From: Escherichia phage CMSTMSU
Sequence record: MH494197.1
DNA: 64,000 bases
Strand: one strand, 5' to 3'
In this document: positions 1 through 64,000 of the stretch, piece by piece
Numbering within the stretch: the stretch's first letter is position 1
How the letters are laid out: the number at the start of each line of letters is the position of its first letter
The notes under the pieces: model-generated
Told to the model about the DNA's origin: nothing
What the model saw: the letters and a program-made list of their open reading frames with translations, nothing else
The model's database searches: none
Program-made: the position numbers and the translations under genes

Positions 1-356
1 ATTTGCACTGTGCATTAAATCACCTTTGTTTAAATTACAAAAGTACTGAAAACTGTTCTTAAAAGAATGTACTGATATTACAAAATCAAATTCCATCACT
101 CTTCCCTAGATTGAAATGATTACTAAAATTAGTTTCACCAGTTTTACACCATTTATCTATACATTCCCTGTGAATGCATTTAATTCTACGCTGGATTTCA
201 ACAATCTCTTCTAATGTACAGATGTACTTTTGTCAAATACTAATGACTCCTGAAATAGTGCAGCATCATCCATTAAGGTATAGTCCAGCATATCGGTTGC
301 TTTACAACTAAATCCAGTACCAAGATCCATTAAATAAAATTGTGAATTCCAGAACT

Positions 357-551
357 TTATAACCTTGCCCTTGTGTAGTTTAAATCACCTTTGTACAAAT
401 TACAACACGTAATCAACTCACCCGTGTACATCCATGTCCCTATACAAAATTCTTTATATTTTATTTCCATCTTAATCTCTACTGTAATTAATAAGGTAAA
501 CTCCAATATAAGGAGCACGTTGGGGCGGGGTATTTTTGTTTCAGGAAACAT
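357..551 (-). CDS. hypothetical small protein (weak)
   Basis: Track ORF on the dominant coding strand; 3' end overlaps a repeated promoter-like motif, so uncertain. Confidence 0.25.
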   Translation of the reverse strand: MFPETKIPRPNVLLILEFTLLITVEIKMEIKYKEFCIGTWMYTGELITCCNLYKGDLNYTRARL

Positions 552-869
552 GAACTGTACTCTGAAAACACATTTTAAAACTTTATATTAAACATATACC
601 TTAACATGTTTTTCAGCGAAAATTTTTTGACCCCAGCGGCCTGTGAAAATGAAACGTCTCTATTTATTCAGCCTAGAAAGCTTGATTTCTTCAATCCTTT
701 TCATCGCACAAAGCCTTCGACTCGTCCTCTCGTACATATTCAATACTCGCTGTAATGCATTATCTGTATTATCTGAACTGCAATCTGAACCAAATATGTA
801 TCCTTCAAAATCGAATCCATCATGAATTCAAAACCTTTCACACTAAAGCAATATACCACTTCCGGCTCT

Positions 870-1070
870 TCAAACGTAATCATAATTCCAATCTGTCCCA
901 TCTAACCTTCTAAGATATCTTGCGTAAATTATTTCGAAATATCTGTGCAACGAAATTACGGATTGCTCATAATCATCATTCCTGTACATTGTGCATGTAA
1001 GAAAATCATTTAAACCGTAATCTAAACTGCACTTGAACTTCTCCTTTGCAACATCTCTAAAATTATCCAT
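870..1070 (-). CDS. hypothetical protein
   Basis: Track ORF in co-directional minus-strand gene block. Confidence 0.4.
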   Translation of the reverse strand: MDNFRDVAKEKFKCSLDYGLNDFLTCTMYRNDDYEQSVISLHRYFEIIYARYLRRLDGTDWNYDYV

Positions 1071-1243
1071 AATATGTCCTCTGCACAGCGTAGGTGTACT
1101 GTGAACTCAGCACCGTTAATAGGTAATCTATATTGTAAGCACGATTTCCTCGTTGACTAGCACGACTAGAATAAAGAATATTATCCACATATGTATTGAA
1201 CTGTTCTTCAAATAACTCTTTCATCAGCACCCTTTAACAACCT

Positions 1244-1600
1244 TTAACAACCTTTAACAACTTTTGAAATGTAATCTTCTAATACACCAATGTTCTTTGT
1301 ATTCGTTCGAACTAAAAGATAACTTAAATTCTCGAACTCCTGAACATAATGCTTAACAGCGTACATGCATCGTAATTCAAAATCTGTATGAACCGTTTTG
1401 TACTGAAATAACATCTCTTCTGATGCATCTAAAAGCTCTGTAGCTTGTTCTGTACTGAACTTAAAGGGATTCTGTACTCCTGAACTAAAACACTTTTGTA
1501 CGTTCGTCTGGACACCCTGTGATAGATATAATCCTGTACTACCATCTTGTGTTGATATCGAATTGAAACCATTACTTGCAACCATTAAATCTGAACTCAA
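1244..1600 (-). CDS. hypothetical protein, FQ-motif family
   Basis: Contains SEEMLFQYKTVHTDFE, matching the ExxFQ-YSLVHD core shared by >15 ORFs. Confidence 0.5.
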   Translation of the reverse strand: MSSDLMVASNGFNSISTQDGSTGLYLSQGVQTNVQKCFSSGVQNPFKFSTEQATELLDASEEMLFQYKTVHTDFELRCMYAVKHYVQEFENLSYLLVRTNTKNIGVLEDYISKVVKGC

Positions 1601-1806
1601 TACAAATAATAATTTATCTTCCTTATGAATTAATAAATCTGACTTCAGGATTTTATTCCTGTACTGGTTATATCACCTATACTAAGATTGTCACTGAACT
1701 TCTCAGCGTTGTTCGCAATGCTCTGGACAAGATTTTTAATCTCTTAATGGCACTTCTGTCTTTTTCTAATGTATCTAATAAACTCATTGAACTCATTGTA
1801 CTTTCC

Positions 1807-2151
1807 TTACATATTTGTACCGAACAAAACGGAACTTTGAATACCATTAATCGACACTTCATGTACATATATATTTTGTCTGAATACCTGAAGCAATTGA
1901 ACTAAACTTTGTTGCATAATAATATGCATCGCTACATTATCAAAGGCCGTTTCGTATTGGAATCGTGCAGCTTCATCTTCTATTAAATTCGGAACTTGGA
2001 CTGGATTCTCAAAATTTGTCCTTGTACTGAACTGTACATCATTGTCCTGTACCTTAATACCATATGAATTATCATTGTTATCAACTACATCAAATTCAAT
2101 TAAACTACCATCTTTACTGACGTTCACTATATACACTGAAAATCTACTCAT
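1807..2151 (-). CDS. hypothetical protein, FQ-motif family
   Basis: EDEAARFQYETAFD motif. Confidence 0.5.
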   Translation of the reverse strand: MSRFSVYIVNVSKDGSLIEFDVVDNNDNSYGIKVQDNDVQFSTRTNFENPVQVPNLIEDEAARFQYETAFDNVAMHIIMQQSLVQLLQVFRQNIYVHEVSINGIQSSVLFGTNM

Positions 2152-2194
2152 AATCCTATTTCCTTTAAATCTTCCAAAAATGTTTCATAATCAC

Positions 2195-2464
2195 TTAAGG
2201 AAAAAAGATATCCGTATCGATGTTCGCATCTAATACATTATACAAATTCTGCATCTGTAACACATCAGGAGCATCAATCAATGATTGCTGGAAATAGGCA
2301 GCTTCATCTTCTAAAATATCCCTGAATGTTCTCTCTCGTACTCTGTGGTGTACTGAATTGAATATTGATTTCTCATCCTTAAGCATTGGTAGGTATCGAA
2401 TGTACATGTGTTCTCTTAGCTCAGGACTGATGGAACCCTGAACTGTAACACGTATTCGAAGCAC
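2195..2464 (-). CDS. hypothetical protein, FQ-motif family (possibly one frame-disrupted gene with 2416..2703)
   Basis: EDEAAYFQQSLIDAPD motif; 49-nt overlap with upstream ORF in another frame. Confidence 0.45.
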   Translation of the reverse strand: MLRIRVTVQGSISPELREHMYIRYLPMLKDEKSIFNSVHHRVRERTFRDILEDEAAYFQQSLIDAPDVLQMQNLYNVLDANIDTDIFFP

Positions 2465-2703
2465 ATAGCAACATCCTGAAGGTAATTGGCACTGTAATTA
2501 TTGCTGTAAACAATCTTATGACTTCTGAACTCATCATCATTTCTGAACCAATTGTCACCTACTTTGGTGTACTTATGACTAAGCAATCCACCCTCTAACG
2601 CTTTGATGATCTTCAAAATGTTGTGTGCAAATGCATATGATGTATTGTACTTGGCCTGATACATGTGTGCCTCATCTGCCTCATTTGGCGTTAAAATATT
2701 CAC
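2416..2703 (-). CDS. hypothetical protein
   Basis: Track ORF, minus-strand block. Confidence 0.4.
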   Translation of the reverse strand: MNILTPNEADEAHMYQAKYNTSYAFAHNILKIIKALEGGLLSHKYTKVGDNWFRNDDEFRSHKIVYSNNYSANYLQDVAMCFEYVLQFRVPSVLS

Positions 2704-2875
2704 TGAAATGATTATAACACAAAAGCACCACTATGTTAAGCACTCTGTTGTCAAAATCATCTTGTGATGCAGGATGCAAGGACGCATTGATGTTAAAATT
2801 CACTATATCATTGTGGAATTGGTATGTGAACAAATCAAACTTCGTATGCCTTTGTTTGATATCATAGGCGGTCAT
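2681..2875 (-). CDS. hypothetical protein
   Basis: Track ORF, abuts next ORF. Confidence 0.35.
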   Translation of the reverse strand: MTAYDIKQRHTKFDLFTYQFHNDIVNFNINASLHPASQDDFDNRVLNIVVLLCYNHFSEYFNAK

Positions 2876-2876
2876 A

Positions 2877-3080
2877 TTATATATTCAACCCTTTAACAAT
2901 GGAAATAAATTCTTTGTATACATTTTCAGGTAAAGCTTTACTACCATAAAGAATACTAAATTCAGGTAACATATCCGAAATCTCTTTCGCTAAATTTATT
3001 TCATCCCTGAACATTTGCACAGGCATGATATCCTGTACCAATGATAACTGAAAGAAAAATGATTCAATATCTTCATGCAC
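2877..3080 (-). CDS. hypothetical protein, FQ-motif family
   Basis: ESFFFQLSLVQD motif. Confidence 0.45.
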   Translation of the reverse strand: MHEDIESFFFQLSLVQDIMPVQMFRDEINLAKEISDMLPEFSILYGSKALPENVYKEFISIVKGLNI

Positions 3081-3236
3081 CTCTGAATTTAAATAAATCT
3101 CTTCTGGAAACTGGGCTGTACTGTAATAATAAAATACATCAATTCTTTTTCATTATTTTGTACAAGAGGTAAATTTCTTTCGTCTCTCTTATTAATATTT
3201 GTTTTCCATGACTCAATGTTATTCGGAATCCAAAAC

Positions 3237-3482
3237 TCATAAGGTGTCTTCTCCTGAAATATTATCCAGCTTCAATCCATAATATTCACCTTCTCCGTAC
3301 TTTTGCTTCAAAACAATACCTGTACTACTAATGTTTACAATGTACGTATCAACAATCCCTTCTGTGCTAAAAGGAATATTTAACTCTGAACCTTCAGGGT
3401 ACTTAGCATTGAATGCATCTAATGCTTTACTTAGCACTGGGATTGCACTGGTACTGTACTTCATTAATTGGTCTATGATCAT
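3237..3482 (-). CDS. hypothetical protein
   Basis: Track ORF; 4-nt overlap with the next gene suggests translational coupling. Confidence 0.45.
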   Translation of the reverse strand: MIIDQLMKYSTSAIPVLSKALDAFNAKYPEGSELNIPFSTEGIVDTYIVNISSTGIVLKQKYGEGEYYGLKLDNISGEDTL

Positions 3483-3853
3483 TTTAATTCTGTAATCACT
3501 GCATTTACTGCACTTGATGCAAATAAACTGATATTTGAACGATACATATCGTACACTGTACTTTCTTTCTTGTGCACAATGAAATCATAAAGATCAACGA
3601 ATGCAGGAATAATAATCTTGAATGATTTATTTGGGTACGTCCCAAAATCAACTGTACTCAATTTTGCAACGAGCATAACAACAAAGATTTCTTCTGGACT
3701 ATGCAATGTACTGTACTGAAAATATTCCTCAGCACTCATGGCACTTATTGCATTTATATCTTGTGTTTGTAATGTAATATTAAGATATTCAAAAATAGAA
3801 TAAAACTCTGATTTTGTTTGTATTTTGTATTTGTCAATTGGGGTATCTCTCAT
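3479..3853 (-). CDS. hypothetical protein, FQ-motif family
   Basis: SAEEYFQYSTLHSPEE motif; start/stop overlaps with neighbours. Confidence 0.5.
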   Translation of the reverse strand: MRDTPIDKYKIQTKSEFYSIFEYLNITLQTQDINAISAMSAEEYFQYSTLHSPEEIFVVMLVAKLSTVDFGTYPNKSFKIIIPAFVDLYDFIVHKKESTVYDMYRSNISLFASSAVNAVITELK

Positions 3854-4104
3854 GAACCATAAACGATCTTGTCCATAAAAGGAATGATTGAATTTGGGGA
3901 AGCCAGAAATACTTCTTCACTATCAATATCCTTTAACTCAATTTGCATACCGGATGAATTGGCAATAATTAATTCATTAAAAATATAATGAACCTTGTGT
4001 ACAATCTCTTGTACTGAATTGAAATCATCTGGTATTTTAAAATTTTCCATAGGTATCTCCTTAAAATGATTACACATTGTACCATGCATTTGTACTCGTG
4101 TCAA
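3850..4104 (-). CDS. hypothetical protein
   Basis: Track ORF with coupled stop/start overlap. Confidence 0.45.
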   Translation of the reverse strand: MTRVQMHGTMCNHFKEIPMENFKIPDDFNSVQEIVHKVHYIFNELIIANSSGMQIELKDIDSEEVFLASPNSIIPFMDKIVYGS

Positions 4105-4120
4105 ACAAAAAGCCCATATC

Positions 4121-4618
4121 TTACGATACAGGCATGTTTATTTGAATTTCATTGTACAAATCATCAATATATAGACATGAAAACGATAAACTTTCTTTAA
4201 CTATATTGTTGTGATAAAGCATTTTAAATGCAATATAGAAAAATAAATCAATATCATCATGTACTAAATTCTGCTGGAACCACCACTCTTCTGTTAAATC
4301 TTGTGCATTAAAATCATCAGGAACTACAATTGACGACATATCAGCATCTTCTTTGTACTCAAACCACATGTCGTCATTTGGATAACGTTCATGCTTCTCT
4401 GGGTAACAATTGCTGGGATTAAATGCTAAAATATAAAATGCCGTCGCAGAATGTTCTTTATTATAAAATGAATTATTCCACACCTGATACCTTTCACCAA
4501 CATCAAACTCTTTTGATACTGATGTTATTGCACATAATGTACGATATATTGTTTCTATTTTGTGAACAAATTTAAAGGCTGCATCTAAACTGAACTCTAA
4601 ATCAGACATGCGGTGCAT
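4121..4618 (-). CDS. hypothetical protein, FQ-motif family
   Basis: EEWWFQQNLVHDD motif. Confidence 0.5.
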   Translation of the reverse strand: MHRMSDLEFSLDAAFKFVHKIETIYRTLCAITSVSKEFDVGERYQVWNNSFYNKEHSATAFYILAFNPSNCYPEKHERYPNDDMWFEYKEDADMSSIVVPDDFNAQDLTEEWWFQQNLVHDDIDLFFYIAFKMLYHNNIVKESLSFSCLYIDDLYNEIQINMPVS

Positions 4619-4938
4619 AAAATTACCTCAACTAAAATAAGAACGGTATTGAATTCGAGGCAACCTTTGATACCTTGATTGTACATGTACTTTGCTACTA
4701 CATATTTCTGTACTAAATTATAATTATTAAATTCCTCAAAATTGTAATTTAGAATGAAATTTGTACTCAAAAATAACTTATGCATCTCTAATGCACTCTG
4801 ATAATATTTGTACAACTCACTGATATCAATACTTTGTAAATCACTTTGTTCATATGTATGATAAGGAATGGCGTCAATATCAATATTATTAAACCATTCT
4901 CTTAACTTATTAATATCAAATGTATTATTCAGCTTCAT
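4597..4938 (-). CDS. hypothetical protein
   Basis: Track ORF, minus-strand block. Confidence 0.45.
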   Translation of the reverse strand: MKLNNTFDINKLREWFNNIDIDAIPYHTYEQSDLQSIDISELYKYYQSALEMHKLFLSTNFILNYNFEEFNNYNLVQKYVVAKYMYNQGIKGCLEFNTVLILVEVILCTACLI

Positions 4939-5071
4939 AACTCAATACCTCCATTAAGCACTCATAAACACCATCAATCGCATAAGCACAAAACTGAAAT
5001 TAATTTTGTTATTCTTGTGTAATGGACTATCGTGTACTGTACTCAACATAACACTATAAAACAAAGAACGT

Positions 5072-5500
5072 TCATGTGTAAATAATGATTCCTGAAAAAT
5101 GCTTCCTCTGATTTAATTTTATTATATTCAATCGATTGATCATTAGAATAAAATGAATCTTGATTTGAATTGTACCATGTGTAATCCAAATCATTCTTTG
5201 ATATAACTGGTGTTGGATTAAACTGTAAAAGACTAATAACACTACGGGCATTTGGGGTATCAGGTGTATTGAATCGTTTATCAAAATGACTCGTGCACGC
5301 AATATGTGAATCAAAATCAGATGGTTTAAACCCCATGAATGCGTTAATGATTCTTGTATATGGTTTTTATTATGTGCTGCTTTCTGTACATTATATAAGG
5401 CTGCAACAATACAAGCTAACTTTTGTCCCATAAGGATTGCATTAGCGTAGGTGTACTGAATTTCATTGTACTCATTGCTTTCATTGTACTTCGAGATCAT
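5072..5500 (-). CDS. hypothetical protein (alternative frame 5043..5336 suggests frame disruption)
   Basis: Two overlapping same-strand ORFs in different frames. Confidence 0.35.
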   Translation of the reverse strand: MISKYNESNEYNEIQYTYANAILMGQKLACIVAALYNVQKAAHNKNHIQESLTHSWGLNHLILIHILRARVILINDSIHLIPQMPVVLLVFYSLIQHQLYQRMIWITHGTIQIKIHFILMINRLNIIKLNQRKHFSGIIIYT

Positions 5501-5690
5501 GGAACAGCCTCACTTTGCCTAACTCGTCATTGGATATTAATTCGTTAACAGCTTTTTGTATATTCTTTAATAATAGCACATCAAATCCTTTTGTGTCAAG
5601 CACACATTGCATTTGGAAGAATTCTTCTTCTGATAATGTATTAAAATCCACAAAATTGTCTAATATTACGTCATTATCCAAATGTGCCAT
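5481..5690 (-). CDS. hypothetical protein, FQ-motif family
   Basis: TLSEEEFFQMQCVLD; close paralog of 5818..6129. Confidence 0.55.
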   Translation of the reverse strand: MAHLDNDVILDNFVDFNTLSEEEFFQMQCVLDTKGFDVLLLKNIQKAVNELISNDELGKVRLFHDLEVQ

Positions 5691-5817
5691 GTGCCATGTA
5701 TTTCTTTCGAGCGTTTAATAAAATTCCATCCATCTGGATAATCGGGTTCTAATTCTACATATATCCCCGATACTGTATAAAGCATTTTATATATCATAAC
5801 TATTGTACTCATTGTTT

Positions 5818-6129
5818 TCACTGTACGTCGATGTCATAATACGCTCCTACCTCATAATCTTTCTTGCTTTGGAATTCATTAACGACTTTCTGTATATTTC
5901 TTAATGTTACCATGTCATGTCCGTACATGTCAACCACCAATTGCATTTGGAAAAATTCTTCTTCAGATAATGTATTAAAATCTATAAAATAATCCGTAAC
6001 AACCTGTGCGTCTAAATTTGCCATGTACCATTGATTGGTATCGACCTCTTTAACCAAATTCCATGCATCTGGATCGGATTCTAATTCTACATATATTAAT
6101 GTTAATGTATAAAGCATTTTATACTTCAT
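5818..6129 (-). CDS. hypothetical protein, FQ-motif family (starts MKYKMLY)
   Basis: TLSEEEFFQMQLVVD; part of a duplicated two-gene cassette. Confidence 0.55.
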   Translation of the reverse strand: MKYKMLYTLTLIYVELESDPDAWNLVKEVDTNQWYMANLDAQVVTDYFIDFNTLSEEEFFQMQLVVDMYGHDMVTLRNIQKVVNEFQSKKDYEVGAYYDIDVQ

Positions 6130-6463
6130 AACTATATCCTTGCATTAATAAATCATAAACGTTTGAAAGGTGCGGAATTTTGATATAAAATTTAAAACCC
6201 TTAATTAAAGGATTCGCGTACAATGAACTGAATAACTTTAGATAATGTATTTGACGAGGACTGTATAATAACGATTTCTGAAATAATTCAGCACTACAAT
6301 CTGAACTAATATCAATTAAATCAATTCGTGCTTCTACTTCATCATCTTGTTTCAAAACATAAAAGAAATAATCGTTTGTGTTGACCCACAAATACCCTTC
6401 ACTATTTTCGTATATAACAGGAGATGCTTGTTCTGGATTGCCTTGGCAAATGCTGCAAAACAA
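6119..6463 (-). CDS. hypothetical protein ending ...LLMQGYSYEV
   Basis: Paralog of 6700..7014 (identical C-terminus), SAELFQKSLLY motif. Confidence 0.5.
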   Translation of the reverse strand: MFCSICQGNPEQASPVIYENSEGYLWVNTNDYFFYVLKQDDEVEARIDLIDISSDCSAELFQKSLLYSPRQIHYLKLFSSLYANPLIKGFKFYIKIPHLSNVYDLLMQGYSYEV

Positions 6464-6699
6464 ACTTTTGCATTACTTTCATCTTTAAACATAAACGATA
6501 ATTTATCATATCTATCTTCTATGCGTAAATCACCTATAAAATGTACTTATGCATAGAATGATTATTCTTGAGCATAAGCATTACTGTACTAATCTTGTGT
6601 GCTAATAATTCTATCTCATTCATATATTATTACCTATTGATTGATACATCGTCATTGTCTTCTAATTCAACATAAATCATATCTTTTGTATAAAGCATT

Positions 6700-7014
6700 T
6701 TATACTTCATAACTATATCCTTGCATTAAAAGATCATAAGCAATATCAACTAATTCTAAACGAATGAAAAATTTTAAATTATCTTTCAATGGATTCAAAT
6801 GCATTGTACTAAACAACATAAGATACTTCATTTGATTTGTATTGTATATTAGGGATGTCTGGAATACTTCTGCTTCATTGTAAGGATCAATGAATTTTAT
6901 ACCTTCTTCACTGTAATCCGTTTTGGAATTCTGATATATAAAATAATCATCACCAGCATTGTACCACAAATAACCTTCAAAACTGGAATCAAATTCTGAA
7001 TTTTCATTTCGCAT
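6700..7014 (-). CDS. hypothetical protein ending ...LLMQGYSYEV
   Basis: Paralog of 6119..6463; followed by a truncated MKYKMLYT copy. Confidence 0.5.
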   Translation of the reverse strand: MRNENSEFDSSFEGYLWYNAGDDYFIYQNSKTDYSEEGIKFIDPYNEAEVFQTSLIYNTNQMKYLMLFSTMHLNPLKDNLKFFIRLELVDIAYDLLMQGYSYEV

Positions 7015-7259
7015 TAAAGGTGATACTGAAATTGGATTTGAACCAACTGTTGCACAAACCTCAATGAAAGCATCTTCATTTCCTTAACTTCTTCTTTGAT
7101 TTTATCATTGTACTGACCTGCAAAACCAGCTTTCACTTCCAAATATAAACTACTCCCAACTTTATTAATTCTTAAAAGGGAACTCTGTACTGTATTCGCA
7201 TTGTTCAGCACTAACGATATTGTGCAAATCTTATGTACCAATAACTCAATATCATTCAT
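7014..7259 (-). CDS. hypothetical protein
   Basis: Track ORF. Confidence 0.4.
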   Translation of the reverse strand: MNDIELLVHKICTISLVLNNANTVQSSLLRINKVGSSLYLEVKAGFAGQYNDKIKEEVKEMKMLSLRFVQQLVQIQFQYHL

Positions 7260-7270
7260 ATTGGTATTCC

Positions 7271-7486
7271 TTAATTTGGTGGATTTGGATGTAATAACTG
7301 ATCTATATAATTTAAATGTTCTATTGTAACTAATGAAAGATAATAATTGTAATTATCTATACCACCCTTTAAATGTATATTGTAATACATCTTGATACTT
7401 ACTAATAAAGAATCATTTAAATCATTTATTGCTTTTGTATTAACGGTTTTCATTAATGTTCTTCTCTTAAAAACGCTTAATGGCAC
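7271..7486 (-). CDS. hypothetical protein
   Basis: Track ORF. Confidence 0.4.
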   Translation of the reverse strand: MPLSVFKRRTLMKTVNTKAINDLNDSLLVSIKMYYNIHLKGGIDNYNYYLSLVTIEHLNYIDQLLHPNPPN

Positions 7487-7626
7487 AATCTAAATAAAAA
7501 TCATAATACATCATATCTCTATTCTTAACCCATACACAATAATCTGCATTAATATTTCTTAATAATATATTCATATTATAATCTTCACACCCTAATCGTG
7601 CCATTTAATAGGATACTCCGTTCCAT

Positions 7627-7839
7627 TTATTGTATAAGATATAATCCATCCGTAATGAATAGGATGATTTTTGTCTGAATCAGGAATAAAATATAAAGAT
7701 GTACTGGGTTATAACTGAATAAATCGTTGTTACCAATTGTAAAATGTGATAACTCAATCTTCCTTGTACCTGTACTTGGACGAAGAACATTCTTAACACC
7801 GAAGACTGTACCTTGATATTTCTCGGAAAATTCAAACAA
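7627..7839 (-). CDS. hypothetical protein
   Basis: Track ORF. Confidence 0.35.
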   Translation of the reverse strand: MFEFSEKYQGTVFGVKNVLRPSTGTRKIELSHFTIGNNDLFSYNPVHLYILFLIQTKIILFITDGLYLIQ

Positions 7840-7964
7840 TGCATCTGCAATTAAATCACGAAACTCCGCATGTATGGTTTCAAAAAATCTATATTACACG
7901 ATGTTTTAATATCCTTGAACTCCTTATATAAAGAGCTTCTTGTATTCAAAAGAAATATTACTTT

Positions 7965-8165
7965 TTAAGATCCTGAACTATTTCTGGATTCATATTCATT
8001 TATCTCATTCTGTAACTTAAGCATCAAAATTTGCATATTAATTTTTTGTACAAGGTGATTGAGAAATTTCTGTACTGTATCTTCTTGTTCTTTTGACCCA
8101 AGATAAAATAACATATTAAATTCCGATAACCTCAGAGCAAAATCTTCCTCTCCCCTCGTAAACAA
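7965..8165 (-). CDS. hypothetical protein, LGT-motif family
   Basis: LFYLGSKEQEDTVQKF resembles the LGTNYQE core. Confidence 0.45.
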   Translation of the reverse strand: MFTRGEEDFALRLSEFNMLFYLGSKEQEDTVQKFLNHLVQKINMQILMLKLQNEINEYESRNSSGS

Positions 8166-8199
8166 AAATCCCTGTACTTTGAAGCGTACAAATATTGGT

Positions 8200-8412
8200 T
8201 TACCTTTTTATACCTTTGGGTCTGCATTGTATCTCCTTTTTCAAACACCTTATTAGATTATCAACGTATTGGTCCTGTACTATTGTCCCTAGATAAAATA
8301 ATACATCGAACTCTGATAATTTTATATTGAAAGGATCTACATATACATCTTTAATAAACTCTTTGTACTTCAAAATATATGCATTAGGTAAATTCTTATA
8401 TATCGATTTCAA
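8200..8412 (-). CDS. hypothetical protein, LGT-motif family
   Basis: LFYLGTIVQDQYVDNLI. Confidence 0.45.
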   Translation of the reverse strand: MKSIYKNLPNAYILKYKEFIKDVYVDPFNIKLSEFDVLFYLGTIVQDQYVDNLIRCLKKEIQCRPKGIKR

Positions 8413-8626
8413 TGATCCTCCCTGACATACCTTGTATTAGCTTATCATACATATCTAGCATTACTTTTTGAATACTAATTAATACTGGCATCGTGCAAAT
8501 ATCAATGTCGTATATTAAGCTGTACTGGAATAATTCCTCTTCCTGCATTTGTACTAAATTAGGTAAAAGATAATTGTCTGCCTCTTCATCCGGTACTTGA
8601 ATGCATAACGCCATCCTTTTGTACAA
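8396..8626 (-). CDS. hypothetical protein, FQ-motif family
   Basis: EEELFQYSLIYD. Confidence 0.5.
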   Translation of the reverse strand: MYKRMALCIQVPDEEADNYLLPNLVQMQEEELFQYSLIYDIDICTMPVLISIQKVMLDMYDKLIQGMSGRIIEIDI

Positions 8627-8712
8627 AAGAATGTCAATATCACCTAACTCTTCTGCATAACCAAAAATACATATACTGATGTTTTTGCTATATTAAATTT
8701 CATATTCTTCTC

Positions 8713-9063
8713 TTATATGTGGAATTCACATACGTGTTGAACAAAATTCTTTGGAAGATGACAATGTGTAATCATCTGCTTTTGTACTTCCTTCATATCT
8801 TCGAATGTAAATCCTAAAGAATCATCATGTACTAACAAGTACTGAAACTCTTCTTCTTCAGAGATAGAACATAAATTCGGTACTGAAATTGTGTTTGTTT
8901 TTCTTGCACCTAATTTCCAATGAAAAGAATTATTGCATTTTCTGTACTCAAATATCTTCAACCCAGAACCTGTATTAAAATCAGCTACTACAATGTAACA
9001 TGAATTCTTACGTACAATACAATTGAACTTACGCATTATCTCCACCTCTCTCCGTCTGTACAA
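8713..9063 (-). CDS. hypothetical protein, FQ-motif family
   Basis: SISEEEEFQYLLVHDD. Confidence 0.5.
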   Translation of the reverse strand: MYRRREVEIMRKFNCIVRKNSCYIVVADFNTGSGLKIFEYRKCNNSFHWKLGARKTNTISVPNLCSISEEEEFQYLLVHDDSLGFTFEDMKEVQKQMITHCHLPKNFVQHVCEFHI

Positions 9064-9340
9064 GAGTACTGGTACGTTGTAGTTAGGGTAGGGACCATGT
9101 TTGTAATGGGCATATTATTAACAATAACGGTAACAGGCATAAGAATCGTCTCTTCTCTACTCTGTCCTGTCCTTGTGCAATTCATCTTTTGCATTTCATC
9201 GGACTCCATGAAATACAATACAAATGGTGCAATCCCAAGAACAATACACAAGACGATAAGGAAATTTAAAAATTCAACATAATTTTCTACCCTATGATTA
9301 ACGTACAGGTACTATATCAGTAATGAAAAGTACTGTCAAG

Positions 9341-9715
9341 CTAGTATTGCACTGTTCTAATGAAAGTACCTTTACTCATGGATTTAAGCTTATGAACCTC
9401 TTCCTGCATACCCTTAATTAACCCTAAAGGTATAGGTAAATCATGTACTAAGCTGTACTGAAAGTATTCTTCTTCAGATAAAGTACTAACATCTGGAATG
9501 CCAATTTTAGTTAGATAATCTTGATGTGTTGACCAATAAATTATATCTTCAGTACTATTGTACTCCCCATATACTGAACAATATTGATGAATATCTTTCC
9601 TGTACCCTTGAGCAATAAAGAACTTATCTACTGCATTACCAGCATTAATAGAATTCACTTCGATTGTCACAGTACTTGAGCTTGTTTTTCCTTTACTATG
9701 CATATTAATCCCCAA
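9341..9715 (-). CDS. hypothetical protein, FQ-motif family
   Basis: STLSEEEYFQYSLVHD. Confidence 0.5.
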   Translation of the reverse strand: MGINMHSKGKTSSSTVTIEVNSINAGNAVDKFFIAQGYRKDIHQYCSVYGEYNSTEDIIYWSTHQDYLTKIGIPDVSTLSEEEYFQYSLVHDLPIPLGLIKGMQEEVHKLKSMSKGTFIRTVQY

Positions 9716-9891
9716 ATTAGATATCGAACACTATCAGCTTGATAGTTAGTTCCTACTGTGTGTTTTAATATTAACTCATCTTTCAGTACTGAACATTCTG
9801 CATTAGATATAGGAAGAGAATTAATTCTTTGAATTTCTGGTCGCAAAATACCGCGAAGCTTGCGGTAATCTTCGTATGATAATATTTTCAT
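9667..9891 (-). CDS. hypothetical protein
   Basis: Track ORF. Confidence 0.4.
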   Translation of the reverse strand: MKILSYEDYRKLRGILRPEIQRINSLPISNAECSVLKDELILKHTVGTNYQADSVRYLIWGLICIVKEKQAQVL

Positions 9892-10238
9892 TGTTTAGTA
9901 CTCAATAATGTGTTCTTCATAATCACCATTAGGCTCTGTTTAGCTTCTTTCATTAGTACTATCATTTTATGTACTAATGGCATAGGAAATTCTAAATCCC
10001 ATACTAATGATTCTTGAAAGTATTCCTCTGGTGATAAAGTACTTAAATCTTTAATATCAACGTGCTTGTATATTTTATTTTCGTAATTAACAAATGATAT
10101 ATATAAATCATTAATATAAGAATCATACGTAATTGTGAATGGCTTACCCTTGTAGTCCATTACATCTCTACATAGACTACTTTTGATATATATATGTTCA
10201 TAGGATTTATATACCTTGAGTTGTATATTAGTTTTCAT
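9888..10238 (-). CDS. hypothetical protein, FQ-motif family
   Basis: STLSPEEYFQESLVWD. Confidence 0.5.
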   Translation of the reverse strand: MKTNIQLKVYKSYEHIYIKSSLCRDVMDYKGKPFTITYDSYINDLYISFVNYENKIYKHVDIKDLSTLSPEEYFQESLVWDLEFPMPLVHKMIVLMKEAKQSLMVIMKNTLLSTKQ

Positions 10239-10503
10239 ATTTCTCTTTATTAGATTGTGTGGTTTTATAGTGAATGAAATCTATTAATGTAATCAAGTAC
10301 AACGTCAAATAGTACTCTTGTTGATCTGTACCTAATGATACAAAGAACTTGTGCTCATAGATTAAAACCTGTTTCTCTTCAAATGGACATTTAATCCTCT
10401 GTATAGGCTTAAGTAAATGATAGTACTTATTAAATCTATGATACATTTCTAGTTCTGTCAGTACTTTCATATTAAACACGTACTCCATTAGCTGTAGCAT
10501 CAC
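10228..10503 (-). CDS. hypothetical protein, LGT-motif family
   Basis: LGTDQQEYYLTLYL. Confidence 0.45.
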   Translation of the reverse strand: MMLQLMEYVFNMKVLTELEMYHRFNKYYHLLKPIQRIKCPFEEKQVLIYEHKFFVSLGTDQQEYYLTLYLITLIDFIHYKTTQSNKEKYEN

Positions 10504-10693
10504 GTAAAGCTGTCAAATACTTCTGTACTGCTTGCTCTTGCTTATTTGTACCTAAAAGTATATACATCCATAATTCACTGTAATGTACATCTTCTGTATA
10601 AGGGTTGTTGTAACTTTTTGATAATATAGCATCAAATTCAGATGCATGAACCCTTGTGAACTTAAGAATATCTTGTTGTGTTATGATTCTCAT
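10472..10693 (-). CDS. hypothetical protein, LGT-motif family
   Basis: LLGTNKQEQAVQKYL. Confidence 0.45.
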   Translation of the reverse strand: MRIITQQDILKFTRVHASEFDAILSKSYNNPYTEDVHYSELWMYILLGTNKQEQAVQKYLTALRDATANGVRV

Positions 10694-10899
10694 ATTTTTC
10701 CTGTACTATCTGTATAAGAATACCTATGTGTGAATTAACAGTTCTCTCTTGATGCTGTGTTCCTAAGAGTGTCAGTACTATCATATCTGAACGCAAAAGA
10801 TTTTTTCAAGTTCACTTATATCAGTTCTTGAATCAAGTGCCATATATTTGTGATTATTCTTCCTGAATAGTGCCAAGTACTCTTGATTTGATATTTCCT

Positions 10900-11430
10900 T
10901 CATAGTTTATCCCTGATGCCATTTAAAAGTGCTCTAATATGTTCCTGTACGAATTTGTACTGACTGTCTGTTCCTAGAGTGAGTAGCAATCTTAAATCTG
11001 AACTTTTGATGTGATATTCTAAATCATTATTTGATTCTTGCATCAGTTTCTTAAAGGATGAGAAGTTTGCAGCCATTAGTTCAATGTATTCTGCTGTTCC
11101 TAGTGGTTTGTGTATTGGCTGTTTGTGCATTTTAATTTTATTACCCTTTGAGTGTATTAATGTAATTATACACATTGGCTTTTGATAGTTAGTTCCCAGT
11201 GTAGCTTGAACATAGATTTCATTTAACTTAATAATTTTATCAGTATCTGGTAGTTTTGATGTGTTAATGGCAAATAACTTCAAAACAGTCCATTTAAGAT
11301 TGTTAGGTATTCTTCGTCGGTAATGATTCGCATTTGCATTGGATAAACCTTTTAGTTCTTTGATGTAATCATTAATATTGCATTCTTGATAGTTAGTCCC
11401 TAGGGTAGCTTGAACATAGATTTCACTCAT
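10900..11430 (-). CDS. hypothetical protein with three LGT modules (fusion or read-through of tandem paralogs)
   Basis: ATLGTNYQ occurs twice plus LTLGTDSQYKFVQEHI. Confidence 0.4.
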   Translation of the reverse strand: MSEIYVQATLGTNYQECNINDYIKELKGLSNANANHYRRRIPNNLKWTVLKLFAINTSKLPDTDKIIKLNEIYVQATLGTNYQKPMCIITLIHSKGNKIKMHKQPIHKPLGTAEYIELMAANFSSFKKLMQESNNDLEYHIKSSDLRLLLTLGTDSQYKFVQEHIRALLNGIRDKL

Positions 11431-11533
11431 TAGAATATTTTTTCTTCATCAGGTAAATCTGTGGTCTTTGCTATATACAATTTTAGAATTAAACTACTTA
11501 ATAGTTCGTGGTATTCACTTGGTGAAAGGATTT

Positions 11534-11749
11534 TCATTTGCATGTTCTCAGTACAGATTCTTTAAGTTCATCGATGTAGTCCTCAACGAATTGCTCTTGG
11601 AAGTTAGTTCCAACATATAAAAGAACTCTTAAATCTGCTCTAAGTAACTCTTTTTCATCCTCATCTATATCAGACAATGTTATGTTTAAGAATTTACTTG
11701 TATTAAAGATTAACAATTCTGTTTGTTCACTGTGGTTTAAAATTTTCAT
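11534..11749 (-). CDS. hypothetical protein, LGT-motif family
   Basis: LLYVGTNFQEQFVEDYI. Confidence 0.5.
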   Translation of the reverse strand: MKILNHSEQTELLIFNTSKFLNITLSDIDEDEKELLRADLRVLLYVGTNFQEQFVEDYIDELKESVLRTCK

Positions 11750-11957
11750 AATCTCTTTTTGCTTTCCTCGACAGTAGGTACAAATACGATTCTTCGTATT
11801 GTGCTTGGAAGTTTGTGTTTAAGAGTCGAAACAACTTCTGTTCTTCTAGAACGAGTTGCTTATCTTCATAACAACGGTAGCGTATCAACTTTTTGTATTC
11901 GATGTTGATTACATCCATTACTATAAGCCCATGTTCATCATCTGTCAAGTGCTTCAT
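11727..11957 (-). CDS. hypothetical protein, LGT-motif family (variant)
   Basis: LLNTNFQAQYEESYL. Confidence 0.45.
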   Translation of the reverse strand: MKHLTDDEHGLIVMDVINIEYKKLIRYRCYEDKQLVLEEQKLFRLLNTNFQAQYEESYLYLLSRKAKRDYENFKPQ

Positions 11958-12162
11958 GCTTTTTTCTTTTCCTGATGTGTTTAGTTAAAAGGTATATTAG
12001 TTTTCTGATGTATTCTTCCTGATAGTTTGTTCCTAGGAGTGCAAGAAGTTTTGCTTCAACTAAAGCTAATTGACGTTCTTCGAATGTGTGTTCCAGTATG
12101 TACTTTGGGTTTGATTTTTAGATATTGCACTATTAGTTTTCATTACAATCTTATGATATTCA

Positions 12163-12420
12163 TTAACTGTTAGGATTTTTAAATTCTTGAGCATGTACCT
12201 TTTCCTTTATAGAGAATTTAAGATATCGAAGCATACTTTCAATGTAATACTCTTGTCTGTCAGTTCCAAGAAAGTACAGGAGTTGAATGTATAAAACTTC
12301 TGCACTCCTTTCGGCATGTGACTTGTTTGTGTCGTTTGGAAGTTGATTTGTAAGTTTTCTGGATTTAATTAATCGTTCTTTTAACTCATCGTCTGTTAAG
12401 TATATCATTTCATTTTGCAT
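12163..12420 (-). CDS. hypothetical protein, LGT-motif family
   Basis: FLGTDRQEYYIESML; N-terminus MQNEMIYLTDDEL shared with 12457..12645. Confidence 0.5.
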   Translation of the reverse strand: MQNEMIYLTDDELKERLIKSRKLTNQLPNDTNKSHAERSAEVLYIQLLYFLGTDRQEYYIESMLRYLKFSIKEKVHAQEFKNPNS

Positions 12421-12456
12421 TTACTTTTTCCATAATAGTAATTTTGAGATATTTAA

Positions 12457-12645
12457 TTATACGTTCAATGTGATACTTTGCCTATCAGTTCCAAGAAGGT
12501 ATGGTAATGACTGGAATAAAACTTCTGCACTCCTTTCTGCTGGGGTTTGGTTTGGGTCATTTGGAAGTTTATTTGTAAGTCTTTTGGATTTATCTAGTCT
12601 TTCTGTTAACTCATCATGTGTTAAGTATATCATTTCATTTTGCAT
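12457..12645 (-). CDS. hypothetical protein, LGT-motif family (C-terminus probably frame-disrupted)
   Basis: Near-identical N-terminus to 12163..12420, ends prematurely after LGTDRQ. Confidence 0.45.
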   Translation of the reverse strand: MQNEMIYLTHDELTERLDKSKRLTNKLPNDPNQTPAERSAEVLFQSLPYLLGTDRQSITLNV

Positions 12646-12881
12646 TTAATGTTCCTTACGTAAATTGTCTGGATTAAAAGTGAAATCCATTTTTCTACAT
12701 ATTGGTTTTGATACTGTGTGCCTAAAAGACTCTGCATTTTAAACTCTTCTTCGAGTGCATATCTCGTTTCTATAGTAAAGCTTAAATGACCATATTCTTT
12801 ATCGTATCTTCTCAGTGCTTCCCCAATTCTATCAAATCTTTCTGCTATTCTGATGTTATTAATTTTATTCATCGCATTCAT
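12630..12881 (-). CDS. hypothetical protein, LGT-motif family
   Basis: LLGTQYQNQYVEKWI. Confidence 0.5.
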   Translation of the reverse strand: MNAMNKINNIRIAERFDRIGEALRRYDKEYGHLSFTIETRYALEEEFKMQSLLGTQYQNQYVEKWISLLIQTIYVRNIKCKMK

Positions 12882-12966
12882 CGATCAGTACACCTTAGTG
12901 GACGGGTCATTTGATAAAAGTACAGCTTACCTTTGATTTCCAATAGTAACTCAGCAATTAATCGAT

Positions 12967-13155
12967 TTACTTCTGGCTCTTGATAGTTTGTCCTAACAAT
13001 GCACCCATCTTTAACTCACGCATCATAATCATTTTCTTACTGTGTTGAATTTCTGGGTTGTGATAGATTGTATTACGTTTGTGTGTAATTTTTGTCATAC
13101 GCTCGGTATATTCATCTTTACTTAAATTGATCATTTGCATGTTCATCAACCTCAC
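12967..13155 (-). CDS. hypothetical protein, LGT-motif family (variant)
   Basis: N-terminus MQMINLSK shared with 13563..13811. Confidence 0.45.
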   Translation of the reverse strand: MRLMNMQMINLSKDEYTERMTKITHKRNTIYHNPEIQHSKKMIMMRELKMGALLGQTIKSQK

Positions 13156-13562
13156 ATTTATTTTCGATACAAATCATTAGTTCTCTAAGATAGTTTTTAT
13201 CTTACCTTCCTGATGGTTCGTCCCGAAAGTTGCATAACTCTGCTTCTATCATTTTGATTCTTCTGGTGTCAGGTTTCAATCTTTTGTTATTGAAGATTTG
13301 AATCCTTATATCCCTTGATGCATTTAAACGTTTTGATATTCATGGAAAGATAAATTAATCATTTACTTTGTATCTCTCTCTTGAGGGCATCAATTAACAA
13401 CAGTACAGCATTCTCTTGATAGTTTGTTCCTAAGACTGAAAGCATCTTAATCTCATTTACTACGATCAACTTCTTTGAGCGTTCAATAATGTTACTATTA
13501 TAAACGGCGTTACGTGCTGGATAAGTTTTGCAAGACGATCATAATATTCATCTTTACTTAAA

Positions 13563-13811
13563 TTAATCATTTGCATTTCTCGTACATTTACTTAGTTTAC
13601 TCCCAATGTATTTCTTAAGTGTAATTATATATTCCTCTACATAATACTCCTGATAGTTAGTTCCTAAGAATGCACATAGCTTTGTCTCACGCTTCATAAT
13701 CATCTTATTTTCGTGTTTGTTTACTTCACCGAAATGGATTTCATTAAGTTTAGGTAAGATTTTTGCTTGGCGTTCTTTATATTCAGATTTACTTAAATTA
13801 ATCATTTGCAT
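13563..13811 (-). CDS. hypothetical protein, LGT-motif family
   Basis: FLGTNYQEYYVEEYI. Confidence 0.5.
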   Translation of the reverse strand: MQMINLSKSEYKERQAKILPKLNEIHFGEVNKHENKMIMKRETKLCAFLGTNYQEYYVEEYIITLKKYIGSKLSKCTRNAND

Positions 13812-14014
13812 TTACTTTGGATCTCCTTGACTAATGCATCAACCCACATGTCTATATACATTTGTTGATAGTTTGTCCCTATGAGTGCCCTGCATAGAGT
13901 TCAGCTATCATTGCATGTTTTAGGTTGGCAGGATGCTCTTATCAGATTGAATCTTTACTCTTCTGTTGGCACATGTTTTCAGGAGTCTGATGTATTCAAA
14001 GCCTTGTAATTTTC

Positions 14015-14230
14015 TCATTCTTTAGATATCACCTTGTTACGTAAGGCACTTAACAATACGTCAGTGTAGATGTTTTGATAGTTTGTTCCTACGAAAGCAC
14101 CCAACTTCATTTCAGCTATTATAACACATTTGTCCTCTTGTGCAATAGACTTGTCTAAAGAAATACTAACAACTTTCCTTCTTATAGCTTGTAATCTCCA
14201 ATGATACTGATACTCATTTAGGGTTATCAT
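14015..14230 (-). CDS. hypothetical protein, LGT-motif family
   Basis: FVGTNYQNIYTDVLL. Confidence 0.5.
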   Translation of the reverse strand: MITLNEYQYHWRLQAIRRKVVSISLDKSIAQEDKCVIIAEMKLGAFVGTNYQNIYTDVLLSALRNKVISKE

Positions 14231-14465
14231 TCTCTCGCCTCCATATCTCGGTTCTAATGTGTTGACATTGTGCTTCGATGAACATATCTATTGATTTGGC
14301 AATTGCGTTTTTATCTGTGCCAGTCATCAGTACAAGCATCTCGGCCTCACAGTGAAGTAAACGCATGATATCATAGGGTAATATTCCAGATACCGTGTCA
14401 TAGTGTTTCTGTGCCAGTGTCTGTAATAGTTTACAATACATTTTGTGATTTAGTCTGTGTCGCAT
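14214..14465 (-). CDS. hypothetical protein, LGT-motif family (variant)
   Basis: LMTGTDKNAIAKSIDMFIE. Confidence 0.45.
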   Translation of the reverse strand: MRHRLNHKMYCKLLQTLAQKHYDTVSGILPYDIMRLLHCEAEMLVLMTGTDKNAIAKSIDMFIEAQCQHIRTEIWRRENDNPK

Positions 14466-15587
14466 TGTTTATTCCATTCTTTTTGGCCCTCTGGGTTTTA
14501 TATTGGATTTGGTTTCTTAATGCTGATAAGTATCGTTGAATGAACAGATCTTGATAGTTTGTTCCAATGAATTTCATAAGATAAAGTTCACCGTTGATAA
14601 CATCCACTTCAGGTGCACCATATAAGGCATTGTTTTTCTAAGGGCATGGATTAAAGAGAATAGGGCAGTTTGATACTCAACTCCTGATAAAGTCTTCATG
14701 TTTTGTGAGCCAATAATCATCTAGTTTATCCTGTATAACATTCATTAATTGTTCGACATATTCTGTGCAAAACTTATCTTGATATTGAGTCCCATAAAGT
14801 ACAGCAACCATAGCTCATTAACTTTAGCTCGCATTTGGTTCCATGTAAGGCTGGGGTCATCGTAGACTATCCTTGCTATAGGGTTAGTTTACGGACTATA
14901 GTTTCATATTCATCTAGTGTTAAGTGTTTCATTTACATTTGTCCCTTATTAGATCAGTGAGGGCAACTATGTGTGCAACAACATACTCTTCCTGAAAGTT
15001 CGTCCCAGTACAGCCATCATGCGTATATCGGTGGTGTTTATCCTGTGTTCCCTTACACATAAACCTTCTGTGTGAGGAAGTGTAAAATATTTGTTTATTG
15101 CAGCAATGATAATTTTATTCTTCTCGGAATTACTTAAATGTTTCATAGTTTGCTCTTAATGTATTTCTGGAGTGCAATTATATACTCATTCAAGAAGTGC
15201 TCTGATAATCTGTGCCGAGGAATGCACCCAATAGTATATCATTTTCCAATACTAATGCTAAGTTCAAATCATCAGTCTCTTCATATACTATGAGAATTTC
15301 AAGTTGTCTGGCAGCGACGCGTTCGGTATATTGATTTGAGTTTGCAATGATATTCATAGTTTACTCTTTATGTAATTCTTGAGTGCAATTAAGTATTCCC
15401 CTACATAATACTCCTGAAAGTCTGTATCCAAAAATGCACCCATAAGTAAATCTTTTTCTAATACCCTTGATAAGTTAAGGTCTGCATTTGAAAGGTATAT
15501 AAGTAAGATTTCACCCTGTGCGGAATTGAAACGTTTCTTATATTCTTCTGGTGTTAAAAAATCATAGTTTACTCTTAATATCTTCTA

Positions 15588-15770
15588 TTAAAAATGAATC
15601 CAATCGTCAACATACTCTTCCTGATGGTTTGTGTTCAGTACAGCCAACATGCGGATCTCTGCTCTTGCAACTTGGATTTCAGTTTTAGAAAGGTCTTTGC
15701 TGATATCAAACATTAAGTCCATGTATTTCAAGATAAGACCGAATGATTGGGTTCGTGTTATAGTTTTCAT
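15588..15770 (-). CDS. hypothetical protein, LGT-motif family
   Basis: VLNTNHQEEYVDDWI. Confidence 0.45.
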   Translation of the reverse strand: MKTITRTQSFGLILKYMDLMFDISKDLSKTEIQVARAEIRMLAVLNTNHQEEYVDDWIHF

Positions 15771-15967
15771 TGTTTCCTCGTGGACAATATTTCATTTTTC
15801 AATGCATCCATATATTGAATCACCCATCTTCCCTGATAGCTTGTTCCCAATGTAATCAAAAGGTATAACTCAATTCGTTCTAAGTTTGTGTCTGTGTTAT
15901 AAATCTTTACCATGTTTTTACGTAACAGTTCTTGATAATCTTCTTTATTTAAAATACGCATTTTCAT
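15767..15967 (-). CDS. hypothetical protein, LGT-motif family
   Basis: TLGTSYQGRWVIQYM; 4-nt overlaps with neighbours. Confidence 0.5.
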   Translation of the reverse strand: MKMRILNKEDYQELLRKNMVKIYNTDTNLERIELYLLITLGTSYQGRWVIQYMDALKNEILSTRKQ

Positions 15968-16161
15968 AGTCTACCTTTTATGTCCCTTCGTAATTCTTGT
16001 AAGTATAGTTCGATATACTTTTCTTGATAGTTAGTTCCTATGAAAAGTTTCATAACCAATTCACGCTTATATGCAATACCACGGATATGTGACATATGTA
16101 GGATATATGCCATGTTGGATATGAGTGTGTGGTTGTGCTCTTCTTCAGTTAAAATACGCAT
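15964..16161 (-). CDS. hypothetical protein, LGT-motif family
   Basis: FIGTNYQEKYIELYL. Confidence 0.5.
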   Translation of the reverse strand: MRILTEEEHNHTLISNMAYILHMSHIRGIAYKRELVMKLFIGTNYQEKYIELYLQELRRDIKGRL

Positions 16162-16205
16162 AGGGACTCCATTAAAAATAATATCAATCCCATAATATAC
16201 GATTC

Positions 16206-16380
16206 ATATAAAAGTCAATAACATTTTATTCGTAATACCCTTTATCGAAGTCGCTAAGGTTACCCGCCCTTTAGCCCCTACGCATTTTGCCATAGTCCAA
16301 TCCTTTTATTCATAAAAGTCAAGGGATTACCTATGCATTTTTTAACGCTGAAGTTTAAAAATGCCTTGACTTTTTATGAT
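16206..16380. repeat. TCATAAAAGTCAA repeats (two direct, one inverted) in ORF-free region
   Basis: Copies at about 16206 and 16312 (direct) and 16365 (inverted TTGACTTTTTATGA). Confidence 0.45.
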
Positions 16381-16877
16381 TCAGTACTAAATCCTTTTAC
16401 GCATTAATCCTTCGTTACGCTTACGATTATCTGTGTATCCCCATAGTCCTGCCATACTTCCACGCCAGCCGTCGCCCGGTTAGTCGTGCTGTCATCTGCT
16501 TAATGGTCTTAGGCTTTAGTGGAACCTGTTGCAGTACTGTACGCATAGTATCATCGACGTTATCGTGTACGCCTGCAATAGTGCCTAGGACGCTGTATAC
16601 GTGTATAGAACATATGTATGCCCTCCTGATATAGTTAAGGCCGCTACAAGGCGGCCTATGATGTTTGGTGATGTGTAACGCTTACAGTCCTAAGATAGTG
16701 CGTGCTTCGTTACGTTCCGTGCACAGCTGCATGATGTGAGCAAGTAAGTCCTTGCTAATGTATCCGGTGTTCATAGCTTCACGAATAGATACATCATAAG
16801 CACCGAACCCGTGCGAACGATACGCACATCATTCAGGTTAGTATTATAGATACCGCCGAGATCAACGGCTTCGAATA

Positions 16878-17498
16878 CTACATCAACAGAATATTCATTG
16901 TTGCCATCGTGGAAGTTTTCCAGTGCAATAGTATTGGATACCGCCCAACGTTTGCAGTTTCAATGATGCGGCACTGTTCCGGTTGGATAGTGCCATTACT
17001 TACAGCGTACTCCAGTGCATCTTTACCAAAAGTCCGAGCCAGTACTAAAACGTCAGCGAAGGAAGTGATTGAGAAGGTCATGATAAAACTCCTTAATTTA
17101 GGAGGGAGAACCATTTCCTCTCTATGTAAAACATTATACATGAATCTAAGTACTATGCAAGTACTTTTACATTTTAATACCGGATTCAGGTAGCGGTGAG
17201 ATCCATATTCTGGATCGGTTTCGGTCCAGTACTGTAAATCGATAGTACCTTTCGCGTTAATCTTGTCTACCAGCTTATTCATCTTAGCGTATACTACGTC
17301 AGCATCGATGCGTTTAAAGCCAGTAGCTTTAGTGAAGTAGTAGTGATTTGCTTCACTATCATTAAGGATATACCGAGCACCGTTTGCCGTTTGTGCGATA
17401 ATGATTGAGTATTCTACGTTACGGTCGAGGCCGTCGATGAATACAGAGGAAACATTAGTACGGATGAAAGCTTTAACGATAGCGATTGAAGTAGTCAT
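16878..17498 (-). CDS. composite ORF: probably two frame-disrupted genes read through an embedded promoter/stem-loop cassette
   Basis: Conserved intergenic cassette (…ggagggagaaccatttcctctctatgtaaaacattatac…) lies inside the ORF at about 17090-17170. Confidence 0.3.
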   Translation of the reverse strand: MTTSIAIVKAFIRTNVSSVFIDGLDRNVEYSIIIAQTANGARYILNDSEANHYYFTKATGFKRIDADVVYAKMNKLVDKINAKGTIDLQYWTETDPEYGSHRYLNPVLKCKSTCIVLRFMYNVLHREEMVLPPKLRSFIMTFSITSFADVLVLARTFGKDALEYAVSNGTIQPEQCRIIETANVGRYPILLHWKTSTMATMNILLM

Positions 17499-18022
17499 TT
17501 TGAATCTCCTAACTTTGTGGGCCGTCGCACCATTGCCGCCCTACGAGATACATTATTGCAGTACTGATATACTTTGTCAATACTTTTTATTAATAGTTTT
17601 AGTTCCACCAGCAGATAGTTACTCACCGTTATTAACTATATATTTTGGATACACCTATGCACCCTGTGGGCTAGTTTTTGTCTATGCGTATATATAGCAG
17701 GACTGACCGAGTCAATCCCTTTTTATTCTTTTTGTTAGATGATTCTCCAATCATCAACGATCATGGTAAGATACCGAACCAGTGATTCGAGTGATTCGTG
17801 TTCTCGATAGTCTGCCGCTCCACCAGCGGTACAAGTACAGCCGATTAAGCCGTTTTGTAGTTCCGGATCTTTACGTCGATCTGGTTGGCTTTAGCTTCTT
17901 TCAGTACTTCAACCGGGCGAGAGCGATAGACATAATGTTTTACTCCAAACTATTGGCGGGAGAACTATTCCCCGCTCTATGTAAAACATTATACATTACT
18001 GGTTAGTACTGTCAAATAGTTT

Positions 18023-18280
18023 TTATGAAATATCTTCGATGTAGTCGGCCCATTTCATTTTTTCAGTACTGTCAATGGCTACCGGATTATTTGGATCAAA
18101 CCATTCACCATTACCGCAGTACATACCCACGGCTACGGTTTTATAGCCATCCCGGGCCGCACACCACGACATTGCACGATAGATATGGCCTTTAACTGGT
18201 TGCAGTACTGGTAACGTTTTATGGTCTTCTACGTAGGCCATAGCTTGTGGATTTACCCGATATTGTGTGAACTGTTCCAT
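18023..18280 (-). CDS. hypothetical protein (85 aa)
   Basis: Track ORF; TTGACA-N17 promoter-like motif just upstream at about 18300-18350. Confidence 0.5.
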   Translation of the reverse strand: MEQFTQYRVNPQAMAYVEDHKTLPVLQPVKGHIYRAMSWCAARDGYKTVAVGMYCGNGEWFDPNNPVAIDSTEKMKWADYIEDIS

Positions 18281-18716
18281 TATGTTTCCCCTTGTAGTTA
18301 GTAAAGTTATTACATCAGTACTATCAAGCTATGTCAATAGTACTGAAATAAAACTTTTAGATTAGATTATTGAGGCCGTCAATGGTAGACTCACTTTCTT
18401 CTTTCTCCCATTGTCGGTAGTACTTCCATGCTTCATGATAGGTGGCGATCAGTTCATCTTTTGATCCGGTTACATGCCAGTACTGAATCACGGTGAGCGG
18501 TGTTATAGATAGAATCGAATGATTTCTTCTCTTCTGCCGTTAGCTACTTCCCGCATCAGTTCATCAAAGTTAGCCATTTTATTACTCCTTTTAGTGGGGA
18601 GGATATCTCCCTATGCAAAACATTATACTTTGTTTTAGTTATTATGCAAGTACTTTTTCATATAAACATTAAATTCTACACCGCCGTAACCTTCCACGAT
18701 GATATGTTTTGCGTTA

Positions 18717-18902
18717 TCACGTTTGCACATAGTGAAACCATCGTTTACGTGTTTTGCATTTTCGGGCGACATCACCGATAGCGGCACATACGGCACTAAT
18801 AACAGTATTCCGCAAAGTACTGGTATCATTGGCGGTCATAGTAGTTTGCAGTACTACGTTGTCGTATACGTGTGCATTGATAGTGATTTCGATAGTGTTC
18901 AT
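18717..18902 (-). CDS. hypothetical protein
   Basis: Track ORF immediately downstream of a promoter cassette; overlapping frame 18635..18829 suggests a frameshift. Confidence 0.4.
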   Translation of the reverse strand: MNTIEITINAHVYDNVVLQTTMTANDTSTLRNTVISAVCAAIGDVARKCKTRKRWFHYVQT

Positions 18903-19233
18903 GGTGTATCTCGACTGGCGGGAGAACTATTCCCCGCTCTATGTAAAACATTATACGTTAATCTAACTACAATGCAAGTACTTTTAAATTTTATTTCCGA
19001 TATAGTCCGGTCTATTCTTTTCGGTCATACGCTTTGCTAATGTTTGCATATGGCTTATTGCTTGTAGTGTATCCTCTTCCGGGATGAATCGAGATAATCA
19101 GGATCATTCTTCACCTTGCAATGATTATGATAGCGTAGTACTGCCAGTACTTTTTAACTTCTTCTACTGTCATAATAAGTACCCACTTCGTTAGCTTTCA
19201 GGTTAGTATCAATCATCAGTGGATTTTTGTAGT

Positions 19234-19440
19234 TCACAAAACGAGTAGTTTTCTCGATAGCGAATCCCATATAATCCAGCTTACTAACAGTACATTCATT
19301 CTTAAAACTTCTTTCGCTGCATCGATGGCTGATTGCATGGATAACCGACCATCTAAATTAATGTTTCCAAATGATCCACCAGCAGAAGTAGGATTACCGT
19401 TCATATCTTTAATGATCATAGTAGCGGAGTAGCTGGACAT
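19234..19440 (-). CDS. hypothetical protein (C-terminus probably frame-disrupted)
   Basis: Starts right after cassette at about 19455-19530. Confidence 0.4.
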   Translation of the reverse strand: MSSYSATMIIKDMNGNPTSAGGSFGNINLDGRLSMQSAIDAAKEVLRMNVLLVSWIIWDSLSRKLLVL

Positions 19441-19454
19441 AATTTTGTTTCCTT

Positions 19455-19530
19455 TTATTGGTGTGGGAGAACTATTCTCCCTTGATGTAAACTATTATAC
19501 AGTACTGATATACTTTGTCAAATACTTTTA
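19455..19530 (-). promoter_or_regulatory. promoter + stem-loop cassette (copy)
   Basis: ttgacaaagtatatcagtactgtataatagtttacatcaaGGGAGAAtagTTCTCCC on the minus strand. Confidence 0.55.
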
Positions 19531-19621
19531 TTCGCCCATATAGATTAGATTATCATCGCCTACATAGGATCGCAAACGTTGATTTCTTCGCAGTACTTCG
19601 TGAATACATCGCCATAGTGAC

Positions 19622-19858
19622 CTAAACCACGATCCCAAAACCAGTTCCGTGACCTTCGCGGGTAAGGAACAGATCATGACCAGCTTGCTCATAACCGTAA
19701 TCAATAAACATACCGCGAACTACTTCCAGATCATTACCGTGTTTCTCAATGAAGCGAGAACATGCAATCACTGCCGCTTGATGGGCTTGCTCTGATAATT
19801 CATAATCTTCCGTAATCGCCGTTCTCATTGTGTACAGTACTGAATTGCATAGCTTCAA
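19622..19858 (-). CDS. hypothetical protein (fragment of a longer frame-disrupted gene, about 19560..19935)
   Basis: An upstream ATG with MSTTTNLARN… and a downstream extension …GFWDRGLGHYGD lie in other frames. Confidence 0.45.
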   Translation of the reverse strand: MKLCNSVLYTMRTAITEDYELSEQAHQAAVIACSRFIEKHGNDLEVVRGMFIDYGYEQAGHDLFLTREGHGTGFGIVV

Positions 19859-20339
19859 TGTAAGCTACAACCATTGCAGCATGATTTTTATCGTTAGTGA
19901 TGTTCCGAGCGAGATTAGTAGTAGTAGACATGATTTTATTCCTTTTAGTATCGGGGAGAACTATTCTCCCTTGATGTAAACTATTATACAGTACTAATAT
20001 ACTTTGTCAATACTTAATTACGTTTAAAATGATATGTGCCTTTATCATCCTGTACGCCCCATACTGATTTACCATCAACACCAGTGAAGCCGGATTGTAA
20101 TTCAATATGGAAACCATTATTATCAACTACAAAAACTTTTTATTTTCATCCCGATAACATTGATATTCTGAATCAACATTAAAGGCCGCATCATTCAGAA
20201 GATTAGAAGCGTAAATGCAAGTCATTGTAGTCATGATTTTATTCCTTATTGCCGTGGAACCGTTCCTCTCGATATAAAACATTATACTTGATTCTAAGTA
20301 TAATGCAAGTACTTTTTAAAATAGTTTTCAGTACTGAAT

Positions 20340-20440
20340 ACTTATATAATAGATACACTTCCGCACCCTATGGGTCAGTGAGTTATCTCTCAATGGATAT
20401 ATATAGCAAAGGACTGACCGAGTCAATCCCTTTTTAATCT
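20340..20440. repeat. ~90-bp repeated intergenic element (core GCACCCTATGGG…ending in hairpin + T-run)
   Basis: Near-identical copies at about 17642-17730, 23585-23665, 28068-28165; partial copies at 25866, 34322 and inverted at 32715. Confidence 0.55.
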
Positions 20441-20507
20441 TTTTATCGTGTTACCTTACTTGCTGCCACATCACGCTTTTTATAGTACTGATTCCAGATA
20501 TTGCTGG

Positions 20508-20825
20508 TTAAACCGTAATCAAGTACTTTAATAAGTCCATTACGATCCCGCCGATATTCTGTTTTCTGATATCTCTTATCGTTAGTGTTGATAATGTATC
20601 ATCGACGTGTTGTAGTGCATCAGCAAAGCGGTGCTGGCGTTCAATGGCATTACGTTTAATATTGTACTTTAATTCATTGCACGCGTTTACGTGCTTTACA
20701 CTGCCTTTACTTGCAGTACTCAACCGATCCATAACGATAAACATATTATCAGGATCGCATAAATGCATATGCACCTTTGCAAAGTACTGTTTCAACTGAG
20801 GGCGGTCATAGTCTAAAAATTCCAT
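20508..20825 (-). CDS. hypothetical protein (105 aa)
   Basis: Track ORF, minus-strand block. Confidence 0.5.
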   Translation of the reverse strand: MEFLDYDRPQLKQYFAKVHMHLCDPDNMFIVMDRLSTASKGSVKHVNACNELKYNIKRNAIERQHRFADALQHVDDTLSTLTIRDIRKQNIGGIVMDLLKYLITV

Positions 20826-20891
20826 ACCTTACATTCAGTTTCATTTTGTTCGACACCCGCATCACAATTCGCGACCTTAATCACTAACCGA

Positions 20892-21080
20892 TCATTTAAA
20901 GCGAAAACTATACGGGAAGATCCGCCCGATGATCTCCAGTCCAGCTAACCGACAAGCTGAAAGGATCTCTTTGTTGGTTTCCATTTCTGACAGTGTACGG
21001 ATGAATTTAGTATAATTACGCATTGCATGTTCTCCTTGAGTTAATGAAACTATATTACAGTACTTTACTATCAATGGCAA
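20892..21080 (-). CDS. hypothetical protein
   Basis: Track ORF. Confidence 0.4.
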   Translation of the reverse strand: MPLIVKYCNIVSLTQGEHAMRNYTKFIRTLSEMETNKEILSACRLAGLEIIGRIFPYSFRFK

Positions 21081-21296
21081 CTACTTTTTAACATTAACGG
21101 CGTGAATCACTTCCTTAGTGTTTTTAGTACTGAATACTTTCGCCGCTCCTTGTTCGACCGTGATACGATAGCGACCATTAACATCAACCATATTAATAAA
21201 GTCCGGCGTGCTGAATGGTGTTGTTTTGCATTTGAGTACTGTTAACAGTTCCACCAGCGATGTAGTTTCTTTGATACGTTTTTCTAAAGTAATCAT
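21081..21296 (-). CDS. hypothetical protein (71 aa)
   Basis: Track ORF, tightly abutting the neighbouring gene. Confidence 0.5.
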   Translation of the reverse strand: MITLEKRIKETTSLVELLTVLKCKTTPFSTPDFINMVDVNGRYRITVEQGAAKVFSTKNTKEVIHAVNVKK

Positions 21297-21434
21297 TTTG
21301 TTTCTCCCCGTGTTGGTATGTACATATAGTACTAAAACATTTGAGTACTGTCAATTAGATAATATTATATTTCTTAAAATAAAATGCGTCTTGTGTTGGT
21401 TGATACTCGATACCGTTACCGTTATTGACTTCAA

Positions 21435-21629
21435 CTAATAAACCTTTGTCAATAAGTTTTTAATAGTACGATACCCTTGTTGAAAATTGGTAAAATGTGA
21501 ATCATTACGAAAGGTATAACCGTGCTTAACTGCTTCATCAATAGTTTTCTTTTCGATTTTAGATAATTTCATTTTGTTTCTCCCGTGTTGGTATATGTAC
21601 ATAGTACTAAAACATTTGAGTACTGTCAA
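21435..21629 (-). CDS. hypothetical protein
   Basis: Track ORF; the likely start is the internal MKLSKIEKK. Confidence 0.4.
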   Translation of the reverse strand: MTVLKCFSTMYIYQHGRNKMKLSKIEKKTIDEAVKHGYTFRNDSHFTNFQQGYRTIKNLLTKVY

Positions 21630-22423
21630 CGTGATATTAGTTTTATTTTCTTATTGTATTGTTGATGCTCATAAAGGTTTATCTTTCCTGTGTTCTCGAT
21701 TACTATCCTGTTGTTAGTGTCCACATCGATTACACGCAGTTTCCGTTGCTTAACTTCCGGGTAATAGGTTACCATTAATAAACTCATTAGCAAGCTGTAC
21801 GGCCTTTGTGATGATTCTCTTCGGTGCTTTATAGTGTACCCGTAAGATGTTATCTTTATATAGTTGAACCTTAATCATTTTGTTTGTCCTATAAAAAGGC
21901 GGGAACTGATCCCGCCGTGTTGTTAGTACTGCAAGTTATTAGATAACCGGCGGCGTTTACTGTATACTGTTACACGATTACCCTTACGGTCGTGTCGGAT
22001 CTCTTTCTGGTTGCGAATCAGTTCACTTGGACGCTTAAGGTTTGCCGTGATCCGCGTGAGTCCATGCATTGGCATTTACCTGTACTTTGATATCAGAACC
22101 AGCGATAAACTCATCTTGTGCGTCAGTATTGCCGCCAGCATATCCGCTCGTTTTAGTTCTGCTGCTGTTAGTACTGGCTCAGGTGAATTCACAATATCAG
22201 AGATCTTTGAACTGTACGGCCCAGCGTTGGCCTTTCGGTGCATCTTTGCCCATGTCTTTAAATGCTGCTCCTTCCTCGCGTGCAACAATACGGGCAGCTT
22301 CACGGGTAGCGTAGAATTTAGTAATCATGGTATACATCCTATTAGTTAAGTTAGTACTACAAGTTAGAGTCTATTATAAAGTACTATCTGGGCAATGTCA
22401 AATAGTACTTTAAATGGATTCTA

Positions 22424-22624
22424 TTACATGTCTTTCTTACGTTTTACATCGTGGTAGCGAACTGTTATTTCTTTGTTGATCTCTTCCTCGATGCGGTGAA
22501 TAACTTTTTCTTTCGGGTTGAAACCTATAACGGTTTCTTTAATGATCTCAAGCCCGTGTATTCGCCTTGTGTACCGTAACCGTATGTAAAGGTTTCGTGT
22601 CCCGTGTCTTCCAGCGGTCGCCAA
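22424..22624 (-). CDS. C-terminal fragment of the preceding gene
   Basis: Overlapping same-strand ORF in a different frame. Confidence 0.35.
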   Translation of the reverse strand: MATAGRHGTRNLYIRLRYTRRIHGLEIIKETVIGFNPKEKVIHRIEEEINKEITVRYHDVKRKKDM

Positions 22625-22745
22625 TTAACGCAGACACGTAGCAAGAGTGGTAAGTATTGCCGTGTGAATCAGTCCACCGATTAACGTTAATGTCAAAGGA
22701 GGTTACAATTTTCAATTCTACTTTCTGGGCAAGGATCATAGCCAT
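22548..22745 (-). CDS. hypothetical protein with RWTDSHGNTYHSC motif (frame-disrupted; continues in 22424..22624)
   Basis: Motif shared with the gene at about 29.7-30.0 kb; starts after cassette 22765-22826. Confidence 0.4.
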   Translation of the reverse strand: MAMILAQKVELKIVTSFDINVNRWTDSHGNTYHSCYVSALIGDRWKTRDTKPLHTVTVHKANTRA

Positions 22746-22764
22746 TTTATTTCTCTCTTTTAGT

Positions 22765-22826
22765 TAGGAGGAACCATTCCCTCACTTGATGTAAACTATT
22801 ATACAGTACTAAGATACTTTGTCAAT
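22765..22826 (-). promoter_or_regulatory. sigma70-type promoter (TTGACA-N16-TATAAT) plus 5' stem-loop cassette
   Basis: Minus strand: TTGACA 22820-22825, TATAAT 22798-22803, then inverted repeat GGAGGAACC/GGTTCCTCC before the ATG. Confidence 0.6.
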
Positions 22827-22843
22827 ACTTATTTTTGGAAAGT

Positions 22844-23008
22844 TTACGCATTAATTCTACGCTTTCTTGTGAACGTTTTGCTACCGGCAAGCTGCATGGG
22901 TAGTAAACATTTTGTATAGTCTGACGCTTTGCCACCGAACCGAGCGGCACGTTCACGGGCACTTGGAACTAATACTATTTCTTTCTTGCAGATAGTGCAC
23001 TTAGCCAT
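22844..23008 (-). CDS. hypothetical small protein (54 aa, MAKCTICKKE…)
   Basis: Hand-translated; below the track cut-off; ATG directly after a promoter cassette. Confidence 0.4.
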   Translation of the reverse strand: MAKCTICKKEIVLVPSARERAARFGGKASDYTKCLLPMQLAGSKTFTRKRRINA

Positions 23009-23666
23009 TTTATTTCTCTCTCTTTGTTAGAGGGGAACCGTTTCCTCACTCGATGTAAACTATTATACAGTACTAAGATACTTTGTCAATACTTAATTAT
23101 TGTAAATGTCGTGAATAGTGATAAAGTTTTTACGACCGTAAACCTGCAAATCAATATCAATGTAGTGCTTATCTAGTACATCCTCGACGCTTAACGCGGT
23201 GTCGTGGATATCTTCGTAGAATTGAGTATCTACAATCTTGCTTAAGTCATCCGGCGTTAACTCATCGTTAAGCAGTTGAACCGCCGGATATCTGCTTCAC
23301 GTTTCCAGTCTTCCAGTTAGTAGTCAGTACTTGTTCGATTTCGTTAGCTGTCAGTAGAATCCGCATTTTTATGTTTCCTTATCAGTGGTTGATGTAAGTA
23401 TTATACTCGTTTACTTTCTATTGTCAAACTATTTTATCAGGGAGTTTTTCGTATGTCTTACTCGACTACTTAACGGGGTTACTTGTTTCGTTCCCCGTCC
23501 TGATGTAAAACATTATACTTGATTCTAAGTACAATGCAAGTACTTTTTAAAAATAGTTTTCAGTACTAGCCACCAGCAAACAATAGATACATTTATGCAC
23601 CCTGTGGGCTGATTTGTTTCTATGCGTATATAATAGCAAAGGACTGAATCCCTTATTCAATTATTT

Positions 23667-23816
23667 TTAAACTTCTTTCGGGTTGCGATAGGTGATAGCG
23701 TTCGGGTACATTTGTTTAATGTTATTCCATGCCCGGTTGACATTGTAACCACTTGATCGAATCAGTTGGTTACTACCGACACCTTGAAACACTACTTCGA
23801 ATAAGAATTCTTTCAT
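23667..23816 (-). CDS. hypothetical small protein (49 aa)
   Basis: Hand-translated; SD GAGGTGA 6 nt upstream of ATG. Confidence 0.45.
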   Translation of the reverse strand: MKEFLFEVVFQGVGSNQLIRSSGYNVNRAWNNIKQMYPNAITYRNPKEV

Positions 23817-24351
23817 GCTTTCACCTCGCGATCTGCTTTACCTTTACGCCGACATTACTAATTGTTCGCGTTGCCATAAGTCGAGTGATACAAAAGTTTT
23901 GCGGTATCACTTTTAGGATACTCGCCATTAGTACCTAACCGATAAAACAGATCTTTCAGTACTGATAATTCTACTTGGATCATTATACTTTCTCTTTGTT
24001 GGGAGGGAACTATTCTTCCGATATAAAACATTATACACTTTATTCAGTACAAGTACTTTTAATCTTTCAGCCAATGATCCTGAATGAATTTTTCACCGGA
24101 ACCTTGCTGCATTGATTGTAACAGACGTTCACGATGAGCGGCGGCGAATTGCTCAGTACTATGCGTTACACCGGTTGATATCTGGATTCACCATTGGGGC
24201 TGATGTATTGTACATCCCACGGTTTTTCGTTAGTATCAGACCATTTACGAACGATTAGTTGACCTTGCATTTTTCTTTCTCTTAGTGGGGAGAATCATTT
24301 CTCCCCTTCATGTAACTTATTATACAGTACTAGATTATCTTGTCAATAGTT

Positions 24352-24636
24352 TTATTCACCTTGTTTGAATTTAGTTTTCTCCATTGATTCCATGATTGCA
24401 ACCAATACGCCGTGGATCTCGCTTAACGCGGAATCACTAAAAGCATTAATGAATAGTCGATCATTCTCGCGAATATTTTTAATGTACTTTTCAGCAGTAG
24501 TTGCGAATTCATTCAACGGTAGATCAAATGCTTTATCCCATGATGGATGGCGTAATTGTAACAGTACTGGATTATCACGATCACGGGAAAACGTACCAGT
24601 GATGAAACATACGCCCGAATACTTTCGAACTGGCAA
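24352..24636 (-). CDS. hypothetical protein (94 aa)
   Basis: Track ORF. Confidence 0.45.
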   Translation of the reverse strand: MPVRKYSGVCFITGTFSRDRDNPVLLQLRHPSWDKAFDLPLNEFATTAEKYIKNIRENDRLFINAFSDSALSEIHGVLVAIMESMEKTKFKQGE

Positions 24637-24994
24637 CGGACTTCCTTTGTGATAGTAGTATGAATGTACATTTATTGTTATCCTCTATTAAATTAATATT
24701 ACAGTTTATGAATCAATTCTTTATCTAAGCGATAGCGTACATTATTAATAGTAACGGCATTGTTTTAATGCTACGCTGTACAGGTCCACCAGCAATAACA
24801 AATGTTGCTTTATTACCCCGAACAATGATAGCACTTCCGTGATTACCGAAATCATCTTGTACTAAAATACTTGATAAGTTTTCCATTTTATTTCTCTTAG
24901 TAGGGAAGATGTTTCCTTGATGTAAGTACTATAACAGTACTGAAAACTAATTGCAAGTACTATGATAAAATCATGATAGGATATTCACTATCGA

Positions 24995-25279
24995 TCAGTA
25001 CCTCGAATCCGAACCCTTCGTACCATTCTTTAAGATTAAAGGCGTTATCTTCTCCGTATCGCATTCTAAGATGATACAATCTGAATCATCAGCGGCATCG
25101 ATAAAGGCATTCATTAATTCGTTACCTTCACCATTGCCCCGACTATCAGGATCAACATAAAGAGAATCAATGAAAGCAACACGGTCATAATCAAGATCCG
25201 GTGCAATGATTCCACGTTTAACAAACCAGTACTGCAATTGTGCTACTTTGCTGTACCTGATAACCAGTGATCTCGCCAT
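24995..25279 (-). CDS. GNAT-family N-acetyltransferase, central fragment (full frame-disrupted gene about 24971..25313)
   Basis: VAFIDSLYVDPDSRGNGEGNELMNAF resembles the GNAT acetyl-CoA-binding motif A; …LKEWYEGFGFEV continues in another frame. Confidence 0.55.
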   Translation of the reverse strand: MARSLVIRYSKVAQLQYWFVKRGIIAPDLDYDRVAFIDSLYVDPDSRGNGEGNELMNAFIDAADDSDCIILECDTEKITPLILKNGTKGSDSRY

Positions 25280-25462
25280 TGTCAGTAGTACGCGTGATAT
25301 GTTGTATTCCCATGATTTCTATCCTCAGTTAAGATATAAAACATTATACACTATCTTTCAGTACTGTCAATTACTTTTATCTCATAGATCTATGCCAACA
25401 ATTACGCGGATCTCTTTAAAAGTACTATCATGATCCTCCGGCAAGTAATACAATACATGCAC

Positions 25463-25630
25463 CTATAACGGCCCGGCGTCGATTCTCAGGGATTTTACCG
25501 CCGCAGTCGAGGCAATGTACAGTGATTCTCTTTGTGCGTTAATTTGCTTTCTAGCGTGGTTAACGGCGGCCTGAATCACTGCGTTAATCTCGTCTTGTTC
25601 GGCCCCGTCTTTCGCGAATCCTACAGCCAT
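25463..25630 (-). CDS. hypothetical small protein (55 aa)
   Basis: Hand-translated; MAVGFAKDGAEQDEINAVIQAAVNHARKQINAQRESLYIASTAAVKSLRIDAGPL. Confidence 0.4.
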   Translation of the reverse strand: MAVGFAKDGAEQDEINAVIQAAVNHARKQINAQRESLYIASTAAVKSLRIDAGPL

Positions 25631-25962
25631 TATTTTAACCTCATTATAAAAATACTATAGTACTGTAATGCTACAATAATACTACTAGTGCTAATCTTAT
25701 TCAAACCACATGATACTACATATCCACCAGCATTACCACGGATAGTAACGCCTTTGTACTGTCTATATAAATTCAACTGCGTATATTGCCTTTGATCAAG
25801 AATTGATCAGAATTATACGCCTTATGCTAAATTGATCCAGTACTTTTGATCATTTATTGATCGATGTTATATAGTTACATTTGTGCACCCTATGGGTTAG
25901 TGACGTTCTCGTCTTGATGTAAGTATTATGCCAGTACTGGAGGATATTGTCAATAGATTATT

Positions 25963-26160
25963 TTAATTTTTTCTATCATTAATTAATGCTTTCAGTACTA
26001 TACTAATAACTTGCAATGATTCATCAATGACAATGAAATTATTCTCTTTCATTAGATGATAGTTACCATTGATTGTATATTCTAACGAGTACTGTTTACG
26101 TTTAATTTTTGATAATGTTTCTATTTGTTTTTGTACTGATTTCATGCTAATCATTGTCAA
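25963..26160 (-). CDS. hypothetical protein
   Basis: Track ORF. Confidence 0.4.
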   Translation of the reverse strand: MTMISMKSVQKQIETLSKIKRKQYSLEYTINGNYHLMKENNFIVIDESLQVISIVLKALINDRKN

Positions 26161-26258
26161 ACGTCCTGTAACGCATTCTAACGAGATAAACGGTTGAGTA
26201 CTGGCATTGTATAGGGTAATGATTAAAGCCCACCAGCGTTAACCAGTGGGCTATAATC

Positions 26259-26402
26259 TTACATCTTGCGGATAATCTTAACAGTATCTTTCACCGATTT
26301 ACCGTTTTGCTGACATTGCTCGATCATCGCGTATTGTTCTGCGGTCAGATCCTCGCCAGTTTTTGCCAGTACTGCGTCGATGAATGAATCCAGTGCGATC
26401 AT
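26259..26402 (-). CDS. hypothetical small protein (47 aa)
   Basis: Hand-translated; followed by hairpin AGCCCAC…GTGGGCT. Confidence 0.4.
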   Translation of the reverse strand: MIALDSFIDAVLAKTGEDLTAEQYAMIEQCQQNGKSVKDTVKIIRKM

Positions 26403-28067
26403 TTTGTTTCTCTCTTAGGTTAAGTTAACTACTGTTTATAAAACTTATTATACAGTACTATCAAACTATGTCAATAGTACTGGTAATATATTTTAGCGGT
26501 AGTCGTCGTATGCTTTATTCACGGCGAATATAACTTTCAAAGGCTTCGTCTACCGTTTCATACTCCCGAACATAATCACCATATGAAACTACATACATAC
26601 CTTTTGATCTTCAAACGTCATGATGATAGAATCCAGACCAACGATTTCAGTTTTTGCGATGATAGCCATTTTTAATTCCTTAGTAGTGTAGTTGATAAAA
26701 GTTATTATGTCAGTACTATCAAACTATGTCAATAGTACTGTGATAATATTTTAGTTAATGATAGTCAGTGTAAAATTGTAATCCCCTGCCCGTATAGTAC
26801 TTTATCGCCGAACGTTCCAACACGTTTCATATTGCAATAGATACCCATAACACTTTTACATCTTTGATATTCCGAACGCCAGTAATATCCTTGTTTAAAT
26901 GATCGTGATCAGAAAATAAAACTTGTTTTGCATTTTTCAGTACAGTGCAGATATTAGCCATTTTGTTTTCTCTTCTGTTAGTGGGGAGAAGTTTTTCTCC
27001 CTTGATGTAAACTATTATACAGTACTATAATCTATTGTCAAACTATTTTTTATATTATTCGAAATCTTCTGGACCGGACTGATAATCATCTTCACCGTAT
27101 GCACTTTCTAACCGCTCGCCAGTGCAATCATCAGTTAGTGAGTCATCCTCATAGTTCACGTCTACGCCAGTGATGTAAAACTGGCTATCGTCTGGATCAT
27201 TGAAATTAATTTTCTGGATGTTTACAATAACTGTATTGATGCCGTGACACCGCCATCAGCCGTTACAAAGTACTGATATTTTTCACAACCGCCTGAATTG
27301 AAACCGTAATTAATTTCGGCCCGACCATCACTTAAACGCAGTGTCTGAGCGATGATTTCATTTTCAAAGTTAGATTGAGCAATTGCAATAGTCATGATTT
27401 GTTTCTTATTATCAGGGAAACCGTTTCCCTTTCGATGTAAAACATTATACGCTTATCAGGAAGTAATGCAAGTACTATTTCACGTTAATTTCAAAGTACT
27501 GCTCTTTGATGTTTTCCTGTTGGTAAATCTCGTTTAATGCTTTAAGATCTAAAACCTGTTTACCTGCTGCCTGAATATACTTTTAAGAGTCGCTAACAGC
27601 TTCTCAGGCGTGTTTGTAGTCTTACGTGTTGGGATCTTATCGTGCCCCATAGCGTAGTACTGCTTACGTGCTATAGTACTGATAACACTGCGGTACGGTT
27701 CCATGATCAGCTTGTCTGTATTCGTCGCTATCCCCAAACTTCATACCGTGGATCGCAAAGGTCATCATCATGCGGTCGTTATCGCGGATATTGTGGGGCA
27801 GTCGGCAAGCTCGCGAGTCAGTGACATAGTGATCCCCACGTCGCCACCCAGCGGTAAAGGTCGGGCGATAAAGAAACCGTTAGGGAATACTTTCAGGAAG
27901 TTTTCTTGAACTGCTGCGACGAATTCGATGCTATTCATAATTCATTTCCTTAATTAGTGGGGAAGTTGTTTCCTCTTGATGTAAAACATTATACGCCTAT
28001 TGAGATAGTTTGCAAGTACTTTCTACAAATACTTTTAAAATAGTTTTCAGTACTCAATACTCATATA

Positions 28068-28165
28068 ATAGATACACTTATGCACCCTGTGGGCTAGTGA
28101 GCTATCTCTCAATGAATATATAATAGCAAAATGGCTGACCGAGTCAACCACTTTTTCATTTATTT
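28068..28165. repeat. ~90-bp repeated intergenic element (copy)
   Basis: atagatacacttatgcaccctgtgggctagtgagctatctctcaatgaatatataatagcaaaatggctgaccgagtcaacc. Confidence 0.55.
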
Positions 28166-28271
28166 TAGCTTTTAGAATCGCCGCCTTTCGCGTCATGCCT
28201 TGCTTGATGTATTCTGTACTTTCGCTTTACGTGCATTCGCTTTATTTGCTTTCGTAAACGCCGAACAACTT

Positions 28272-28529
28272 TTATAGTTTAAACCTGTTGGATTCATTTA
28301 AATCACCATAAAGAATAGATAGGTTACTAACAACGCCGCGATCAATGCACCGACCGAACTGTAATAAGCTAATGATCTCATTTTTAGCCTGAAAATAATG
28401 TTTAATTTGAGCGGCGGTCAGTGCACAATTACGCAGGAAGTTTTCTGTATAACTTTTGCGAGTACTGAAAGAGAATTGACCTTTGCTGCTGCCGATAGTA
28501 ACATCAAACCGAGCGTTGTATTGTTTCAT
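28272..28529 (-). CDS. hypothetical protein (85 aa, start MKQYNARF)
   Basis: Track ORF trimmed to the ATG that follows the promoter cassette (ggagaaacaaaATG). Confidence 0.45.
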   Translation of the reverse strand: MKQYNARFDVTIGSSKGQFSFSTRKSYTENFLRNCALTAAQIKHYFQAKNEIISLLQFGRCIDRGVVSNLSILYGDLNESNRFKL

Positions 28530-28544
28530 TTTGTTTCTCCTGTT

Positions 28545-28625
28545 ATTGGGGAGAATCATTTCTCCCTTCATGTAAAACATTATACAGTACTAAAACTAAT
28601 TGCAAGTACTATTTTTAGATTTACG
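28545..28625 (-). promoter_or_regulatory. promoter + stem-loop cassette (copy)
   Basis: …ttgcaattagttttagtactgtataatgttttacatgaaGGGAGAAatgaTTCTCCCC… followed by ATG 28529. Confidence 0.55.
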
Positions 28626-29691
28626 CAAACTTTCTACCATCTCAGGAGTAAGGTCTGCGGGTAGGAAACTACTTCATCAACGAAACGTAAAGGAATACCC
28701 CAGCGAAAGGTGAACGTGCTTTCTTAGTATTACTCTTTTTGATGCTTTCATTTCATATTCTTAATTAGTGGGGAGAATCATTTCTCCCTTCATGTAAAAC
28801 ATTATACGCGTTTAAAACTAATTGCAAGTACTATTTGAAAGTAAATGCTCATACGCTACATTAACTACGTTTTCAATAACCGACTGTACAGAAAGATCCC
28901 CACTTCCGGCTATAGTAGAAATCGCTTACAGTAGTGTCATCGTATGCAAATACTTTACCGTGACTGCATCAATCACATACATATTAACCTTTAAGATGTC
29001 GATCTTATCCTGTACAGTAAGCATATTAATTAACCTTTTAAGTACTGACTTAAGTAATCTTGTTGATCTTCGGTGATTGCAGCCATCTTCCCTAGTACTG
29101 GATTAATGATATAATCCCTGTAACGTCCTGTAACGCATTCTCAGGCGGTTTAACGGCTGGGGTAGCCATAGCCATTGCCGACTTGTTCGACGCTGTAACG
29201 CTCATAAAGGCGGCATTCTTCCGGTGTTAACATAGCATCAATGCGTTTCATTGGTTTAATGATGCTTTCGATCTCATTCAGTACTTGATTAACGTTCATG
29301 GTATAATCCCAATATAAGCGGCCTAAATCGACCGCTAACGATGTTTTGATTAATAGGTGTATGGTTGACGTTCAAACAATGATTGCACGTTGTACGCCCC
29401 GCTTATGGGCTTTGCTGGTAAATCAATTTTATATTGTTCACGCTTAAAGATAATAAAACGGCAATTGTTTTAACATCAAAATTGATTGAACGTTCCGAGT
29501 TTACCATCGTGCACAAATACAAGATAACCGCTCGCTACTTGTTTTGTAGTACTGGTTGCAACCATAGACCGCCGAACATGTGTACCTGCGTCGATTAAAG
29601 TACTGATATTTTTCATTTTACTATCCTCTTAAGTTGATTTAATTTCTTTCCCTATGCAGACACTGTACCAAAGTATCTGCATAAAGTAAAG

Positions 29692-29973
29692 CTAATTAAA
29701 GATCTTTTTACGTTTTACATCCTGTACAGTACAATGCAACGGGATAGACAAATCATTGCACAAACGATAGAGGGAGGTTTCATCAGTATTAAGCCCGTCT
29801 ACTGATTCCTTTAAGAGAGATAACGCCGTTTGTTGGTATGCATCTTCATAGCCATAAGTAAATGATTCAACCGCCAGATCATTCAAGCCGTTATCCAGTT
29901 CGACGCTTACATGACAAGAATGATGTATTGCCATATGAATCAGACCAACGTTTACCGTCAACATTGATTGCAC
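29692..29973 (-). CDS. hypothetical protein (fragment; paralog of 22548..22745)
   Basis: An upstream frame encodes …VDGKRWSDSYGNTS…, the same motif as the 22.6-kb gene. Confidence 0.4.
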   Translation of the reverse strand: MQSMLTVNVGLIHMAIHHSCHVSVELDNGLNDLAVESFTYGYEDAYQQTALSLLKESVDGLNTDETSLYRLCNDLSIPLHCTVQDVKRKKIFN

Positions 29974-30338
29974 GGATTGCAGCCGAAACGGTGTTAATGA
30001 TAGTTTTAGCCATTTTAGTATTCCTTAAATTAATATGTGTCGTCTTGATAAAATCTATTATGCCAGTACTATCAAACTATGTCAATAGTACTGTGATAAT
30101 ATTTTTACTTACTTTTTGCTTTCTTTATTGCTTCCACCGGTCGGCCCATTCTTTACCCCATACTTGTAAATTATAATGGTACTGGCAAAGTGCAACGCCC
30201 CGCTTTAAACCAGTAATAGATTTTTACCACATTGACAAGTTTTCATTTTAGTTTCCTTGTAGTGGGAGAACCATTTTCCCCTTGATGTAATGTATTATAC
30301 TTTATTCGATTTACTTTGCAAGTACTTTTTAATTTAAT

Positions 30339-30551
30339 TCATCCGTAAAGGATACGCTCAACGCCCAAATCAGTTAAACTAATCGACGGCACTTGATAGG
30401 TTTCAATGTATGCTACACTTGCCCACTGACCGAACTCATTAACGGCCGTATTCATTGCATTTTGCAATTCCACACCTTCCTTGTTGGTAATGACTGCAAC
30501 TACTTGTTCGTTGCCAGTAGTACCAGATACGCGAGTAATGATAATAGCCAT
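30339..30551 (-). CDS. hypothetical protein (70 aa)
   Basis: Track ORF directly downstream of a promoter cassette. Confidence 0.5.
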   Translation of the reverse strand: MAIIITRVSGTTGNEQVVAVITNKEGVELQNAMNTAVNEFGQWASVAYIETYQVPSISLTDLGVERILYG

Positions 30552-30619
30552 TTTTTAATTCCTATTCAGTAGTTGATGTATGTATTATGCCAGTACTTAA
30601 AACTATTGTCAAACTATTT

Positions 30620-30772
30620 TTAAAGTTTATCAATGATTGATGCCGTTTCATTGATAGTCTTGCCGTGTTTTGCACACGCGATAACTGCTTTAAATTCCTT
30701 TGATGACCAATCTTTCTTACTGCATACTGACATTACTTGTAAAGTAAAACAATCCAGTTCATAAGTATTCAT
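30620..30772 (-). CDS. hypothetical small protein (50 aa)
   Basis: Hand-translated; MNTYELDCFTLQVMSVCSKKDW…. Confidence 0.4.
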   Translation of the reverse strand: MNTYELDCFTLQVMSVCSKKDWSSKEFKAVIACAKHGKTINETASIIDKL

Positions 30773-30985
30773 CTTTATATCCTCAGTTAGTTAAGGTGTC
30801 TGCCTTGATGTAATTAATTATACGCTAATCTCTTAATCGTGCAAGTACTTTTATTACTTTTTGCAAAATACTTTAAACGCTCTCAATCGCATTACAACGA
30901 CCTTAACGCCACCAGCTAGGCAATGCATCAGATAATCAGTTTAAAGCGTTAGAATCGTTTCTAGGCGGTGCTGGTGGCGTAAACG

Positions 30986-31015
30986 ATAAAAAAAGCCCAC
31001 CGTTTAAGGTGGGCT
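30986..31015 (-). terminator. rho-independent terminator (minus strand)
   Basis: Minus-strand AGCCCACCttaaacGGTGGGCT followed by TTTTTTTAT; 13 nt after the stop of 31028..31261. Confidence 0.6.
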
Positions 31016-31027
31016 AGTGATTCAGTT

Positions 31028-31261
31028 TTATGCTTCAACTTTGCGATGAGCTTCGATCCATTCCTCGCGAGTCATACCACTGGAGTTAATCGCGTCCAGT
31101 ACTACCGCAATGCAGTTACCACGCACCGGAATCAGATATTCTTCCCGTTGTACTACCGCTACGCGTTCCTGAATCCATTTTTGGCTTTTACTTCTGGCTT
31201 GTCTTCCCATACTTAACCGCCGTGGCTTTTGTGCCATCTCTGTAACTACTTCCAGATCCAA
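31028..31261 (-). CDS. C-terminal part of the preceding gene
   Basis: Overlapping frame; ends 13 nt before terminator hairpin. Confidence 0.4.
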   Translation of the reverse strand: MDLEVVTEMAQKPRRLSMGRQARSKSQKWIQERVAVVQREEYLIPVRGNCIAVVLDAINSSGMTREEWIEAHRKVEA

Positions 31262-31406
31262 CTACTGCCGCCTGAATACTTTCGATTGTTGCTTGTAGTT
31301 CTGCTTCACGGGCCGCCTTTGCCGCTTCAATTTCTGCCGCTTTATTTGCTTGTAGTTCTTTCGCAGTACTGTAAGCGATGTTAAAATTATTGCGTACCGC
31401 TTTCAT
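31188..31406 (-). CDS. hypothetical protein, Ala/Glu-rich N-part (frame-disrupted; continues in 31028..31261)
   Basis: Overlapping same-strand ORFs; gene followed by a terminator. Confidence 0.4.
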   Translation of the reverse strand: MKAVRNNFNIAYSTAKELQANKAAEIEAAKAAREAELQATIESIQAAVVGSGSSYRDGTKATAVKYGKTSQK

Positions 31407-31691
31407 GGTATCGTTATCCAGTTCAGCCGGATCTCAGCCGCGACGTTAGTTTCATTTGCACCAGTGCTTTGATGAATGATTTTACATTAGCCATTTTATA
31501 AATCCTCAATTAAAGTTTAGTTTACGTTTATTAGTGTATCAAAGTTTTCTGACGTGTCCAGTTTTTCGTTCGACTTACTGGCGGTCTACTTAGTGCTCCC
31601 CGTCTTGATGTAATACATTCTACGCCTTTTTGCGGTAATGTCAACTACTTTCTTAAAACTATTTTCAAAGTATCTCAGTACTACGATACTA

Positions 31692-31717
31692 CAAAACAAA
31701 AAGCCCACCCGTGGGCT
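31692..31717 (-). terminator. rho-independent terminator (minus strand)
   Basis: Minus-strand AGCCCAC-GGGTGGGCT hairpin followed by TTTTTGTTTT. Confidence 0.5.
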
Positions 31718-31979
31718 GTATTAATCAGTAAGTAAAATATTAAACACTTTACCATTTAACGTTATTGGTGCACTGCTACCGTGCTCAAGATCCGTTAGTA
31801 TACCTGCAATCGCTTTATCATTGGCGACCTTTCCAGTGTCCAACAGTACGACAGTACTGATAAGATTAACGCTCGTTTCAATATCATAATGCACGGCGTT
31901 AAGGAGTTGTGTATACTGCTTTCGTTAAGTAAAACTATTCGTGCTGTCATGATGTACCCGTAGTATCTATCAACGGCAA

Positions 31980-32267
31980 TTAATAACGCCGGAATGCGTT
32001 ACTTTCAGTATCCATAACAGTGACCGAACCGCGTTTAGTACTTGCATCGTAATAAATTGTCGTGCTACCTTTTTCGTCTTCTTCATGGAACGGCCCGTTT
32101 TTAAATGCTTCTGGCTGGATCTCTAAATCCTTTAAAACAATCTCGCCAGTACTTTCATTGGTCATCGCTACAGTGCACTGAATGAATTTTTCACTACTTA
32201 CATCTAACGACGCATTAACAGCGAAAGAGGAAACAGATAAAGCCGTGGCGATGATTGCAATTTTCAT
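31980..32267 (-). CDS. small secreted/periplasmic protein with N-terminal signal peptide
   Basis: MKIAIIATALSVSSFAVNA-SLD: hydrophobic core plus AxA cleavage-like site. Confidence 0.55.
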   Translation of the reverse strand: MKIAIIATALSVSSFAVNASLDVSSEKFIQCTVAMTNESTGEIVLKDLEIQPEAFKNGPFHEEDEKGSTTIYYDASTKRGSVTVMDTESNAFRRY

Positions 32268-32677
32268 TTGATTATCCTTAGTTACGGGAACCGCTCTTGC
32301 GATGTAAAATATTATACAGTACTAAAAACTATTATCAAGTACTTTATGATTTTTATAAAACATTTCAGCAGTGATATTTTACCCGTTGGCTGTACTTTAT
32401 CCAGAATTTTTGATGTCCGGCCGTCCAAATGAATATGATCCGTAAACCGTAAACCAGTAGTTACCCTCAGTGTTTACATGTACAGCATAATAGGGAACGC
32501 CCGCGATTCATCACTAGTAAAGTGTGCTACCGTTCCGTTACATTCGCAGACGTTGATTTGATTTGTTCAAGCATTTTATTATTCCTTAGTTACCGTGGGA
32601 ACTGCTCCTATGCAAAACATTATACGCGTTTAAAACTAATTGCAAGTATTTTAATAAAAGTATTTGAAAAATAGTTG

Positions 32678-32706
32678 TTGACAAGTGCATCCAGTACTGG
32701 CATAAT
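32678..32706 (+). promoter_or_regulatory. plus-strand consensus promoter (TTGACA-N17-CATAAT)
   Basis: TTGACA 32678-32683, CATAAT 32701-32706; faces a terminator about 100 nt downstream. Confidence 0.4.
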
Positions 32707-32712
32707 TACTAC

Positions 32713-32815
32713 ATCAAGACGAAACAGTCACTAACCCACCGGGTGCATAGATCCGTCTATTAAATGATTCAGTACTGAAAAGTAACGGGAGTTATTATCT
32801 CCCCGTTGTTATTTT
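32713..32815 (+). ncRNA. candidate small RNA (promoter to terminator, about 100 nt)
   Basis: No ORF; ends with hairpin AACGGGAG-ttattat-CTCCCCGTT + T-run; contains the repeated GCACCCxxTGGG element in inverted orientation. Confidence 0.25.
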
Positions 32816-33029
32816 GTGGTATAAACAGAAGTCGCCTTTATTTGCTACGCCGCCAGTGTAACGCGAGGAATAGTCACCCGACTTCTGCTATTACCAGTGT
32901 ATCATCATTCAATTCGCGCAAACGGCTGGATCTTGTACGCCGATTTTGTCGGCATGTTCCCGCATAGATTTAACCAGTGCTTCCAGTTGGGAAAGAGTAG
33001 TGATATTAGCCATTGTATTTTCTCATTAC

Positions 33030-33100
33030 CGTGGAGAACCATTTCTCCCTTTGATGTAAAACATTATACAGTACTGAAAACTAATTGCAAGTACTTTTTA
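33030..33100 (-). promoter_or_regulatory. promoter + stem-loop cassette (copy)
   Basis: Same conserved TATAATGTTTTACATCaa + GGGAGAA/TTCTCC module. Confidence 0.5.
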
Positions 33101-34750
33101 ATATTGTTTGTCGTCGTCTTCCTCGATGAATTGACCGACGAAATGATCTACTTTCGCTTTGAGGCTTTTATAATCTTCTTCTACTTCCTTTAAACGTTCC
33201 GTAGTATTCCAGTGCCTCAACATATGCGGCCTCAGCCGTTTTCTCACGCATAGCTAAATTCATTCCACGCGTTTCATCAAATAGCCAAAACCATCGGTGC
33301 ATTCACTGATAGACAATGATTTGTTTAACACATTGTACTTTATTACTTTACTCATTAGATAACCTCAGTAAAGGCGGGAACTATTACCCGCCTCGATGTA
33401 AAGTATTATACGCTTTTAAACTTAGTTTGCAAGTACTTTTAAATTAATATTCGATTGATTCTACTACGCCATCAATAACATTGAATTGATACTCGTTTCA
33501 ATCAGTGCCGTAATGTTTTCCAGTAGTGAATTGATCCTCATATGCATTCTCTAAATCACGGTACAACTTGCGGGACAATTCACGAATAGTGTCAGTGAGT
33601 AGTTCCTCAAGCTCATTAACTAACGTTTTTGTTTTGCGGTTAAATCCAGTGTAAGCCGATTCAATGTACCCGCTTACAGTATTCTTGAGTAGTGGGAGTG
33701 CGAACGCTTTACACTCATCGCCAAACCATCTTCATTCAGCAAGTGACGGATTGAGCGATTAGTTAATGCTTTACCTTGCGTAAAACTTCACTGCGTCAAC
33801 GTGGTCAGTACTGATTGATGCACCGTCCCCGGGACCAAAAGCCACTGAATCGTAAATCAGCGTCATTAATGCCATATTCCGGTAGTACTGTTTCAGTATT
33901 CATTTCACTTTCAGAAAAATAATCATCGTTTAAGTTTTTTCACGTTCCCGAACCAGTTCGATAGCTGACGTTTGTTGTTCTGCGTTCAATTCAGAAAAAT
34001 CCATAACGAAAGTAGTAGTAGTGATAGTTTTCATTTTGTAACCCTCATTCAGTAGTTGATGTAAGTATTATACGCTTTAAAAACGTCAAACTATTTTATC
34101 AGGGAGTTTTGTGCCTATTCCTCGGCTACTTAACGGAAGTTACTTATTTGTTCCCCGTCCTGATGTAAAACATTATACGCCTTTAAACATAGTTTGCAAG
34201 TACTTTTAAAAATAGTTTTCAGTACTGAATATTAAAAAGTATTGACAGCATTATCAGTACTAATATAATTCCCATGACAACAGCTAACCCACGGTGCAAT
34301 TGTAACTGTAATAAACTTTTTCTAGATACACTTCCGCACCCTATGGGCTACGGCTTATCTGCCAATGAATACATTATGCCAGTACTGACAAAATAAGTCA
34401 ATACCGGCAATTGTAAAGATTTGTAAACTGCTTATACTGCAATCGCGTCCGTGCTATAATAATAATAAGTGCTATGGTGTGACTTACCTTTTATTTCAGT
34501 ACTGAATGAATCCGAACGATTTGCATATGATGTTAATTTAAAGTACTTTGATTTGTTGATACGTTACACCACAGATCCGCGTAAGTAGTTTTATTAGTGG
34601 TAGTATCTTTACGGTTTTAACTTCAGTCATATACATATTAGTCATTTTTATTACTCCGAGTTATAGGGGAACTATTCCCGCTCTCGATGTAAAACATTAT
34701 ACGCTTTTAAACTTAGTTTGCAAGTACTTTTATTCAAGTACTGCAATCTT

Positions 34751-34975
34751 TTAGTACGGTACACGGTCACGCGGTTGCTTTCGGTCGAGCTTTATTTCTA
34801 CCACTCGACGCGATACACTATCAGGACTTTTCAACGCCGCTAACCAGTACTGTAATGATCTGGCTGTACTACGCTTTACAATGGCCCAACGTTTACCACG
34901 TTCCGATTGTACGCCCATATCTTTAAACGTTGCCCGTCCGGCGTGCTGCGATCCGAGCTTGTTCACGCGTCGCAA
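34751..34975 (-). CDS. hypothetical basic protein
   Basis: Track ORF. Confidence 0.4.
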   Translation of the reverse strand: MRRVNKLGSQHAGRATFKDMGVQSERGKRWAIVKRSTARSLQYWLAALKSPDSVSRRVVEIKLDRKQPRDRVPY

Positions 34976-35348
34976 AATACTTAATATTCATGTTGTTCTT
35001 ATCGTTGGTGTATGAATAAACACTATTATAAAGTACTATCATCGTGCAATAGTACTTTAAATCTATTCTATTACATTCCAACCATTGCAGCACGGATCGA
35101 TAGTGCTATATTTGAATCCGTCCGGTGTTTTTCTTGTCCAGTCTGTTCTAAAAAATAACATCATATGACGGGCCGCATCATTGCGATTAGTGCTATCGTT
35201 AATAAAGTCCCAACTGGTATAATGATTCATCGTTATTAATCCAAAGGCTTACATTCCAATGAGTTTTGTTTTTGTGACCTAAGAACATTTTGATTTAGCC
35301 ATTTTTAATCTTATATAGTGGGGAACTATTTCACCCTGATGTAAAACA

Positions 35349-35576
35349 TTATACGCTTTTAAACTTAGTTTGCAACTTTATTAAACTTATTTGTAATTTT
35401 GCACTGTCAGCCCATACTGTGAAACGATGCATATTATCCCATGCATCTTGTTTTAAATTTAAACTGTGCAATTCCTCAGTAGTTGCTATCCCCATTGGCT
35501 TACTACACACCGCGAAATTTTTCTCCATGTACTGATAAACCATCGTTAAATCATTTGAGATCATTACATGGATCAT
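35349..35576 (-). CDS. hypothetical protein
   Basis: Track ORF. Confidence 0.4.
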   Translation of the reverse strand: MIHVMISNDLTMVYQYMEKNFAVCSKPMGIATTEELHSLNLKQDAWDNMHRFTVWADSAKLQISLIKLQTKFKSV

Positions 35577-36130
35577 TGAATCAGCTATGAAGTAGCGTAT
35601 TGTTCACGCACGGCAACGGTTCCCGATAAGCTGTAAATGTGAATTTTACAGTTTCAGCCGGAAGACCTTTCATTTCACGGAAGTTAACCGTGTTAAGCAT
35701 GATTTTATTGATTTGAGTCGCCATCGTTTTAATCTCTTAATGTAGCGGGAAGTGTTCCTGCCTCGATGTAAAACATTATACGCTTTTATCAGTATGCAAG
35801 TACTTTCTACAAATACTTTTAAAATAGTTTTCTCTATATAGGGAACTATTATTCAGTACTGCAACCATCCGTGGGAACTATCTTTCTATAGTAGTACTAT
35901 TATTCAGTACTGAATCAATCCACCAAATCATCCTGATACCCGTAAAACGGCCTCAGACGCATTCTAACGCATTAATACACCTAAGCTATACATTTGCACC
36001 ATTCCAATCTTGGCTGGGCCGTTTAAACGCGTTAAATTATTTTCAATTATTTTGTTTTAGCTATTGACTCAGTACTAAAAAGCGTATAATTACACATAGA
36101 CGCGAGAAAGGAAACCAGAGGGTGCGGAAT

Positions 36131-36644
36131 TACGCCCAAAATTCAAGATATAAAAAAAGGATACACCGCACCCTAGCAGGTTAACGCACTTTCTAGTACT
36201 GAAATATAGTAACATAGTCCGCTGATAGCAAGCAATTAAAACTTTTTCATCCGGTATTGCTTTATTTTTCCAGTACTGTATAATAGTTCCATCGTCGAGA
36301 AAGACTCAGCCCACCGTATAGTTACGCCCAAAATTCAGTACTGAAAATTTTAAAAATATCCGTCCGTGCGCGTTGTTCCCCCAGTTTATAAGATAATGAT
36401 TCCAGACTCCAGAACGGTTCATCCCACGCGGTAGGGGAACTATTGGAAAACAAAATAAAATTTTGATTTAGCCGTCTATACTTCCAGACGTGTAACCATC
36501 TAGCCGTTTAGCTGTCCAAACGTCAGCCATCCAGCCATCCAGAAATCTAGCCGTTTAGCCGTCCAGATGGATAGCCATTTCCAGACTTCTGAGGGCTAGA
36601 CATATCTACGTCCAAAATCCATCCGTGGTAACTACGCCCAAAAT
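36131..36644. repeat. dispersed 12-bp motif TACGCCCAAAAT (3 exact copies + 1 variant)
   Basis: Exact at 36131, 36323, 36633; variant TACGTCCAAAAT at 36607. Confidence 0.5.
36500..36566. repeat. direct repeats CTAGCCGTTTAGC(T/C)GTCCA x2
   Basis: Copies at about 36500 and 36548, with AGCCATCCAGCCATCCAG between them. Confidence 0.5.
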
Positions 36645-37380
36645 CCGTCAGTACTATACCATAGATCATCTTTGGAGTATTCAGTACTGCCATCAGCCCC
36701 TCACATGTTACCCTAGGAGGATGAAGATCACCGCGGTACTGAATACTGTTAGAGGGAATCCACCAGCTTGGTGGTATAATCGTTTAGATTAAAATCAGTA
36801 CTGACACCATTCTGTTAATATCAGTACTGTTATTGATTTTCATATGAGGTTCAAAAAGATGTACCCACCACAGGAGGAACTATCTTTTCTGTACTGTCTC
36901 ACAGGAGGTAGAGTAAATGAATCGTTCGCAACTCATCTCTATGTAGAACATTATACAGTACTGAATCATAATGTCAATAGCTTTCTTTCATTATTCAGTA
37001 CTGATATTCTTGAGAACTACCCGACTACAAACATCATTATATCCCACAAATCATAAACGTCCCAACGTAAATTTCAACTTTCGAAGATCCAACTTTATTT
37101 CATAGGTACTCCAAAATTTTAGGATCGAGATTTAGGATGGAGTACTAACCAACTTTTGCTGAGCTCTGGATATTAAGGTGAAAGTAATAATTCAGTAATT
37201 AATCATTGGTGATTACTTTTGATTACATTTGATGTAATTTGCAAAATGGAAAAGGAGCTTGAAACTAGTACGGCAGACTTCCTCTGCCTACTAGGTGCTG
37301 GTTTCATCTATCGGAGGGAAATGGATTAACCTTAGCAATACGTAACTGAATACGTTCTTGATTAAACGTGCACATTCCTG

Positions 37381-37410
37381 TACTCTATTACACTCTAGTA
37401 CACTCTAGTA
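37381..37410. repeat. tandem 10-bp direct repeats (TACTCTATTA / CACTCTAGTA x2)
   Basis: Three adjacent 10-bp units in an ORF-free region. Confidence 0.6.
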
Positions 37411-37429
37411 CTCAATACTGATCACTACA

Positions 37430-37488
37430 ATGATTATAAATGATTACTTAAATGTTTATATATGATTACTTATGACTACATATGATTA
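37430..37488. repeat. iteron array: six ATGATTA-like boxes at 10-12 bp spacing
   Basis: Boxes begin at 37430, 37440, 37452, 37462, 37472, 37482. Confidence 0.6.
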
Positions 37489-37816
37489 GGGTTTACTGGG
37501 AGAATCTAGTGATCGCATTTGTCCAGCTGAATTTTAACATATATAACATATGTTAAAGCCTGTCCAATGCTTCTGCGGAGCTTCTGTCTATATGTTGAAT
37601 TACTTCCTATATATAAGCATTAACATATAGTAGTACTGATTATGCTGTACATTCTCTTTAATATTATAAGGGTCTATAGCAATCTCGGTACATCTGTTAA
37701 ATGCATATCTATTAAATGCCAGTACTATTATAGATCTAATCCATGCTTGGTCAGTCGGTGGTAGTTTACTTATATAGTACTCTTTATAGTTTTTATGTTC
37801 TGCATAGTATACCTTA

Positions 37817-37996
37817 TTATTTCAAAGTACCATATAGTACTCTTAATAGGAAGTAGTACGTATTAGAGATATCATTACTAGTTAAAACAATCTTTGTACA
37901 CATATTAAATTCGTATTGAGTCATTGCTGGGATTAAATTGTTAACCCATGCTTGTTCGTTTTCTTTGAGTTTACTTATATAGAAGTCTTTATACAT
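37817..37996 (-). CDS. hypothetical protein, MYKEFY family (59 aa)
   Basis: Hand-translated MYKDFYISKLKENEQ…; below the track cut-off. Confidence 0.45.
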   Translation of the reverse strand: MYKDFYISKLKENEQAWVNNLIPAMTQYEFNMCTKIVLTSNDISNTYYFLLRVLYGTLK

Positions 37997-38228
37997 AGTA
38001 TTATCTCTATTAATATGATAGTACTAGTGTTAGTACTGAGCACAATTGTTCTTTATAGTTCTTAGGGTATATAGAATCTTTTATGCACTCATTGAAGTGC
38101 CATAGGTATAATCTTGGGTCGCATTCTTTATATATTTTACGCCATAGGTATATATCTTGGGTCGCATTCTTTATATATTTTTTACGGGGACGAATGTTAG
38201 TTTTCTTATATAGAAGTCTTTGTGTTCT

Positions 38229-38438
38229 TTATTCATATAGGAATAGTATACCTATGATGCCTGAGTACATGTTAGTACTGTTATTATTGGCGTTTGCGTT
38301 TAAAGTCATTTGAATACAATTGTTGTAGCATAATCTGCCGAAATATGTATCAGTACTTAAAGGTGCAGTAGTCCTTAGAAACATTTGTTCTGTGGGGCTG
38401 AGGTGTTTGGAGTAGAATTCTTTATGTTCATTATTCAT
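38229..38438 (-). CDS. hypothetical protein, MYKEFY family
   Basis: MNNEHKEFYSKHLSPTEQMFL…. Confidence 0.5.
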   Translation of the reverse strand: MNNEHKEFYSKHLSPTEQMFLRTTAPLSTDTYFGRLCYNNCIQMTLNANANNNSTNMYSGIIGILFLYE

Positions 38439-38634
38439 AGATATATAGGAGTGCCATTATGTTGGAGTATAGTTTATTGTTGTCATTTTCTTGCAGTGCT
38501 TGTATAGTACTACGTATACAGTTATTATAGCATATTTTTGTGAAATTATTTTGTAATTTCATTTTCATTGGTTTTGCTTTATAGAATGATTGTTTTGTGG
38601 GACTAAGATGATTTATGTAGAACTCTTTATACAT
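38431..38634 (-). CDS. hypothetical protein, MYKEFY family
   Basis: MYKEFYINHLSPTKQ…. Confidence 0.5.
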   Translation of the reverse strand: MYKEFYINHLSPTKQSFYKAKPMKMKLQNNFTKICYNNCIRSTIQALQENDNNKLYSNIMALLYIYE

Positions 38635-38651
38635 GTTAGTACCTTAGTGCT

Positions 38652-38837
38652 TTAGTGTCTGTATATAAGTAATAGTAAGAATACGTACTGCACCTGTTCA
38701 TCTTTAGTATTGAGTACTGTACGTATTGCGTCATTAAACAAAAATATAGTACTTGGGTCATTAGAATTTAAGGGGTTTACGGGGACGGCGTGTTTGTAGT
38801 TCCCTTTAACAAATTGTATATAGTATTCTCTATGCAT
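38652..38837 (-). CDS. hypothetical protein, MYKEFY family
   Basis: MHREYYIQF…. Confidence 0.5.
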   Translation of the reverse strand: MHREYYIQFVKGNYKHAVPVNPLNSNDPSTIFLFNDAIRTVLNTKDEQVQYVFLLLLIYRH

Positions 38838-38838
38838 A

Positions 38839-39027
38839 TCAGTACCTATATATTAGGGCGAGAATGTAGTACAGTTCATATGGAATGTAATTTGGGGTGA
38901 TAGCACACTGTGTATGGTAAATGAATTGTTGGGTATTTTTCTTATCCTTGATATCTATTGGGTTTAGTGGTATAAGCATTTGGGAGTTTAGTTCCAGATG
39001 GTTTAAGTAGAATTCTTTGTTATTCAT
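38839..39027 (-). CDS. hypothetical protein, MYKEFY family
   Basis: MNNKEFYLNHL…. Confidence 0.5.
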   Translation of the reverse strand: MNNKEFYLNHLELNSQMLIPLNPIDIKDKKNTQQFIYHTQCAITPNYIPYELYYILALIYRY

Positions 39028-39226
39028 AGAAGAATATTAGTCCCATTACGCCTGAGTACTGAATATTTTTGTTATTGTTTTCTAAAGCTTCTAGAGTAAT
39101 ACGTATACAATTATTAAAGCAATCTCTGGCGTGTGGTGTATCTAAACGTAAAGGTGATACACTCCTTAGAAACATTTGTTCTGATGCACTGAGGTGTTTG
39201 GTGTAGAATTCTTTCTGTTCGTTCAT
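39020..39226 (-). CDS. hypothetical protein, MYKEFY family
   Basis: MNEQKEFYTKHLSASEQMFL…. Confidence 0.5.
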   Translation of the reverse strand: MNEQKEFYTKHLSASEQMFLRSVSPLRLDTPHARDCFNNCIRITLEALENNNKNIQYSGVMGLIFFYE

Positions 39227-39236
39227 ATTGGCCTCT

Positions 39237-39425
39237 TTAGTACACGAAAGCTAGGTACAGTGTATGATACAGTACTCGATGATAGCTATCAAAATCTAGT
39301 ATACATGCTTTAGTGCACATAGTAAAGTACACTTTATCGTTTTGAGCATTGATACCGCGAGGTTTATCTAATAGATTAGTACTGAGGTACATTGGGAAAT
39401 ATTTTGTGTAGTATTCTTTATGCAT
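39237..39425 (-). CDS. hypothetical protein, MYKEFY family
   Basis: Track ORF 39237..39470 trimmed to the family-typical start MHKEYYTKYF. Confidence 0.45.
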   Translation of the reverse strand: MHKEYYTKYFPMYLSTNLLDKPRGINAQNDKVYFTMCTKACILDFDSYHRVLYHTLYLAFVY

Positions 39426-39807
39426 ATTAGTACCTGAATATAAGTAGGATAGTGTTATATAATTGGTCATAGCTACTACTATTTTCTATACTGCGTTCTA
39501 TGCAATTATTGAATCCCAGTACTGCCAAATCGTTATCCGGGGGACTTTATATCTGGCGTAGTGTTCAAATATACTGGGAGAAATTGTGTGTAGTATTCTT
39601 TGTGCATATTAGTACCTATATATTAGTAAAAGGATGTGATACAGTACTCGATTATAGTCTTCAATATATATCGAGGATTTAGTGCACTGAATGAAGTAGT
39701 CTTTTTCGTAGTTTTTTCTATACCCAATGGTTCTGTTGGTAGAAGGTGTTGGAGATACATTGGGAGTTTCTCTATGTAGTATTCTTTGTGGTTATTCATA
39801 TTATGTG

Positions 39808-39981
39808 TTATTTCGTGAAAACAAGGGTTAGTACTGCATAGTACAAGTCATACGTATCTTTAGGGTTAATAGCACCTTTAATACATTCTTTCATTACTTC
39901 ATTATAGATAATTTTAGTACTGAATGTATTGGATGTTACTATATCGGAATTAAGGTACGAGAGGTAGAATTCTTTATACAT
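39808..39981 (-). CDS. hypothetical protein, MYKEFY family
   Basis: Track ORF 39808..40044 trimmed to the internal MYKEFYLSYL start. Confidence 0.45.
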   Translation of the reverse strand: MYKEFYLSYLNSDIVTSNTFSTKIIYNEVMKECIKGAINPKDTYDLYYAVLTLVFTK

Positions 39982-41019
39982 AGTTTGAAATATACGTAAT
40001 GAGGTGATGAAATTTCTTATCAGTACTGATAAGTTCCTGTACATGTTTTGTTAGTTTGTACGCGTTTTATAGAGTCCGGATTATCGATTACAGTACTGTA
40101 CATGAATAGATCTTCTTCTGATAATTCTTTGCCGGTAATTCTTTGAGGAATTGCAGTACTGTATCAGTTTCGTTAGTACGTTGCTTTTGGAAGAAGTGCA
40201 TGTTATCGTGTATTTTTCTGAACCCATGCAGTACATATCTCCGATTTGGAATTGTGCAGTACTGATATCATGGGTGCTATTACAATTCCCGAAGAAGTAT
40301 ACATTCCCGAAAGATAGAATTATAGTGCACGGGATATTATCCATGTGTATATAGATAGATGCATTCTTTAGTGCTTTTGTGCTGGTATTAGTACTCAATA
40401 CTTTTAAATCAGTATTATAGATATTAATAAAAGCAAGAGCTATATTATTTTTCTTCAAGTACGATTTGAGGTTCTTAGATACGAGAACATTTCTGGATTT
40501 TTCTTTTTATTTCGTTTCTTTAGTATATTCGGGTGATACGTATAAGATGATGTAACTGATTCTGCTTGAATACTGTTGAGGTATTTAAAGTGCTTAAGGT
40601 ATTGTTTGCTGTGTGCATTAAGTTTCATTTGGTTTCCTTTATACAGATGCGAGTGCGAGGATTTCCCTGAAGGGATTATCTTTTGTTAGTGCGTGATGAA
40701 TGCAGCTATTGAGATTAATATTTTTAGTACTGTTAGTTGCCGTTGTAGTACTTCACGAAGGTGTCGTACATGAAACGGTCTTTAATGCTTATGTGTTCTA
40801 TATAGTATTCTTGCATATTATTCCTTACATAGAGATGAGTTTCAGTACATCAATATACATATAACGTTCAGATGACTGTACACGGGTAGTGATAATCTCA
40901 ATCGATATATTTTAATTCCATGTGCAGATGATTGATGGTGCTGAATAAATGAGTTGTGCATACTTTGTTCTATGTGGTTTAGTTTATTGAAGTAGTACTC
41001 AAAAGTGTTCATGTCTACC

Positions 41020-41199
41020 TTAGATTGAGATTAGTTTAAGTACTTCTCTGTATGTGTACTTTTCGTTTTGTGCTTCTACTGTACATGATAGTAGGTATCG
41101 TTTTTTATCTCTTTTGTTCCCGACTGTGTAGTACCTTTGGAATTTATTATAGTTGTATCTATCTTTGTGCTGGAGTTTATAGATATAGAATTCTTGCAT
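41020..41199 (-). CDS. hypothetical protein, MYKEFY-related family (59 aa)
   Basis: Hand-translated MQEFYIYKLQHKDRY…YREVLKLISI, paralog of 41208..41393. Confidence 0.45.
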   Translation of the reverse strand: MQEFYIYKLQHKDRYNYNKFQRYYTVGNKRDKKRYLLSCTVEAQNEKYTYREVLKLISI

Positions 41200-41207
41200 A
41201 GAGTACC

Positions 41208-41393
41208 TTAGATTGCTATCAGTTTCAGTACTTCAATATATGTGCGGTACTCTGCTTTAATTAAATTTGTACACACTGTAAGGGAATTTCTTTGTATAAG
41301 TTTATTGCCGCTTTTATACGCATTTCTCCACACATAGAGATGAGATCTTTCAGGCATAGATAGTTTATTTGTATAGTACTCAAATGTATTCAT
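41208..41393 (-). CDS. hypothetical protein, MYKEFY-related family
   Basis: MNTFEYYTNKLSMPERSH…YIEVLKLIAI. Confidence 0.5.
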   Translation of the reverse strand: MNTFEYYTNKLSMPERSHLYVWRNAYKSGNKLIQRNSLTVCTNLIKAEYRTYIEVLKLIAI

Positions 41394-41995
41394 ATATTAC
41401 CTCAAATAGAGATTAGTTTAAGTACTTCTCTGTATGTGTACTTTTCGTTTTGTGCATCTCTTGTGCTTGTATATAGGTATCCTCGACGATATTTGTTGCT
41501 CCCGTTCTTGTAGTTGAATTCGAACTTATTGTAGATGAATCTATCGCCGCTGTAATTTACTTAAGTACAATTCAATGCTCATAGTATTCTCTTTACATAT
41601 CAATAAGTTTCAGTACTGCTCTGTACGTGTACTTAGTTGTTAGTGCTTCTTTATAGCAATACAGAAGTAATGTTGTTTGTCTCTTATACTACCGCGTTTG
41701 TAGTACCATACATTGGAGTTGTGGGTGTACTTGTCCCTGTCGGATAGATTTTGGTAATAGTATAATATATGATTCATGGTAATGTAATTAGCCTTATTAT
41801 GTTAAAGTACTCGGTCCCCGTACACCTTGTAGAATATTATCAACTACATTTTCTTGGTGCAGGATTAATACATTCGGTGCGGTTCTTTTAAGGTTTTTAA
41901 AGTACTGTATTCTTGTTTAAGGATGAACTGTACATCTTTAGGGAGAATATCTAAGTAGTACTGGTGTATGTTCATAGTTTTCATATAGTACTCTT

Positions 41996-42181
41996 TTAGA
42001 ACTTAAAGATGAGGTTCATGATAGATAAGTACTTAGTTTCAGGAAATTGATGTTCTATTGCATAACGTGTCTCCAGTCTGAAGTCAAATTTATAAAAGGG
42101 ACTATTCATATCCATAGGTTCATTGGGAAATGAATCTCTGTATTGTTTGTGCAGCTTACTACAGTAGAATTCTTTATACAT
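41996..42181 (-). CDS. hypothetical protein, MYKEFY family
   Basis: MYKEFYCSKLHKQYRD…. Confidence 0.5.
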   Translation of the reverse strand: MYKEFYCSKLHKQYRDSFPNEPMDMNSPFYKFDFRLETRYAIEHQFPETKYLSIMNLIFKF

Positions 42182-42182
42182 A

Positions 42183-42395
42183 TTAGTGCTCGATTAAAAG
42201 GGTTAGGATGTAATAGTATTGCATACTTTCTACCCCTTGTACAGCATTTCTTATTTTATTATTCCTGTACGAGTTCAAGAGTTTAGGACAATGTTTGAAG
42301 TTTATATAATTATTTTGTGTATACAGTAGGCTTTCTCGTAGACCTTTTGTTGGTAGTGCATCGATGTAGTACTGTTCAATGTTCATAGTGTTCAT
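42183..42395 (-). CDS. hypothetical protein, MYKEFY-related family
   Basis: MNTMNIEQYYIDALPTKG…. Confidence 0.45.
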   Translation of the reverse strand: MNTMNIEQYYIDALPTKGLRESLLYTQNNYINFKHCPKLLNSYRNNKIRNAVQGVESMQYYYILTLLIEH

Positions 42396-42690
42396 AGAGC
42401 TACCAGTACTAAGATTTTTGATAATTGTTTGTTTCTATCCCGCAGATGTTGTTGTGTAAAATGCTCACTACAAGGGTATCAAGTGCATTGTTCAGCATAA
42501 GGTTACATCCAGTACTGTTATATTTTTTAGCTCAATTAGCCACGAACAATCCGCGAGAAATTTCCCGTACTCTAGTTCATTTAGCGTATTAATGTAGTAC
42601 TTAAGTGCATTTGTCATGTACAGTTCTCCTTATATTCCTTCTATAGTACATCAGTACTGAAAGGTTGTCAAGGGTTTTCTTTTTGGGGTA

Positions 42691-42719
42691 AATATGATAT
42701 AATGAATAAAGGAGGAAAT
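42691..42719 (+). promoter_or_regulatory. conserved 5' cassette of RCC1 array unit 1: extended -10 (TGATATAAT) + AAGGAGG
   Basis: TATAAT 42698-42703, AAGGAGG 42709-42715, ATG 42720. Confidence 0.5.
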
Positions 42720-42958
42720 ATGTTACCTTTTGTAAGAATGGTTAAGTACGGGAATATTGCACCAGTACCGAAAAAATAAAGAAAGTTATAGCAGGATATG
42801 ATAATTTATATGTACTATATGGTGATGGTTCGCTATATGGTTGTGGAATCAATAACTATCAACAGTTAAATATTGATGGAACTGCTACACAAAATAATTG
42901 GGTACTAATTACCAATGGTGTTAGTAATGCATGGGCTGGTGGATACAATATTTTATAT

Positions 42959-43645
42959 TTGAAAGAAGATAAATTTATAATGCACGGAACTAATGTCTCA
43001 TTAGGTTTAGGAAATACTACAATTCCATTAGGTGGAGTAGATGTAACTTCTTCATTCCCAGATATCTCTAATATTAAAATGATATCCATTGGTTTTGATT
43101 CAATGCACTATGTTAGTGCTGATGGTACAACTGTATATGGAAGAGGTATGAACACAAATGGTTCTGTTGGTTCAGGTAGTACTTACTCACAGAGTACTTT
43201 CACTTCAGTACTGAATAATGGAACTAATCAGGTTATTGATATATTTGGTAACGTTAATAATACAGTGCTTCTAACATCGAATGGTGAGCTTCGAGCATGT
43301 GGGACAAGTGCTTATGGTTCTATAGGAAATGAAACTGGTAAGTGGACATCGTTTGGTTTAAAATTATCTGGCACTAAAATAATGGGTGGTAATGGGTATA
43401 GTACGCTTGCATATACAAATTCGGGAATGTACCACTCAGGGTGGCAGTTAAATGGGGAACTAGGAAATGGTTTAGATACTAACGTACAGGTATATCCATT
43501 TCAATTTAACTCTAAAACGATAGATAGCAAGATAGATAAAATTGCCAAATCATCATCTGGGTCATATGTTAACATGTACTCAACAACAGAAGGAAAGATA
43601 TATACGACAGGTTCGTTTGGTAAAACGGGTCAACTACTGCATTGA
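42959..43645 (+). CDS. RCC1-like repeat protein, unit 1 body (leader ATG at 42720 in another frame)
   Basis: Leader MLPFVRMVKYGNIAPVPKK stops at an A6 homopolymer; body has GxNxxGxLGxG-type repeats. Confidence 0.5.
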   Translation: MKEDKFIMHGTNVSLGLGNTTIPLGGVDVTSSFPDISNIKMISIGFDSMHYVSADGTTVYGRGMNTNGSVGSGSTYSQSTFTSVLNNGTNQVIDIFGNVNNTVLLTSNGELRACGTSAYGSIGNETGKWTSFGLKLSGTKIMGGNGYSTLAYTNSGMYHSGWQLNGELGNGLDTNVQVYPFQFNSKTIDSKIDKIAKSSSGSYVNMYSTTEGKIYTTGSFGKTGQLLH

Positions 43646-43866
43646 ATTTGTTCACCAATACATTAACACTTATAAATTACAATCCAGATACCGCCTCGTT
43701 GTATACGTGCACAAACTTCAGTGTTGTGTATGATGGTAATGAAACTATTGCTGTAAGTGGTAGTCCTACATATGTACCGAGGGCGTTGCCGCTAATAGAT
43801 GGACTACAATTCCATTACCCAAGTAATACTATGCCAGTACTTGATGCTGGCTTTTCTTTTGATTAA
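43642..43866 (+). CDS. RCC1-like unit 1 C-terminal fragment
   Basis: Frame continues through the terminator hairpin, so probably frame-disrupted. Confidence 0.35.
   Translation: MNLFTNTLTLINYNPDTASLYTCTNFSVVYDGNETIAVSGSPTYVPRALPLIDGLQFHYPSNTMPVLDAGFSFD
43833..43860 (+). terminator. rho-independent terminator
   Basis: GCCAGTActtgaTGCTGGC hairpin + TTTTCTTTT. Confidence 0.6.
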
Positions 43867-43893
43867 ATATAGTATAATGAATAAGGAGGAATT

Positions 43894-44286
43894 ATGTTAC
43901 CTTTTGTTAGAATGTTTGATTATGGGAATATAATCGAAGTTAATAATATAAAGAAAAGTGTTGTTAGTTACACTCTTGAAATGTTTCTAATGCAAGATGG
44001 CACTGTATATGCACACGGTGAAGATTCAAACTATAATGCGGGTTTAAGTACACAGTTTGTATCGTTAGGAGCAGTTCAACAAATCACAACTGAAGTTGAT
44101 GACTTATGGTTAGGATCGTTTTCCGTTGTTATTAAAGGTGATAAAATATATGGTTCAGGTTCAACATATGCATTCACGAATTCTAATACTTTCCAACAAG
44201 GATATACTGACTGGGCTGTGTATTTCACTGGTATAGATGTTACCCAAATTAAAAAATGTTATGTGGTTATACAGCATTTATATTAA
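43894..44286 (+). CDS. RCC1-like repeat protein, unit 2 N-part with conserved leader
   Basis: TATAAT-AAGGAGG-ATG cassette; MLPFVRMFDYGN. Confidence 0.5.
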   Translation: MLPFVRMFDYGNIIEVNNIKKSVVSYTLEMFLMQDGTVYAHGEDSNYNAGLSTQFVSLGAVQQITTEVDDLWLGSFSVVIKGDKIYGSGSTYAFTNSNTFQQGYTDWAVYFTGIDVTQIKKCYVVIQHLY

Positions 44287-44795
44287 TGAAAGACGGAACA
44301 CTTTATGGAAGAGGATGGAATCGAAGTGGTACATTAGGTTTAGGACATAAAAATTATGTTTCAGCGTGGACTGTACTTGACACTAATGTGGATAATATAT
44401 TTGGCGGTTACCTTGGCGATACATTGTTTAAGATTAAAAACGATGGAACTGTATATGGTTCAGGTTCAAATAACAGCTTTCAAGTTAAAGCAACATCGGG
44501 TGATGCAACCACATTTGTTCCGTTGTTTGATGATATATCTTATGATATAAAATGCAGTTTTGTTTCTGGTGTTGGTTTTGTAATGATAACATCTGATAAT
44601 AAAATATATGCAACTGGAACTACTTTTGCTGGTAGTGGTGCACATAGTAAAGTTTTTGATGTTGGTTTTACTATAGGTGATATGAGTAATATATATCATC
44701 CTGATTCGTTGGACTATTCGACTAGTGTTGTATTTTTAATTAATGCAGATACAAACAAACTAATAGCAACTGGGCATACCCATTTACGGAAGTAG
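44256..44795 (+). CDS. RCC1-like repeat protein, unit 2 body
   Basis: YGRGWNRSGTLGLG and similar repeats. Confidence 0.5.
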   Translation: MLCGYTAFILMKDGTLYGRGWNRSGTLGLGHKNYVSAWTVLDTNVDNIFGGYLGDTLFKIKNDGTVYGSGSNNSFQVKATSGDATTFVPLFDDISYDIKCSFVSGVGFVMITSDNKIYATGTTFAGSGAHSKVFDVGFTIGDMSNIYHPDSLDYSTSVVFLINADTNKLIATGHTHLRK

Positions 44796-45024
44796 TTCAA
44801 GTTCCTTCCATATTTTACAGCATTTCAAGAATTCAATTTTACATCGTTCAATTCGAATACACGATATAGTGGGTCTTTATACTGGAATACATTTTACGAA
44901 GGTAATAATGTATGGATGAATGGATATAATCCTGAAAATACGGGTGGAAAGAATTTCTCATTGTGTTCAATACCGTTAGATACTATTATTACTAAGCAAA
45001 TTGATTTACCTTTTTGAATACTAT

Positions 45025-45053
45025 GCCAGTACTCAAGTACTGGCTTTTATTTT
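45025..45053 (+). terminator. rho-independent terminator
   Basis: GCCAGTACtcaaGTACTGGC + TTTTATTTT. Confidence 0.6.
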
Positions 45054-45087
45054 ATTAAATATAGTATAATGAATAAAGGAGGGAAAT

Positions 45088-45606
45088 ATGTTACCTTTTG
45101 CAAGAATGGTTAAGTACGGGAATAAACAGCCTATTCCTGAACCAGTTGAGTTCACTGATGTTTTACAGCAACATTATACTAATGCTATGTATCTACATAA
45201 GCCCACGAATACACTATACGGTTATGGTGGTAATAACTTGAGCCAATTAGGTCTAGGGAATCAATCGACAGTTTCTACTTTTACAGTACTGGCAACGCAC
45301 TGTGCAGCCTTTTGGTTAGGCGTTCATGGCTCATTGATGATTGACTTGGATAATAGAATATATTTCACAGGGAATACAGTAGCATTCCCCGATTATGGAG
45401 ATGCAACTCCAGTTAATGGTTATTTTAGAACATGGACTGATGTTACTGCCGCATTTGACAAAATAAATGTACACGCTAATTTAATCAAGAGTGTACATAT
45501 AGGTGAAAGTACTAGAATATTACTACACGATGGAAGAGTAGTTGTTTGTGGTAAAATGCAAATGCCGAATGTGGAACAGGTAACCAAAATCCCATACCAG
45601 TACTAA
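45088..45606 (+). CDS. RCC1-like repeat protein, unit 3 N-part with leader
   Basis: MLPFARMVKYGN; YGYGGNNLSQLGLGN. Confidence 0.5.
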   Translation: MLPFARMVKYGNKQPIPEPVEFTDVLQQHYTNAMYLHKPTNTLYGYGGNNLSQLGLGNQSTVSTFTVLATHCAAFWLGVHGSLMIDLDNRIYFTGNTVAFPDYGDATPVNGYFRTWTDVTAAFDKINVHANLIKSVHIGESTRILLHDGRVVVCGKMQMPNVEQVTKIPYQY

Positions 45607-45784
45607 CAGTTGTTACTGGTATGGGTGAAGTTCTCAATTGGCGTGTTCATTACAGGGTACGCACTATCTCAAAACAAATAAAGAAGCATGGTTTTGTGGT
45701 AAGGATAACTTTGGTGAAAGTGGTGCTGGGACTAGCTCATACGTTTTACTAATAAGTTAATACGATCCAACGTCGATTATATAA

Positions 45785-46273
45785 GTGCTACTTATGATGT
45801 TACGGTGGTTCACTGCCGGTAGGGTGTACTGGAGTGGTAGAAACAATTCTGGACAAGCTGGGAATGGTACTACTTCAACCACAAACCAATTAACTACAGT
45901 TCAGAATTCACAGGTTATAGTGAATATTAGTGATGGTTTCCTGTGTCCTAGTAATATGGGTAACTCAACAATTGGTGCACCTATGGCTCAATACCCATCA
46001 TATGTCAGAGTGCAGGCATCAATACATATGGTCAAGAAGGGACGGAAATACAACAGTAATTACTTCGTGGGGGCGTTTTCTTTAAGTGCGATACAGGGTG
46101 GATATGACAATGTTCTTATGGCATCCAAAGACTGGTCCAGAACAATAATTATAACTAAAGATTATAAATTATATGCATGTGGGGGCTTTAACGGTTCAGG
46201 TGGTAACTTACCGGATGGTACTTCCGTAATTAAAACATTAACATTAATGCCAACGCAGTTATGGCAATCATAG
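45785..46273 (+). CDS. RCC1-like repeat protein, unit 3 C-part
   Basis: WSGRNNSGQAGNG repeat. Confidence 0.45.
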   Translation: MLLMMLRWFTAGRVYWSGRNNSGQAGNGTTSTTNQLTTVQNSQVIVNISDGFLCPSNMGNSTIGAPMAQYPSYVRVQASIHMVKKGRKYNSNYFVGAFSLSAIQGGYDNVLMASKDWSRTIIITKDYKLYACGGFNGSGGNLPDGTSVIKTLTLMPTQLWQS

Positions 46274-46282
46274 GAGAAAATC

Positions 46283-47404
46283 ATGTTACCTTTTGTTAGA
46301 ATGTTTGATTATGGAAATGAAGCACCTGATCCTAGTTCGGGATTTCGAATAATAAGTACAGGAGACGCATTACTATTAATTACTAAGAGTGGTGATTTGT
46401 GGGTGCGTGGTTATAACCGTTATGGCAAGTTAGGTATAGGTAATAACACCACTACCTATGTACTTGATTGGACGAAGGTTAGAAGTGATGTAAAGTTTGC
46501 GTGTGGTAGTGGATTGGTAACAGTTATCTTTACTAAGGGTAATCGCATATTGTACTGTGGTGACAAATGGTTTGAAACGGGTGGTGTTGGTAGTGCACAG
46601 ATTTTCACATGGACAGATGTTACGCACCAATTTGGGGCAGTAGATTTGAGTACAGTAAGGGATATGAAAATGTCTTATTACACGATTGGATTATTGACTA
46701 CTAATAATCAATTATACGCTAAGGGATATGATAATAACCTATCATTTGGTGGGGTTAGTAATAAGGCGACTGCTGTGTTTATTGCGAATAATGTACAAGA
46801 GTTGTATACGAGTTTAGTTAGTACAATCTACGTTGATACAAGTGGTATATTACATCGTTGTGGCATGAGTGATAACGGTTCGTTGGGTAATAATGTTAAT
46901 TTAACTTCGTATCTAAGTTATTCACAGACTGGTATGACGATTAAGGACATTGGAATGATGACTACGAACACTGGGTTATTATATACTGATTCTAGTGCAC
47001 GCACGAGATATTTTATTGCTGGACAGAACTTGAATAAACAGATGGGTAATGCGGCGGCTGCGAGTGCCATTACGAGTACTTACACAGAGCTTTCTGGTAG
47101 TGTTGATAAGTTTTCTTCTTTATGGGCGAATGATGGGATATTGATGACATTTGCTGTGGGTAAGAACACTAATCAGTTATTTTATGCTGGGATGAATACT
47201 TTTCATGCGAGTGGTGGTGTATCTTCATATGCGGATACATATGAGTTAGTCCCGATGGTGTTTAATGACATACAGGAAGTGTTATGTGCACAGCGTTTAT
47301 CGGTGGTACATGATTCTACGAAGTGGTATTACTGTGGTGATGCTAATTCAATGTATGGTTTACCGGACGTAAGTACTTTTACTGAGTTACCGTTGCCCTT
47401 TTAA
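46283..47404 (+). CDS. RCC1-like beta-propeller repeat protein (intact, 373 aa)
   Basis: Leader MLPFVRMFDYGN; about seven ~50-aa repeats (e.g. WVRGYNRYGKLGIGN); stop immediately before a hairpin terminator. Confidence 0.7.
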   Translation: MLPFVRMFDYGNEAPDPSSGFRIISTGDALLLITKSGDLWVRGYNRYGKLGIGNNTTTYVLDWTKVRSDVKFACGSGLVTVIFTKGNRILYCGDKWFETGGVGSAQIFTWTDVTHQFGAVDLSTVRDMKMSYYTIGLLTTNNQLYAKGYDNNLSFGGVSNKATAVFIANNVQELYTSLVSTIYVDTSGILHRCGMSDNGSLGNNVNLTSYLSYSQTGMTIKDIGMMTTNTGLLYTDSSARTRYFIAGQNLNKQMGNAAAASAITSTYTELSGSVDKFSSLWANDGILMTFAVGKNTNQLFYAGMNTFHASGGVSSYADTYELVPMVFNDIQEVLCAQRLSVVHDSTKWYYCGDANSMYGLPDVSTFTELPLPF

Positions 47405-47411
47405 TAATAGG

Positions 47412-47440
47412 TCAGTACTGAAATATGTACTGGTATTTTT
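47412..47440 (+). terminator. rho-independent terminator
   Basis: CAGTACTGaaatatGTACTGG + TATTTTT. Confidence 0.5.
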
Positions 47441-47476
47441 GTAAATACTATATAATTTAATTACGGAGATTTTATT

Positions 47477-48049
47477 ATGTTACCTTTTGTTAGAATGTTT
47501 GATTATGGGAACGTCGTTGAGCGACCTGTGGGTACACGTTATACCTGTAGTGACTATAGTGCGACTTATAGTTTAATAAAGGATGGTGTGTTATATGTAT
47601 CTGGGATGAATAACTATTATCAGTTAGGTAATAACACTAACGTAACACGTTACAACGAGTGGTTAAAAGTTCCAGAGACTGATAGTGTTAAGTTTTGTAG
47701 TACTGGTTATAGTCAGACAATGTATATTACTAACAATGGGAGGATAATGATAGCTGGTGAAGATCCTACTTCCAGTGCGACGGCGGTAAGTGTTAAGGTA
47801 TGGACTGATATAACTTCTAGATTTAGTGCAGTTGATACAAAGAAGATTGTTTATATTTCAATAGAACGCTTTGGTGTAATGATGATCATGCAAGATGGTT
47901 CAGTATGGGCGTGTGGAGTTGATAATACTGGTTGGAGTGGGCAGGAAGTAAAACTGTTGGTTTCTTTACTTTCAGACAAATATACACCGGAAGTGCAGGA
48001 AGTGCAGTTGCTGGTACTGCTGGTACTGGTACTGCGAGAATTCTGTTAG
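47477..48049 (+). CDS. RCC1-like repeat protein, unit 5 N-part with leader
   Basis: MLPFVRMFDYGN; YVSGMNNYYQLGNN. Confidence 0.5.
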   Translation: MLPFVRMFDYGNVVERPVGTRYTCSDYSATYSLIKDGVLYVSGMNNYYQLGNNTNVTRYNEWLKVPETDSVKFCSTGYSQTMYITNNGRIMIAGEDPTSSATAVSVKVWTDITSRFSAVDTKKIVYISIERFGVMMIMQDGSVWACGVDNTGWSGQEVKLLVSLLSDKYTPEVQEVQLLVLLVLVLREFC

Positions 48050-48320
48050 CTAATGGAACAATCTTGTCCGCTGGTACTAATACATATCATCAATGTAATG
48101 CTAGTACTGATCCGGCTGTTCTAACATTCACTGAATCATTCCACGGGTTGATCCTTCATTGATATATCAAATCAAGATGTGTAATAACAACTGTATTATA
48201 TTTTGAGTGATAAGAGATATTACGGTACTGGCTGGGAAGTTTTGGTGCATTGGGTGATGGTGATATTACGGGTTCGAATAATAAATTCTATGCAGGTACA
48301 TTGTCAGTTGCTCCTAAAAC

Positions 48321-48653
48321 ATGCGTGCTTATATGTCGTATCTATGTAGTTCTTCTGGGGATTCTAGTATGTACATAGGCGATGATAATTTCATATACAC
48401 CTGCGGTTATCGTGGGAGGAACTTAATAAATGCCACTACAGATATTGGTACGTTCACGAAATGCATTCAAAGTGCACAAGGATACAAGAATGGACTTATA
48501 TATAGTGGGAATTATTGTGCTGTAGTTTTTGATCCAGATTTGGGTTCAGGAATGTCATATGCGGTTTCATCACCAAAATTGAATGCACCAGCACCACAGG
48601 CGAGTGTTCCAACATTGGGTATGAGTTCGTTACAAGCTATTATTTTACCATAA
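48321..48653 (+). CDS. RCC1-like unit 5 C-terminal fragment
   Basis: Ends just before terminator 48661-48690. Confidence 0.4.
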   Translation: MRAYMSYLCSSSGDSSMYIGDDNFIYTCGYRGRNLINATTDIGTFTKCIQSAQGYKNGLIYSGNYCAVVFDPDLGSGMSYAVSSPKLNAPAPQASVPTLGMSSLQAIILP

Positions 48654-48660
48654 CATTATA

Positions 48661-48690
48661 CCAGTACTGAAATATGTGCTGGTATTTTTT
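48661..48690 (+). terminator. rho-independent terminator
   Basis: CCAGTACtgaaatatGTGCTGG + TATTTTTTT. Confidence 0.5.
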
Positions 48691-48815
48691 TAAATACATT
48701 ATAATTATTATATGGAGATTTTAGTTATGTTACCTTTTGTAAGAATGTTTGATTATGGGAATACAGTGGCTGCTCCCACTGGTATAAAGGATTTCAAGCA
48801 AATGGAAGCCACTGT

Positions 48816-49211
48816 ATGGCACTAACATATAGTGGTGAGATGTGGGCTTATGGTACAAGTACAAGTGGATCAATGGGAACCGGATTCACGGTGGGTGCTG
48901 CTGATAAGGGTTGGTACAAGTCTAACATTAGTAATGTTAAATCATTCAGTTCTAATATGCAGACTAGCACAGTGGCTTTGACAAATGATGATAGAGTGCT
49001 AGTTTGTGGCTCAACTAGATTTGACAAATTCAGTACTCCAGATATTGCATCATCTAACCTTGATTGGTTGGATGTTACTGATCATATTCCACAGGAAGTT
49101 ATTGATGCTGGGATGAAGCAAGTTATTAACCACGTATATTATGTTGCCATTTTACTGAAAACAATCTATTATATAGTGTGGCATTATCTTTGGGTAATAC
49201 TAGTACTATAA
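48816..49211 (+). CDS. RCC1-like repeat protein, unit 6 fragment (leader ATG at 48726)
   Basis: Leader MLPFVRMFDYGNTVAAPTG… terminates early in a different frame. Confidence 0.45.
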   Translation: MALTYSGEMWAYGTSTSGSMGTGFTVGAADKGWYKSNISNVKSFSSNMQTSTVALTNDDRVLVCGSTRFDKFSTPDIASSNLDWLDVTDHIPQEVIDAGMKQVINHVYYVAILLKTIYYIVWHYLWVILVL

Positions 49212-49310
49212 TAGATAGAACATGGAGAAGAAATACATTTGGTGATATACAAGTTGAACGTGTTGTTTCGTTGACACAAACCCCAAGTGGTCCTTTGTGT
49301 ATAGTTCAAG

Positions 49311-50324
49311 ATGCAGACGGATACCAGTATGGTATTGGATATAATGGTAATAAGATTATTGATAATACTTCCACTAATTCATATTCTGTATATACCAAAA
49401 TGGGTACACTTCCTTACAATGAATTTGCCATATCGAATAGCGGGAAATTCAGTTCAGCGGTATTATCAGATGGGAGAAGTGTTTATAGTGGTACATTTCC
49501 AAAGTCATTCAATAATAGTTTTGGTTCATTTTGAAAGTTGGTGCGGTATCAGATACTGTGTTTGGTTTAGATGCAAAAATATGCGTGGTCAATATGGTCA
49601 AAATCAATTACCAATTGCGTCGGCTGATAACAATGCAAGTAATGGCGTTGTGAACCTTCGTAATGTTCCAGCGGGAACACAAACGAAAGACATTCGATTT
49701 ATATGCGGAAATGATGTAAAGAACGTTTATATCATATACACAAATGAAGACGGCATTAGCTCATTTTATGGATTGGGACCAAACTTTGATCAAAATTCCT
49801 CAACATATGCACAATTCGTCAAAGTGGATTTGCGGGGCATTATCAAATTAAGGAGAGAAATATGTTACCTTTTGTTAGATTGTTTGATTATGGGAATATC
49901 ACACGGTCCTAAAAATATAATTAAAGTTGGTGCTTCTACACAGGGTCAATTCTTATTGACAGATTCACATGATTTATATTACATAGGTAGAAATCAAGGT
50001 GGTGAATCTGGAAATGGAAATACCAACACAGTATCCTCATGGATATTAGTAAGTACAGATGTTTCTAATTTTTTCGTGGGTGATCGTACACTTGTTATTA
50101 TTAAAAATGATAATACGATATGGTCATCAGGTCAAACGTACTGGTTCACATCTTCCACAACTACTTCTTACAGTACTGTATTAGTTGATAGAACCAGTTG
50201 GTTTACCAATGCCATACCAGTAAGTGAAATTGCTGATATAGTATGTTCGTATGGTTTAATATTTGTACTTAGCACTAGTTCAGTACTCTATGGTGCAGGG
50301 CTAATGGATATCGTGGTGCTTTAG
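49311..50324 (+). CDS. composite ORF spanning units 6/7 (RCC1-like, frame-disrupted; internal leader ATG at 49862)
   Basis: Internal aaggagagaaatATGttaccttttgttaga leader in another frame. Confidence 0.4.
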   Translation: MQTDTSMVLDIMVIRLLIILPLIHILYIPKWVHFLTMNLPYRIAGNSVQRYYQMGEVFIVVHFQSHSIIVLVHFESWCGIRYCVWFRCKNMRGQYGQNQLPIASADNNASNGVVNLRNVPAGTQTKDIRFICGNDVKNVYIIYTNEDGISSFYGLGPNFDQNSSTYAQFVKVDLRGIIKLRREICYLLLDCLIMGISHGPKNIIKVGASTQGQFLLTDSHDLYYIGRNQGGESGNGNTNTVSSWILVSTDVSNFFVGDRTLVIIKNDNTIWSSGQTYWFTSSTTTSYSTVLVDRTSWFTNAIPVSEIADIVCSYGLIFVLSTSSVLYGAGLMDIVVL

Positions 50325-50966
50325 GTATTGGTTCATCATCAATTTACACATTAACTCAATGTGCTACTAATGTGCGTAAAGTAATGACGAATGCAAATGA
50401 CAGTATGTATATTACATTAGATAATAAGTTATATAGTTCTGGGTGGAATGACCGTGGATTACATGGCACAGGAACAGAACACAAGTTAACATTTGGGGAC
50501 TGCGTAGTTCTGGTGTAATAGATGCAGCTATTGGTGGACATACACTCAATTACTATAATGGTACATCATATTTCACATGTGGTACAACTCCAAACTTTCT
50601 TAGTTCAGATTCAACTACATTCAAAGCAGTTCCTGTAAGTACTTTACCTAATAATTCACCTTTGTTTATGACAAATTCAGAGGCAACAAGCACGGCTACG
50701 CAAATTATATTAACTAGTGCATATCAGAAAGGTATTGGAAACCGTGGTTTGGGATTAAACAATTCTCAAACGGTGCTATCTATAGTGCTGCTAATTTACA
50801 ATTACCTGTAGAAGTTAGTGAGATTAGTGATGTTGCTTTTAGTGACGGATTAACATCATTATTAACCAAAGACGGAATGTATATAGTACTGGATCGTATT
50901 ACGCCATTCCGTGCAAGTGCAGATGTTGCAGTCTTTACTAAAATTGATTTACCAAAATAACATAAT

Positions 50967-50993
50967 GCCAGTACTTGATACTGGCTTTTCTTT
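50967..50993 (+). terminator. rho-independent terminator
   Basis: GCCAGTActtgaTACTGGC + TTTTCTTT. Confidence 0.6.
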
Positions 50994-51028
50994 GGTTAAA
51001 TATAGTATAATGAATAAAGGAGGGAATT
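50994..51028 (+). promoter_or_regulatory. conserved 5' cassette (TAAATATAGTATAATGAATAAAGGAGG) of RCC1 unit 8
   Basis: Identical module upstream of at least 11 units, always between hairpin terminator and ATG. Confidence 0.5.
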
Positions 51029-52198
51029 ATGTTACCTTTTGCAAGAATGGTTAAGTACGGGAATATTGCACCTGTTCGCCCTGAAATAAAGAAATTGGAT
51101 GGTAGTCAATTACATGTCGGATTACTATATAGTACTGGTAATATGTATATGCGTGGTTCTGGTTCGAACTACAAGTTAGGTACAGGTGATGCTAGTGATG
51201 TATTAGATGGTTGGGTACATGTACCCTATGAAGTTGATGATTTTTGGGCGTGTGTGTCCGGTACATTAATAAAGACTAAAGACAATAAGTTATATTGTGC
51301 AGGACTATACATGGGTGGATATTTTGGTGCTAGTGGTTCATATGTTAACTGGACTGAAGTAACTTCATTATTTGTGGGTATTAACGTCTCACAAATAAAG
51401 AATATAGAATTTACATCAGCGAGTACTTCCGGTAGTACACTAATATTGATGTTAGATGGTAGTTTATATGGGTTCGGTATGAACAGTAGGTCGGAGTTAG
51501 GTGTTAATAACAAAGTCGTATCTCCTATTCTTATAGATACTGGGGTAAGTTCAATAGGAGCACATAAATTAGGTGGTTCATCGTTCCATTATATAAAAGA
51601 CGGTAAGTACTACAGATGTGGGACCGCGATTGGTAGTAATATAGGAAGTTCTTCTTTAACTACATTTACTGAATTGAGTATTGCTGATAATGTTATATCT
51701 ATGCAAATATTATTTGACAACGTACAGTTATTATGTTTTGGTAGTACTGGATATAGTATCTATATGGCTGGTTCTAATGATTATGGTGGAAGAGGTGTTG
51801 GTGGTAGTACTGTTTACACTACATTCAGGAAAATAGATCTTACTGGATTTGGTGTTGTTCCCAGTGAAATACTATTTGAAAATGCAGGGAATGGTTATGT
51901 TAATATATCAACTGATAGTACTGGCATATATACATGTGGTGGTGGTGCTGGTGTTAATGGTTTAGGTAGACCGAGTAATGTTATATCAAGTTCACAGTTG
52001 GGTTTGATTGAGTTCAGTACAGGATTATACCCAGCAAATATAAGTCGTGTATTTTCACAGAGTTCATCTTCTGTTATATATTGTATAGTTAATAATGAAT
52101 TGTACTGGGCTGGGAGTAATTCATATTTTACTGATCAAACTACAAATACTGGTACACAATTTTCATTTATTAAGATGAAGGATATGCCTTCTGCTTAG
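51029..52198 (+). CDS. RCC1-like beta-propeller repeat protein (intact, 389 aa)
   Basis: Leader MLPFARMVKYGN; preceded by terminator + TATAAT + AAGGAGG; stop directly before hairpin terminator. Confidence 0.7.
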   Translation: MLPFARMVKYGNIAPVRPEIKKLDGSQLHVGLLYSTGNMYMRGSGSNYKLGTGDASDVLDGWVHVPYEVDDFWACVSGTLIKTKDNKLYCAGLYMGGYFGASGSYVNWTEVTSLFVGINVSQIKNIEFTSASTSGSTLILMLDGSLYGFGMNSRSELGVNNKVVSPILIDTGVSSIGAHKLGGSSFHYIKDGKYYRCGTAIGSNIGSSSLTTFTELSIADNVISMQILFDNVQLLCFGSTGYSIYMAGSNDYGGRGVGGSTVYTTFRKIDLTGFGVVPSEILFENAGNGYVNISTDSTGIYTCGGGAGVNGLGRPSNVISSSQLGLIEFSTGLYPANISRVFSQSSSSVIYCIVNNELYWAGSNSYFTDQTTNTGTQFSFIKMKDMPSA

Positions 52199-52205
52199 AT
52201 TTTAT

Positions 52206-52233
52206 GCCAGTACTCTGTACTGGCATTTCTTTA
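52206..52233 (+). terminator. rho-independent terminator
   Basis: GCCAGTACtctGTACTGGC + ATTTCTTT. Confidence 0.6.
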
Positions 52234-52265
52234 TTAAATATAGTATAATGAATAAAGGAGGAAAT

Positions 52266-52760
52266 ATGTTACCTTTTGTAAGAATGTTTGATTATGGGAA
52301 TGAAGCACCTGTGCCAGTTGGTATAAAGATGGTAAAAGTTTTACAGAATAATGTGTTTATTTTATTAGAAGACGGAAGATTATATGGCAGAGGGCATAAT
52401 TTTTACTATCAATTAGGTACTGGTAGTAGTTCTCCTACTATAGTTGAAGAGTGGGTTTTATGTTTAACTGATGTAAAGGAATTTTGGACTACTGGTGATA
52501 CACAAGGAATATTAGTACGTAAAAATGATGGCACATGGTGGAGTACTGGTACTCAAATCTATCGTGGTGTTAATACTACTTATCGTGTATGGACAGAAAT
52601 ACTTGGTATTTTTAATGATGTGAATGACACATATAGTAAAATAGTTATAGGAAGCGGCGTTACATTATTATTAACAATAGATAATAAATTATATAAGATG
52701 GGTGACAATAACAACGGTGAAGTTTTACTGGGGCTGTTGGTCAAAGAGTATCAGTACTGA
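52266..52760 (+). CDS. RCC1-like repeat protein, unit 9 N-part
   Basis: Track ORF 52248 trimmed to the SD-supported ATG; YGRGHNFYYQLGTG. Confidence 0.5.
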   Translation: MLPFVRMFDYGNEAPVPVGIKMVKVLQNNVFILLEDGRLYGRGHNFYYQLGTGSSSPTIVEEWVLCLTDVKEFWTTGDTQGILVRKNDGTWWSTGTQIYRGVNTTYRVWTEILGIFNDVNDTYSKIVIGSGVTLLLTIDNKLYKMGDNNNGEVLLGLLVKEYQY

Positions 52761-52762
52761 CA

Positions 52763-53470
52763 TTGACACCAGAAGTTAATGTTAAAGATATTGGTGTAAC
52801 CGCGAATAATGCTTCATTTGTATTATACAATGATGGAACATTAAAGTACAGTGGGAATAAATCTAGTATTGGTTCGACTGGTACGACTAGTACAACTCCC
52901 ACATTGACTACTGTTACTACTGGAGTATTACAGATAAATTCGGAAAATGCATATAGTGCTAATTACGTATTAAAGAGTGATGGGCTATATGTATTCGGTT
53001 CACAAATAGATGGACAGTTGGGTGATGGCACTGATGGCACTATTAACAGTCTTAGAACAATCACAAAGATACCAGCTTCTAGTATTCCTAGTACTGCTAT
53101 TGATTACATAGGTGGTTCTAATTTTGAAGCACACGTTAGAGCAGGTGGTATATGGTATTTCGCTGGGCGTGGAAACGCTTCTGGAGATGGAATAACGAAC
53201 TCTAATGTTATTAAAACATGGCGTGCATGTACTAATATAACTGAACCAGTTCCATATGATAAAATGACACATGGTTATATGATAACATTCATGTTAAAAA
53301 CGGTGAATTATATGGTTCAGGGAATGGTGGTAGAACTGCTGGTATGGGTACAATTCCGTATGAAGAAGAAAATGCCGGAAATACAGGATTATTTAAAAAA
53401 TAGTTACACCGAGTTAAAATTAAAAGCCAGTACTCTGTACTGGCATTTCTTTGTATTAAATATAGTATAA
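52763..53470 (+). CDS. RCC1-like repeat protein, unit 9 C-part
   Basis: Separated from the N-part by a single stop; 3' end runs through the terminator. Confidence 0.45.
   Translation: MTPEVNVKDIGVTANNASFVLYNDGTLKYSGNKSSIGSTGTTSTTPTLTTVTTGVLQINSENAYSANYVLKSDGLYVFGSQIDGQLGDGTDGTINSLRTITKIPASSIPSTAIDYIGGSNFEAHVRAGGIWYFAGRGNASGDGITNSNVIKTWRACTNITEPVPYDKMTHGYMITFMLKTVNYMVQGMVVELLVWVQFRMKKKMPEIQDYLKNSYTELKLKASTLYWHFFVLNIV
53426..53453 (+). terminator. rho-independent terminator
   Basis: GCCAGTACtctGTACTGGC + ATTTCTTT. Confidence 0.6.
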
Positions 53471-53488
53471 TGAATAAAGGAGGGAATT

Positions 53489-53674
53489 ATGTTACCTTTT
53501 GCAAGAATGGTTAAGTACGGGAATATTGCACCAGTTCCGGTAGTTCCTACAATAAAAGATTTTAAGATTGGATTTTCACATGAAGTGTTATTGGACAGTG
53601 CAGGTGATGTATGGGGTATTGGATACAATACAGATGGGCAGTTGGCTTTTTGGATGCAAACACCAATTCATTAG
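53489..53674 (+). CDS. RCC1-like unit 10 leader fragment
   Basis: MLPFARMVKYGNIAPVPVV…GIGYNTDGQL. Confidence 0.4.
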   Translation: MLPFARMVKYGNIAPVPVVPTIKDFKIGFSHEVLLDSAGDVWGIGYNTDGQLAFWMQTPIH

Positions 53675-54306
53675 GTGCGTGGTCTAAGATATATACTGAT
53701 GTTCGATTAATTGGAGTTACTGCTAGATATACAGTGGTAGTTACTAATAATAATAGAATACTATACGCAGGAAATAACTTAATTTCTAGTACTACCACTC
53801 TTGGGTGGACCGATATAACTACCAGTATGGGTCCGGTTGCGGTGGATAGCATCGATGCATTATATTGTACAGAGGGTATGATGCATATTAAAACTTCAGA
53901 TGGTTCTTTATATGCATATGGTCGTAACATGAACGCAAACAGTGGTGTTACTGGTGGTGTTATTAGTGTTGCAACTAAGGTTAATTTGCCTTCTGCTGTA
54001 AATGACATGCGATATACGTTTAGTTATGGTTCAGTACTATGTAGATTGGATACGACTTCTATATACGCATGGGGACGAAACATAAATGGTGAATTAGGTC
54101 AGGGTAATGCAACAGCCATTGTTACTCCAAAACTATTGTCTGGTTCTTCTATTGCAATGGGTACTTCGTATAATGCTACTGCAATTGTTTCTGGTTCTGC
54201 ATTGTTGCTTACATGTGGTGGACAAAACAGTGGGCAGTTAGGTAATGGTATTACAACTGATGGTAATGTATACACCTTTGGTGTCAGGACATACCAGCGA
54301 TCTTAA
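53611..54306 (+). CDS. RCC1-like repeat protein, unit 10 body
   Basis: WGRNINGELGQGN, GGQNSGQLGNG repeats. Confidence 0.5.
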   Translation: MGYWIQYRWAVGFLDANTNSLGAWSKIYTDVRLIGVTARYTVVVTNNNRILYAGNNLISSTTTLGWTDITTSMGPVAVDSIDALYCTEGMMHIKTSDGSLYAYGRNMNANSGVTGGVISVATKVNLPSAVNDMRYTFSYGSVLCRLDTTSIYAWGRNINGELGQGNATAIVTPKLLSGSSIAMGTSYNATAIVSGSALLLTCGGQNSGQLGNGITTDGNVYTFGVRTYQRS

Positions 54307-54595
54307 TACAATAAGAAGTCCAGTGGATTGCAGTACAACGTACACCTCTGCATTTATGAGTCCAGATGGTATATATTACACTGGTGCTAACCGAAGTATG
54401 TTTGGTGGTATTAGTGGTGGTGCTACCGTTGGAATATATACTAAATGTAGTGATTTACCAATAACATATTCTAATATAATTCAGTGGAGTAGTGGTACTA
54501 TTGGTGGTGCTATATGTAGTAGTACAGAGTTATACCAATGTGGTATAGGTAGATACATTGCTGGTGATGGTGCGAGCACAACCGTATGGATTTAG
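54245..54595 (+). CDS. RCC1-like unit 10 C-terminal fragment
   Basis: Overlapping frame of the same unit. Confidence 0.4.
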   Translation: MVLQLMVMYTPLVSGHTSDLNTIRSPVDCSTTYTSAFMSPDGIYYTGANRSMFGGISGGATVGIYTKCSDLPITYSNIIQWSSGTIGGAICSSTELYQCGIGRYIAGDGASTTVWI

Positions 54596-54632
54596 GAAGA
54601 CACCATTACCTTGGGATACTTATTGACATTAC

Positions 54633-54660
54633 GCCAGTACTTGATACTGGCTTTTCTTTT
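54633..54660 (+). terminator. rho-independent terminator
   Basis: GCCAGTActtgaTACTGGC + TTTTCTTTT. Confidence 0.6.
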
Positions 54661-54695
54661 GATTAAATATAGTATAATGAATAAAGGAGGGAATT

Positions 54696-55604
54696 ATGTT
54701 ACCTTTTGTTAGAATGTTTGATTATGGGAATATCACACCTGAACCTCTTCAAATTAAGAAAATAATACCAACTGATACTGAGGTTGTTGTACTTTATACC
54801 GACGGTCAACTATACGCACGAGGCAGTAATAGTTATGGGAAGTTTGGTAGAGGAAATAATAATGCAGTAAGGTCGTGGACATTAATTAGAGAAAATGTCA
54901 AAGATTGCTGGATGACACAAGGAACTTTGTTAGTTCAAGATAAGGACTTAAATTATTTTTATTGTGGATATGGTAGTCATATTGGTTTAGAAACTAGTAC
55001 TACATCATTTTTAAGTTATAACCAATATATTGAAAATTTGTACACACAAAGTTCAGGTACTTCAATTAAACAGATGTATGCAGGTACTACTTGGTTTACT
55101 TTCTTAATGGATAATAATACAATATGGAGTACTGGTTGGAGTGGGGCTAGACAATTCGCTGATGGTACTGGTAGTACTCAACAAATAACAGATGGATCAT
55201 TTGTAAAAGCTGTCACGCCTAATGTTGATATTGCACGAATACAGTCAACAAATAGCTGTGTAATGTTTTATGATACACAAAATAATTTATATATTGGTGG
55301 TAGTACATCAGGTATAAGTACTACTGATACATGGACTCCATACAATCAATATACTTTATATCAGCCAAGTACAACATATACAAAAACATTACAATATGTT
55401 GTATGTACAATTGGTGCAGTCAGTGCTTTAGTGGAGAATCCAAGTACAGGAGCACGTCAGTTCCTAGTGGGTGGGAACGCCAATAATGGGGCATGGGGTA
55501 ATAACACTACGTCTAGTACAGCACGAGCAGTATTAGGAAATAATAGTACAACCTTACCACCGTACTTTGTATTCAATTCATACTGGATACCCAGCACAAT
55601 CTAG
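54696..55604 (+). CDS. RCC1-like repeat protein, unit 11 (302 aa fragment)
   Basis: Leader MLPFVRMFDYGN; YARGSNSYGKFGRGN. Confidence 0.55.
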   Translation: MLPFVRMFDYGNITPEPLQIKKIIPTDTEVVVLYTDGQLYARGSNSYGKFGRGNNNAVRSWTLIRENVKDCWMTQGTLLVQDKDLNYFYCGYGSHIGLETSTTSFLSYNQYIENLYTQSSGTSIKQMYAGTTWFTFLMDNNTIWSTGWSGARQFADGTGSTQQITDGSFVKAVTPNVDIARIQSTNSCVMFYDTQNNLYIGGSTSGISTTDTWTPYNQYTLYQPSTTYTKTLQYVVCTIGAVSALVENPSTGARQFLVGGNANNGAWGNNTTSSTARAVLGNNSTTLPPYFVFNSYWIPSTI

Positions 55605-55884
55605 TATACTAGTTACGAGTTCTGGTGTATATGCAACAGGTTTAAATGCGAGTAGTTATGCTGGTTCATTGGGTGTTGGTTCTAATGTTACCATTGGTAA
55701 ATTTACTGCATGTCCATTGCCGTCAGAAATAACATATTCTATGTATGATAAAATAAAAATATATCGAGGGTCGTTACGTACTTTCCTAACTGCTGATATG
55801 AAAAATATATATTCAACCGGAACTTATGATGATGGTGGTCCTAGTACAAATAGATATGTACTGGATACACCTAGACAATTGTAA
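55567..55884 (+). CDS. RCC1-like unit 11 C-terminal fragment
   Basis: Ends before terminator 55889-55916. Confidence 0.45.
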   Translation: MYSIHTGYPAQSSILVTSSGVYATGLNASSYAGSLGVGSNVTIGKFTACPLPSEITYSMYDKIKIYRGSLRTFLTADMKNIYSTGTYDDGGPSTNRYVLDTPRQL

Positions 55885-55888
55885 AAAA

Positions 55889-55916
55889 GCCAGTATCAAG
55901 TACTGGCTTTTCTTTG
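55889..55916 (+). terminator. rho-independent terminator
   Basis: GCCAGTAtcaaGTACTGGC + TTTTCTTT. Confidence 0.6.
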
Positions 55917-55948
55917 TTAAATATAGTATAATGAATAAAGGAGGAATT

Positions 55949-56164
55949 ATGTTACCTTTTGCTAGAATGGTTAAGTACGGGAATAAAATTGAATATAAGC
56001 CACATGGTGAACAATTAATCACGACAATAGGAACAACACAATTTACAGTTCCTGCTGGCGTTACCGAAATATCAGTATGTGTTATTTCGCCGGTGGTCAA
56101 CGTGGTGCTGGCGGCGGCTTATCGTGGCGTAATAATATTCCGGTTTCTGGTGGTGAGTACTTAA
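55949..56164 (+). CDS. leader-bearing N-part of unit 12 (same MLPFARMVKYGN leader, non-RCC1 body)
   Basis: Track ORF 55826 trimmed to the SD-supported ATG; …TTIGTTQFTVPAGVTEISVCVIS. Confidence 0.45.
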   Translation: MLPFARMVKYGNKIEYKPHGEQLITTIGTTQFTVPAGVTEISVCVISPVVNVVLAAAYRGVIIFRFLVVST

Positions 56165-56683
56165 GTGTTTCTCTTACATCCCAACACTACTACAGCAGTT
56201 GAAAACGGTTTATATCGTGGAACTGAAAAACTATGTGTTAGCTTCACTGGTGCATATACGGTTGGTGGACTAGGTGGAAAAGCTGCTAACGCTATTAATG
56301 ATGGTGGTGGTAATGGTGGCAACACTGGTTTAAGTGGTGGTGCAGTCATTGGTGGTGGTGCTGGTGGCTACACTGGTAAAGGTGGTAACGGAAATGCAAT
56401 CACTGGTGAAAATGGTGCTGGGGGCGGCGGTGGTGGTGGTGCATTCTATAATACCTCGTTCATTGGTACGGGTGGTGGTACTGGTATCATTGTTCAAGGT
56501 GCTAATGGTATTGGTGGTAGCTACGATGGTTCATATAATGGTGGTGCTGGTAGTGGTGGTGCTGGTAATAGGTATGGTGGTGGTGGTAGTATATGGGATA
56601 ATTCTTCTTATACGGCGGCTGGTGGTGGTGCTGTGCGAATAATATGGGGACGTGGGAGATATTATCCTAATAATTCAGTCTAA
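56165..56683 (+). CDS. glycine-rich domain protein (C-part of unit 12)
   Basis: Long GGxGGxG tracts (GGGAGGYTGKGGNGNAITGENGAGGGGGGG…); ends at the terminator. Confidence 0.5.
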   Translation: MFLLHPNTTTAVENGLYRGTEKLCVSFTGAYTVGGLGGKAANAINDGGGNGGNTGLSGGAVIGGGAGGYTGKGGNGNAITGENGAGGGGGGGAFYNTSFIGTGGGTGIIVQGANGIGGSYDGSYNGGAGSGGAGNRYGGGGSIWDNSSYTAAGGGAVRIIWGRGRYYPNNSV

Positions 56684-56690
56684 AATATAG

Positions 56691-56716
56691 GCCAGTACTT
56701 GATACTGGCTTTTCTT
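56691..56716 (+). terminator. rho-independent terminator
   Basis: GCCAGTActtgaTACTGGC + TTTTCTTT. Confidence 0.6.
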
Positions 56717-56752
56717 TGAATTAAATATAGTATAATGAATAAAGGAGGAAAT

Positions 56753-57907
56753 ATGTTACCTTTTGTTAGAATGTTTGATTACGGGAATATTGCACCTGAA
56801 GCTCCAAAGATAAAGAAAGTACTGTGCGGTCTTGATAATTTGTACGTCCTCTATGACGATGGCTCACTTTATGGTTGTGGGGTTAATTCGTATTTTCAGT
56901 TAAACGTTACAAATACAGCAACAAGAAATACTTGGATATTAATTTCAGAAGGTGTTACTGATGCATGGGCTGGGGCGTACAATATTCTTTATATCAAGGG
57001 TGAAGAATTCATAATGCATGGAGTTACCACACAATTAGGCACAGGAAATACTATGATTCCGTTGGGTGGTTTGAATGTTACTTCTTCATTTCCACATATA
57101 TCTAATATTAAAATGATATCAATCGGTGCAGATACAATGCACTACGTTGATGCTAGTGGTTCGATTGTTTATGGTAGAGGCATGAATGGTAACTATTCAC
57201 TCGGTGGTGGGTATTCCACGGCTCAGAGTACTTTTGTTTCAGTTATTAATACCGGAGCTAATACAGTCCTTGATATATTGGGTACACAGAATAACACATT
57301 AATATTAACATCAAATGGTGAACTTCTCGGTTGTGGGAGTAGTGAGTATGGCTCACTTGGCGTAAGTCAAGGACAGTATACTACACTAGTAAGCAGGTTA
57401 ACCAGTGTTAAACTGTTTGGTGGTAACAGTACTGGTACTCTTGCTTATTCAGCCAGCAATATATACAACGCAGGTTGGCAGTATGTTGGTCAACTTGGTA
57501 ACGGTATTACAACGAACACACTAGTATATCCATTTGCATTTAACTCCACTACTATTGATAGTAACATACATAAAATATCAAAATCAAGTACATCTTCACG
57601 TGTTAATATGTACGCAACAACCGAAGGAAAGATATATAGTACTGGTGAATTTGGTAGAAATGGTTCTGGTGGTAGTTTGAGTAGATTCACCAATACACTA
57701 ACTTTAGATAATTACAACCCAGAAAAATCAGCATTATACACATGTGCACATTTTAGTATAGTATTTGATGGTAATAATCAAATTTATGCTTGTGGTTCTT
57801 TTTGTATGTGCGTTCTATTACCACGAACTCATGGTCTGCAATTACAATGCCGAAATGATACTATAAAACTATGCCAGTACTTGATGCTGGCATTTCTTTT
57901 GTATTAA
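56753..57907 (+). CDS. RCC1-like beta-propeller repeat protein, unit 13 (near-intact; extreme C-terminus probably frame-disrupted)
   Basis: Track ORF 56735 trimmed to the SD-supported ATG; close paralog of unit 1; ORF reads through the terminator hairpin. Confidence 0.6.
   Translation: MLPFVRMFDYGNIAPEAPKIKKVLCGLDNLYVLYDDGSLYGCGVNSYFQLNVTNTATRNTWILISEGVTDAWAGAYNILYIKGEEFIMHGVTTQLGTGNTMIPLGGLNVTSSFPHISNIKMISIGADTMHYVDASGSIVYGRGMNGNYSLGGGYSTAQSTFVSVINTGANTVLDILGTQNNTLILTSNGELLGCGSSEYGSLGVSQGQYTTLVSRLTSVKLFGGNSTGTLAYSASNIYNAGWQYVGQLGNGITTNTLVYPFAFNSTTIDSNIHKISKSSTSSRVNMYATTEGKIYSTGEFGRNGSGGSLSRFTNTLTLDNYNPEKSALYTCAHFSIVFDGNNQIYACGSFCMCVLLPRTHGLQLQCRNDTIKLCQYLMLAFLLY
57873..57900 (+). terminator. 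rho-independent terminator
   Basis: GCCAGTActtgaTGCTGGC + ATTTCTTTT. Confidence 0.55.
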
Positions 57908-58305
57908 ATATAGTATAATGAATAAAGGAGGAAAATATGTTACCTTTTGCAAGAATGGTTAAGTACGGAAATAAAAGACCATCTAATAATATCAAAAGAT
58001 TTCATGTACAACCAATAACAGTGTTTTGGTGCTCACCGAAAGTGGAGATTTGTATGGTTTTGGATTCAATTCAGGTGGTGAACTTGGCACTGGTGCAAAA
58101 CTAGTGTTACTTCAGTTATTCAAATTGACACTGGAGTTGATGATGTATGGGGTGGTAGTCTATGTGCAATGTACAGAAAAGGCGATGAATTCTTTGGCAG
58201 CGGGACGGTTCTTATTATGGTTCAAGTGCTGTTAACTCAACCACATTTGTAAATGTAACACACATATTCCAAGATATAGATATTCTTAATATTAAGAAAA
58301 TTAAA

Positions 58306-59070
58306 ATGACAACAGGTTTGTTTATATTAATGCAAAACGGCAACTTATATGGATGTGGGGTAAACACCAATTGTCAATTTGGTACTGGTGAGGCAGTGAA
58401 TTTTCGTTATCCTATAGCTACATTAACACAAACGGATGTTGTTGATTTTGATATTTTAGGAAACTCTAGTATAATATTAAAGACCGATGGGTACATGTAC
58501 AGTGCGGGTGATAATGGTCGTGGACAACTTGGTAGTTCTACTGCAACCACACTTCTGGTATATACACAAATTAGTAAATTTCCAAACGTAACCAATTTGG
58601 ATCTGTTCGGACACTCACAAGTTACTTCATTATTCAAAGATAGTGATGGTAAAACGTGGTTGAGTGGTAATAGTTATGGTATTGATTACCCAGTAGTAGC
58701 TACAACATTATTCAGTAAAGAAGCACCAGTACCTGAAGGTACATTTCGTTTTATCAACACAAGGGCAGGGTCAAATACACCAATAATATGTACACCCACT
58801 GGGTATTATGTTGCTGGTACTAACCCTTATGGTGCATATGGTATAGGTACGAATGTAACTCTGACAACATTCACAAGAATGGATTCTATGGATAGATACA
58901 TATCTGATTATAATAATGTTCCTGTTTTCGATGGATGTTTCTATGGGACATATTTTGCAGTTGGGGAACGTCTGTTTGGTGCAGGTAATGGTAATACTGG
59001 TAATGTTCCGGATATACTGGATCACAGCGTAACTATGTGGAAATTAATTATAAAAATAATTAAACCTTAA
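58306..59070 (+). CDS. RCC1-like repeat protein, unit 14 body (leader ATG at 57937)
   Basis: YGCGVNTNCQFGTG, GDNGRGQLGSS repeats. Confidence 0.5.
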   Translation: MTTGLFILMQNGNLYGCGVNTNCQFGTGEAVNFRYPIATLTQTDVVDFDILGNSSIILKTDGYMYSAGDNGRGQLGSSTATTLLVYTQISKFPNVTNLDLFGHSQVTSLFKDSDGKTWLSGNSYGIDYPVVATTLFSKEAPVPEGTFRFINTRAGSNTPIICTPTGYYVAGTNPYGAYGIGTNVTLTTFTRMDSMDRYISDYNNVPVFDGCFYGTYFAVGERLFGAGNGNTGNVPDILDHSVTMWKLIIKIIKP

Positions 59071-59076
59071 TACTAT

Positions 59077-59103
59077 GCCAGTACTTGATACTGGCTTTTC
59101 TTT
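59077..59103 (+). terminator. rho-independent terminator
   Basis: GCCAGTActtgaTACTGGC + TTTTCTTT. Confidence 0.6.
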
Positions 59104-59435
59104 GGTTAAATATAGTATAAAGAATAAAGGAGGGAATTATGTTACCTTTTGCTAGAATGGTTAAGTACGGGAATACTATACCCAAACCCGCTGGTGTGAA
59201 GAAAATTAGTACTTCCATTAATCACGTTGGGATGTTATTCGATAATGGAAATTTATATCTACGTGGGGTGGTGGTGAGTATAAGTTAGGAAATGACAGTA
59301 CTGGATTCGTACAGAATGGTTGGGTTAAGTGTCCATATAGCGTTGCTGATGTTTGGTGCTTCACTTACGCGACAATTATACTTACTACAAGTGGTGAATT
59401 ATACTTAGCTGGACAATTGGGTTATGTTGGTGTAG

Positions 59436-59849
59436 TTGCAGCGAGCGTACGGATGGACTAATATTACATCTAATTTATCCTCAATACCTGCACTTAGTAC
59501 TATACAAAACATAGCTTATACTGAGACTACAATTTACAATGGTGCTATATTAATTTTGTTAAGCAACGGGGACTTATATGGTATAGGTCGTAATGGTGGT
59601 GGTGTATTAGGCGTTTCTGGAATCCAATCAACTGCACTTAAGATTGACACAGGTGTTACTTTAATTGCTGGCACAGACCGTTCAGCGGCGTTACATTATG
59701 TGAAAAATGGTCAATACTACAGATGTGGGAATAATTCTCGCTACAACCTAGGAACAAGCTCTTCTGTTTTATCTACATTTACGGTAAGTACAGATATCAC
59801 AGGAACCGTACTGGGATTGCATGTACTACAAATGCGACTTCAGTACTGA
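59436..59849 (+). CDS. RCC1-like repeat protein, unit 15 fragment (leader ATG at 59139)
   Basis: YGIGRNGGGVLGVSG. Confidence 0.45.
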   Translation: MQRAYGWTNITSNLSSIPALSTIQNIAYTETTIYNGAILILLSNGDLYGIGRNGGGVLGVSGIQSTALKIDTGVTLIAGTDRSAALHYVKNGQYYRCGNNSRYNLGTSSSVLSTFTVSTDITGTVLGLHVLQMRLQY

Positions 59850-59872
59850 CATCATATAATGGTACTATTAGA

Positions 59873-60205
59873 GTGTATAGTGCTGGGACGAATACCGATT
59901 ATACGTTAGGTATTGGTTATGGAGATACCAGTATAATAATGAGTCCATTTAGTGCTACACCTCCAATTTATGGTATTGTACCAGATGCGGCATCACTGAA
60001 TAATTCTTGTATTAATTCTAATATGATTGCGATGACACAGGGTGGTAAATTGTATACATGTGGTAATGGTGTTGCTCTTGGTAGAGAAATCACTGCATCG
60101 ACACCTAGAACGGCGTACTATCCAGTACTATTTGAGGATTCAAATACTGCACTTGATGTTAATGCTTTTGCAGTGCAGGGGGTTCCGGTGTGTTATACGC
60201 ATTAG
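59873..60205 (+). CDS. RCC1-like unit 15 C-terminal fragment
   Basis: Same unit, different frame. Confidence 0.4.
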   Translation: MYSAGTNTDYTLGIGYGDTSIIMSPFSATPPIYGIVPDAASLNNSCINSNMIAMTQGGKLYTCGNGVALGREITASTPRTAYYPVLFEDSNTALDVNAFAVQGVPVCYTH

Positions 60206-60317
60206 TGGGGGCAAATGAGGTTTACTGGTGTGGTAGTGGTTCTATGTTCCGGAACAGAGTGCAGGTACACAACAAGTTAAAATGAAGAAAATGATTTTAC
60301 CAGAATAGGAGGAAAAT

Positions 60318-60773
60318 ATGTTACCTTTTGCAAGAATGGTTAAGTACGGGAATATAAAAGTAAAGAGTACTATCCAAAAAGTTATCCTTGGTGGTGGTGG
60401 TCAATGTGTGGTAACATTACTCAGTGATGGTAGAGTGTATGGACGTGGATACAATACAACATATGGGTTGGGTACTGGTACAACAACATTCGTAAGTGAT
60501 TGGGTATTAATGGGCGATAATATTGTTGATATCCATTCAAATGGTGTTACTGGCACATTCCTTATTACCAAAGAAAATAGAATTTTGTATTCTGGTTTTG
60601 CGACACCAATCAATGGCACAACATCACATTATACACGTTTCACTGATTTAACATCAACTGTATTTGCTGCGGTGGATGTTAGTAATATTAAAACAATTAC
60701 GGGAAATGGTAATGTTACAATGGTTCTTTTGAATGATGGTTCACTTTATGGGAGTGCAAATACAGGGTTATAG
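60318..60773 (+). CDS. RCC1-like repeat protein, unit 16 N-part with leader
   Basis: MLPFARMVKYGN; YGRGYNTTYGLGTG. Confidence 0.5.
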   Translation: MLPFARMVKYGNIKVKSTIQKVILGGGGQCVVTLLSDGRVYGRGYNTTYGLGTGTTTFVSDWVLMGDNIVDIHSNGVTGTFLITKENRILYSGFATPINGTTSHYTRFTDLTSTVFAAVDVSNIKTITGNGNVTMVLLNDGSLYGSANTGL

Positions 60774-60882
60774 GTAATGGTAGTAACGTTGCATTATCAA
60801 CACAAACATATGTGACTAATGATGTGCGTGATGTGAAAACATATCCATCAATGAACACTATAACAAAAATAATAATCAAATA

Positions 60883-61449
60883 TTGGCTAGTGGTATTTTA
60901 TACCAAGGCGTGAACGGTACAAATTCATCAATAAACACGTCTTCATATACATTACTGTACACATTACCGAGTTCTGATTGTTTTCAATTTGCATTTGATA
61001 CATATACATTTGGATATGTTGACCCTAGTACTAACACTTCTTATATAAGAGGTATACCAATAAATGGTTCATTAGGTAATGGCGTTACTAATAATACAGC
61101 AGTTACAACATGGGTTACTAAAGTTTGGAATACACCAATTGATAGTTCTATACCTAATAAATCATATACAACTAACCATGTCTCCTTGTTCAATGATGGA
61201 AACTTATGGACAACTGGTGCATCTAGTGTCGGCTATTCCAATGGTACAAATAGCACAACAGCTAATACATGGACCAGTTCATCTAATTTACCATTCAACA
61301 CTAATAACATAACAGACTATGCTTTTGGTGGTAGTATTACTGTGGTGGTAATCGACTATAGGACTATGTACATACTAGCTAACAACGCCATTGCTGGTAC
61401 TGCTACGACAACTTATAAATTTGAGCCATATAATTCTCCACCAGTTTAA
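60883..61449 (+). CDS. RCC1-like unit 16 C-part
   Basis: Ends right before the bidirectional hairpin at 61456-61474. Confidence 0.45.
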   Translation: MASGILYQGVNGTNSSINTSSYTLLYTLPSSDCFQFAFDTYTFGYVDPSTNTSYIRGIPINGSLGNGVTNNTAVTTWVTKVWNTPIDSSIPNKSYTTNHVSLFNDGNLWTTGASSVGYSNGTNSTTANTWTSSSNLPFNTNNITDYAFGGSITVVVIDYRTMYILANNAIAGTATTTYKFEPYNSPPV

Positions 61450-61455
61450 TATAAT

Positions 61456-61481
61456 GCCAGTACTATGTACTGGCTTTCTTT
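61456..61481 (+). terminator. terminator hairpin between convergent genes
   Basis: GCCAGTACtatGTACTGGC + TTTCTTT; minus gene 61480..61857 ends on the other side. Confidence 0.55.
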
Positions 61482-61857
61482 ACATATTATATAATGTGAA
61501 TGCTGTCACTTTACCAGTTGTTGTTAGTTCATTATAAAGATACTCCAATATTCTCGCACACTCTAAGTATATCTCGATATCATCATGAATAAGTGAGTAC
61601 TGAAATAGCTGTTCTTCAGATAATTTGTATTGACTTCCTTTTAATGAATTGAGAATATCTTTCACATCATCAAGTACTGGGTAAAGTACGAAATCTTCAT
61701 CATATTTTGAAGCAATAAATTCAAATCCACCACCATCAGTACTAGATATACCAATCAGTACTTTATCAACCAAGTTAATGTTTATATAACGGTTGTGATT
61801 TGGGTGAATTGAAATCTCAAACATACGAGTACTGTTACAATCAACATCAATATACAA
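61480..61857 (-). CDS. hypothetical protein, FQ-motif family
   Basis: LSEEQLFQYSLIHDDIEIYL; isolated family member inside the RCC1 array. Confidence 0.5.
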   Translation of the reverse strand: MYIDVDCNSTRMFEISIHPNHNRYININLVDKVLIGISSTDGGGFEFIASKYDEDFVLYPVLDDVKDILNSLKGSQYKLSEEQLFQYSLIHDDIEIYLECARILEYLYNELTTTGKVTAFTLYNM

Positions 61858-61903
61858 ATATACATCGTTGAATTTATAAGTTAAGCAACCGTACTCAAGA
61901 AAA

Positions 61904-62128
61904 TCAGAGCAAATAATTGATGAGTTTTTCTCGTCTCTGCGTAATGCATCTTGATATTCTTTTCACGCATAAGTAATTCGAACTTTGCACTAAACTTGCC
62001 ACCAGTAAGATAATTAGTATTAGGACGTTTGTAACTTGCAACTGGTCGGTGGGATGATGTAAAGTATTTTTTGTGAATCGTTTCTGTTTAGTGAAATATT
62101 CTTGATAGAACTTACTTCTTTTATTCAT
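61904..62128 (-). CDS. hypothetical protein (possibly frame-disrupted)
   Basis: Track ORF co-directional with 61480..61857. Confidence 0.35.
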   Translation of the reverse strand: MNKRSKFYQEYFTKQKRFTKNTLHHPTDQLQVTNVLILIILLVASLVQSSNYLCVKRISRCITQRREKLINYLL

Positions 62129-62342
62129 GAGTACCTCAATTAAATCGCTGTAAAATTGTACATTATAAAATGATTAAATAAAGTATAACACAAGGAGATT
62201 TTATCATGTTACCTTTCGTATTGTTATTTGATTATGGGAACGAAAAACAAGAAAGTTCTTATGATGTTAGTGTATATGGAAACAATAACTACATTTTAAA
62301 TAAACAAACTGGAAACCTTTTTGCATCCGGTGCTGCGCATTC

Positions 62343-62945
62343 ATGGGTGATAACACAGTTAAGTATTATATTACCCAAATAGAATCAAATGTTCATAGCT
62401 GTGAGATAGGTTTCCTATCATCATGGATAATTAAGAAGGACAAAACTGTTTTCATTTTAGGAAACAAAAGCAGTATTGGATTAACTGATTCGACAACATC
62501 ATGGTTCGAAATTACAAACTTATTTTCTGCTGTTCCTGAAATATGGGACAACCTATTTGAATGTAAAGTTCAATTGGGATATAACTGCATACGTGTTATG
62601 ACACCACTAGGATCAATATATGCGATTGGTACAAACACTTATGGTGCATTGGGTACTGGTACTACATCCTCATCCACTTCGTTCGTTAAAAGTGGTGCTG
62701 TGGATGCTGTACGCATGGAATCAACAGAACGTTCAGTGTTCTATCAAAACAGTTCTGGACAATGGTTTGGATGTGGTGATAACACATATGGTATACTAGG
62801 TCTAGGAACTACCGCTAGTCGTGTAAACTCATACACCGCACCAGTATGGACTAATGCAGAAGCTGTTAGCTTCTCTAACCGTGGATCATATACAGCCTCA
62901 ATGGTACTCTATACTCATGTGGTGACAAAGTTAATGGTCAGCTAG
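62343..62945 (+). CDS. RCC1-like repeat protein, unit 17 body (leader ATG at 62208, MLPFVLLFDYGN)
   Basis: YGALGTGTTSS, YGILGLGTTAS repeats. Confidence 0.45.
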   Translation: MGDNTVKYYITQIESNVHSCEIGFLSSWIIKKDKTVFILGNKSSIGLTDSTTSWFEITNLFSAVPEIWDNLFECKVQLGYNCIRVMTPLGSIYAIGTNTYGALGTGTTSSSTSFVKSGAVDAVRMESTERSVFYQNSSGQWFGCGDNTYGILGLGTTASRVNSYTAPVWTNAEAVSFSNRGSYTASMVLYTHVVTKLMVS

Positions 62946-63312
62946 GGATGGATATACACAAAGCATAGACGCTGCCGAGCACACCATACACCATAGGAAC
63001 CGCATTCCAAATTGGTAAGGCAATAACATCAGCTACACAAGCATCAGCCAACGTATTCATTGGTAAAGATAATAAGTTCTATGGTACTGGTAGTATTGCT
63101 GCTGGTATAAATGGTAGTACTAGTGCTGCATTAAGTAAAGTTACTGCGTTATCAGCATCACTACCACCTGACATTACATACAATGATATTATATCATTTA
63201 ATACAGGGACCGTAACTTTTATTCAAGCAAAGGACAACTATATTATGTTGGTAGAAGAACTTACATAGATAATAGTTCAGACGTTACCACACAGTTCAGT
63301 GTAATTGGTGGA

Positions 63313-63729
63313 TTAGATAATTAAAATTAATCCAGTACTATTATAGTACTGGATTTTTATTATAACATACGTTTTTACGAATAGTATTGTGGATATTTTT
63401 AAGTAGTTCACACCTTTACACAACCCATAAAATACACCAGCACATACACCAAATGCAGGTATCATACATGCAAACATCGTTATCAATTCCCACATCTCCA
63501 TACCATCTTGATTCGGTCCAAGGTCAAAGATAACAACCAAAACCAAACCTGTGATACTTAGCATATAATATGCCATGAAGATAATAAAAGAAACAATACC
63601 AACATCAGAGCGAACTGAATTTAGCATATTATATACTGGGGTTACACAGAAGTAATACAATAACCAAATCAAAGAACCTAAACTAAACACAATAATAGTA
63701 ATGATTGAAAATATTTCACGATAACTCAT
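63313..63729 (-). CDS. multi-pass membrane protein
   Basis: Several ~20-aa hydrophobic segments. Confidence 0.5.
   Translation of the reverse strand: MSYREIFSIITIIVFSLGSLIWLLYYFCVTPVYNMLNSVRSDVGIVSFIIFMAYYMLSITGLVLVVIFDLGPNQDGMEMWELITMFACMIPAFGVCAGVFYGLCKGVNYLKISTILFVKTYVIIKIQYYNSTGLILII
63331..63358 (+). terminator. terminator hairpin at end of RCC1 array
   Basis: TCCAGTACTattatAGTACTGGA + TTTTTAT. Confidence 0.5.
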
Positions 63730-63730
63730 T

Positions 63731-63931
63731 TTAGTCCCTCGTACCTAAACGATCATGGATTTCGGAAATCTTATGATACAACCACGCCATCAACTCAACT
63801 GATGCACAGAGAATAACCACACACAGTGTTAGTGAACATATCATAATACCAAATGTTATAAAATTCAAACTCGATGTTAATAATGCAACCAGCATTAGAA
63901 TAAAACCAAAATTGAATGCTATACTCAACAC
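63731..63931 (-). CDS. small membrane protein
   Basis: Two hydrophobic helices in 66 aa; abuts the next gene. Confidence 0.45.
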   Translation of the reverse strand: MLSIAFNFGFILMLVALLTSSLNFITFGIMICSLTLCVVILCASVELMAWLYHKISEIHDRLGTRD

Positions 63932-64000
63932 AGTATATGCTGGACTATATCTCCTTTGTATTACATCATATATATTTGATAATGGTCGCTTATGGAAGTA

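Follow-up and report, generated by a model that had tools for sequence, protein, structure and literature searches.

The direct terminal repeat (DTR) of this phage is probably an array of standardised early expression cassettes, in which a hairpin serves as a 5'-terminal stabiliser/insulator of the message and the cassettes themselves serve as recombination substrates. The cassettes form a repeat family that is restricted to the DTR, the hairpin is structurally conserved on the sense strand and has no terminator tail, and the genes behind the cassettes are unrelated to each other. The data support a description of each cassette as a sigma-70-type promoter plus a conserved stem-loop placed ahead of an ORFan.

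Results

The window (the whole 64,000-nt stretch analysed here) comes from an Asteriusvirus, a 121Q/PBECO4-like jumbo coliphage, and the GC-richer block within it is the long DTR of that phage, ~21 kb at ~16,258-37,292, collapsed to one copy and holding every cassette. The limits 16258..37292 come from mapping from relatives together with the GC profile. The vB_Ec-M-J record annotates 'Direct Terminal Repeats' at 1-21525, the inner edge of which maps to ~16,258 of the window, and the linear records of vB_Ec-M-J, WPEC3, and G17 all stop at the base mapping to 37,292. In the windowed GC profile the block stands at 0.35-0.42 vs 0.29-0.34 on the low-coordinate flank and ~0.32-0.34 just past 37 kb (the vB_Ec-M-J values are 0.386 and 0.320). 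The initial annotation was thus right about a GC-richer block, but placing the block with the hyperplastic regions of T4-type phages is not supported: the phage is an Asteriusvirus and the block is a DTR, not an internal region. The terminal part of the DTR (35850..37292) is rich in repeats, and no gene is annotated in the equivalent stretch of vB_Ec-M-J. Compared with WPEC3, the window carries 154 deletions and 5 insertions, with about one homopolymer deletion per 100 bp; these deletions break up ORFs and shorten the G/C runs of stems, and therefore stems and genes were studied in cleaner relatives. Only 20 of the 31 window hairpins reach -6 kcal/mol.

Cassettes were searched with a position-weight matrix over -45..+20. 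The scan of the 64 kb yielded 31 cassettes, every one of them on the minus strand, with TATAAT from 17,138 to 36,955; the plus strand and the remainder of the 64 kb had none. This agrees with the ~30-35 copies first estimated, as does the 16-mer TATAATGTTTTACATC, which has 34 matches at up to 3 mismatches vs 3.9 ± 2.3 in shuffles (largest shuffle count 11). Relatives carry 28-35 cassettes per genome. The extent originally given, 16200-35820, contains 30 of the 31 cassettes and misses the one at 36,955. The minus-strand anatomy that had been proposed was recovered. A full cassette reads A-rich tract, TTGCAA/TTGACA, 16 bp, TATAATGTTTTACATC, an inverted repeat that folds into a G/C hairpin of 7-10 bp, and an A-rich linker that contains the Shine-Dalgarno site; the ATG lies ~50-60 nt past the TATAAT that constitutes the -10. 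The promoter hexamers match 10-12 of the 12 consensus positions with a 16-bp spacer, and the invariant AT-rich stretch of these promoters is GTTTTACATC. The cassettes are ~100 bp long and co-oriented, and occur once per 0.3-0.7 kb; in all, the DTR has at least 42 promoters in 21 kb.

All coordinates below are on the minus strand and are followed in brackets by the position of TATAAT and, after a slash, of the ATG. Cassette 1 at 36893..36995 (36955) has the promoter closest to the terminus, then a different structured leader with no ATG nearby. Class-A cassettes follow at 35718..35820 (35780/35724), 35291..35393 (35353), 34639..34741 (34701/34645), 33348..33450 (33410/33355), 33006..33108 (33068), 32562..32664 (32624/32574), 32254..32356 (32316/32267), 30237..30339 (30299/30246), 28744..28846 (28806/28756), 28522..28624 (28584/28529), 27931..28033 (27993), 27387..27489 (27449/27395), 26957..27059 (27019/26961), 24262..24364 (24324/24270), 23973..24075 (24035/23983), 23005..23107 (23067/23008), 22741..22843 (22803/22745), 20224..20326 (20286/20234), 19926..20028 (19988/19931), 19437..19539 (19499/19440), 18893..18995 (18955/18902), 18565..18667 (18627/18577), 17931..18033 (17993/17933), and 17076..17178 (17138/17081), which is the innermost copy. 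The remaining members deviate from this pattern. Two class-A promoters are followed by a Y-shaped leader RNA and then by a second promoter: 34091..34217 (34177), with a ~76-nt leader at 34164..34091, and 23400..23557 (23517), with a leader at 23504..23429 and a second promoter TTGACA-16-TATAAT at 23427..23400. The promoter at 31534..31662 has TAGAAT at 31622 and a divergent version of the long structured leader (31609..31534). Behind the class-A promoter at 30760..30862 (30822/30772) there is at most a weak hairpin, and behind the one at 25286..25388 (25348/25313) there is none. In the degenerate class-A cassette at 24872..24974 (24934) the window has a damaged -10, which relatives keep intact. 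A second promoter class is hairpin-less and is exemplified at 30057..30085 by AGTACTA-TTGACA-N17-TGgCATAAT followed by AGATTTTATCAA; more copies or variants lie at 34401-34373, 30612-30584, 26732-26704, 26474-26447, 25953-25925, 22401-22373, 21629-21601, 21354-21326, and 17580-17552. Intrinsic-terminator-like hairpins with a U-tract, distinct from the cassette hairpins, are found at 30994..31015, 31717-31702, and 21916-21898, and the ARNold terminators annotated in the G17 DTR are their equivalents.

In five clean genomes a hairpin of at least 6 bp is present in 112 of 139 cassettes (mean MFE -12.1 kcal/mol, median z-score -3.6), with 55 distinct variants. Stem positions are paired at 96% in these 55 hairpins vs 84% when arms are swapped between cassettes (0/5000 permutations), and a tool-based count gave 96.4% vs 82.8% (0/500) with slid controls at 56-69%, although these shuffle statistics overstate the significance because the hairpins were pre-selected as predicted and the copies are related to each other. 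Compensatory changes altered both sides in 5 of the 8 stem pairs, in line with the stem conservation that had been anticipated. The half-sites vary among copies yet co-vary (GCGGGAA, GGGGAGAA, GUGGGGAA, GAGGGGAA). Non-Watson-Crick pairs number 34 G·U vs 8 A·C, an excess which indicates pairing in the sense-strand RNA. The -10 to stem distance (14.0 ± 1.5 nt) is tighter than that from stem to ATG (21.8 ± 2.4 nt), which ties the hairpin to the transcript start. A terminator function was rejected because a U-tract follows none of the 112 hairpins (mean 2.1 U in the next 8 nt), and we regard the element as a 5'-UTR hairpin. Loops vary freely in sequence and length (23 variants of 3-7 nt). The 5' arm is always purine-rich (G/A) and the loop-proximal GAA/UUC is nearly invariant, so that sequence is constrained as well as structure; this may point to a specific binding partner or, alternatively, to copies of recent common origin that undergo gene conversion. 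About one quarter of the DTR promoters have no hairpin, and the hairpin is therefore not essential for expression.

The DTR of vB_Ec-M-J has 53 CDS (median 79 aa) with 3 related pairs and 47 PHROG families, which bears out the initial annotation in calling the genes behind the cassettes mostly unrelated. The gene shuffling implied by its PeSL comparison was also supported: among three relatives, 7 of the 13 structural differences have at least 3 of 4 breakpoints within cassettes. The junction homology is 46-104 bp and covers the whole cassette, beyond the inverted repeat alone. In vB_Ec-M-J a single chimeric cassette (L001:23080) stands where the window has cassettes 27993 and 27449, and neither the former cassette nor its gene has an equivalent there. 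Orthologous genes bear different stem-loops in different phages, as at the window cassette 18955 and its vB_Ec-M-J ortholog. These sequence comparisons show cassettes to be junctions of gene gain, loss, and replacement among related phages, although breakpoint clustering may come partly from selection, with only intergenic junctions surviving.

Discussion

In the proposed mechanism a near-consensus host sigma-70 promoter would drive each cassette, with the start predicted within GTTTTACATC. The message would open with ~3-6 free bases and a 7-10 bp G/C-rich hairpin; beyond it, an A-rich linker without structure would lead to a strong Shine-Dalgarno site and to the small ORFan with its ATG. In RNA the hairpin would shield early messages from 5'-end-dependent decay (RppH, RNase E) and would leave the ribosome site free, whichever gene comes next. 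As DNA, the ~100-bp co-oriented cassettes would be substrates of homologous recombination and gene conversion, and recombination between them would delete, insert, or swap the intervening genes. We infer the promoter activity, transcription start, and early timing of the cassettes, as well as the stabiliser/insulator role of the hairpin. A base-paired 5' end slows RNase E (reviewed in PMC3997798). The stabilising stem-loops of ompA and papA (Emory, Bouvet and Belasco, cited in PMC3997798) also have a stable hairpin a few bases from the 5' end and an accessible ribosome site downstream; they are single-gene elements shown experimentally, whereas the Asteriusvirus hairpins are candidate stabilisers that number more than 30 in each genome, as one family, with a 5' overhang of maybe 3-6 nt. 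A start at the predicted A would leave 4-6 unpaired bases in many copies, which may be too many for full RppH/RNase E protection.

The near-invariant GAA/UUC and the invariably G/A-rich 5' arm exceed the needs of pairing, and unrelated lineages of coliphages have the motif conserved. Both would fit a hairpin that is recognised as a tag by some factor acting in trans, such as a nuclease or an RNA-binding protein of phage or host, although we think this role unlikely. Such a factor might process read-through RNA to monocistronic messages with uniform ends, shut off early messages at the middle switch, or read the hairpin as a 'self' mark during host mRNA decay. T4 RegB cuts the GGAG motif in early messages, and GGAG is found in many 5' arms of the cassettes; it is missing, however, from many other stems. 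The freedom of the loop also speaks against a tag, no RNA-binding or nuclease domain is found among the 53 DTR proteins, and no candidate factor was identified.

It is quite improbable that the hairpin is a true PeSL-type attenuator, stopping or damping read-in from upstream cassettes so that output does not build up along the array. The stem-loops of PeSL, in which poly-G is followed by poly-C and G-T pairs occur, cut reporter expression like a strong terminator, and the RB49 hairpin was proposed to terminate upstream transcription (PMC2839356); the cassette hairpins share this composition, would form in read-through RNA too, and lie among very dense promoters. However, they have no U-tract, and canonical terminators exist separately after some genes. 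The cassette hairpin is also locked to the start of its own promoter, always ~14 nt past the -10 and in its own 5' UTR, which is unneeded for stopping upstream transcription, whereas in RB49, the type phage of PeSL, the hairpin overlaps the -10 or lies in the spacer between -35 and -10.

The fixed distance from the -10 and the C-rich 3' arm, sequestered in every case, could also be read as a hairpin that acts during transcription once ~25 nt of RNA are out, by aiding promoter escape, preventing backtracking, or hiding C-rich RNA from Rho, with completion of short, poorly translated early messages as the result. There is precedent for nascent-RNA structures beside early phage promoters modifying RNA polymerase (HK022 put; PMC9378689), but a simple 8-bp hairpin lacks the put RNA features (two long stems, triplex), and this very doubtful reading overlaps with a stabiliser role. 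Least probable of all is an inverted repeat acting in DNA with an incidental RNA fold, as a dimeric-repressor operator for early shut-off or a cruciform/recombination signal: its position at ~+5 to +25 is that of a classic operator, the repeat is a recombination junction, and RB49 PeSL mini-circle crossovers mapped to the loop (PMC2839356), but a single DNA-binding protein would not tolerate half-sites that differ and co-vary as they do here, the G·U excess shows pairing kept only on the transcribed sense strand, and junction homology extends over the entire cassette.

A 5'-terminal stabiliser/insulator within recombining cassettes thus remains our preferred reading, and it can be set beside known systems. 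The PeSL systems of RB49/phi1, PST/T4, and nt-1/KVP40 (Arbiol et al. 2010, PMC2839356; Comeau et al. 2014, PMC4122927) share several features with the DTR array. In both, an AT-rich tract precedes a strong sigma-70 promoter, the stem-loop is of the G-run/C-run type and includes G·U(T) pairs, and a Shine-Dalgarno site stands ahead of the ATG; the unit comes in many repeats ahead of small ORFans in a plastic region, and indel junctions between close relatives fall in the repeats. In contrast to the internal hyperplastic region of T4-type phages, the Asteriusvirus array lies in a DTR, and BLAST with a cassette as query matched no T4-like phage and gave no sequence similarity to PeSL. The resemblance to PeSL extends to function, as promoter repeats through which genes are shuffled, and stops short of membership: the array works like PeSL at the DNA level, yet stands outside the PeSL family, and its hairpin probably has a different job.

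The DTR is most likely the immediate-early region of the phage. Rak2-like phages of the same clade have a long DTR filled with small genes of unknown function, and the promoters there are of sigma-70 type (TTGAC/TATAAT, with a UP-like tract). RNA-seq of the related jumbo phage PA5oct shows strong early transcription of its DTR genes, with TTGAC/TATAATA promoters (PMC7318152). In CBB, the early region of small genes has RpoD-like promoters along with UP elements (PMC5259590). These two papers describe promoter motifs only; text searches in them gave no 5'-UTR hairpin, and cassette-mediated shuffling was seen in neither (PMC7318152, PMC5259590).

A comparable organisation is seen in unrelated phages and hosts, namely in the Bacillus phage SPO1, with a host-takeover module in its terminal redundancy, and in T5, with its pre-early terminal repeat. 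Both repeats are crammed with very small genes that are the first to be expressed after injection, and many of these genes have strong ribosome sites and a strong early promoter of host type to themselves. To our knowledge neither a conserved 5' hairpin nor a repeated cassette of 100 bp has been reported for them.

A further parallel comes from the rV5-like coliphages (Stephanstirmvirinae, Vequintavirinae), an unrelated lineage with genomes of 140-150 kb in which the region has an internal position. For rV5 itself, 33 sigma-70 promoters have been listed, and stem-loops are mentioned solely as terminators (PMC3606486). In the rV5-like phage JLBYU50 at least 9 of 13 small genes are preceded by TTGACA-N17-TAnAAT, then by GCGGGAA..TTCCCGC as the hairpin, with a Shine-Dalgarno site ahead of the ATG; one cassette is ~85% identical to Asteriusvirus cassettes, and a class-A cassette is present in phage A73 too. 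The same architecture in these unrelated coliphages suggests that its function is tied to the E. coli host.

Location and sequence quality of the cassette block

When positions 16,200-36,000 were compared with the GenBank phages by megablast, ~95% identity was found to the Asteriusvirus jumbo coliphages WPEC3, fEgEco12, Ecwhy_1, G17, 121Q, and PBECO4, with query coverage below 80% for every record (best for WPEC3 at 70%). Since no record reaches 80% coverage at this level of identity, the region is mosaic among close relatives. In phage vB_Ec-M-J, 'Direct Terminal Repeats' are annotated at 1-21,525 on DNA that matches the window block; the inner edge of this repeat corresponds to window position ~16,258, and window position 37,292 is the last base of the linear records of vB_Ec-M-J, WPEC3, and G17 (mapped by BLAST). 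The annotated repeat and the shared record ends together indicate that the GC-richer block is the long direct terminal repeat (DTR) of the phage, present as one collapsed copy in the assembly. The GC enrichment reported in the initial annotation is borne out by windowed values of 0.35-0.42 in the block vs 0.29-0.34 in the low-coordinate flank and ~0.32-0.34 just past 37 kb; in vB_Ec-M-J the values are 0.386 in the DTR and 0.320 outside it.

Relative to WPEC3 the window carries 154 short deletions vs 5 insertions in 15 kb (measured over 15,004-30,115), i.e., about one deletion per 100 bp, and the deletions are mostly in homopolymers, with 93 of the 119 single-base ones lying next to an identical base. 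These deletions are probably long-read assembly or homopolymer errors. As a result most small ORFs of the window are broken and the G and C runs of the stems are shortened; a hairpin strength of at least -6 kcal/mol is reached by only 20 of the 31 window cassettes. Genes and hairpins were therefore analyzed in clean relatives (related phages with intact sequence), whose annotation also supplied the gene calls in place of the broken window ORFs.

The surroundings of the block have features of their own. Immediately inside the DTR boundary (<16,258, for example 15,000-16,200; 1-12,058 in the vB_Ec-M-J stretch) the gene layout changes to an extended series of ~70-aa genes whose stops and starts overlap, and this interior DNA is without cassettes, has a lower GC content (0.32), and contains almost no AGTACT. 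The outermost ~1.5-1.7 kb of the DTR (35,850-37,292, equivalent to 31,825-33,583 of the vB_Ec-M-J stretch) is repeat-rich, with tandem AGTAATCAAA units, GGCTAGA(C/T)GG-type repeats, and many CAGTACTGA sites; no gene is annotated in the vB_Ec-M-J equivalent. At the physical terminus this stretch closes with a short inverted repeat, GGCAGACTTCCTCTGCC. In the whole window no Rfam family was detected at gathering thresholds, and ARAGORN found no tRNA.

Cassettes, promoters, and genes of the terminal repeat

A position-weight matrix spanning -45 to +20 identified 31 cassettes, all on the minus strand with TATAAT at 17,138-36,955, and none elsewhere in the window. The 16-mer TATAATGTTTTACATC with up to three mismatches gave 34 matches vs 3.9 ± 2.3 in shuffles, so both counts agree with the ~30-35 copies proposed initially, and the anatomy (promoter, inverted repeat, A-rich linker, and ATG) is also as first described. 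Each of these class-A cassettes consists of an A-rich tract, TTGCAA or TTGACA, 16 bp, TATAAT, GTTTTACATC, the inverted repeat, an A-rich linker with AAGGAG-like sites, and an ATG located 50-60 nt after TATAAT. Judged by sequence, the predicted promoters are strong candidates: their hexamers match 10-12 of 12 positions and stand 16 bp apart, and the DNA upstream includes an A-rich tract. Co-oriented cassettes are similarly numerous in the clean relatives vB_Ec-M-J (31), WPEC3 (32), G17 (28), and EJP2 (35), with ~11 in Salmonella phage Munch. The cassette promoters or RNAs are annotated in none of the GenBank records inspected.

The vB_Ec-M-J DTR contains 53 annotated CDS with a median length of 79 aa. 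The proposal that the genes behind the cassettes are mostly unrelated to one another holds for this genome: the 53 proteins fall into 47 PHROG families, every one of unknown function, and only three related pairs were found at E < 1e-3. Pfam searches returned only a DksA/TraR zinc finger, a ParE-like domain, a GNAT acetyltransferase, and DUFs. A class-A cassette precedes 30 of the 53 genes, with TATAAT mostly 53-62 nt ahead of the ATG, and most of the remaining genes have a hairpin-less sigma-70-type promoter, typically AGTACTA-TTGACA-N17-TGgCATAAT, giving at least 42 promoter-like sites in the 21-kb repeat.

This second promoter family without a 5' hairpin, AGTACTA-TTGACA-N17-(TG)gCATAAT followed by AGATTTTATCAA or similar, serves many DTR genes that have no class-A cassette. 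Examples in the window, all on the minus strand, are found at 30085-30057, 30612-30584, 26732-26704, 26474-26447, 25953-25925, 22401-22373, 21629-21601, 21354-21326, and 17580-17552. A third leader motif, AGCCCAnAGGGTGCnnAAGTGTA, lies ~30 nt after three hairpin-less promoters (34401-34373, 28147-28120, and 25953-25925, minus strand) and may be another small structured element.

The palindrome AGTACT, often as TCAGTACTGA or AAAGTACTTG, occurs 257 times in the window vs 20.8 ± 4.5 expected and is three times commoner than any other palindromic hexamer. It is dense at 16.4-43 kb, sparser up to 64 kb, clustered at 8.8-10.9 kb, and absent at 0.05-8.8 and 10.9-16.4 kb. In the DTR of a clean relative it is found 11.8 times per kb between genes vs 4.1 times per kb of coding sequence, and no reading frame is strongly preferred. 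AGTACT adjoins the -35 and often the -10 of DTR promoters and is not promoter-bound outside the DTR.

The 5' hairpin is a conserved structured RNA element

In five clean genomes a hairpin of at least 6 bp, starting no more than 9 nt from the predicted transcript start, was found in 112 of 139 cassettes. The first 38 nt have a mean MFE of -12.1 kcal/mol and a median z-score of -3.6 against shuffles; the stems are 7-10 bp long (MFE -11 to -16 kcal/mol) with a G-rich arm followed by a C-rich arm. There are 55 distinct hairpins, such as GGGGAGAA/UUCUCCCC, GCGGGAA/UUCCCGC, GUGGGGAA/UUCCCCAC, GAGGGGAA/UUCCCCUC, and GGGGGAA/UUCCCCC. Spacing is regular: the core stem follows the end of the -10 by 14.0 ± 1.5 nt, and the ATG follows the stem by 21.8 ± 2.4 nt. 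If transcription begins at the start predicted from the sequence, the first stem base would lie at ~+2 to +6, the position to be set against the stabilizing 5'-terminal stem-loops of the ompA type, which are stable hairpins at the 5' end of an mRNA or a few nucleotides from it.

When whole cassettes were aligned by MAFFT and folded by RNAalifold, differences in loop length put the stems out of register and the consensus was poor; MAFFT on excised hairpins pushed the gaps to the ends. The hairpins were therefore anchored on the closing pair, and a gap-free set of 24 hairpins with equal loops was used in addition. With closing-pair anchoring, the first eight stem positions are 96% paired vs 84% after exchange of 3' arms between cassettes (0 of 5000 permutations). 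In the gap-free set pairing is 96.4% vs 82.8% in shuffles (0 of 500), with 56-69% in slid controls; both sides have changed in five of the eight stem pairs, and there are 27 compensatory cells vs 8.0 in shuffles (0 of 500) and 0-2 in slid controls. The shuffle statistics are generous, because the hairpins compared are related copies that entered the set by virtue of a predicted hairpin. The compensatory changes suggested as a check on the stem are thus present, and we concluded that the hairpin is a structured RNA element conserved by selection, with the same reservation that the copies are related and pre-selected.

The stems contain 34 G·U vs 8 A·C pairs, which indicates that pairing is kept on the transcribed sense strand; a role of the inverted repeat as a DNA operator or cruciform is to be weighed against this excess. 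None of the 112 hairpins is followed by a U-tract (at least five U in the following 8 nt), which speaks against an intrinsic (Rho-independent) terminator, and ordinary terminators are present as separate elements behind some genes. An RNase III site was rejected because stems of 7-10 bp are too short, and a lambda-type boxB site because the loop is not conserved and there are 30 copies, not one per operon. Rival readings of the conserved hairpin are, besides the DNA operator or cruciform, an attenuator, a tag for a trans-acting factor, and a co-transcriptional role.

Recombination at cassettes

Thirteen distinct structural differences were found among three clean DTRs. In seven of these at least three of the four breakpoints lie inside class-A cassettes, which make up ~17% of the DTR, and the flanking alignments overlap by 46-104 bp at the junctions. 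Such an overlap means that one genome has a single chimeric cassette where the other has two cassettes and a gene. The window follows this pattern, its two cassettes at 27,993 and 27,449 being represented by one chimeric cassette at position 23080 of the vB_Ec-M-J stretch. In front of orthologous genes the stem-loops differ between phages and the promoter half is unchanged, which indicates patchy gene conversion. The gene shuffling suggested initially is therefore supported by breakpoint position and junction homology, and selection against junctions inside genes could account for part of the clustering.

Cassettes and a Y-shaped leader RNA in other phages

Cassette searches matched Asteriusvirus genomes (12-32 places per record), the Salmonella jumbo phages Munch, SE_PL, and PHA46, Erwinia phage Hallingskeid, Klebsiella phage K64-1, and ~145-kb rV5-like coliphages. 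One cassette is 85% identical in rV5-like phages, a lineage unrelated to Asteriusvirus, and a typical class-A cassette is found in the Vequintavirinae phage A73. In JLBYU50 (Justusliebigvirus) at least 9 of 13 consecutive small genes carry TTGACA-N17-TAnAAT, then a GCGGGAA..TTCCCGC-type hairpin at the same distance from the promoter, a Shine-Dalgarno sequence, and an ATG. Phage rV5 has been described with 33 sigma-70 promoters and with stem-loops mentioned solely as terminators (PMC3606486). Our literature searches turned up no earlier account of this 5' hairpin, either for Asteriusvirus or for rV5-like phages.

A ~76-nt structured leader RNA lies behind class-A promoters on the minus strand at 34164..34091 and 23504..23429, with a divergent variant at 31609..31534 (minus strand). 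It follows two or three class-A promoters, begins with AUCAGGACGGGG, and ends with CCCCUGAUAAAAUAG, and a second promoter lies between leader and gene. RNAalifold predicts a Y-shaped fold with an outer stem AUCAGG/CCUGAU and two hairpins, with one compensatory pair in support. The leader is 95-100% conserved and unannotated in ~40 Asteriusvirus records, and copies of 88-95% identity are present in the rV5-like phages muut, EmilieFrey, A5-4, and A73. It has no Rfam match, and a relaxed search over the leader returned only noise. In size and position it may be likened to the HK022 put RNA.

The presence of the hairpin architecture, a cassette, and the leader RNA in unrelated rV5-like phages points to module exchange between co-infecting phages, and the sharing of hairpin and leader also suggests that their function is linked to the machinery of expression or RNA decay in E. 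coli.

Thirteen 'Campylobacter phage' records were among the megablast matches of 16,200-36,000, and three of this name (MG065639, MG065645, and MG065689; 146 kb) carry an rV5-like promoter segment with 85.5% identity over 62 nt. These records are no indication of a broader host range; promoter and 146-kb size match the rV5-like group, so that the phages may be mislabeled as to host. Scanning IMG/VR for exact copies of the 16-mer was uninformative as a guide to distribution: apart from 121Q and a few large contigs, the matches were mostly single chance occurrences in contigs of unrelated origin.

Comparison with PeSL and other early regions

PeSL (promoter-early stem-loop) elements of T4-type phages join an AT-rich tract to a sigma-70 early promoter and a G/C stem-loop, together with a Shine-Dalgarno sequence and an ATG; they precede ORFans in hyperplastic regions and mediate indels and mini-circles (PMC2839356; PMC4122927). 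The PeSL stem-loop was shown to terminate transcription, and its position defines five subclasses: it may precede or cover the -35, occupy the spacer, cover the -10, or lie shortly ahead of the start, the spacer and -10 placements being the most common (PMC2839356). The cassettes described here share the strong sigma-70-like promoter with an AT-rich upstream tract and the stable G-then-C stem with G·U pairs (34 G·U), and both kinds of element flank ORFans in a plastic region, with indels among relatives joining at the cassettes. By direct inspection, RB49 hairpins lie in the promoter spacer or overlap the -10 (for example TTGACA-GGGGATCGGTGATCCCC-TATAAT), whereas the Asteriusvirus-type stem is fixed in the 5' UTR, 14.0 ± 1.5 nt past the -10. 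The PeSL stem terminates, whereas the absence of a U-tract (0/112) argues against an intrinsic terminator here. The genome is that of an Asteriusvirus and not of a T4-type phage, and no T4-like phage was matched by the cassette query in a blastn 'distant' search. Of the PeSL comparison made in the initial annotation, the link between repeated promoter modules and shuffling thus stands, but stem position, phage type, and the missing T4-like match do not fit; the resemblance is functional (repeated promoter modules driving shuffling) and not one of family membership.

A parallel in layout is offered by the DTR early regions of Rak2-like jumbo phages, which also combine a long DTR, many small unknown genes, and sigma-70-type promoters. 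In PA5oct, the only one of them for which early timing has been shown, early transcription of the DTR genes is high and proceeds from TTGAC/TATAATA promoters (PMC7318152), and CBB has a similar promoter layout (PMC5259590). Much of the block is consistent with this known early-region organization; no description was found of the conserved leader RNA or of the 5' hairpin that recurs across lineages. The cassette is a variant of known phage regulatory cassettes, located in a jumbo-phage terminal repeat and shared with rV5-like phages.

A model for the cassette array

Both its position and the parallel with PA5oct suggest that the DTR is most likely the immediate-early region read by host RNA polymerase. 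Each cassette would supply a near-consensus promoter and an open ribosome site, and the message would start with a short tail and then a stable hairpin. The hairpin would shield the 5' end from RppH and RNase E, a role suggested by the finding that base-paired 5' ends slow RNase E (PMC3997798), and would insulate the ribosome site from whichever gene lies downstream; the repeated ~100-bp units would act as recombination substrates. Promoter activity, start site, timing, and the stabilizer role are what we infer for the cassettes from these features.

A bolder and rather improbable idea is that the hairpin (~+5) and the ~76-nt Y-shaped leader form an early-message code shared by Asteriusvirus, Stephanstirmvirinae, and Vequintavirinae, in which mobile RNA modules exchanged between phages are read by a specific host or phage factor and are more than passive stabilizers. 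Such a factor could label phage early mRNAs, either to protect them or to have them destroyed at a set time, or it could alter RNA polymerase in the manner of put RNA.

If the model of shuffled promoter and hairpin units is true, the cassettes would be natural standardized 'plug-and-play' expression units, and their copies would give engineers a small natural set of strong promoters for E. coli, each with a 5'-UTR insulator. A giant phage could then try small host-takeover or anti-defense genes, express them at once, and discard them, which would explain the mosaic terminal repeats among otherwise 95%-identical Asteriusvirus genomes.

Follow-up and report, generated by a model that had tools for sequence, protein, structure and literature searches.

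The window, a 64-kb stretch of DNA, comes from an Asteriusvirus-type jumbo coliphage (PBECO4/121Q/G17 group): it is ~96% identical to Asteriusvirus genomes and the match lies close to where the records begin for those phages whose deposited sequence includes the terminal repeat. These repeats measure 20.7-21.5 kb in Asteriusvirus (PMC13070987, PMC11895373). The direct terminal repeat here, of ~21 kb, contains all copies of the element described below and is crowded with small minus-strand early genes, with terminators dense in the region and standing after most genes. In the window's remaining 43 kb, outside 17.6-36.2 kb, the covariance model finds no copies.

The copies are listed below, P1 being the promoter ahead of the leader module and P2 the cassette promoter behind it. 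Promoters, start sites and terminators are consensus-based predictions, and bit scores are those of the covariance model.

17642-17719, minus: copy 1, terminator/P1 fusion and short-form module (39.1 bits); hairpin 17700-17719, -35 box 17710-17715, module 17642-17683 without hairpin 1, core 17659-17670, P2 17552-17580
20398-20430, minus: copy 2, terminator/P1 fusion; hairpin 20411-20430 (GGGATTGAC-TCG-GTCAGTCC), predicted terminator of the upstream gene; -35 TTGACT 20421-20426 in the hairpin 5' arm, -10 TATATA(TA) 20398-20405
20346-20398, minus: copy 2, leader module (68.8 bits; alignment); hairpin 1 TGAG/CTCA 20389-20392/20379-20382 with loop AGATAA; hairpin 2 plus GC, ACCCATAGGGTGC, 20363-20375; tail GGAAGTGTATCTATTAT
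20281-20309, minus: copy 2, downstream cassette promoter P2, CTTGCA-N17-TATAAT, predicted to drive the next gene
23580-23653, minus: copy 3, short-form module 23580-23627 (35.2 bits), core 23597-23608, decayed P1; hairpin remnant 23639-23653, -10 TATTAT 23630-23635, P2 23512-23540
25868-25953, minus: copy 4, cassette-type P1 (TTGACA-N17-CATAAT with TG, 25925-25953) and module 25868-25919 (39.7 bits), core 25885-25896, without terminator fusion
28065-28154, minus: copy 5, terminator/P1 fusion and module (62.9 bits; promoter scan, 12-pair terminator); hairpin 28128-28154, -35 box 28142-28147, -10 TATTAT 28120-28125, module 28065-28117, core 28082-28093, P2 27988-28015
32678-32816, plus: copy 6, inverted relative to the genes (36.5 bits); P1 TTGACA-N17-CATAAT with TG 32678-32706, module 32712-32763, core 32735-32746, intrinsic terminator 32786-32816
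34319-34401, minus: copy 7, cassette-type P1 (TTGACT-N17-CATAAT with TG, 34373-34401) and module 34319-34370 (54.2 bits), core 34336-34347
34242-34312, plus: decayed copy forming a convergent pair with copy 7, below the covariance-model threshold; perfect TTGACA-N16-TATAAT 34242-34269, degenerate box CCCAC--GGTGC plus tail 34288-34312
36064-36231, both strands: decayed convergent pair close to the opposite end of the terminal repeat (14.0 and 11.1 bits, E = 0.4-3); plus-strand half with promoter 36064-36090 and degenerate module 36092-36142, minus-strand half with promoter 36203-36231 and degenerate module 36154-36204

The repeat family

The original prediction of a ~90-bp repeat family with seven copies is confirmed. 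The core GCACCCTRTGGG, allowing at most one mismatch, has seven matches (17659+, 20363+, 23597+, 25885+, 28082+, 32735- and 34336+), compared with 0.17 on average and at most 2 in shuffled controls. The long copies are recovered by nhmmer at 17642-17727, 20346-20438, 23580-23665 and 28065-28159 (E = 2e-24 to 1e-21), as are, more weakly, the three partial or inverted ones, and the covariance model run on the 64 kb returns the same seven at 35-69 bits, with the runner-up at 14 bits. Three more decayed copies lie at 34242-34312 (plus) and in the convergent pair 36064-36142 (plus)/36159-36231 (minus), which resembles pairs in Munch and Muenster. Across phages, the model detects 74 copies in seven phages, which span at least five lineages and contribute 249 kb of searched sequence, and in an IMG/VR scan the motif is restricted to jumbo-phage contigs. 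The element is 74-81% identical in cross-genus alignments, between genera whose genome-wide ANI is merely about 23-29% (PMC13070987). No match to the leader module, and no published description of it, turned up in Rfam or the searched literature; the module recurs many times in the terminal repeat of Rak2-like jumbo phages.

What the copies have in common is a sigma70-type promoter and a ~50-nt leader at a fixed distance from it, not the 90-bp block, and the sequences predicted to be shared are only partly so. The hairpin GGACTGACCGAGTCAATCC is exact in copies 1 and 2 (17700, 20411) and in no others: copy 5 (28068) has a variant with two compensatory changes, and copy 3 (23585) has lost the centre and the -35 box. 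Likewise, 'tatctctcaatg' occurs in copies 2 and 5 only, with a related 'tatctgccaatg' in copy 7 (34322), while copies 1 and 3 (17642, 23585) carry a shorter form of the segment without hairpin 1. Relative to phage G17, the P1 spacer of copy 1 is shorter, and the hairpin of copy 3 is missing ~9 bp, -35 box included (compare L001 7449).

Structure of the leader RNA

Read on the promoter-sense strand, which is minus for six of the seven window copies, the ~50-nt leader has a conserved CA at its likely start site and continues through hairpin 1, hairpin 2, GC and a tail of the form RGARNUGUAUCUAU. Hairpin 1 has a covarying stem and an A-rich loop, while hairpin 2 takes the form R-CCC-loop-GGG-U before the GC. 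Covariance analysis, which the original prediction had named among its checks, finds that hairpin 1 covaries across the 74 copies: its four pairs show 27-32 double changes each, with 96% of cells paired, and the top ranks of an unbiased mutual-information scan are exactly these four. Hairpin-1 variants such as UGGC-AGAUAA-GCCG and AGCA-AGAACAA-UGCU are kept across genera with pairing maintained, which argues for selection on the RNA beyond copying alone.

The CCC/GGG stem of hairpin 2 hardly varies and therefore shows little covariation; a symmetric CCU/AGG change appears in two copies only and would also be allowed by a DNA palindrome. Its closing pair is A-U in 40 copies and G-U in 29, and its loop, of 3 or 4 nt, differs in sequence from copy to copy. 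Because of this closing pair and variable loop, hairpin 2 fits an RNA hairpin and not a DNA dyad of fixed spacing, and the promoter-sense strand is the one that would carry the structure, since the G-U pairs point there. Single copies fold only weakly better than shuffles (z -0.5 to -1.8). In about half of the copies the tail ends in a -10-like TATAAT/TATTAT, which could indicate a DNA-level role, for example as a pause site or promoter.

Promoters, terminators and orientation

Scanning 14-33 nt upstream of the box, a promoter scoring at least 9.5 of 12 is found at 74% of 69 box sites, versus 1.8% of random sites in the same regions, with a modal -10-to-box distance of 26-27 nt. This linkage is valid for both orientations, and the alignment of the copies has a conserved CA at the expected start site. 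In four window copies (1, 2, 3 and 5, although copy 3 has lost the box) P1 has its -35 box within the 5' arm of the intrinsic terminator that belongs to the upstream gene, and the U-tract of this terminator continues into the -10 box. The remaining three (copies 4, 6 and 7) have a TG-extended CATAAT promoter. The predicted minus-strand TTGACT-N17-TATATA is present in copy 2 (20374) at 20426-20398, and it does read, as originally proposed, as a second promoter (P1) that lies ahead of the cassette promoter (P2).

The hairpin had also been taken for a terminator-like end on the plus strand. It folds far better on the minus strand, at -11.3 to -14.8 kcal/mol (z -2.8 to -4.4) versus -5.8 to -7.1 on the plus strand (copy 2, -13.2 versus -6.1; copy 5, -14.8 versus -5.8), its conserved plus-strand C.A mismatch is a G.U pair on the minus strand, and its orthologue in phage G17 is annotated as the minus-strand ARNold terminator of the upstream gene. 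For these reasons the hairpin does not mark where a plus-strand small RNA ends, and belongs to the upstream gene's minus-strand terminator.

By its sequence anatomy, the arrangement is a terminator-promoter fusion like the promoter-early stem-loop (PeSL) cassettes of T4-like phages (Arbiol et al. 2010, PMC2839356; Comeau et al. 2014, PMC4122927). In these, too, a strong sigma70-like early promoter is overlapped by a terminator stem-loop, and many intergenic copies border small orphan early genes where the genome is plastic, each gene being transcriptionally isolated. In contrast, PeSLs end at the next gene's Shine-Dalgarno and start codon, whereas here the promoter leads into a conserved two-hairpin RNA module that has a second promoter behind it; ordinary promoters can precede the module too, it is also found antisense and in convergent pairs, and the phage lineage is another one, that of Rak2-like jumbo phages.

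P2 follows in 30 of the gene-sense copies, and in gene-sense copies no terminator is found between the module and P2 or the next gene, so that a discrete small RNA there would need processing. The copies directed away from genes (22 of 74, 30%) always meet a terminator or a facing copy. Convergent pairs number 13, the boxes of a pair usually lying 45 nt apart, and all nine unpaired antisense copies are followed by a terminator, which starts 22-24 nt past the module in seven of them. The promoter, module and terminator of copy 6 predict a stand-alone small RNA of ~100 nt; the terminator scan places a bidirectional terminator at 32787-32803. The small-RNA gene originally proposed thus survives in part: the conserved RNA structure exists, on the promoter-sense strand, with full anatomy only in this inverted copy (32712-32816, plus), but no plus-strand RNA is predicted from the four main copies.

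Possible functions of the leader

The ~90-bp element is best read on the gene (minus) strand, where its sequence points to a host-type early promoter and a conserved two-hairpin RNA. Our overall best explanation, with a probability of roughly 60%, is a gene-less early unit in which P1 makes a conserved leader RNA that is itself the selected product and a putative protein-binding domain. The host sigma70-type P1 would start this unit, and the ~50-nt initial transcript would fold into two hairpins and a single-stranded tail. Judging from the anatomy, the RNA of gene-sense copies would continue through P2 into the next small gene, and that of antisense copies would stop at the terminator ~22 nt past the module, giving a small RNA of ~100 nt. 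The early RNAs that host RNA polymerase would produce in abundance from the terminal repeat would then carry the leader as a 5' domain that binds protein and serves a phage or host factor as handle or decoy, and hairpin 1 may double as a 5'-end stabiliser. We take the RNA itself to be the selected product because sequence and structure are kept in either orientation and wrong-way copies are capped. The trans or titrating role as handle or decoy is more tentative, falling somewhat short of even odds, and its main alternative is that the RNA modifies the transcribing polymerase in cis, in the manner of nut or put.

In a distant relative, the Pseudomonas jumbo phage PA5oct, the terminal repeat gives rise to two abundant non-coding RNAs (PMC7318152). 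Like the present family, these RNAs are non-coding and are encoded in a long terminal repeat, in a related jumbo phage dependent on host RNA polymerase, and they recall the small-RNA-gene layout of the inverted copy with its promoter, ~100 nt and terminator, but they are 236-451 nt long, single-copy and expressed, whereas the family described here is predicted from sequence. A search of the PA5oct terminal repeat did not find the motif (best E = 0.78). SPO1 and T5 also have a long terminal repeat of small early genes, each with a strong host-type promoter and terminator; we know of no equivalent conserved leader RNA there, and the likeness to these host-takeover regions is in context only.

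In the cis-acting alternative, the leader, alone or with a phage factor, would act on the polymerase transcribing it in the style of lambda nut (boxA and boxB) or HK022 put, making P1 polymerase resistant to the repeat's terminators; P1 transcripts would be long and P2 transcripts would end at the next terminator. Those sites are also short structured RNAs with a purine-rich hairpin loop just past early sigma70 promoters in a terminator-rich region, and the promoter-proximal module at its fixed distance, the dense terminators after most genes, the terminator-free path from module to gene in gene-sense copies and the purine-rich, GNRA-like loop of hairpin 1 (GAGAAA, GCGAAA, GAAAAU), reminiscent of boxB, all suit it. 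We nevertheless consider it unlikely, as no boxA-like sequence lies near any copy, no N-like ORF rich in arginine occurs in the window's terminal repeat, all genes have promoters of their own already, and the 22 capped copies facing away from genes are the opposite of what an antiterminator needs. There is also no sequence similarity to nut or put, and a repeat here holds 7-13 copies versus two. Far less probable still is a plus-strand antisense small RNA of ~80 nt, starting at the TATAAT left of 'agatacac' and ending in the GGACTGAC-cga-GTCAATCC hairpin plus T-run. Copies 2 and 5 (20340, 28068) do have TATAAT directly upstream and CTTTTT after the hairpin, but this TATAAT has no -35 box and is missing from copies 1 and 3 (17642, 23585), which lack the plus-strand promoter originally proposed, and the scan's listed sites include no plus-strand promoter for these copies. 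Moreover, the minus-strand form of the hairpin has about twice the stability of the plus-strand form, the G-U pairs of both hairpins turn into A.C or C.A mismatches on the plus strand, and a sense-strand promoter precedes the element in every orientation in seven phages.

The conservation might instead reflect copying between sites and not RNA function, the element being a MITE-like mobile element or a PeSL-type recombination linker. Multiple intergenic copies in both orientations flank small orphan genes, such shuffling is mediated by PeSL cassettes in T4-like phages (PMC2839356, PMC4122927), and copies 2 and 5 (20374, 28093) are 90% identical over 90 nt, with similarity reaching into the adjoining P2 region. 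We give this little credence, and the mini mobile element of the original prediction is not supported: the copies have no terminal inverted repeats, target-site duplications or discrete, sharp ends, homology spans the whole intergenic region from the upstream stop codon through P2, and hairpin-1 pairing is maintained in the cross-genus variants. A mobility role, if supported, could coexist with an RNA function. Similarly improbable is a DNA-level site, in which CCC-N3-GGGTGC and the tail would form an operator or programmed pause that holds or blocks polymerase just past P1, such as an operator that shuts off the early promoter, or a pause at the -10-like tail that is stabilised by a hairpin or depends on sigma70. 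The near-invariant short CCC/GGG dyad, the -10-like hexamer ending about half of the tails and the DNA symmetry of convergent pairs would suit such a site. Also in its favour, alignment column 60 is U in 69 of 74 copies, and 42 of 74 fit the elemental pause consensus with GG-N8-UG. However, the half-site spacer is not constant (3 or 4 nt), the base before CCC is A or G yet always opposite T, an imperfect dyad in DNA that reads as A-U or G-U in RNA, and the covariation of hairpin 1 is unexplained by a DNA site.

The repeat family and the terminal repeat

A 12-kb piece of the region is ∼94–96% identical to Asteriusvirus jumbo coliphages (the WPEC3, fEgEco12, G17 and PBECO4 group), and in records deposited with a direct terminal repeat this match begins ∼750 bp from the record start. 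Since Asteriusvirus terminal repeats are reported to be 20.7–21.5 kb long (PMC13070987; PMC11895373), we place the repeat at ∼16.25–37.2 kb of the window. The G+C content rises from ∼0.31 to ∼0.40 at roughly 16 kb, and the GC skew switches sign at ∼38 kb, where gene orientation flips; because these shifts roughly match the inferred boundaries, the entire repeat of a circularly assembled record appears to lie within the window. In phage G17, all genes of the corresponding stretch are small, hypothetical and on the minus strand.

The original prediction of a repeated ∼90-bp element in this region held: its core, GCACCCTRTGGG, occurs seven times with at most one mismatch, against 0.17 expected, and both nhmmer and a covariance model recover the identical seven copies, which the covariance model scores at 35–69 bits, with the next best match in the 64 kb at 14 bits. 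Within the window, this model found copies at 17.6–36.2 kb and none in the 43 kb beyond. The element, which consists of a σ70-type promoter (P1) and a ∼50-nt leader (the module, made up of hairpin 1, hairpin 2 or ‘box’, and a tail), is real, non-random and strongly conserved.

Copies of the element in the window (position, strand of the module, handle)
17642, minus strand, copy 1
20340, minus strand, copy 2
23585, minus strand, copy 3
25866, minus strand, copy 4
28068, minus strand, copy 5
32715, plus strand (inverted), copy 6
34322, minus strand, copy 7

In the copies at 25866, 32715 and 34322, which had been taken as partial, the leader is the same but the promoter differs (TTGACA/T-N17-TGgCATAAT); they are complete in the sense of promoter plus leader. 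A short form of the module, in which the hairpin 1 stem is absent and the A-rich segment retained, is found in the copies at 17642 and 23585. The exact terminator-like hairpin is limited to copies 1 and 2 (at 17700 and 20411), and that of the copy at 28068 carries two compensatory changes. Relative to its G17 orthologue (7470–7500 of the G17 sequence), copy 3 lacks ∼9 bp at 23639–23653, so that its −35 box is gone and only half of the terminator hairpin remains, while deletions of 1–3 bp in copies 1 and 2 bring the P1 spacer down to 15–16 nt. Owing to these deletions, several P1 promoters of CMSTMSU look weakened.

An overlapping terminator and promoter

The hairpin had been read as a terminator-like end on the plus strand, a reading that does not survive comparison of the strands. 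Its minus-strand folding energies are −11.3 to −14.8 kcal/mol (z −2.8 to −4.4); for the plus strand they reach only −5.8 to −7.1 kcal/mol, about half the stability. What appears as a C.A mismatch in the plus-strand reading pairs as G.U in the minus-strand one, and this pair is retained in the compensated copy. The minus-strand hairpin is followed by UUUGCUAU or UUUUGCUAUUAU and has the form of an intrinsic (rho-independent) terminator; in G17, hairpins inside the element are annotated as ARNold terminators on this same strand. The promoter boxes proposed for the minus strand are indeed there, with −35 boxes of the TTGACT/TTGACA type. In the fused layout, TTGACT-N15–17-TATATA or TATTAT, TTGAC forms part of the hairpin's 5′ arm and the U-tract continues into the −10 box. 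From the folding energies, the G.U pair and this overlap, we conclude that the ‘terminator-like’ and ‘promoter-like’ ends are a single terminator–promoter fusion on the gene strand. A stem–loop overlapping or adjoining the promoter is present in copies 1, 2 and 5 and decayed in copy 3; copies 4, 6 and 7 are without one.

Judged by consensus match only, P1 is a near-consensus σ70 early promoter (TTGACT/TTGACA, N16–17, TATTAT/TATATA/CATAAT), with a mean match over seven phages of 5.1/6 in the −35 box and 4.9/6 in the −10 box. Searches with nhmmer also found TTGAC hairpins without the remainder of the element in related phages, and the terminator–promoter fusion is therefore a general device in these phages. 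An overlapping fusion of this kind is known as the PeSL arrangement of T4-like phages (PMC2839356, PMC4122927), with which the element shares a σ70 early promoter and an overlapping or adjoining stem–loop terminator. The PeSL cassette, however, ends at a Shine–Dalgarno sequence and start codon, whereas the promoter of the element leads into the ∼50-nt module and then to a second (‘cassette’) promoter, P2, ahead of the next small gene. The terminator–promoter part is a PeSL variant, extending such fusions beyond T4-like phages; for the leader-RNA module joined to it, no earlier description seems to exist.

A covarying leader RNA in Rak2-like phages

The leader begins with the consensus WUUCA, whose invariant A is placed as a start site would be. 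In hairpin 1, which follows, a stem of 4–5 bp closes a loop rich in A (GAGAAA, GCGAAA, AGAUAA or AGAACAA); next come a YUA linker, hairpin 2 (R-CCC-AYA-GGG-U, then GC) and a tail with the consensus RGARNUGUAUCUAUWAU. Each pair of hairpin 1 is changed on both sides in 27–32 sequences, with 96% of cells paired, and in a structure-free mutual-information scan the four hairpin 1 pairs rank first. In hairpin 2, CCC and GGG are invariant, the closing pair is A-U (n = 40) or G-U (n = 29), and the loop has 3 or 4 nt. The G-U pairs and the variable loop length argue for an RNA on the promoter-sense strand, and against one on the opposite strand or a DNA dyad of fixed spacing. The idea of a structured RNA is accordingly upheld by the covariance analysis of the copies, while its plus-strand placement gives way to the promoter-sense strand. 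Particular hairpin 1 variants recur across genera and so are old paralogues, not drift. The mutual-information scan gave no long-range partner for the tail, and a pairing of the 5′ region with the tail (AGAUA/UAUCU), predicted by single-sequence folding, is unsupported by covariation. Nor is the module a coding sequence: its short frames differ between genera and are interrupted. In several deposited genomes, such as WPEC3, fEgEco12, SD-2_S15, BF and pEa_SNUABM, a ‘hypothetical protein’ is annotated across the element; since these reading frames are non-conserved and interrupted, the calls are probably over-calls, and the existing annotation is corrected here.

Over a length of ∼90 nt the element keeps 74–81% identity in Rak2-like jumbo phages of other genera, namely Serratia BF, Erwinia pEa_SNUABM, Yersinia fHe-Yen9, Pectobacterium CBB, Cronobacter GAP32, Salmonella Munch/7t3 and Klebsiella K64-1/RaK2/Muenster; these genomes share only ∼23–29% ANI with Asteriusvirus (PMC13070987). 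We listed every CCC-N3/4-GGGYGC site in the terminal-repeat regions of six relatives. On either strand a σ70-type promoter precedes the box, with a modal distance of 26–27 nt from the −10 box to the CCC, and a promoter scoring at least 9.5/12 stands at that position for 74% of boxes, compared with 1.8% of positions picked at random within these promoter-rich regions. The covariance model, seeded with 16 copies, found 74 copies in 249 kb; the flanks annotated as lying outside the repeat in CBB (12 kb) and Muenster (9 kb) had none.

Among 35 IMG/VR stretches with a 16-mer of the core, the model confirmed only those from jumbo-phage contigs of ∼109–378 kb; the 16-mer matches in the remaining contigs (3–138 kb) went unconfirmed and are attributed to chance. 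The terminal repeat of PA5oct, from which abundant non-coding RNAs are expressed, gave no significant covariance-model match. Comparison of the module by blastn with 5,426 complete E. coli genomes returned no match, and it is thus not an obvious mimic of host sequence. Rfam release 15 gave nothing at the gathering threshold in the 64 kb, and none of its E ≤ 5 matches at 17–35 kb overlapped a copy. Literature searches with the core sequences returned only unrelated primer coincidences, and the motif goes unmentioned in the genome papers on CBB, fEgEco12 and Sharanji, which do cover terminal repeats, terminators and RpoD-like promoters. To our knowledge, none of the RfaH ops element, NtrC, OxyR, DnaA and IHF sites, CRISPR repeats or ToxI fits the element beyond a few bases.

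Rak2-like jumbo phages (PBECO4, 121Q, GAP32, CBB, RaK2, K64-1) are phage-therapy candidates with a barely characterised early programme; annotation of their ∼20-kb terminal repeats shows one hypothetical gene after another. The element is the most conserved non-coding sequence of this region across genera, with clear covariation and tight coupling to a host-type promoter, and with it the few known non-coding RNAs of phages gain a further family.

Downstream contexts, possible function and neighbouring motifs

What follows the module falls into distinct contexts, and we classified the copies accordingly.

Downstream contexts of the copies
Gene-sense, P2 20–80 nt later and then the gene: 30 copies
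Gene-sense, ambiguous: 9 copies
Convergent pairs, typically exactly 45 nt between boxes: 26 copies (13 pairs)
Antisense and unpaired, then an intrinsic terminator: 9 copies

Features of copy 6 (antisense, unpaired) and decayed convergent partners in the window
32678–32706, plus strand, promoter
32712–32763, plus strand, module
32786–32816, plus strand, terminator
34242–34312, decayed convergent partner
36064–36231, decayed convergent partner

Window copies 1, 2, 3, 5 and 7 are clear gene-sense cases with P2; in copy 4, which the classifier left ambiguous, the −35 box of P2 is poor. The anatomy of a small-RNA gene (promoter, ∼50–300 nt without an ORF, terminator) is present in copy 6 (32678–32816, plus strand) and in all nine unpaired antisense copies in relatives; the terminator starts 22–24 nt past the module in seven of the nine unpaired antisense copies. 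Unlike a stand-alone small-RNA gene, the gene-sense copies have no terminator before P2. No antisense copy is free to run into a neighbouring gene. Helical phasing of P2, as module–P2 distances of 39, 49 and 59 nt in three copies would have it, is lost over all copies.

The observations to be accounted for are the promoter consensus, fixed spacing, RNA covariation, strand, three downstream contexts and phylogenetic spread. Since the module stays intact in either orientation and is capped when facing away from genes, a function carried by the RNA is favoured. P1 would fire early with host polymerase, and the RNA itself would be the selected product. Our leading, still tentative reading, with a probability of roughly 0.35–0.4, is that the module is a protein-binding 5′ domain of abundant early RNAs, serving as a handle or a decoy; hairpin 1, two nt from the 5′ end, might also protect the RNA from 5′-end-dependent decay. 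The main alternative, a nut- or put-like action in cis on the polymerase, is rather unlikely: as to a lambda-type boxA (CGCUCUUA-like), YGCTCTTWA has one match, at 15151, far from the copies and no more than chance, and as to an N-like arginine-rich protein, the sole Arg/Lys-rich ORF flagged at 16–38 kb (32806–32967) is encoded opposite to the genes, on the plus strand.

A pause site or operator acting as DNA is improbable, and we hold a purely recombinational, PeSL-like role to be no likelier. The further idea of a mobile element is contradicted by alignment of four copies with their flanks, in which homology is unbroken from the upstream stop codon through P2, without terminal inverted repeats or target-site duplications. 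The plus-strand small RNA originally proposed we regard as very improbable. Beyond the protein-binding reading, a broader and more doubtful proposal is an undescribed class of multi-copy, promoter-coupled structured RNA, restricted to Rak2-like jumbo phages and made in bulk by host polymerase from the first-expressed DNA. Its target would be a conserved factor of the phage or of enterobacteria: the RNA would either reprogramme RNA polymerase co-transcriptionally or, in the course of takeover, sequester a host protein that binds RNA, degrades RNA or serves in defence. The convergent pairs would be self-terminating RNA factories or sources of double-stranded RNA. If functional, the RNA would offer a direct experimental handle on host takeover, through pull-downs, deletions and reporter assays.

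Several other motifs accompany the element. The window contains 257 instances of the palindrome AGTACT, versus ∼21 expected from base composition; it is abundant at 16000–64000 and also at 8000–12000, with 20–30 per 4 kb across the terminal repeat, and almost absent in most of the first 16 kb. Its usual form is CAGTACTG, placed within the promoter spacer directly before the −10 box; it typically recurs ∼8–12 nt past the module tail. AGTACT could be an early-promoter shut-off operator or a modification site. LexA-box-like sequences, TACTGT-N8-ACAG(TA), stand just past the module tail in Serratia, Yersinia, Pectobacterium and Salmonella relatives, with none in the window, and may simply be two inverted AGTACTG motifs. 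Fur-box-like sequences, with 3–4 mismatches to GATAATGATAATCATTATC, lie at the centre of some convergent promoter pairs in Munch and Muenster, where they cluster near one terminal-repeat end; the window has no comparable site.

LexA-box-like and Fur-box-like sites in terminal-repeat regions of relatives (L002–L007)
L002, 15974 and 23239, LexA-box-like
L004, 24572, LexA-box-like
L005, 12587 and 19594, LexA-box-like
L006, 12853 and 21546, LexA-box-like
L006, 17392, 22483 and 24044, Fur-box-like
L007, 26649, 27771, 27998 and 28258–28290, Fur-box-like

The ‘cassette’ promoters, with the form TTGACA/TTGCAA-N16-TATAAT, are a repeat family of their own; between each of them and its small gene come GTTTTACATCRAG and a hairpin, GGGAGAAC..TTCTCCC.

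Examples of cassette promoters (the family spans 17000–36000)
19494–19521, minus strand, cassette promoter
22798–22825, minus strand, cassette promoter
27014–27041, minus strand, cassette promoter

On the minus strand, 18 kb contain 11 perfect 12/12 σ70 matches. The cassette leader and the module share their start, (U)ACAUCAAG and a 5′-proximal hairpin, and 5′ hairpins thus look general in the early transcripts of CMSTMSU.

Follow-up and report, generated by a model that had tools for sequence, protein, structure and literature searches.

The closest described relatives of the two genes considered here belong to PHROG 6246, a phage orthologous group of unknown function. Its annotated members include gp303 of phage 121Q (PBI_121Q_303), CDS019 and CDS046 of phage WPEC3, and gp231 of phage phi92. 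They are like the present genes in length, in motifs and in their position within arrays of small early genes, and the copies described below differ from them only by deletions of the sequencing type and by a few substitutions. Literature searches brought up nothing relevant on the motif, on PHROG 6246 or on the early genes of Asteriusvirus. The modules of the polyvalent proteins of phages and plasmids offer another point of comparison, since many of their LPD domains also have solo versions in early or accessory regions, as described in the part of the survey that was consulted (Iyer et al. 2017, PMC5512222). Solo versions of the present family occupy regions of the same kind, and no mention of the PHROG 6246 domain was found in that part of the survey. 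The domain also serves as the C-terminal module of multi-domain proteins of 200-590 aa, one of which (P0074) adjoins a gene with an LPD3 domain. However, neither the domain nor its fusion partners have a Pfam LPD match, and among the PHROG families the fusion partners resembled only others of unknown function, and those weakly.

The two genes lie in a stretch of 64,000 nucleotides from sequence record MH494197.1 (Escherichia phage CMSTMSU), referred to here as the window. It belongs to a jumbo coliphage of the Asteriusvirus type (121Q/PBECO4/WPEC3 group). A megablast search with the window returned 82 phage records, the best of which was WPEC3 (98% coverage, 94.5% identity). Gene A occupies positions 22424..22745 on the minus strand and gene B positions 29696..30013, also on the minus strand; each has 107 codons after repair of the reading frame. 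Gene A was delineated from its ORFs, their translation and the DNA of relatives. The end noted earlier for gene B, 29692, is the stop of a shifted frame, and the extent with that stop is 29692-30013 on the minus strand. The peptides from which a preliminary description had proposed a paralogous pair are present in the ORFs and translations of the window. The ORF at 22548..22745 (minus strand) codes for ...VNRWTDSHGNTYHSCYVSA..., and the ORFs at 29891..30013 and 29692..29973 (both minus strand) carry ...VDGKRWSDSYGNTS and ...HHSCHVSVELDNG... in two different frames. The motif that prompted the pairing is encoded at 22641..22679 (minus strand) in gene A, where it reads RWTDSHGNTYHSC, and at 29914..29950 (minus strand) in gene B, where it reads RWSDSYGNT(Y)HSC. 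In gene A it corresponds to the β1-β2 hairpin motif, for which conservation was assessed across the family.

Pairwise alignment after frame repair bears out the pairing. The repaired copies are 37% identical over 107 aa without a gap (E 9e-29), and the similarity thus reaches far past the short motif, to which it is clearly not confined. Their intact orthologs in WPEC3 (L001 ORFs 3004..3327 and 10384..10707) are 40% identical over all 107 residues, again without a gap (E 3e-30). Cross tblastn searches between the two loci within the window gave E values of 1e-12 to 8e-14. The WPEC3 orthologs of A and B match PHROG 6246 with E values of 4.6e-37 and 1.3e-40, respectively, and the match is full-length, residues 1-107 being aligned with positions 3-113 of the 113-position profile. 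The fragments found in the window tile the family profile: those of A cover positions 1-43, 38-71 and 65-108, and those of B positions 6-32 and 33-106. When the profile was compared with the six-frame translation of the whole window, only the A and B loci matched. A third candidate at 5484-5774, suggested by a weak tblastn match (E 0.059), was not confirmed by this search. The alignments identify A and B as diverged paralogs (~37-40% identity) of a single family of 107 aa, both of which are normal, intact genes in this phage lineage. The ortholog of gene A is a single uninterrupted ORF of 107 aa in 35 of 35 related phage records at identities of at least 90%, and that of gene B is intact, likewise at 107 aa, in 26 of 26 records at the same identity.

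Both genes are interrupted in the window, although only a single frameshift, in gene B, had been described. Gene A passes through three frames by way of two 1-nt deletions, near 22611 and 22550, which were located by DNA alignment with WPEC3, Turkey3 and 121Q. At the first of these (22601..22616, minus strand) the relatives read CGCTGGGAAGACCTGGG and the window CGCT-GGAAGACACGGG: a G run is short of one G, and the neighbouring Dcm site, CCTGG, is miscalled. At the second (22544..22554, minus strand) two relatives read GGCTTGGAGATC, WPEC3 reads GGTTTAGAAATC and the window GGCTT-GAGATC, one nucleotide being lost directly before GATC. Gene B has three lesions, of 3 nt near 29985, 2 nt near 29925 and 1 nt near 29711. 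The 3-nt deletion is in frame and lies at a Dcm site (29980..29989, minus strand), where TTTCCCTGGCTG has become TTTC---GGCTG with the loss of one Leu. The 2-nt deletion falls within the Tyr codon of the motif, the relatives having AATACTTATCAT and the window AATAC--ATCAT. The 1-nt deletion, in an A6 run (29701..29712, minus strand), turns CGTAAAAAAGATC into CGT-AAAAAGATC and changes the C-terminus from ...RKKDL to ...RKKIFN, each followed by a stop. All five lesions are private to the window, the missing bases being present in three independent relatives, and putting these bases back restores the two ORFs of 107 codons.

The damage extends well beyond the two genes. Over 8,457 aligned columns (8.4 kb) the window and WPEC3 are separated by 121 gap openings, comprising 107 deletions in the window and 14 insertions; 73 of the 121 adjoin an identical base, and CC[T/A]GG is the site of several. 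Another part of the window, compared with Turkey3 over 4.9 kb at 98.6% identity, has 20 deletions and 1 insertion, and the sites affected are once more CCWGG and runs of the T5, A5 and G4 type. In WPEC3 neighbouring genes code for 134-155 aa, but their counterparts in the window are in fragments. Intergenic DNA, promoters included, carries the same deletion-biased indels, some of which may be real because ~3% of positions differ by substitution. Deletions that favour base runs and Dcm or Dam sites are typical of unpolished long-read assemblies, and those in A and B are situated in short runs, adjoin a Dam GATC site, or lie at Dcm CCWGG sites or beside them. Since the neighbouring genes and intergenic DNA are broken by the same deletion-biased pattern, comparison with the relatives identifies the frameshifts in A and B as deletion-type sequencing or assembly (base-calling) errors, reflecting neither pseudogenisation nor recoding. 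The frameshift earlier reported in gene B can indeed be read in the window, where it represents an error and not a property of the gene, which is intact in relatives. We consider it very probable that the identity of the genes and their family, together with the artefactual nature of the frameshifts, has been correctly established.

It is highly improbable, by comparison, that A and B are decaying pseudogenes in this particular phage and that the frameshifts are biological. Both copies are disrupted, as such decay would require, and gene B is an accessory gene, missing from part of the genus, that is less constrained (dN/dS 0.24-0.30, from few sites). Purifying selection on gene A, however, is very strong throughout the 35 relatives (dN/dS 0.03-0.06), and the promoters between genes, nearly all neighbouring genes and a distant part of the window are affected by the same deletion-biased indels as A and B. 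The window-wide density of indels, roughly one per 80-250 bases, would be incompatible with a viable phage if these were true frameshifts, and the placing of the lesions in short runs and at or beside Dcm or Dam sites also speaks against decay. A programmed ribosomal frameshift or transcriptional slippage giving two products from gene B has practically no chance of being correct, even though the break between GNT and YHSC lies exactly within the most conserved motif: such genes conserve the shift at a slippery site, whereas all 26 close orthologs, and likewise all 213 family-bearing records, are read through in a single frame, AATAC--ATCAT, as read from the sequence, is no slippery heptamer, and the window has two more deletions in B and two in A at unrelated positions.

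The family to which the repaired proteins belong is large. Searches found 1,917 representatives at E <= 1e-3 among clusters at 50% identity; with 90% clusters and a cut-off of E <= 1e-5, 1,095 proteins were recovered. All of the best 120 of these 1,095 matches are named 'hypothetical' or 'uncharacterized' protein, and none of the 120 has a Pfam domain. The sources are phages of enterobacteria, Pseudomonas and Stenotrophomonas, as well as phages of gut and marine communities; a tblastn search of the family against plasmids found none. The signature of the family is R-W...G-N-T-Y-H-[ST]...Y-G-Y-G...D-V-x-R-K-K-D-L, the last residue being L or M, at the C-terminus. Its elements R-W, G-N-T-Y, Y-G-Y and D-V-x-R-K-K-D-[LM] are all found in both repaired window proteins. 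Among 100 diverse members W24, Y32 and G56 are invariant, and R23, G29, N30, T31, Y55, Y57, V101, R103 and D106 nearly so. In 73 of 99 members the chain ends exactly with the C-terminal motif. Neither paralog and none of ten fusion proteins had a match in scans against Pfam, NCBIfam and PADLOC; no family of the PADLOC-DB defence models was hit at E <= 0.1 by either paralog or by any of four fusion proteins.

AlphaFold models of A and B have pLDDT values of 97.2 and 92.8, respectively, and an identical order of secondary structure elements. The two proteins are predicted to share a compact β3-α2-β domain, in which a three-stranded meander is followed by two helices (residues 60-72 and 83-90 in paralog A) and a fourth strand. 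None of the solved structures resembles the predicted model, whose topology is only generically RNase H-like, suggesting that the family may fall outside the structurally characterised anti-defence families. No real relative emerged among PDB sequences, whether the query was a single sequence or a profile of 100 members. A likeness to animal phosphomevalonate kinase (...DIRRKTDI followed by RWFKETYGD..., E 0.1) is below threshold and circularly ordered, and was judged to be due to chance.

The RNase H-like/ASKHA fold, βββαβα, is found, for example, in the Hsp70 ATPase subdomain, sugar kinases, the terminase nuclease and PIWI. The predicted domain begins with elements in the same order, a three-stranded meander and then a helix, and the conserved loops lie at one end of the sheet in both. 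From these weak structural neighbours the protein might be read either as a minimal nuclease of the RNase H-like type or as a nucleotide-binding half-domain resembling ASKHA proteins, which we think quite improbable. RNase H-like nucleases have catalytic carboxylates (D in β1, E or D in α1, D after β4) and a five-stranded βββαβαβ core, which differ from what is seen here. ASKHA proteins have a duplicated RNase H-like pair with a DxGxT phosphate-1 loop, whereas the present protein is a single domain of 107 aa; Asp26, at the corresponding position, occurs in only 14% of members, and there is no Pfam match.

The preliminary description had also suggested that the His and Cys of the H-S-C motif form a metal-binding or catalytic site. 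Among the 100 diverse members His33 is kept in 88% and Ser or Thr at position 34 in 89%, and a conserved His beside Thr/Tyr could serve catalysis or phosphate contact. The position of Cys35, however, is occupied by Val in 68% of members and by Cys in only 11%, and 30 of the 100 members have no cysteine at all; for this reason family conservation does not support a His/Cys metal site. In 12% of members Phe, Asn, Tyr or Ser stands in place of His33 itself. No second set of conserved His, Cys, Asp or Glu ligands accompanies it, whereas a Cys/His metal site has a conserved set of at least three Cys, His or acidic ligands, and Pfam metal-binding families such as YHS gave no match at E <= 1. A metal-binding or catalytic centre at H-S-C is therefore very improbable. 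The chance that paralog A is an avidin-like, biotin-binding β-barrel is negligible: its phmmer match to 2c4i_A among PDB sequences (E 1.4e-6; native avidins 0.05-0.8) is local, covering 55-70 residues, but 2c4i_A is an engineered tandem avidin whose score sums two copies of one weak match (0.18-0.33 each), neither paralog B nor the family profile gives a match, the matched region of A is predicted with pLDDT >97 to contain two helices and not strands of the eight-stranded barrel, and the match is an artefact of the tandem chain.

Genes A and B sit in the early-gene array of the jumbo coliphage. As described earlier, both follow promoter cassettes, with sigma-70 matches located upstream in repeated elements. 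The promoter of gene A (22798..22825, minus strand) is TTGACA-16-TATAAT, matching 12 of 12 positions, and lies inside a repeated cassette at 22762-22833 (family D1). That of gene B (30057..30085, minus strand) is TTGACA-17-CATAAT with an upstream TG, matching 11 of 12 positions (families D5 and D7), and is contained in a repeat of 104 nt (30002-30105), which is found again at 26649-26752. The hairpin in the 5' leader of the gene A cassette does not exceed shuffled sequence in stability (z 0.10), in a stretch that has three window deletions. Gene B lies within the annotated direct terminal repeat, 21.5 kb long, of the relative vB_Ec-M-J. The genomic context was surveyed at 80 loci on viral contigs and in 7 metagenome or genome contexts. 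In each phage examined the family gene belongs to an array of small genes, unannotated and all read in one direction, or lies with early genes upstream of the RNA polymerase of the phage. The only recurrent neighbours are an HTH Cro/C1 protein, DUF4417 and recombinases, all in one clade of gut temperate phages. The other neighbours are unannotated small genes and thus provide no functional lead.

Our best guess is that A and B are ligand-binding early accessory proteins. In the predicted fold β1 would end with R-W and β3 with Y-G-Y-G, G-N-T-Y-H-[ST] would occupy the β1-β2 hairpin, and D-V-x-R-K-K-D-L would form the C-terminus. Judging from the order of the strands and not from coordinates, at least R-W, G-N-T-Y-H-[ST] and Y-G-Y-G would converge on one edge of the sheet. 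This edge, rich in aromatic and basic residues, may bind a universal ligand, which would more likely be a nucleotide or nucleic acid than a host-specific protein, given that the motif hardly varies among phages whose hosts differ widely. Across the family the pI varies (median 7.9, range 4.7-11), and the two window paralogs, with pI 5.0 and 5.9, are acidic, so a general DNA-coating role is not favoured. Early in infection the protein would serve as an accessory factor in host takeover or counter-defence. This mechanistic part, the binding edge for a universal ligand and the early accessory role, is tentative and has a rather low probability of being right. Still less likely is the broader proposal that PHROG 6246 as a whole is an unrecognised, widespread small ligand-binding module (~1,900 clusters at 50% identity), that the edge formed by R-W, G-N-T-Y-H, Y-G-Y-G and the C-terminal R-K-K-D-L binds a universal nucleotide or nucleic acid early in infection, and that the two Asteriusvirus copies cover different ligands or hosts. 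If it were true, the module might, for instance, sequester an immune signal or shield an RNA or DNA end.

For work on this sequence record, the abundance of deletion errors means that calls of frameshifts, split genes and pseudogenes in the window should be distrusted until they have been compared with relatives. The findings on A and B leave current understanding unchanged. They place the pair in a large uncharacterised family that combines a nearly invariant motif with a confidently predicted fold that has no structural or sequence relatives, and that is a reasonable, if unexceptional, candidate for the current systematic screens of early phage genes.

The two genes lie about 7 kb apart on the minus strand, gene A at 22424-22745 and gene B at 29692-30013. 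The preliminary description had proposed that they are paralogs sharing the motif RW(S/T)DS(H/Y)GNT…HSC, and the peptides quoted there for both loci were found in open reading frames of the window. Their orthologs in Escherichia phage WPEC3 are clean 107-codon reading frames (3004..3327 and 10384..10707 of the WPEC3 stretch L001), which align with each other over their whole length, ungapped, at 40% identity (E 3e-30). The window proteins, repaired by restoring the missing bases as in relatives, are 37% identical (E 9e-29). The similarity is not confined to the motif, because it reaches ExFTYGY, the next helix and the C-terminal DVKRKKD[LM]. The alignments thus confirm the paralogy as real. 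A profile of 100 family members, compared with the entire window translated in all six frames, matched at A and B only; the gene A fragments cover profile positions 1-43, 38-71 and 65-108, and those of gene B cover 6-32 and 33-106.

Gene B had been described as split by a frameshift. The frameshift is present, but it is neither single nor genuine: gene B carries three lesions (-3, -2 and -1), and gene A is also broken, by two 1-nt deletions. At all five lesions the bases absent from the window are present in three independent relatives, and two 107-codon reading frames result once they are restored. The Dcm site CCTGG occurs at two lesions: it is deleted in gene B, and in gene A it reads CACGG, a miscall next to a G run that has been shortened. 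The other three contexts are an A6 run beside GATC, GG ahead of GATC, and TT. Sequence contexts of this kind are indicative of faulty base calling. Unpolished nanopore assemblies typically show a bias toward deletions at homopolymers and at Dcm/Dam motifs.

The deletion excess was measured in two parts of the window. Comparison of 21800-30500 with WPEC3 gave 121 gap openings in 8,457 aligned columns, comprising 107 deletions in the window and 14 insertions; 73 of the 121 adjoin an identical base and several fall at CC[A/T]GG. At 45000-49900 there are 20 deletions versus 1 insertion in 4.9 kb relative to phage Turkey3. The excess of 1-2-nt deletions is systematic against every close relative, clusters in runs of T, A, G or C as well as at CC[A/T]GG, and leaves most early-region genes fragmented; WPEC3 neighbor genes of 134-155 residues are broken into pieces in the window. 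Gene A is uninterrupted in 35 of 35 related records and gene B in all 26 records with a close ortholog. These intact orthologs, the five lesions filled in relatives and the window-wide deletion pattern led to the rejection of both programmed frameshifting and pseudogenisation, the latter also being opposed by the dN/dS of gene A (0.03-0.06). Judged by these comparisons, the frameshifts in A and B are sequence errors. Because the deletion excess is window-wide, other reports of split genes or frameshifts in this window should be viewed with suspicion.

Megablast of 22300-30300 matched 82 phage records, nearly all of them 121Q/PBECO4-group jumbo coliphages (Asteriusvirus), with WPEC3 as the top match (94.5% identity, 98% coverage). 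Turkey3 is 98.4% identical to a second stretch, 40-52 kb of the window. Around 45000-52000, the plus strand carries tandem paralogous genes of ~300-390 residues each, whose Turkey3 orthologs are annotated as 'regulator of chromosome condensation' or HERC1-like (RCC1-repeat β-propeller). This array varies more among relatives than its flanks, and a 12-kb query was only 41-42% covered in any record. In phage vB_Ec-M-J, the gene B ortholog (in 1-621 of stretch L012) is within an annotated 21.5-kb direct terminal repeat. The 384-kb WPEC3 record was deposited with both repeats, and query proteins A and B match it at two and four places, respectively. These counts would be expected if both paralogs sit in the terminal repeat, with two copies per virion genome.

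In the A/B region, small genes on the minus strand form an array, each with a strong promoter ahead of it. The sigma-70 promoter of gene A (22825..22798, minus strand) is a 12/12 match, TTGACA-16-TATAAT, and that of gene B (30085..30057, minus strand) is TTGACA-17-CATAAT with an extended-10 TG. Both are located within repeated cassettes; that the two genes follow promoter cassettes had been noticed earlier. The minus strand of 22300-30400 (8.1 kb) contains eight 12/12 matches to TTGACA-16/17-TATAAT; three further 11/12 matches with an extended-10 TG were observed there, and the promoters are embedded in several families (D1-D7) of 30-100-nt repeated cassettes. One cassette subtype runs on as TATAATAGTTTACATCAAG, with four copies in the window (19481, 19970, 22785 and 27001). 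The segment AGCCCACAGGGTGCATAAATGTATCTAT is conserved in three copies (23577-23610, 25865-25898 and 28062-28095, minus-strand sense), directly downstream of promoter-like TATTAT/CATAAT boxes, and is a putative leader or operator-like element common to some cassettes. ARAGORN found no tRNA in the window.

By full-length matches of their WPEC3 orthologs (E 5e-37 and 1e-40, respectively), A and B are new members of PHROG 6246, which is catalogued as a family of unknown function. Pfam, NCBIfam and PADLOC scans of both paralogs gave no match. An exhaustive profile search collected 1,917 representatives of 50%-identity clusters at E <= 1e-3, most of them 90-130 residues long. At E <= 1e-5, an indexed search found 1,095 clusters formed at 90% identity; the best 120 of these are named 'hypothetical' or 'uncharacterized' protein throughout and contain no Pfam domain. 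Family members occur in 213 phage-collection records, mainly of Asteriusvirus and Stephanstirmvirinae (phi92 gp231), and also in phages of Cronobacter, Pectobacterium, Klebsiella, Pseudomonas, Stenotrophomonas and Campylobacter. No match was found in plasmids.

Column frequencies over 100 diverse members define the signature [GA]-[RK]-R-W-x4-G-N-T-Y-H-[ST] … Y-G-Y-G-x2-Y-x-Q-T-A … D-V-x-R-K-K-D-L, the last element being the exact chain end in 73 of 99 members. W24, Y32 and G56 are invariant; R23, G29, N30, T31, Y55, Y57, V101, R103 and D106 are at least 90% conserved; His33 is present in 88% and Ser/Thr34 in 89%. At the Cys position of 'HSC', 68% of members have Val and only 11% have Cys, and 30 members have no cysteine at all. 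These frequencies do not support the suggested His/Cys metal-binding site as a feature of the family. The family profile also gave a sub-threshold match (E 0.1) to PDB chain 7xnd_B, an animal-type phosphomevalonate kinase, in which the segment ...VSDIRRKTDI|RWFKETYGD... resembles the C-terminal motif followed by the N-terminal RW...YGN, in circularly permuted order. This resemblance is probably due to chance.

AlphaFold models of repaired A (pTM 0.87, pLDDT 97.2) and the B ortholog (pTM 0.82, pLDDT 92.8) are congruent and confident. A short N-terminal strand is followed by strands 14/16-25, 31-41 and 44-55, helices 60-72 and 83-90, and strand 93/94-100. Although the predicted fold looks like the βββα beginning of the RNase H-like topology, no catalytic carboxylate is conserved across the 100 members, and it cannot be assigned to that group. 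Foldseek found nothing below E 0.014 in the whole PDB, and the BFVD matches are uncharacterised family members only. A match of paralog A to avidin in the PDB (E 1.4e-6) was rejected: its score sums two identical weak matches over an engineered tandem avidin, it is missing with paralog B and with the family profile, and the matched region is predicted to be helical.

The family gene lies in co-directional arrays of small unannotated genes in every phage examined (phi92, Pseudomonas and Stenotrophomonas phages, metagenomic contigs). One Autographiviridae phage has it in the early gene set, upstream of its RNA polymerase, and gut temperate phages of one clade carry it near a Cro/C1-type HTH gene, DUF4417 and recombinases. 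In a minority of members the domain forms the C-terminus of proteins of 200-590 residues, the other parts of which match no Pfam family. One multi-module fusion of 592 residues with KGG-type linkers (JGI contig Ga0373622_0050565, stretch L006, 1207-2985) has the family domain near its C-terminus and adjoins an LPD3-domain gene; a weak glycoside hydrolase 19 match adjoins it as well. The locus resembles those of phage 'polyvalent proteins'. LPD3 is described in PMC5512222 as a marker of such proteins, proposed to be deployed on entry by phages and conjugative elements.

A and B are paralogs that encode a compact α/β protein, look expressed, have independent promoters and are under selective constraint. 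β1 and β3 of the predicted meander should be parallel, which would bring three conserved groups together at one sheet edge: R-W, which closes β1, the G-N-T-Y-H hairpin, and Y-G-Y-G, which closes β3. The conserved D-V-x-R-K-K-D-L tail, which follows β4, probably joins them. The edge would then display Trp, three or four Tyr, His, Asn, Thr and three or four Arg/Lys. Because this set hardly varies among phages that infect unrelated hosts, the edge looks like a putative binding site for a universal ligand, for instance a nucleotide or nucleic acid, and not like an interface with a host-specific protein. The putative site and the early position suggest, as a tentative and rather unlikely candidate role, an early ligand-binding accessory protein acting in host takeover or counter-defence. 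There would be a modest upside if the family proves to be a new ligand-binding module.

Follow-up and report, generated by a model that had tools for sequence, protein, structure and literature searches.

Locus, reading-frame pieces and repair

The window, i.e. the whole stretch of 64,000 nucleotides from Escherichia phage CMSTMSU (MH494197.1) that was analysed, carried on its minus strand a small gene of the GNAT acetyltransferase type that was interrupted at two sites and distributed over three reading-frame pieces. The gene, its pieces, the two breaks and the flanking signals were mapped as follows.

24960..25313, minus strand: whole mini-GNAT gene, from ATG (25313-25311) to TAG (24962-24960)
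25313-25218, minus strand: ORF of piece 1, which starts MGIQHITRTTDNGEITGYQVQ
25251..25313, minus strand: frame piece 1, codons 1-21, MGIQHITRTTDNGEITGYQVQ (tblastn residues 1-21, 100% identity)
25279-24995, minus strand: ORF of piece 2, which contains VAFIDSLYVDPDSRGNGEGNELMNAF
25056..25250, minus strand: frame piece 2, roughly codons 23-87 of the intact protein, with predicted beta4, motif A (RGNGEG), alpha3 and beta5
25079-24960, minus strand: ORF of piece 3, which contains LKEWYEGFGFEV and ends LKEWYEGFGFEVLIDSEYPIMILS before the stop
24960..25053, minus strand: frame piece 3, the C-terminal part running to EDNAFNLKEWYEGFGFEVLIDSEYPIMILS before the stop, with predicted alpha4 (invariant Y99), beta6 and beta7
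25251, minus strand: break 1, two nucleotides missing; one G only, against GGG in JNE01, Ecwhy_1 and JP4 and AGG in 121Q (five-way alignment)
25054..25055, minus strand: break 2, one nucleotide missing; GG where JNE01, Ecwhy_1 and JP4 have GGG and 121Q has TGG (five-way alignment)
25343..25370, minus strand: promoter-like site of the GNAT gene, TTGACA, 16 nt, TATAAT (12 of 12 consensus positions)
25322..25326, minus strand: Shine-Dalgarno-like GAGGA, 8 nt upstream of the ATG
24928..24956, minus strand: promoter-like site belonging to the downstream neighbour, TTGCAA, 17 nt, TATAGT, overlapping the GNAT stop region
25380-25630, minus strand: adjoining gene for a DksA/TraR-type C4 zinc-finger protein (85 aa in relatives; Pfam zf-dskA_traR, 37.9 bits)

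In the preliminary description, three peptide pieces of an acetyltransferase had been placed at 24971-25313. All three were found on the minus strand, where they were read in the ORFs and were recovered by tblastn with an intact orthologue in frames -3, -1 and -3; the E values of 1e-43 and 7e-17 put them far beyond chance. The start at 25313 was right, but the interval stopped short at 24971, the gene continuing to the TAG at 24962-24960. A second copy in the window, for example in a duplicated terminal repeat, was not found by blastn or tblastn, and the match was confined to 24960-25313.

Over the 1.1 kb around the gene, identity to the Asteriusvirus jumbo coliphages (121Q/PBECO4 group) was 89-96%. 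The orthologue in these phages was one uninterrupted ORF of 357 nt (118 codons and a stop), compared to 354 nt for the gene in the window, and was annotated as acetyltransferase or GNAT family N-acetyltransferase in 121Q, Ecwhy_1, JP4 and fEgEco12. The same intact ORF was annotated only as a hypothetical protein in JNE01 and WPEC3. The GNAT assignment of the gene is already known from these annotated relatives, and 121Q gp295 (YP_009101882, “GNAT family N-acetyltransferase”) is the same gene, with 94.9% identity to the repaired product. The Asteriusvirus orthologues also occupied the same place, flanked by the gp296 homologue and the gene for the DksA/TraR-like zinc finger, and had the same promoter. 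A weak tblastn match at 1993-2175 (E = 0.19) was considered as another GNAT and was rejected as chance, because the corresponding WPEC3 proteins had no Pfam GNAT match.

At break 1 the window read ACAGCAAAG, compared to ACAGGGCAAAG in JNE01, Ecwhy_1 and JP4 and ACAAGGCAAAG in 121Q. At break 2 the window read ATACGGAG, compared to ATACGGGAG in the same three phages and ATACTGGAG in 121Q; this break turned GATACGGGAGAAG into GATACGGAGAAG and destroyed the D-T-G-E motif conserved in the family. When three G's were put back in silico, two at 25251 and one at 25054/55, a protein of 118 aa was obtained that was 100% identical to the products of Ecwhy_1, JNE01, JP4 and WPEC3, and both repaired junctions gave back family-conserved sequence (..GY.V.. 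and ..D-T-G-E..). An uninterrupted 118-aa match was detected by tblastn in 24 phage records, 18 of which were identical to the repaired protein. Compared to the close Asteriusvirus orthologues, the gene differed only by the three missing G's, attributable to sequencing error, and by a few silent substitutions: against five relatives (JNE01, Ecwhy_1, JP4, WPEC3 and fEgEco12), 6-10 differences were counted, every one of them synonymous. Based on these counts there was no sign of relaxed selection and, as judged from the substitution pattern, purifying selection on the gene extends to the CMSTMSU genome itself.

Family and predicted fold of the repaired protein

The GNAT fold proposed earlier from the unrepaired letters was borne out when the repaired protein was searched with the Acetyltransf HMMs. 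Three Pfam models scored above cut-off, namely Acetyltransf_1 (37.2 bits; cut-off 20.7), Acetyltransf_7 (33.5; 27) and Acetyltransf_10 (26.3; 23.6), with the GNAT profile matched over the C-terminal half only (positions 53-116). The repaired protein also matched PHROG acetyltransferase families. Among the NCBIfam subfamily models none came near threshold, the matches being far below it (RimI, 20.5 bits against 86.4; ArsN1, AAC(6') and others). A HMMER search of 1.84 billion representatives gave 290 relatives at E <= 1e-3; most were 118-140 aa long, some were C-terminal domains of larger proteins, and many were located in phage-like contigs.

From these a family of 44 sequences was aligned, in which the Acetyltransf_7 match was found in 41 of 44 members. 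G64 and Y99 were invariant, and G13, G17, Y18, R59, G62, L83, D86, F93, W98, F104, P113 and M115 were conserved in at least 90%. The features of the family were an N-terminal G-x-x-x-G-Y hairpin, an N-W helix and a D-T-x-E motif. The structure predicted by AlphaFold2 on the 44-sequence alignment had a pLDDT of 93.3 and a pTM of 0.86, and its elements followed the order beta(3-10), beta(13-21), alpha(25-33), beta4(45-54), alpha3(63-74), beta5(80-84), alpha4(95-100), beta6(105-108) and beta7(114-117), so that the GNAT core beta4-alpha3-beta5-alpha4-beta6(-beta7) was found in the model. Motif A (Q/R-x-x-G-x-G/A) was present as R59-G-N-G62-E-G64 between predicted beta4 and alpha3. The canonical N-terminal beta1-alpha1-alpha2 arm (region of motifs C/D), by which the acceptor site is shaped in GNATs, was absent from the model and was replaced by the hairpin (3-21) and one helix (25-33); compared to typical GNATs, the repaired protein was shorter by about 20-40 residues. 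As modelled, it is a minimal GNAT that keeps the predicted acetyl-CoA site and the alpha4 Tyr. Minimal GNATs are known, such as AcrVA5 and the YjdJ-like proteins.

The reduced architecture also raised the question of a GNAT fold without enzyme activity, that is, a binding or scaffold protein comparable to pseudo-acetyltransferase domains or to AcrVA5 in its binding of Cas2. The length of only 118 aa, the absence of the canonical alpha1-alpha2 arm, the confinement of the profile match to positions 53-116 and the want of a subfamily model near threshold would all agree with such a role, and AcrVA5 is reported to act also by direct interaction with Cas2, independently of acetylation (PMC11021501, 2024). 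However, the R-x-x-G-x-G acetyl-CoA pyrophosphate motif and the alpha4 Tyr were invariant or nearly so in 44 diverged members, as expected of an active GNAT, and AcrVA5, which is of comparable size, is a GNAT acetyltransferase that acetylates Cas12a, as described in PMC9114340. A purely non-enzymatic protein was considered rather unlikely.

PDB sequence searches, whether started from the repaired protein or from the family profile, matched GNATs of all substrate classes, so no inference on specificity could be drawn from them and the substrate cannot be deduced from the sequence. The nearest solved structures, 1y9w from Bacillus cereus and 2g3a from Agrobacterium, are small uncharacterised GNATs, with 16-20% identity. 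Around the two closest metagenomic homologues, hypothetical genes in phage-like contigs and SocA_Panacea, AAA_23 and HD domains were found, with no conserved partner hinting at a target, and a literature search on an Asteriusvirus acetyltransferase found no paper.

The gene had also been called the only recognisable enzyme fold in the early block. When the 85 annotated CDS of the equivalent WPEC3 block (11876-36687) were scanned with Pfam, GNAT was the sole enzyme family above threshold, and to this extent the statement stood. The other matches were the DksA/TraR zinc finger, a ParE-like toxin domain in one small protein (E = 6.4e-11) and three DUFs, among them DUF7249 in two proteins (E = 3.8e-13), together with weak sub-threshold matches to Pkinase and Tox-PL-2. 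A caveat was the following neighbour.

20446-21023, minus strand: kinase-like protein of 194 aa (WPEC3 19736-20320)

Its Pkinase match was below threshold (17 bits against 31.7; E = 0.004). The annotation in fEgEco12 and ph0011 was serine/threonine or protein kinase, and this protein is a candidate for another enzyme of the block. A second TraR/DksA-like gene, for which no Pfam match was obtained, was annotated in WPEC3 (26129-26341) about 1.1 kb beyond the zinc-finger gene that adjoins the GNAT gene.

Origin of the two frame breaks

The CMSTMSU genome was sequenced on a MinION Mk1b with a FLO-MIN106 flow cell, base-called with Albacore 2.1.3 and assembled de novo with Canu into a 386.4-kb contig of 35.6% GC, and the announcement mentioned neither polishing nor short reads (PMC6256653). 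The GC content of the window was 35.59%. The reads were MinION R9.4 reads, deposited in raw form at SRA SRP158495, and the call on the breaks was made here from the assembled sequence.

The window was compared over about 32 kb (window 1493-33098, WPEC3 1-32699) with WPEC3 as the clean reference, and contained 263 deletions of 1-2 nt and 24 insertions, a ratio of more than 10 to 1, with private deletions at about 8 per kb. Homopolymers of at least 6 bases were found at 0.41 per kb in the window compared to 1.84 per kb in WPEC3, and C5 or G5 runs numbered 0 in the aligned stretch of the window compared to 17 in WPEC3. Deletions in the window fell on 38 of 48 six-base runs and 11 of 12 seven-base runs of WPEC3, and on 31 of its 55 CCWGG (Dcm) sites (56%) compared to 0 of 98 GATC sites. 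In the same aligned stretch, ORFs of at least 60 aa covered 60% of the window and 86% of WPEC3; for the window in its full length the ORF coverage was 64%. Homopolymer shortening and errors at Dcm motifs are a hallmark of R9.4-era base-calling. In its excess of deletions, shortened runs of at least six bases, damage at CCWGG and fragmented ORFs, the window was like other unpolished Canu assemblies of that era, and no feature distinguished it from typical R9.4-era nanopore errors. The two GNAT sites are three-base runs. Runs of three G's were affected less often than long homopolymers, yet they were an observed error class in the comparison with WPEC3. The asymmetry between CCWGG and GATC may reflect phage DNA that was Dcm-methylated but free of disruptive Dam methylation, or a base-caller able to handle 6mA.

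Near the gene the same pattern was found. In a five-genome alignment of 3.9 kb around it, the window had 33 private deletions and 0 private insertions, compared to 0-3 deletions in each of the four relatives. All four neighbours tested (DksA-like, gp296-like, DUF7247 and kinase-like) were split across frames in the window. The DksA/TraR-type zinc-finger gene was split by several single-base deletions, and in the five-way alignment further private single-base deletions were identified in this gene, in the gp296 homologue and in the next gene.

The preliminary description had presented the gene as frame-broken. As a property of the phage this was not upheld, since the breaks belonged to a set of about 290 window-specific small deletions with a nanopore signature in an assembly for which no polishing was reported. 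Because such private deletions extended over the window and the source was a nanopore assembly without reported polishing, the frame breaks were regarded as an artefact and not as biology. Nanopore base-calling and assembly would have dropped three G's from two GGG runs and so given rise to the apparent split into three frames. The most probable reading, with a probability of roughly 0.92, is that the locus is an intact, conserved 118-codon minimal GNAT gene, the orthologue of 121Q gp295, split only through the three G's lost in base-calling or assembly.

The breaks could instead be real, and the gene a genuine pseudogene, i.e. an accessory GNAT inactivated by frameshifts of -2 at 25251 and -1 at 25054/55. 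The deposited sequence itself carries both breaks, and both sites are short GGG runs and not long homopolymers. The gene is moreover dispensable in nature, since PBECO4 lacks the whole cassette and seven further records have a gap of the same size, and a true pseudogene would be tolerated because PBECO4-type phages live without the GNAT gene. However, similar private deletions at about 8 per kb extended over at least 32 kb and split every neighbour tested, and a phage with so many real frameshifts would be inviable. The net loss was exactly 3 nt and the repair restored 100% identity to 18 relatives, while the changes in the gene were all synonymous (6-10, against 0 nonsynonymous), and the assembly was a nanopore one with no polishing reported. 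Thus a disruption of the frame was present, while neither a disruption specific to this gene nor an accumulation of nonsynonymous changes was found, and inactivation of the gene in the phage is judged very improbable. Programmed recoding, in which the three frames would be joined by ribosomal frameshifting or transcriptional slippage at G runs, has next to no chance of being right: both shifts lie at G-containing sites, and +1/-2 and -1/+2 events would give the full-length product, but it was rejected because there was no slippery heptamer and no long homopolymer at either site (ACAGCAAAG; ATACGGAGAAG) and no recoded orthologue, 24 of 24 orthologous genes being in one uninterrupted frame, and the window-wide error pattern already accounts for the breaks.

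The loss of three G's in the assembly also had consequences beyond the locus. An 80-aa “hypothetical protein” of CMSTMSU corresponded to window 25237-24995 on the minus strand, i.e. to the middle-frame ORF read from an internal TTG start, and included an out-of-frame tail, EKITPLILKNGTKGSDSRY, that would be absent but for the second frame break. Only two clusters were matched among the 5.8 billion proteins searched, one of them being this 80-aa fragment. In a large protein library the artefactual fragment was the representative of its 50%-identity cluster, and therefore a sequencing error has spread into derived databases. In practice, apparent frameshifts, pseudogenes, short ORFs and missing homopolymers in the 64 kb are to be presumed nanopore errors, and the window should be checked against a clean relative first (WPEC3, JNE01 or Ecwhy_1). 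The biological weight of the finding is small, since 121Q and many relatives already carried the gene under an acetyltransferase annotation, and its standout feature is an artefact.

The cassette, its proposed function and comparison with known systems

The GNAT gene was located within a long run of small genes on the same strand, nearly all of them without assigned function. The fEgEco12 orthologue was g031, about 12 kb from the left end of the genome, and in vB_Ec-M-J “Direct Terminal Repeats” were annotated over the GNAT gene. The promoter-like site of the gene was 30 nt upstream of the ATG and was conserved in relatives, and its spacer started with a recurrent GTACT. In PBECO4, which was aligned, the GNAT cassette was absent exactly between two promoter cores containing CAGTACT, the right-hand boundary of the missing cassette being the promoter-like site at 24928..24956. 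The breakpoint was at about 1800-1850 of the PBECO4 segment compared to 1840-2270 of the JNE01 segment, and corresponded to window 24928-25370. By DNA search, seven other relatives had an equally large gap (about 400 nt), PBECO4 alone having been aligned at the breakpoints. This arrangement suggests that early-gene cassettes may be gained and lost by recombination between repeated promoter sequences.

Copies of the gene were also detected outside the genus. In Shigella phage SF1-1 (146 kb; PQ571307.1 77703-78056), whose genome is unlike Asteriusvirus in scale, the GNAT copy was 95.8% identical, and in Klebsiella phage 05F01 (147 kb; LC483177.1 4093-4416) a homologue of 47% was found. These two copies point to horizontal transfer of the cassette from one phage group to another. 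Because of its own promoter, its absence from PBECO4 and the homologues in SF1-1 and 05F01, the GNAT gene was regarded as a mobile, accessory and self-expressed cassette.

The palindrome AGTACT occurred 257 times in the window, 12-fold more often than the base composition would predict (about 21.5), and was densest from 8000 to 44000. It was found in or next to promoter-like sites, as TTGACAGTACTgaaagatagtgTATAAT at 25370-25343 and tttCAGTACTgtTATAGTACT near 24945, and also inside coding sequence, for example in the GNAT gene at about 25234. Possible roles are those of a promoter or regulatory element specific to the phage, or of a recombination motif.

Modification of host proteins or small molecules during takeover, as put forward in the preliminary description, is plausible in view of the strong sigma-70 promoter of the gene's own and its place in a small-gene block near the genome end. 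The gene would be transcribed early by the host RNA polymerase, from the block of small genes that lies within or next to the terminal repeat in relatives. The protein would bind acetyl-CoA through the beta4-alpha3 loop and pass the acetyl group to an amine, with Tyr99 as the probable general acid. The target would most likely be a lysine or the N-terminus of a host protein, in takeover or anti-defence, and less likely a small molecule. The widest form of this proposal is that the uncharacterised family of 118-140-aa mini-GNATs, carried in Asteriusvirus in an early promoter-bounded cassette beside the DksA/TraR-like gene, would represent a new enzyme of counter-defence or host takeover, acetylating a host protein and thereby disabling it; this is a long shot. 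The remaining scientific value lies in this uncharacterised mini-GNAT family.

Among known systems, the anti-CRISPR protein AcrVA5 from Moraxella mobile elements (PDB 6iuf; crystallised chain of 95 residues) was a parallel of comparable size, and the minimal GNAT fold of about 90 aa is shared with it in the model. The predicted fold of the repaired protein had AcrVA5 among its closest matches in the PDB, with an identity of merely 17-22% in the structural alignment. When PDB sequences were searched with the 44-member profile (E <= 0.01), 6iuf was absent among the best 60 of 63 GNATs listed, and to this extent no relationship to AcrVA5 was detected by sequence profile. Cas12a is not known from E. 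coli, and the target would therefore need to be another one than that of AcrVA5. Compared to AcrVA5, the mini-GNAT family described here carries an additional hairpin at the N-terminus, with the G-x-x-x-G-Y motif, and the resemblance in fold and size is taken as a lead only.
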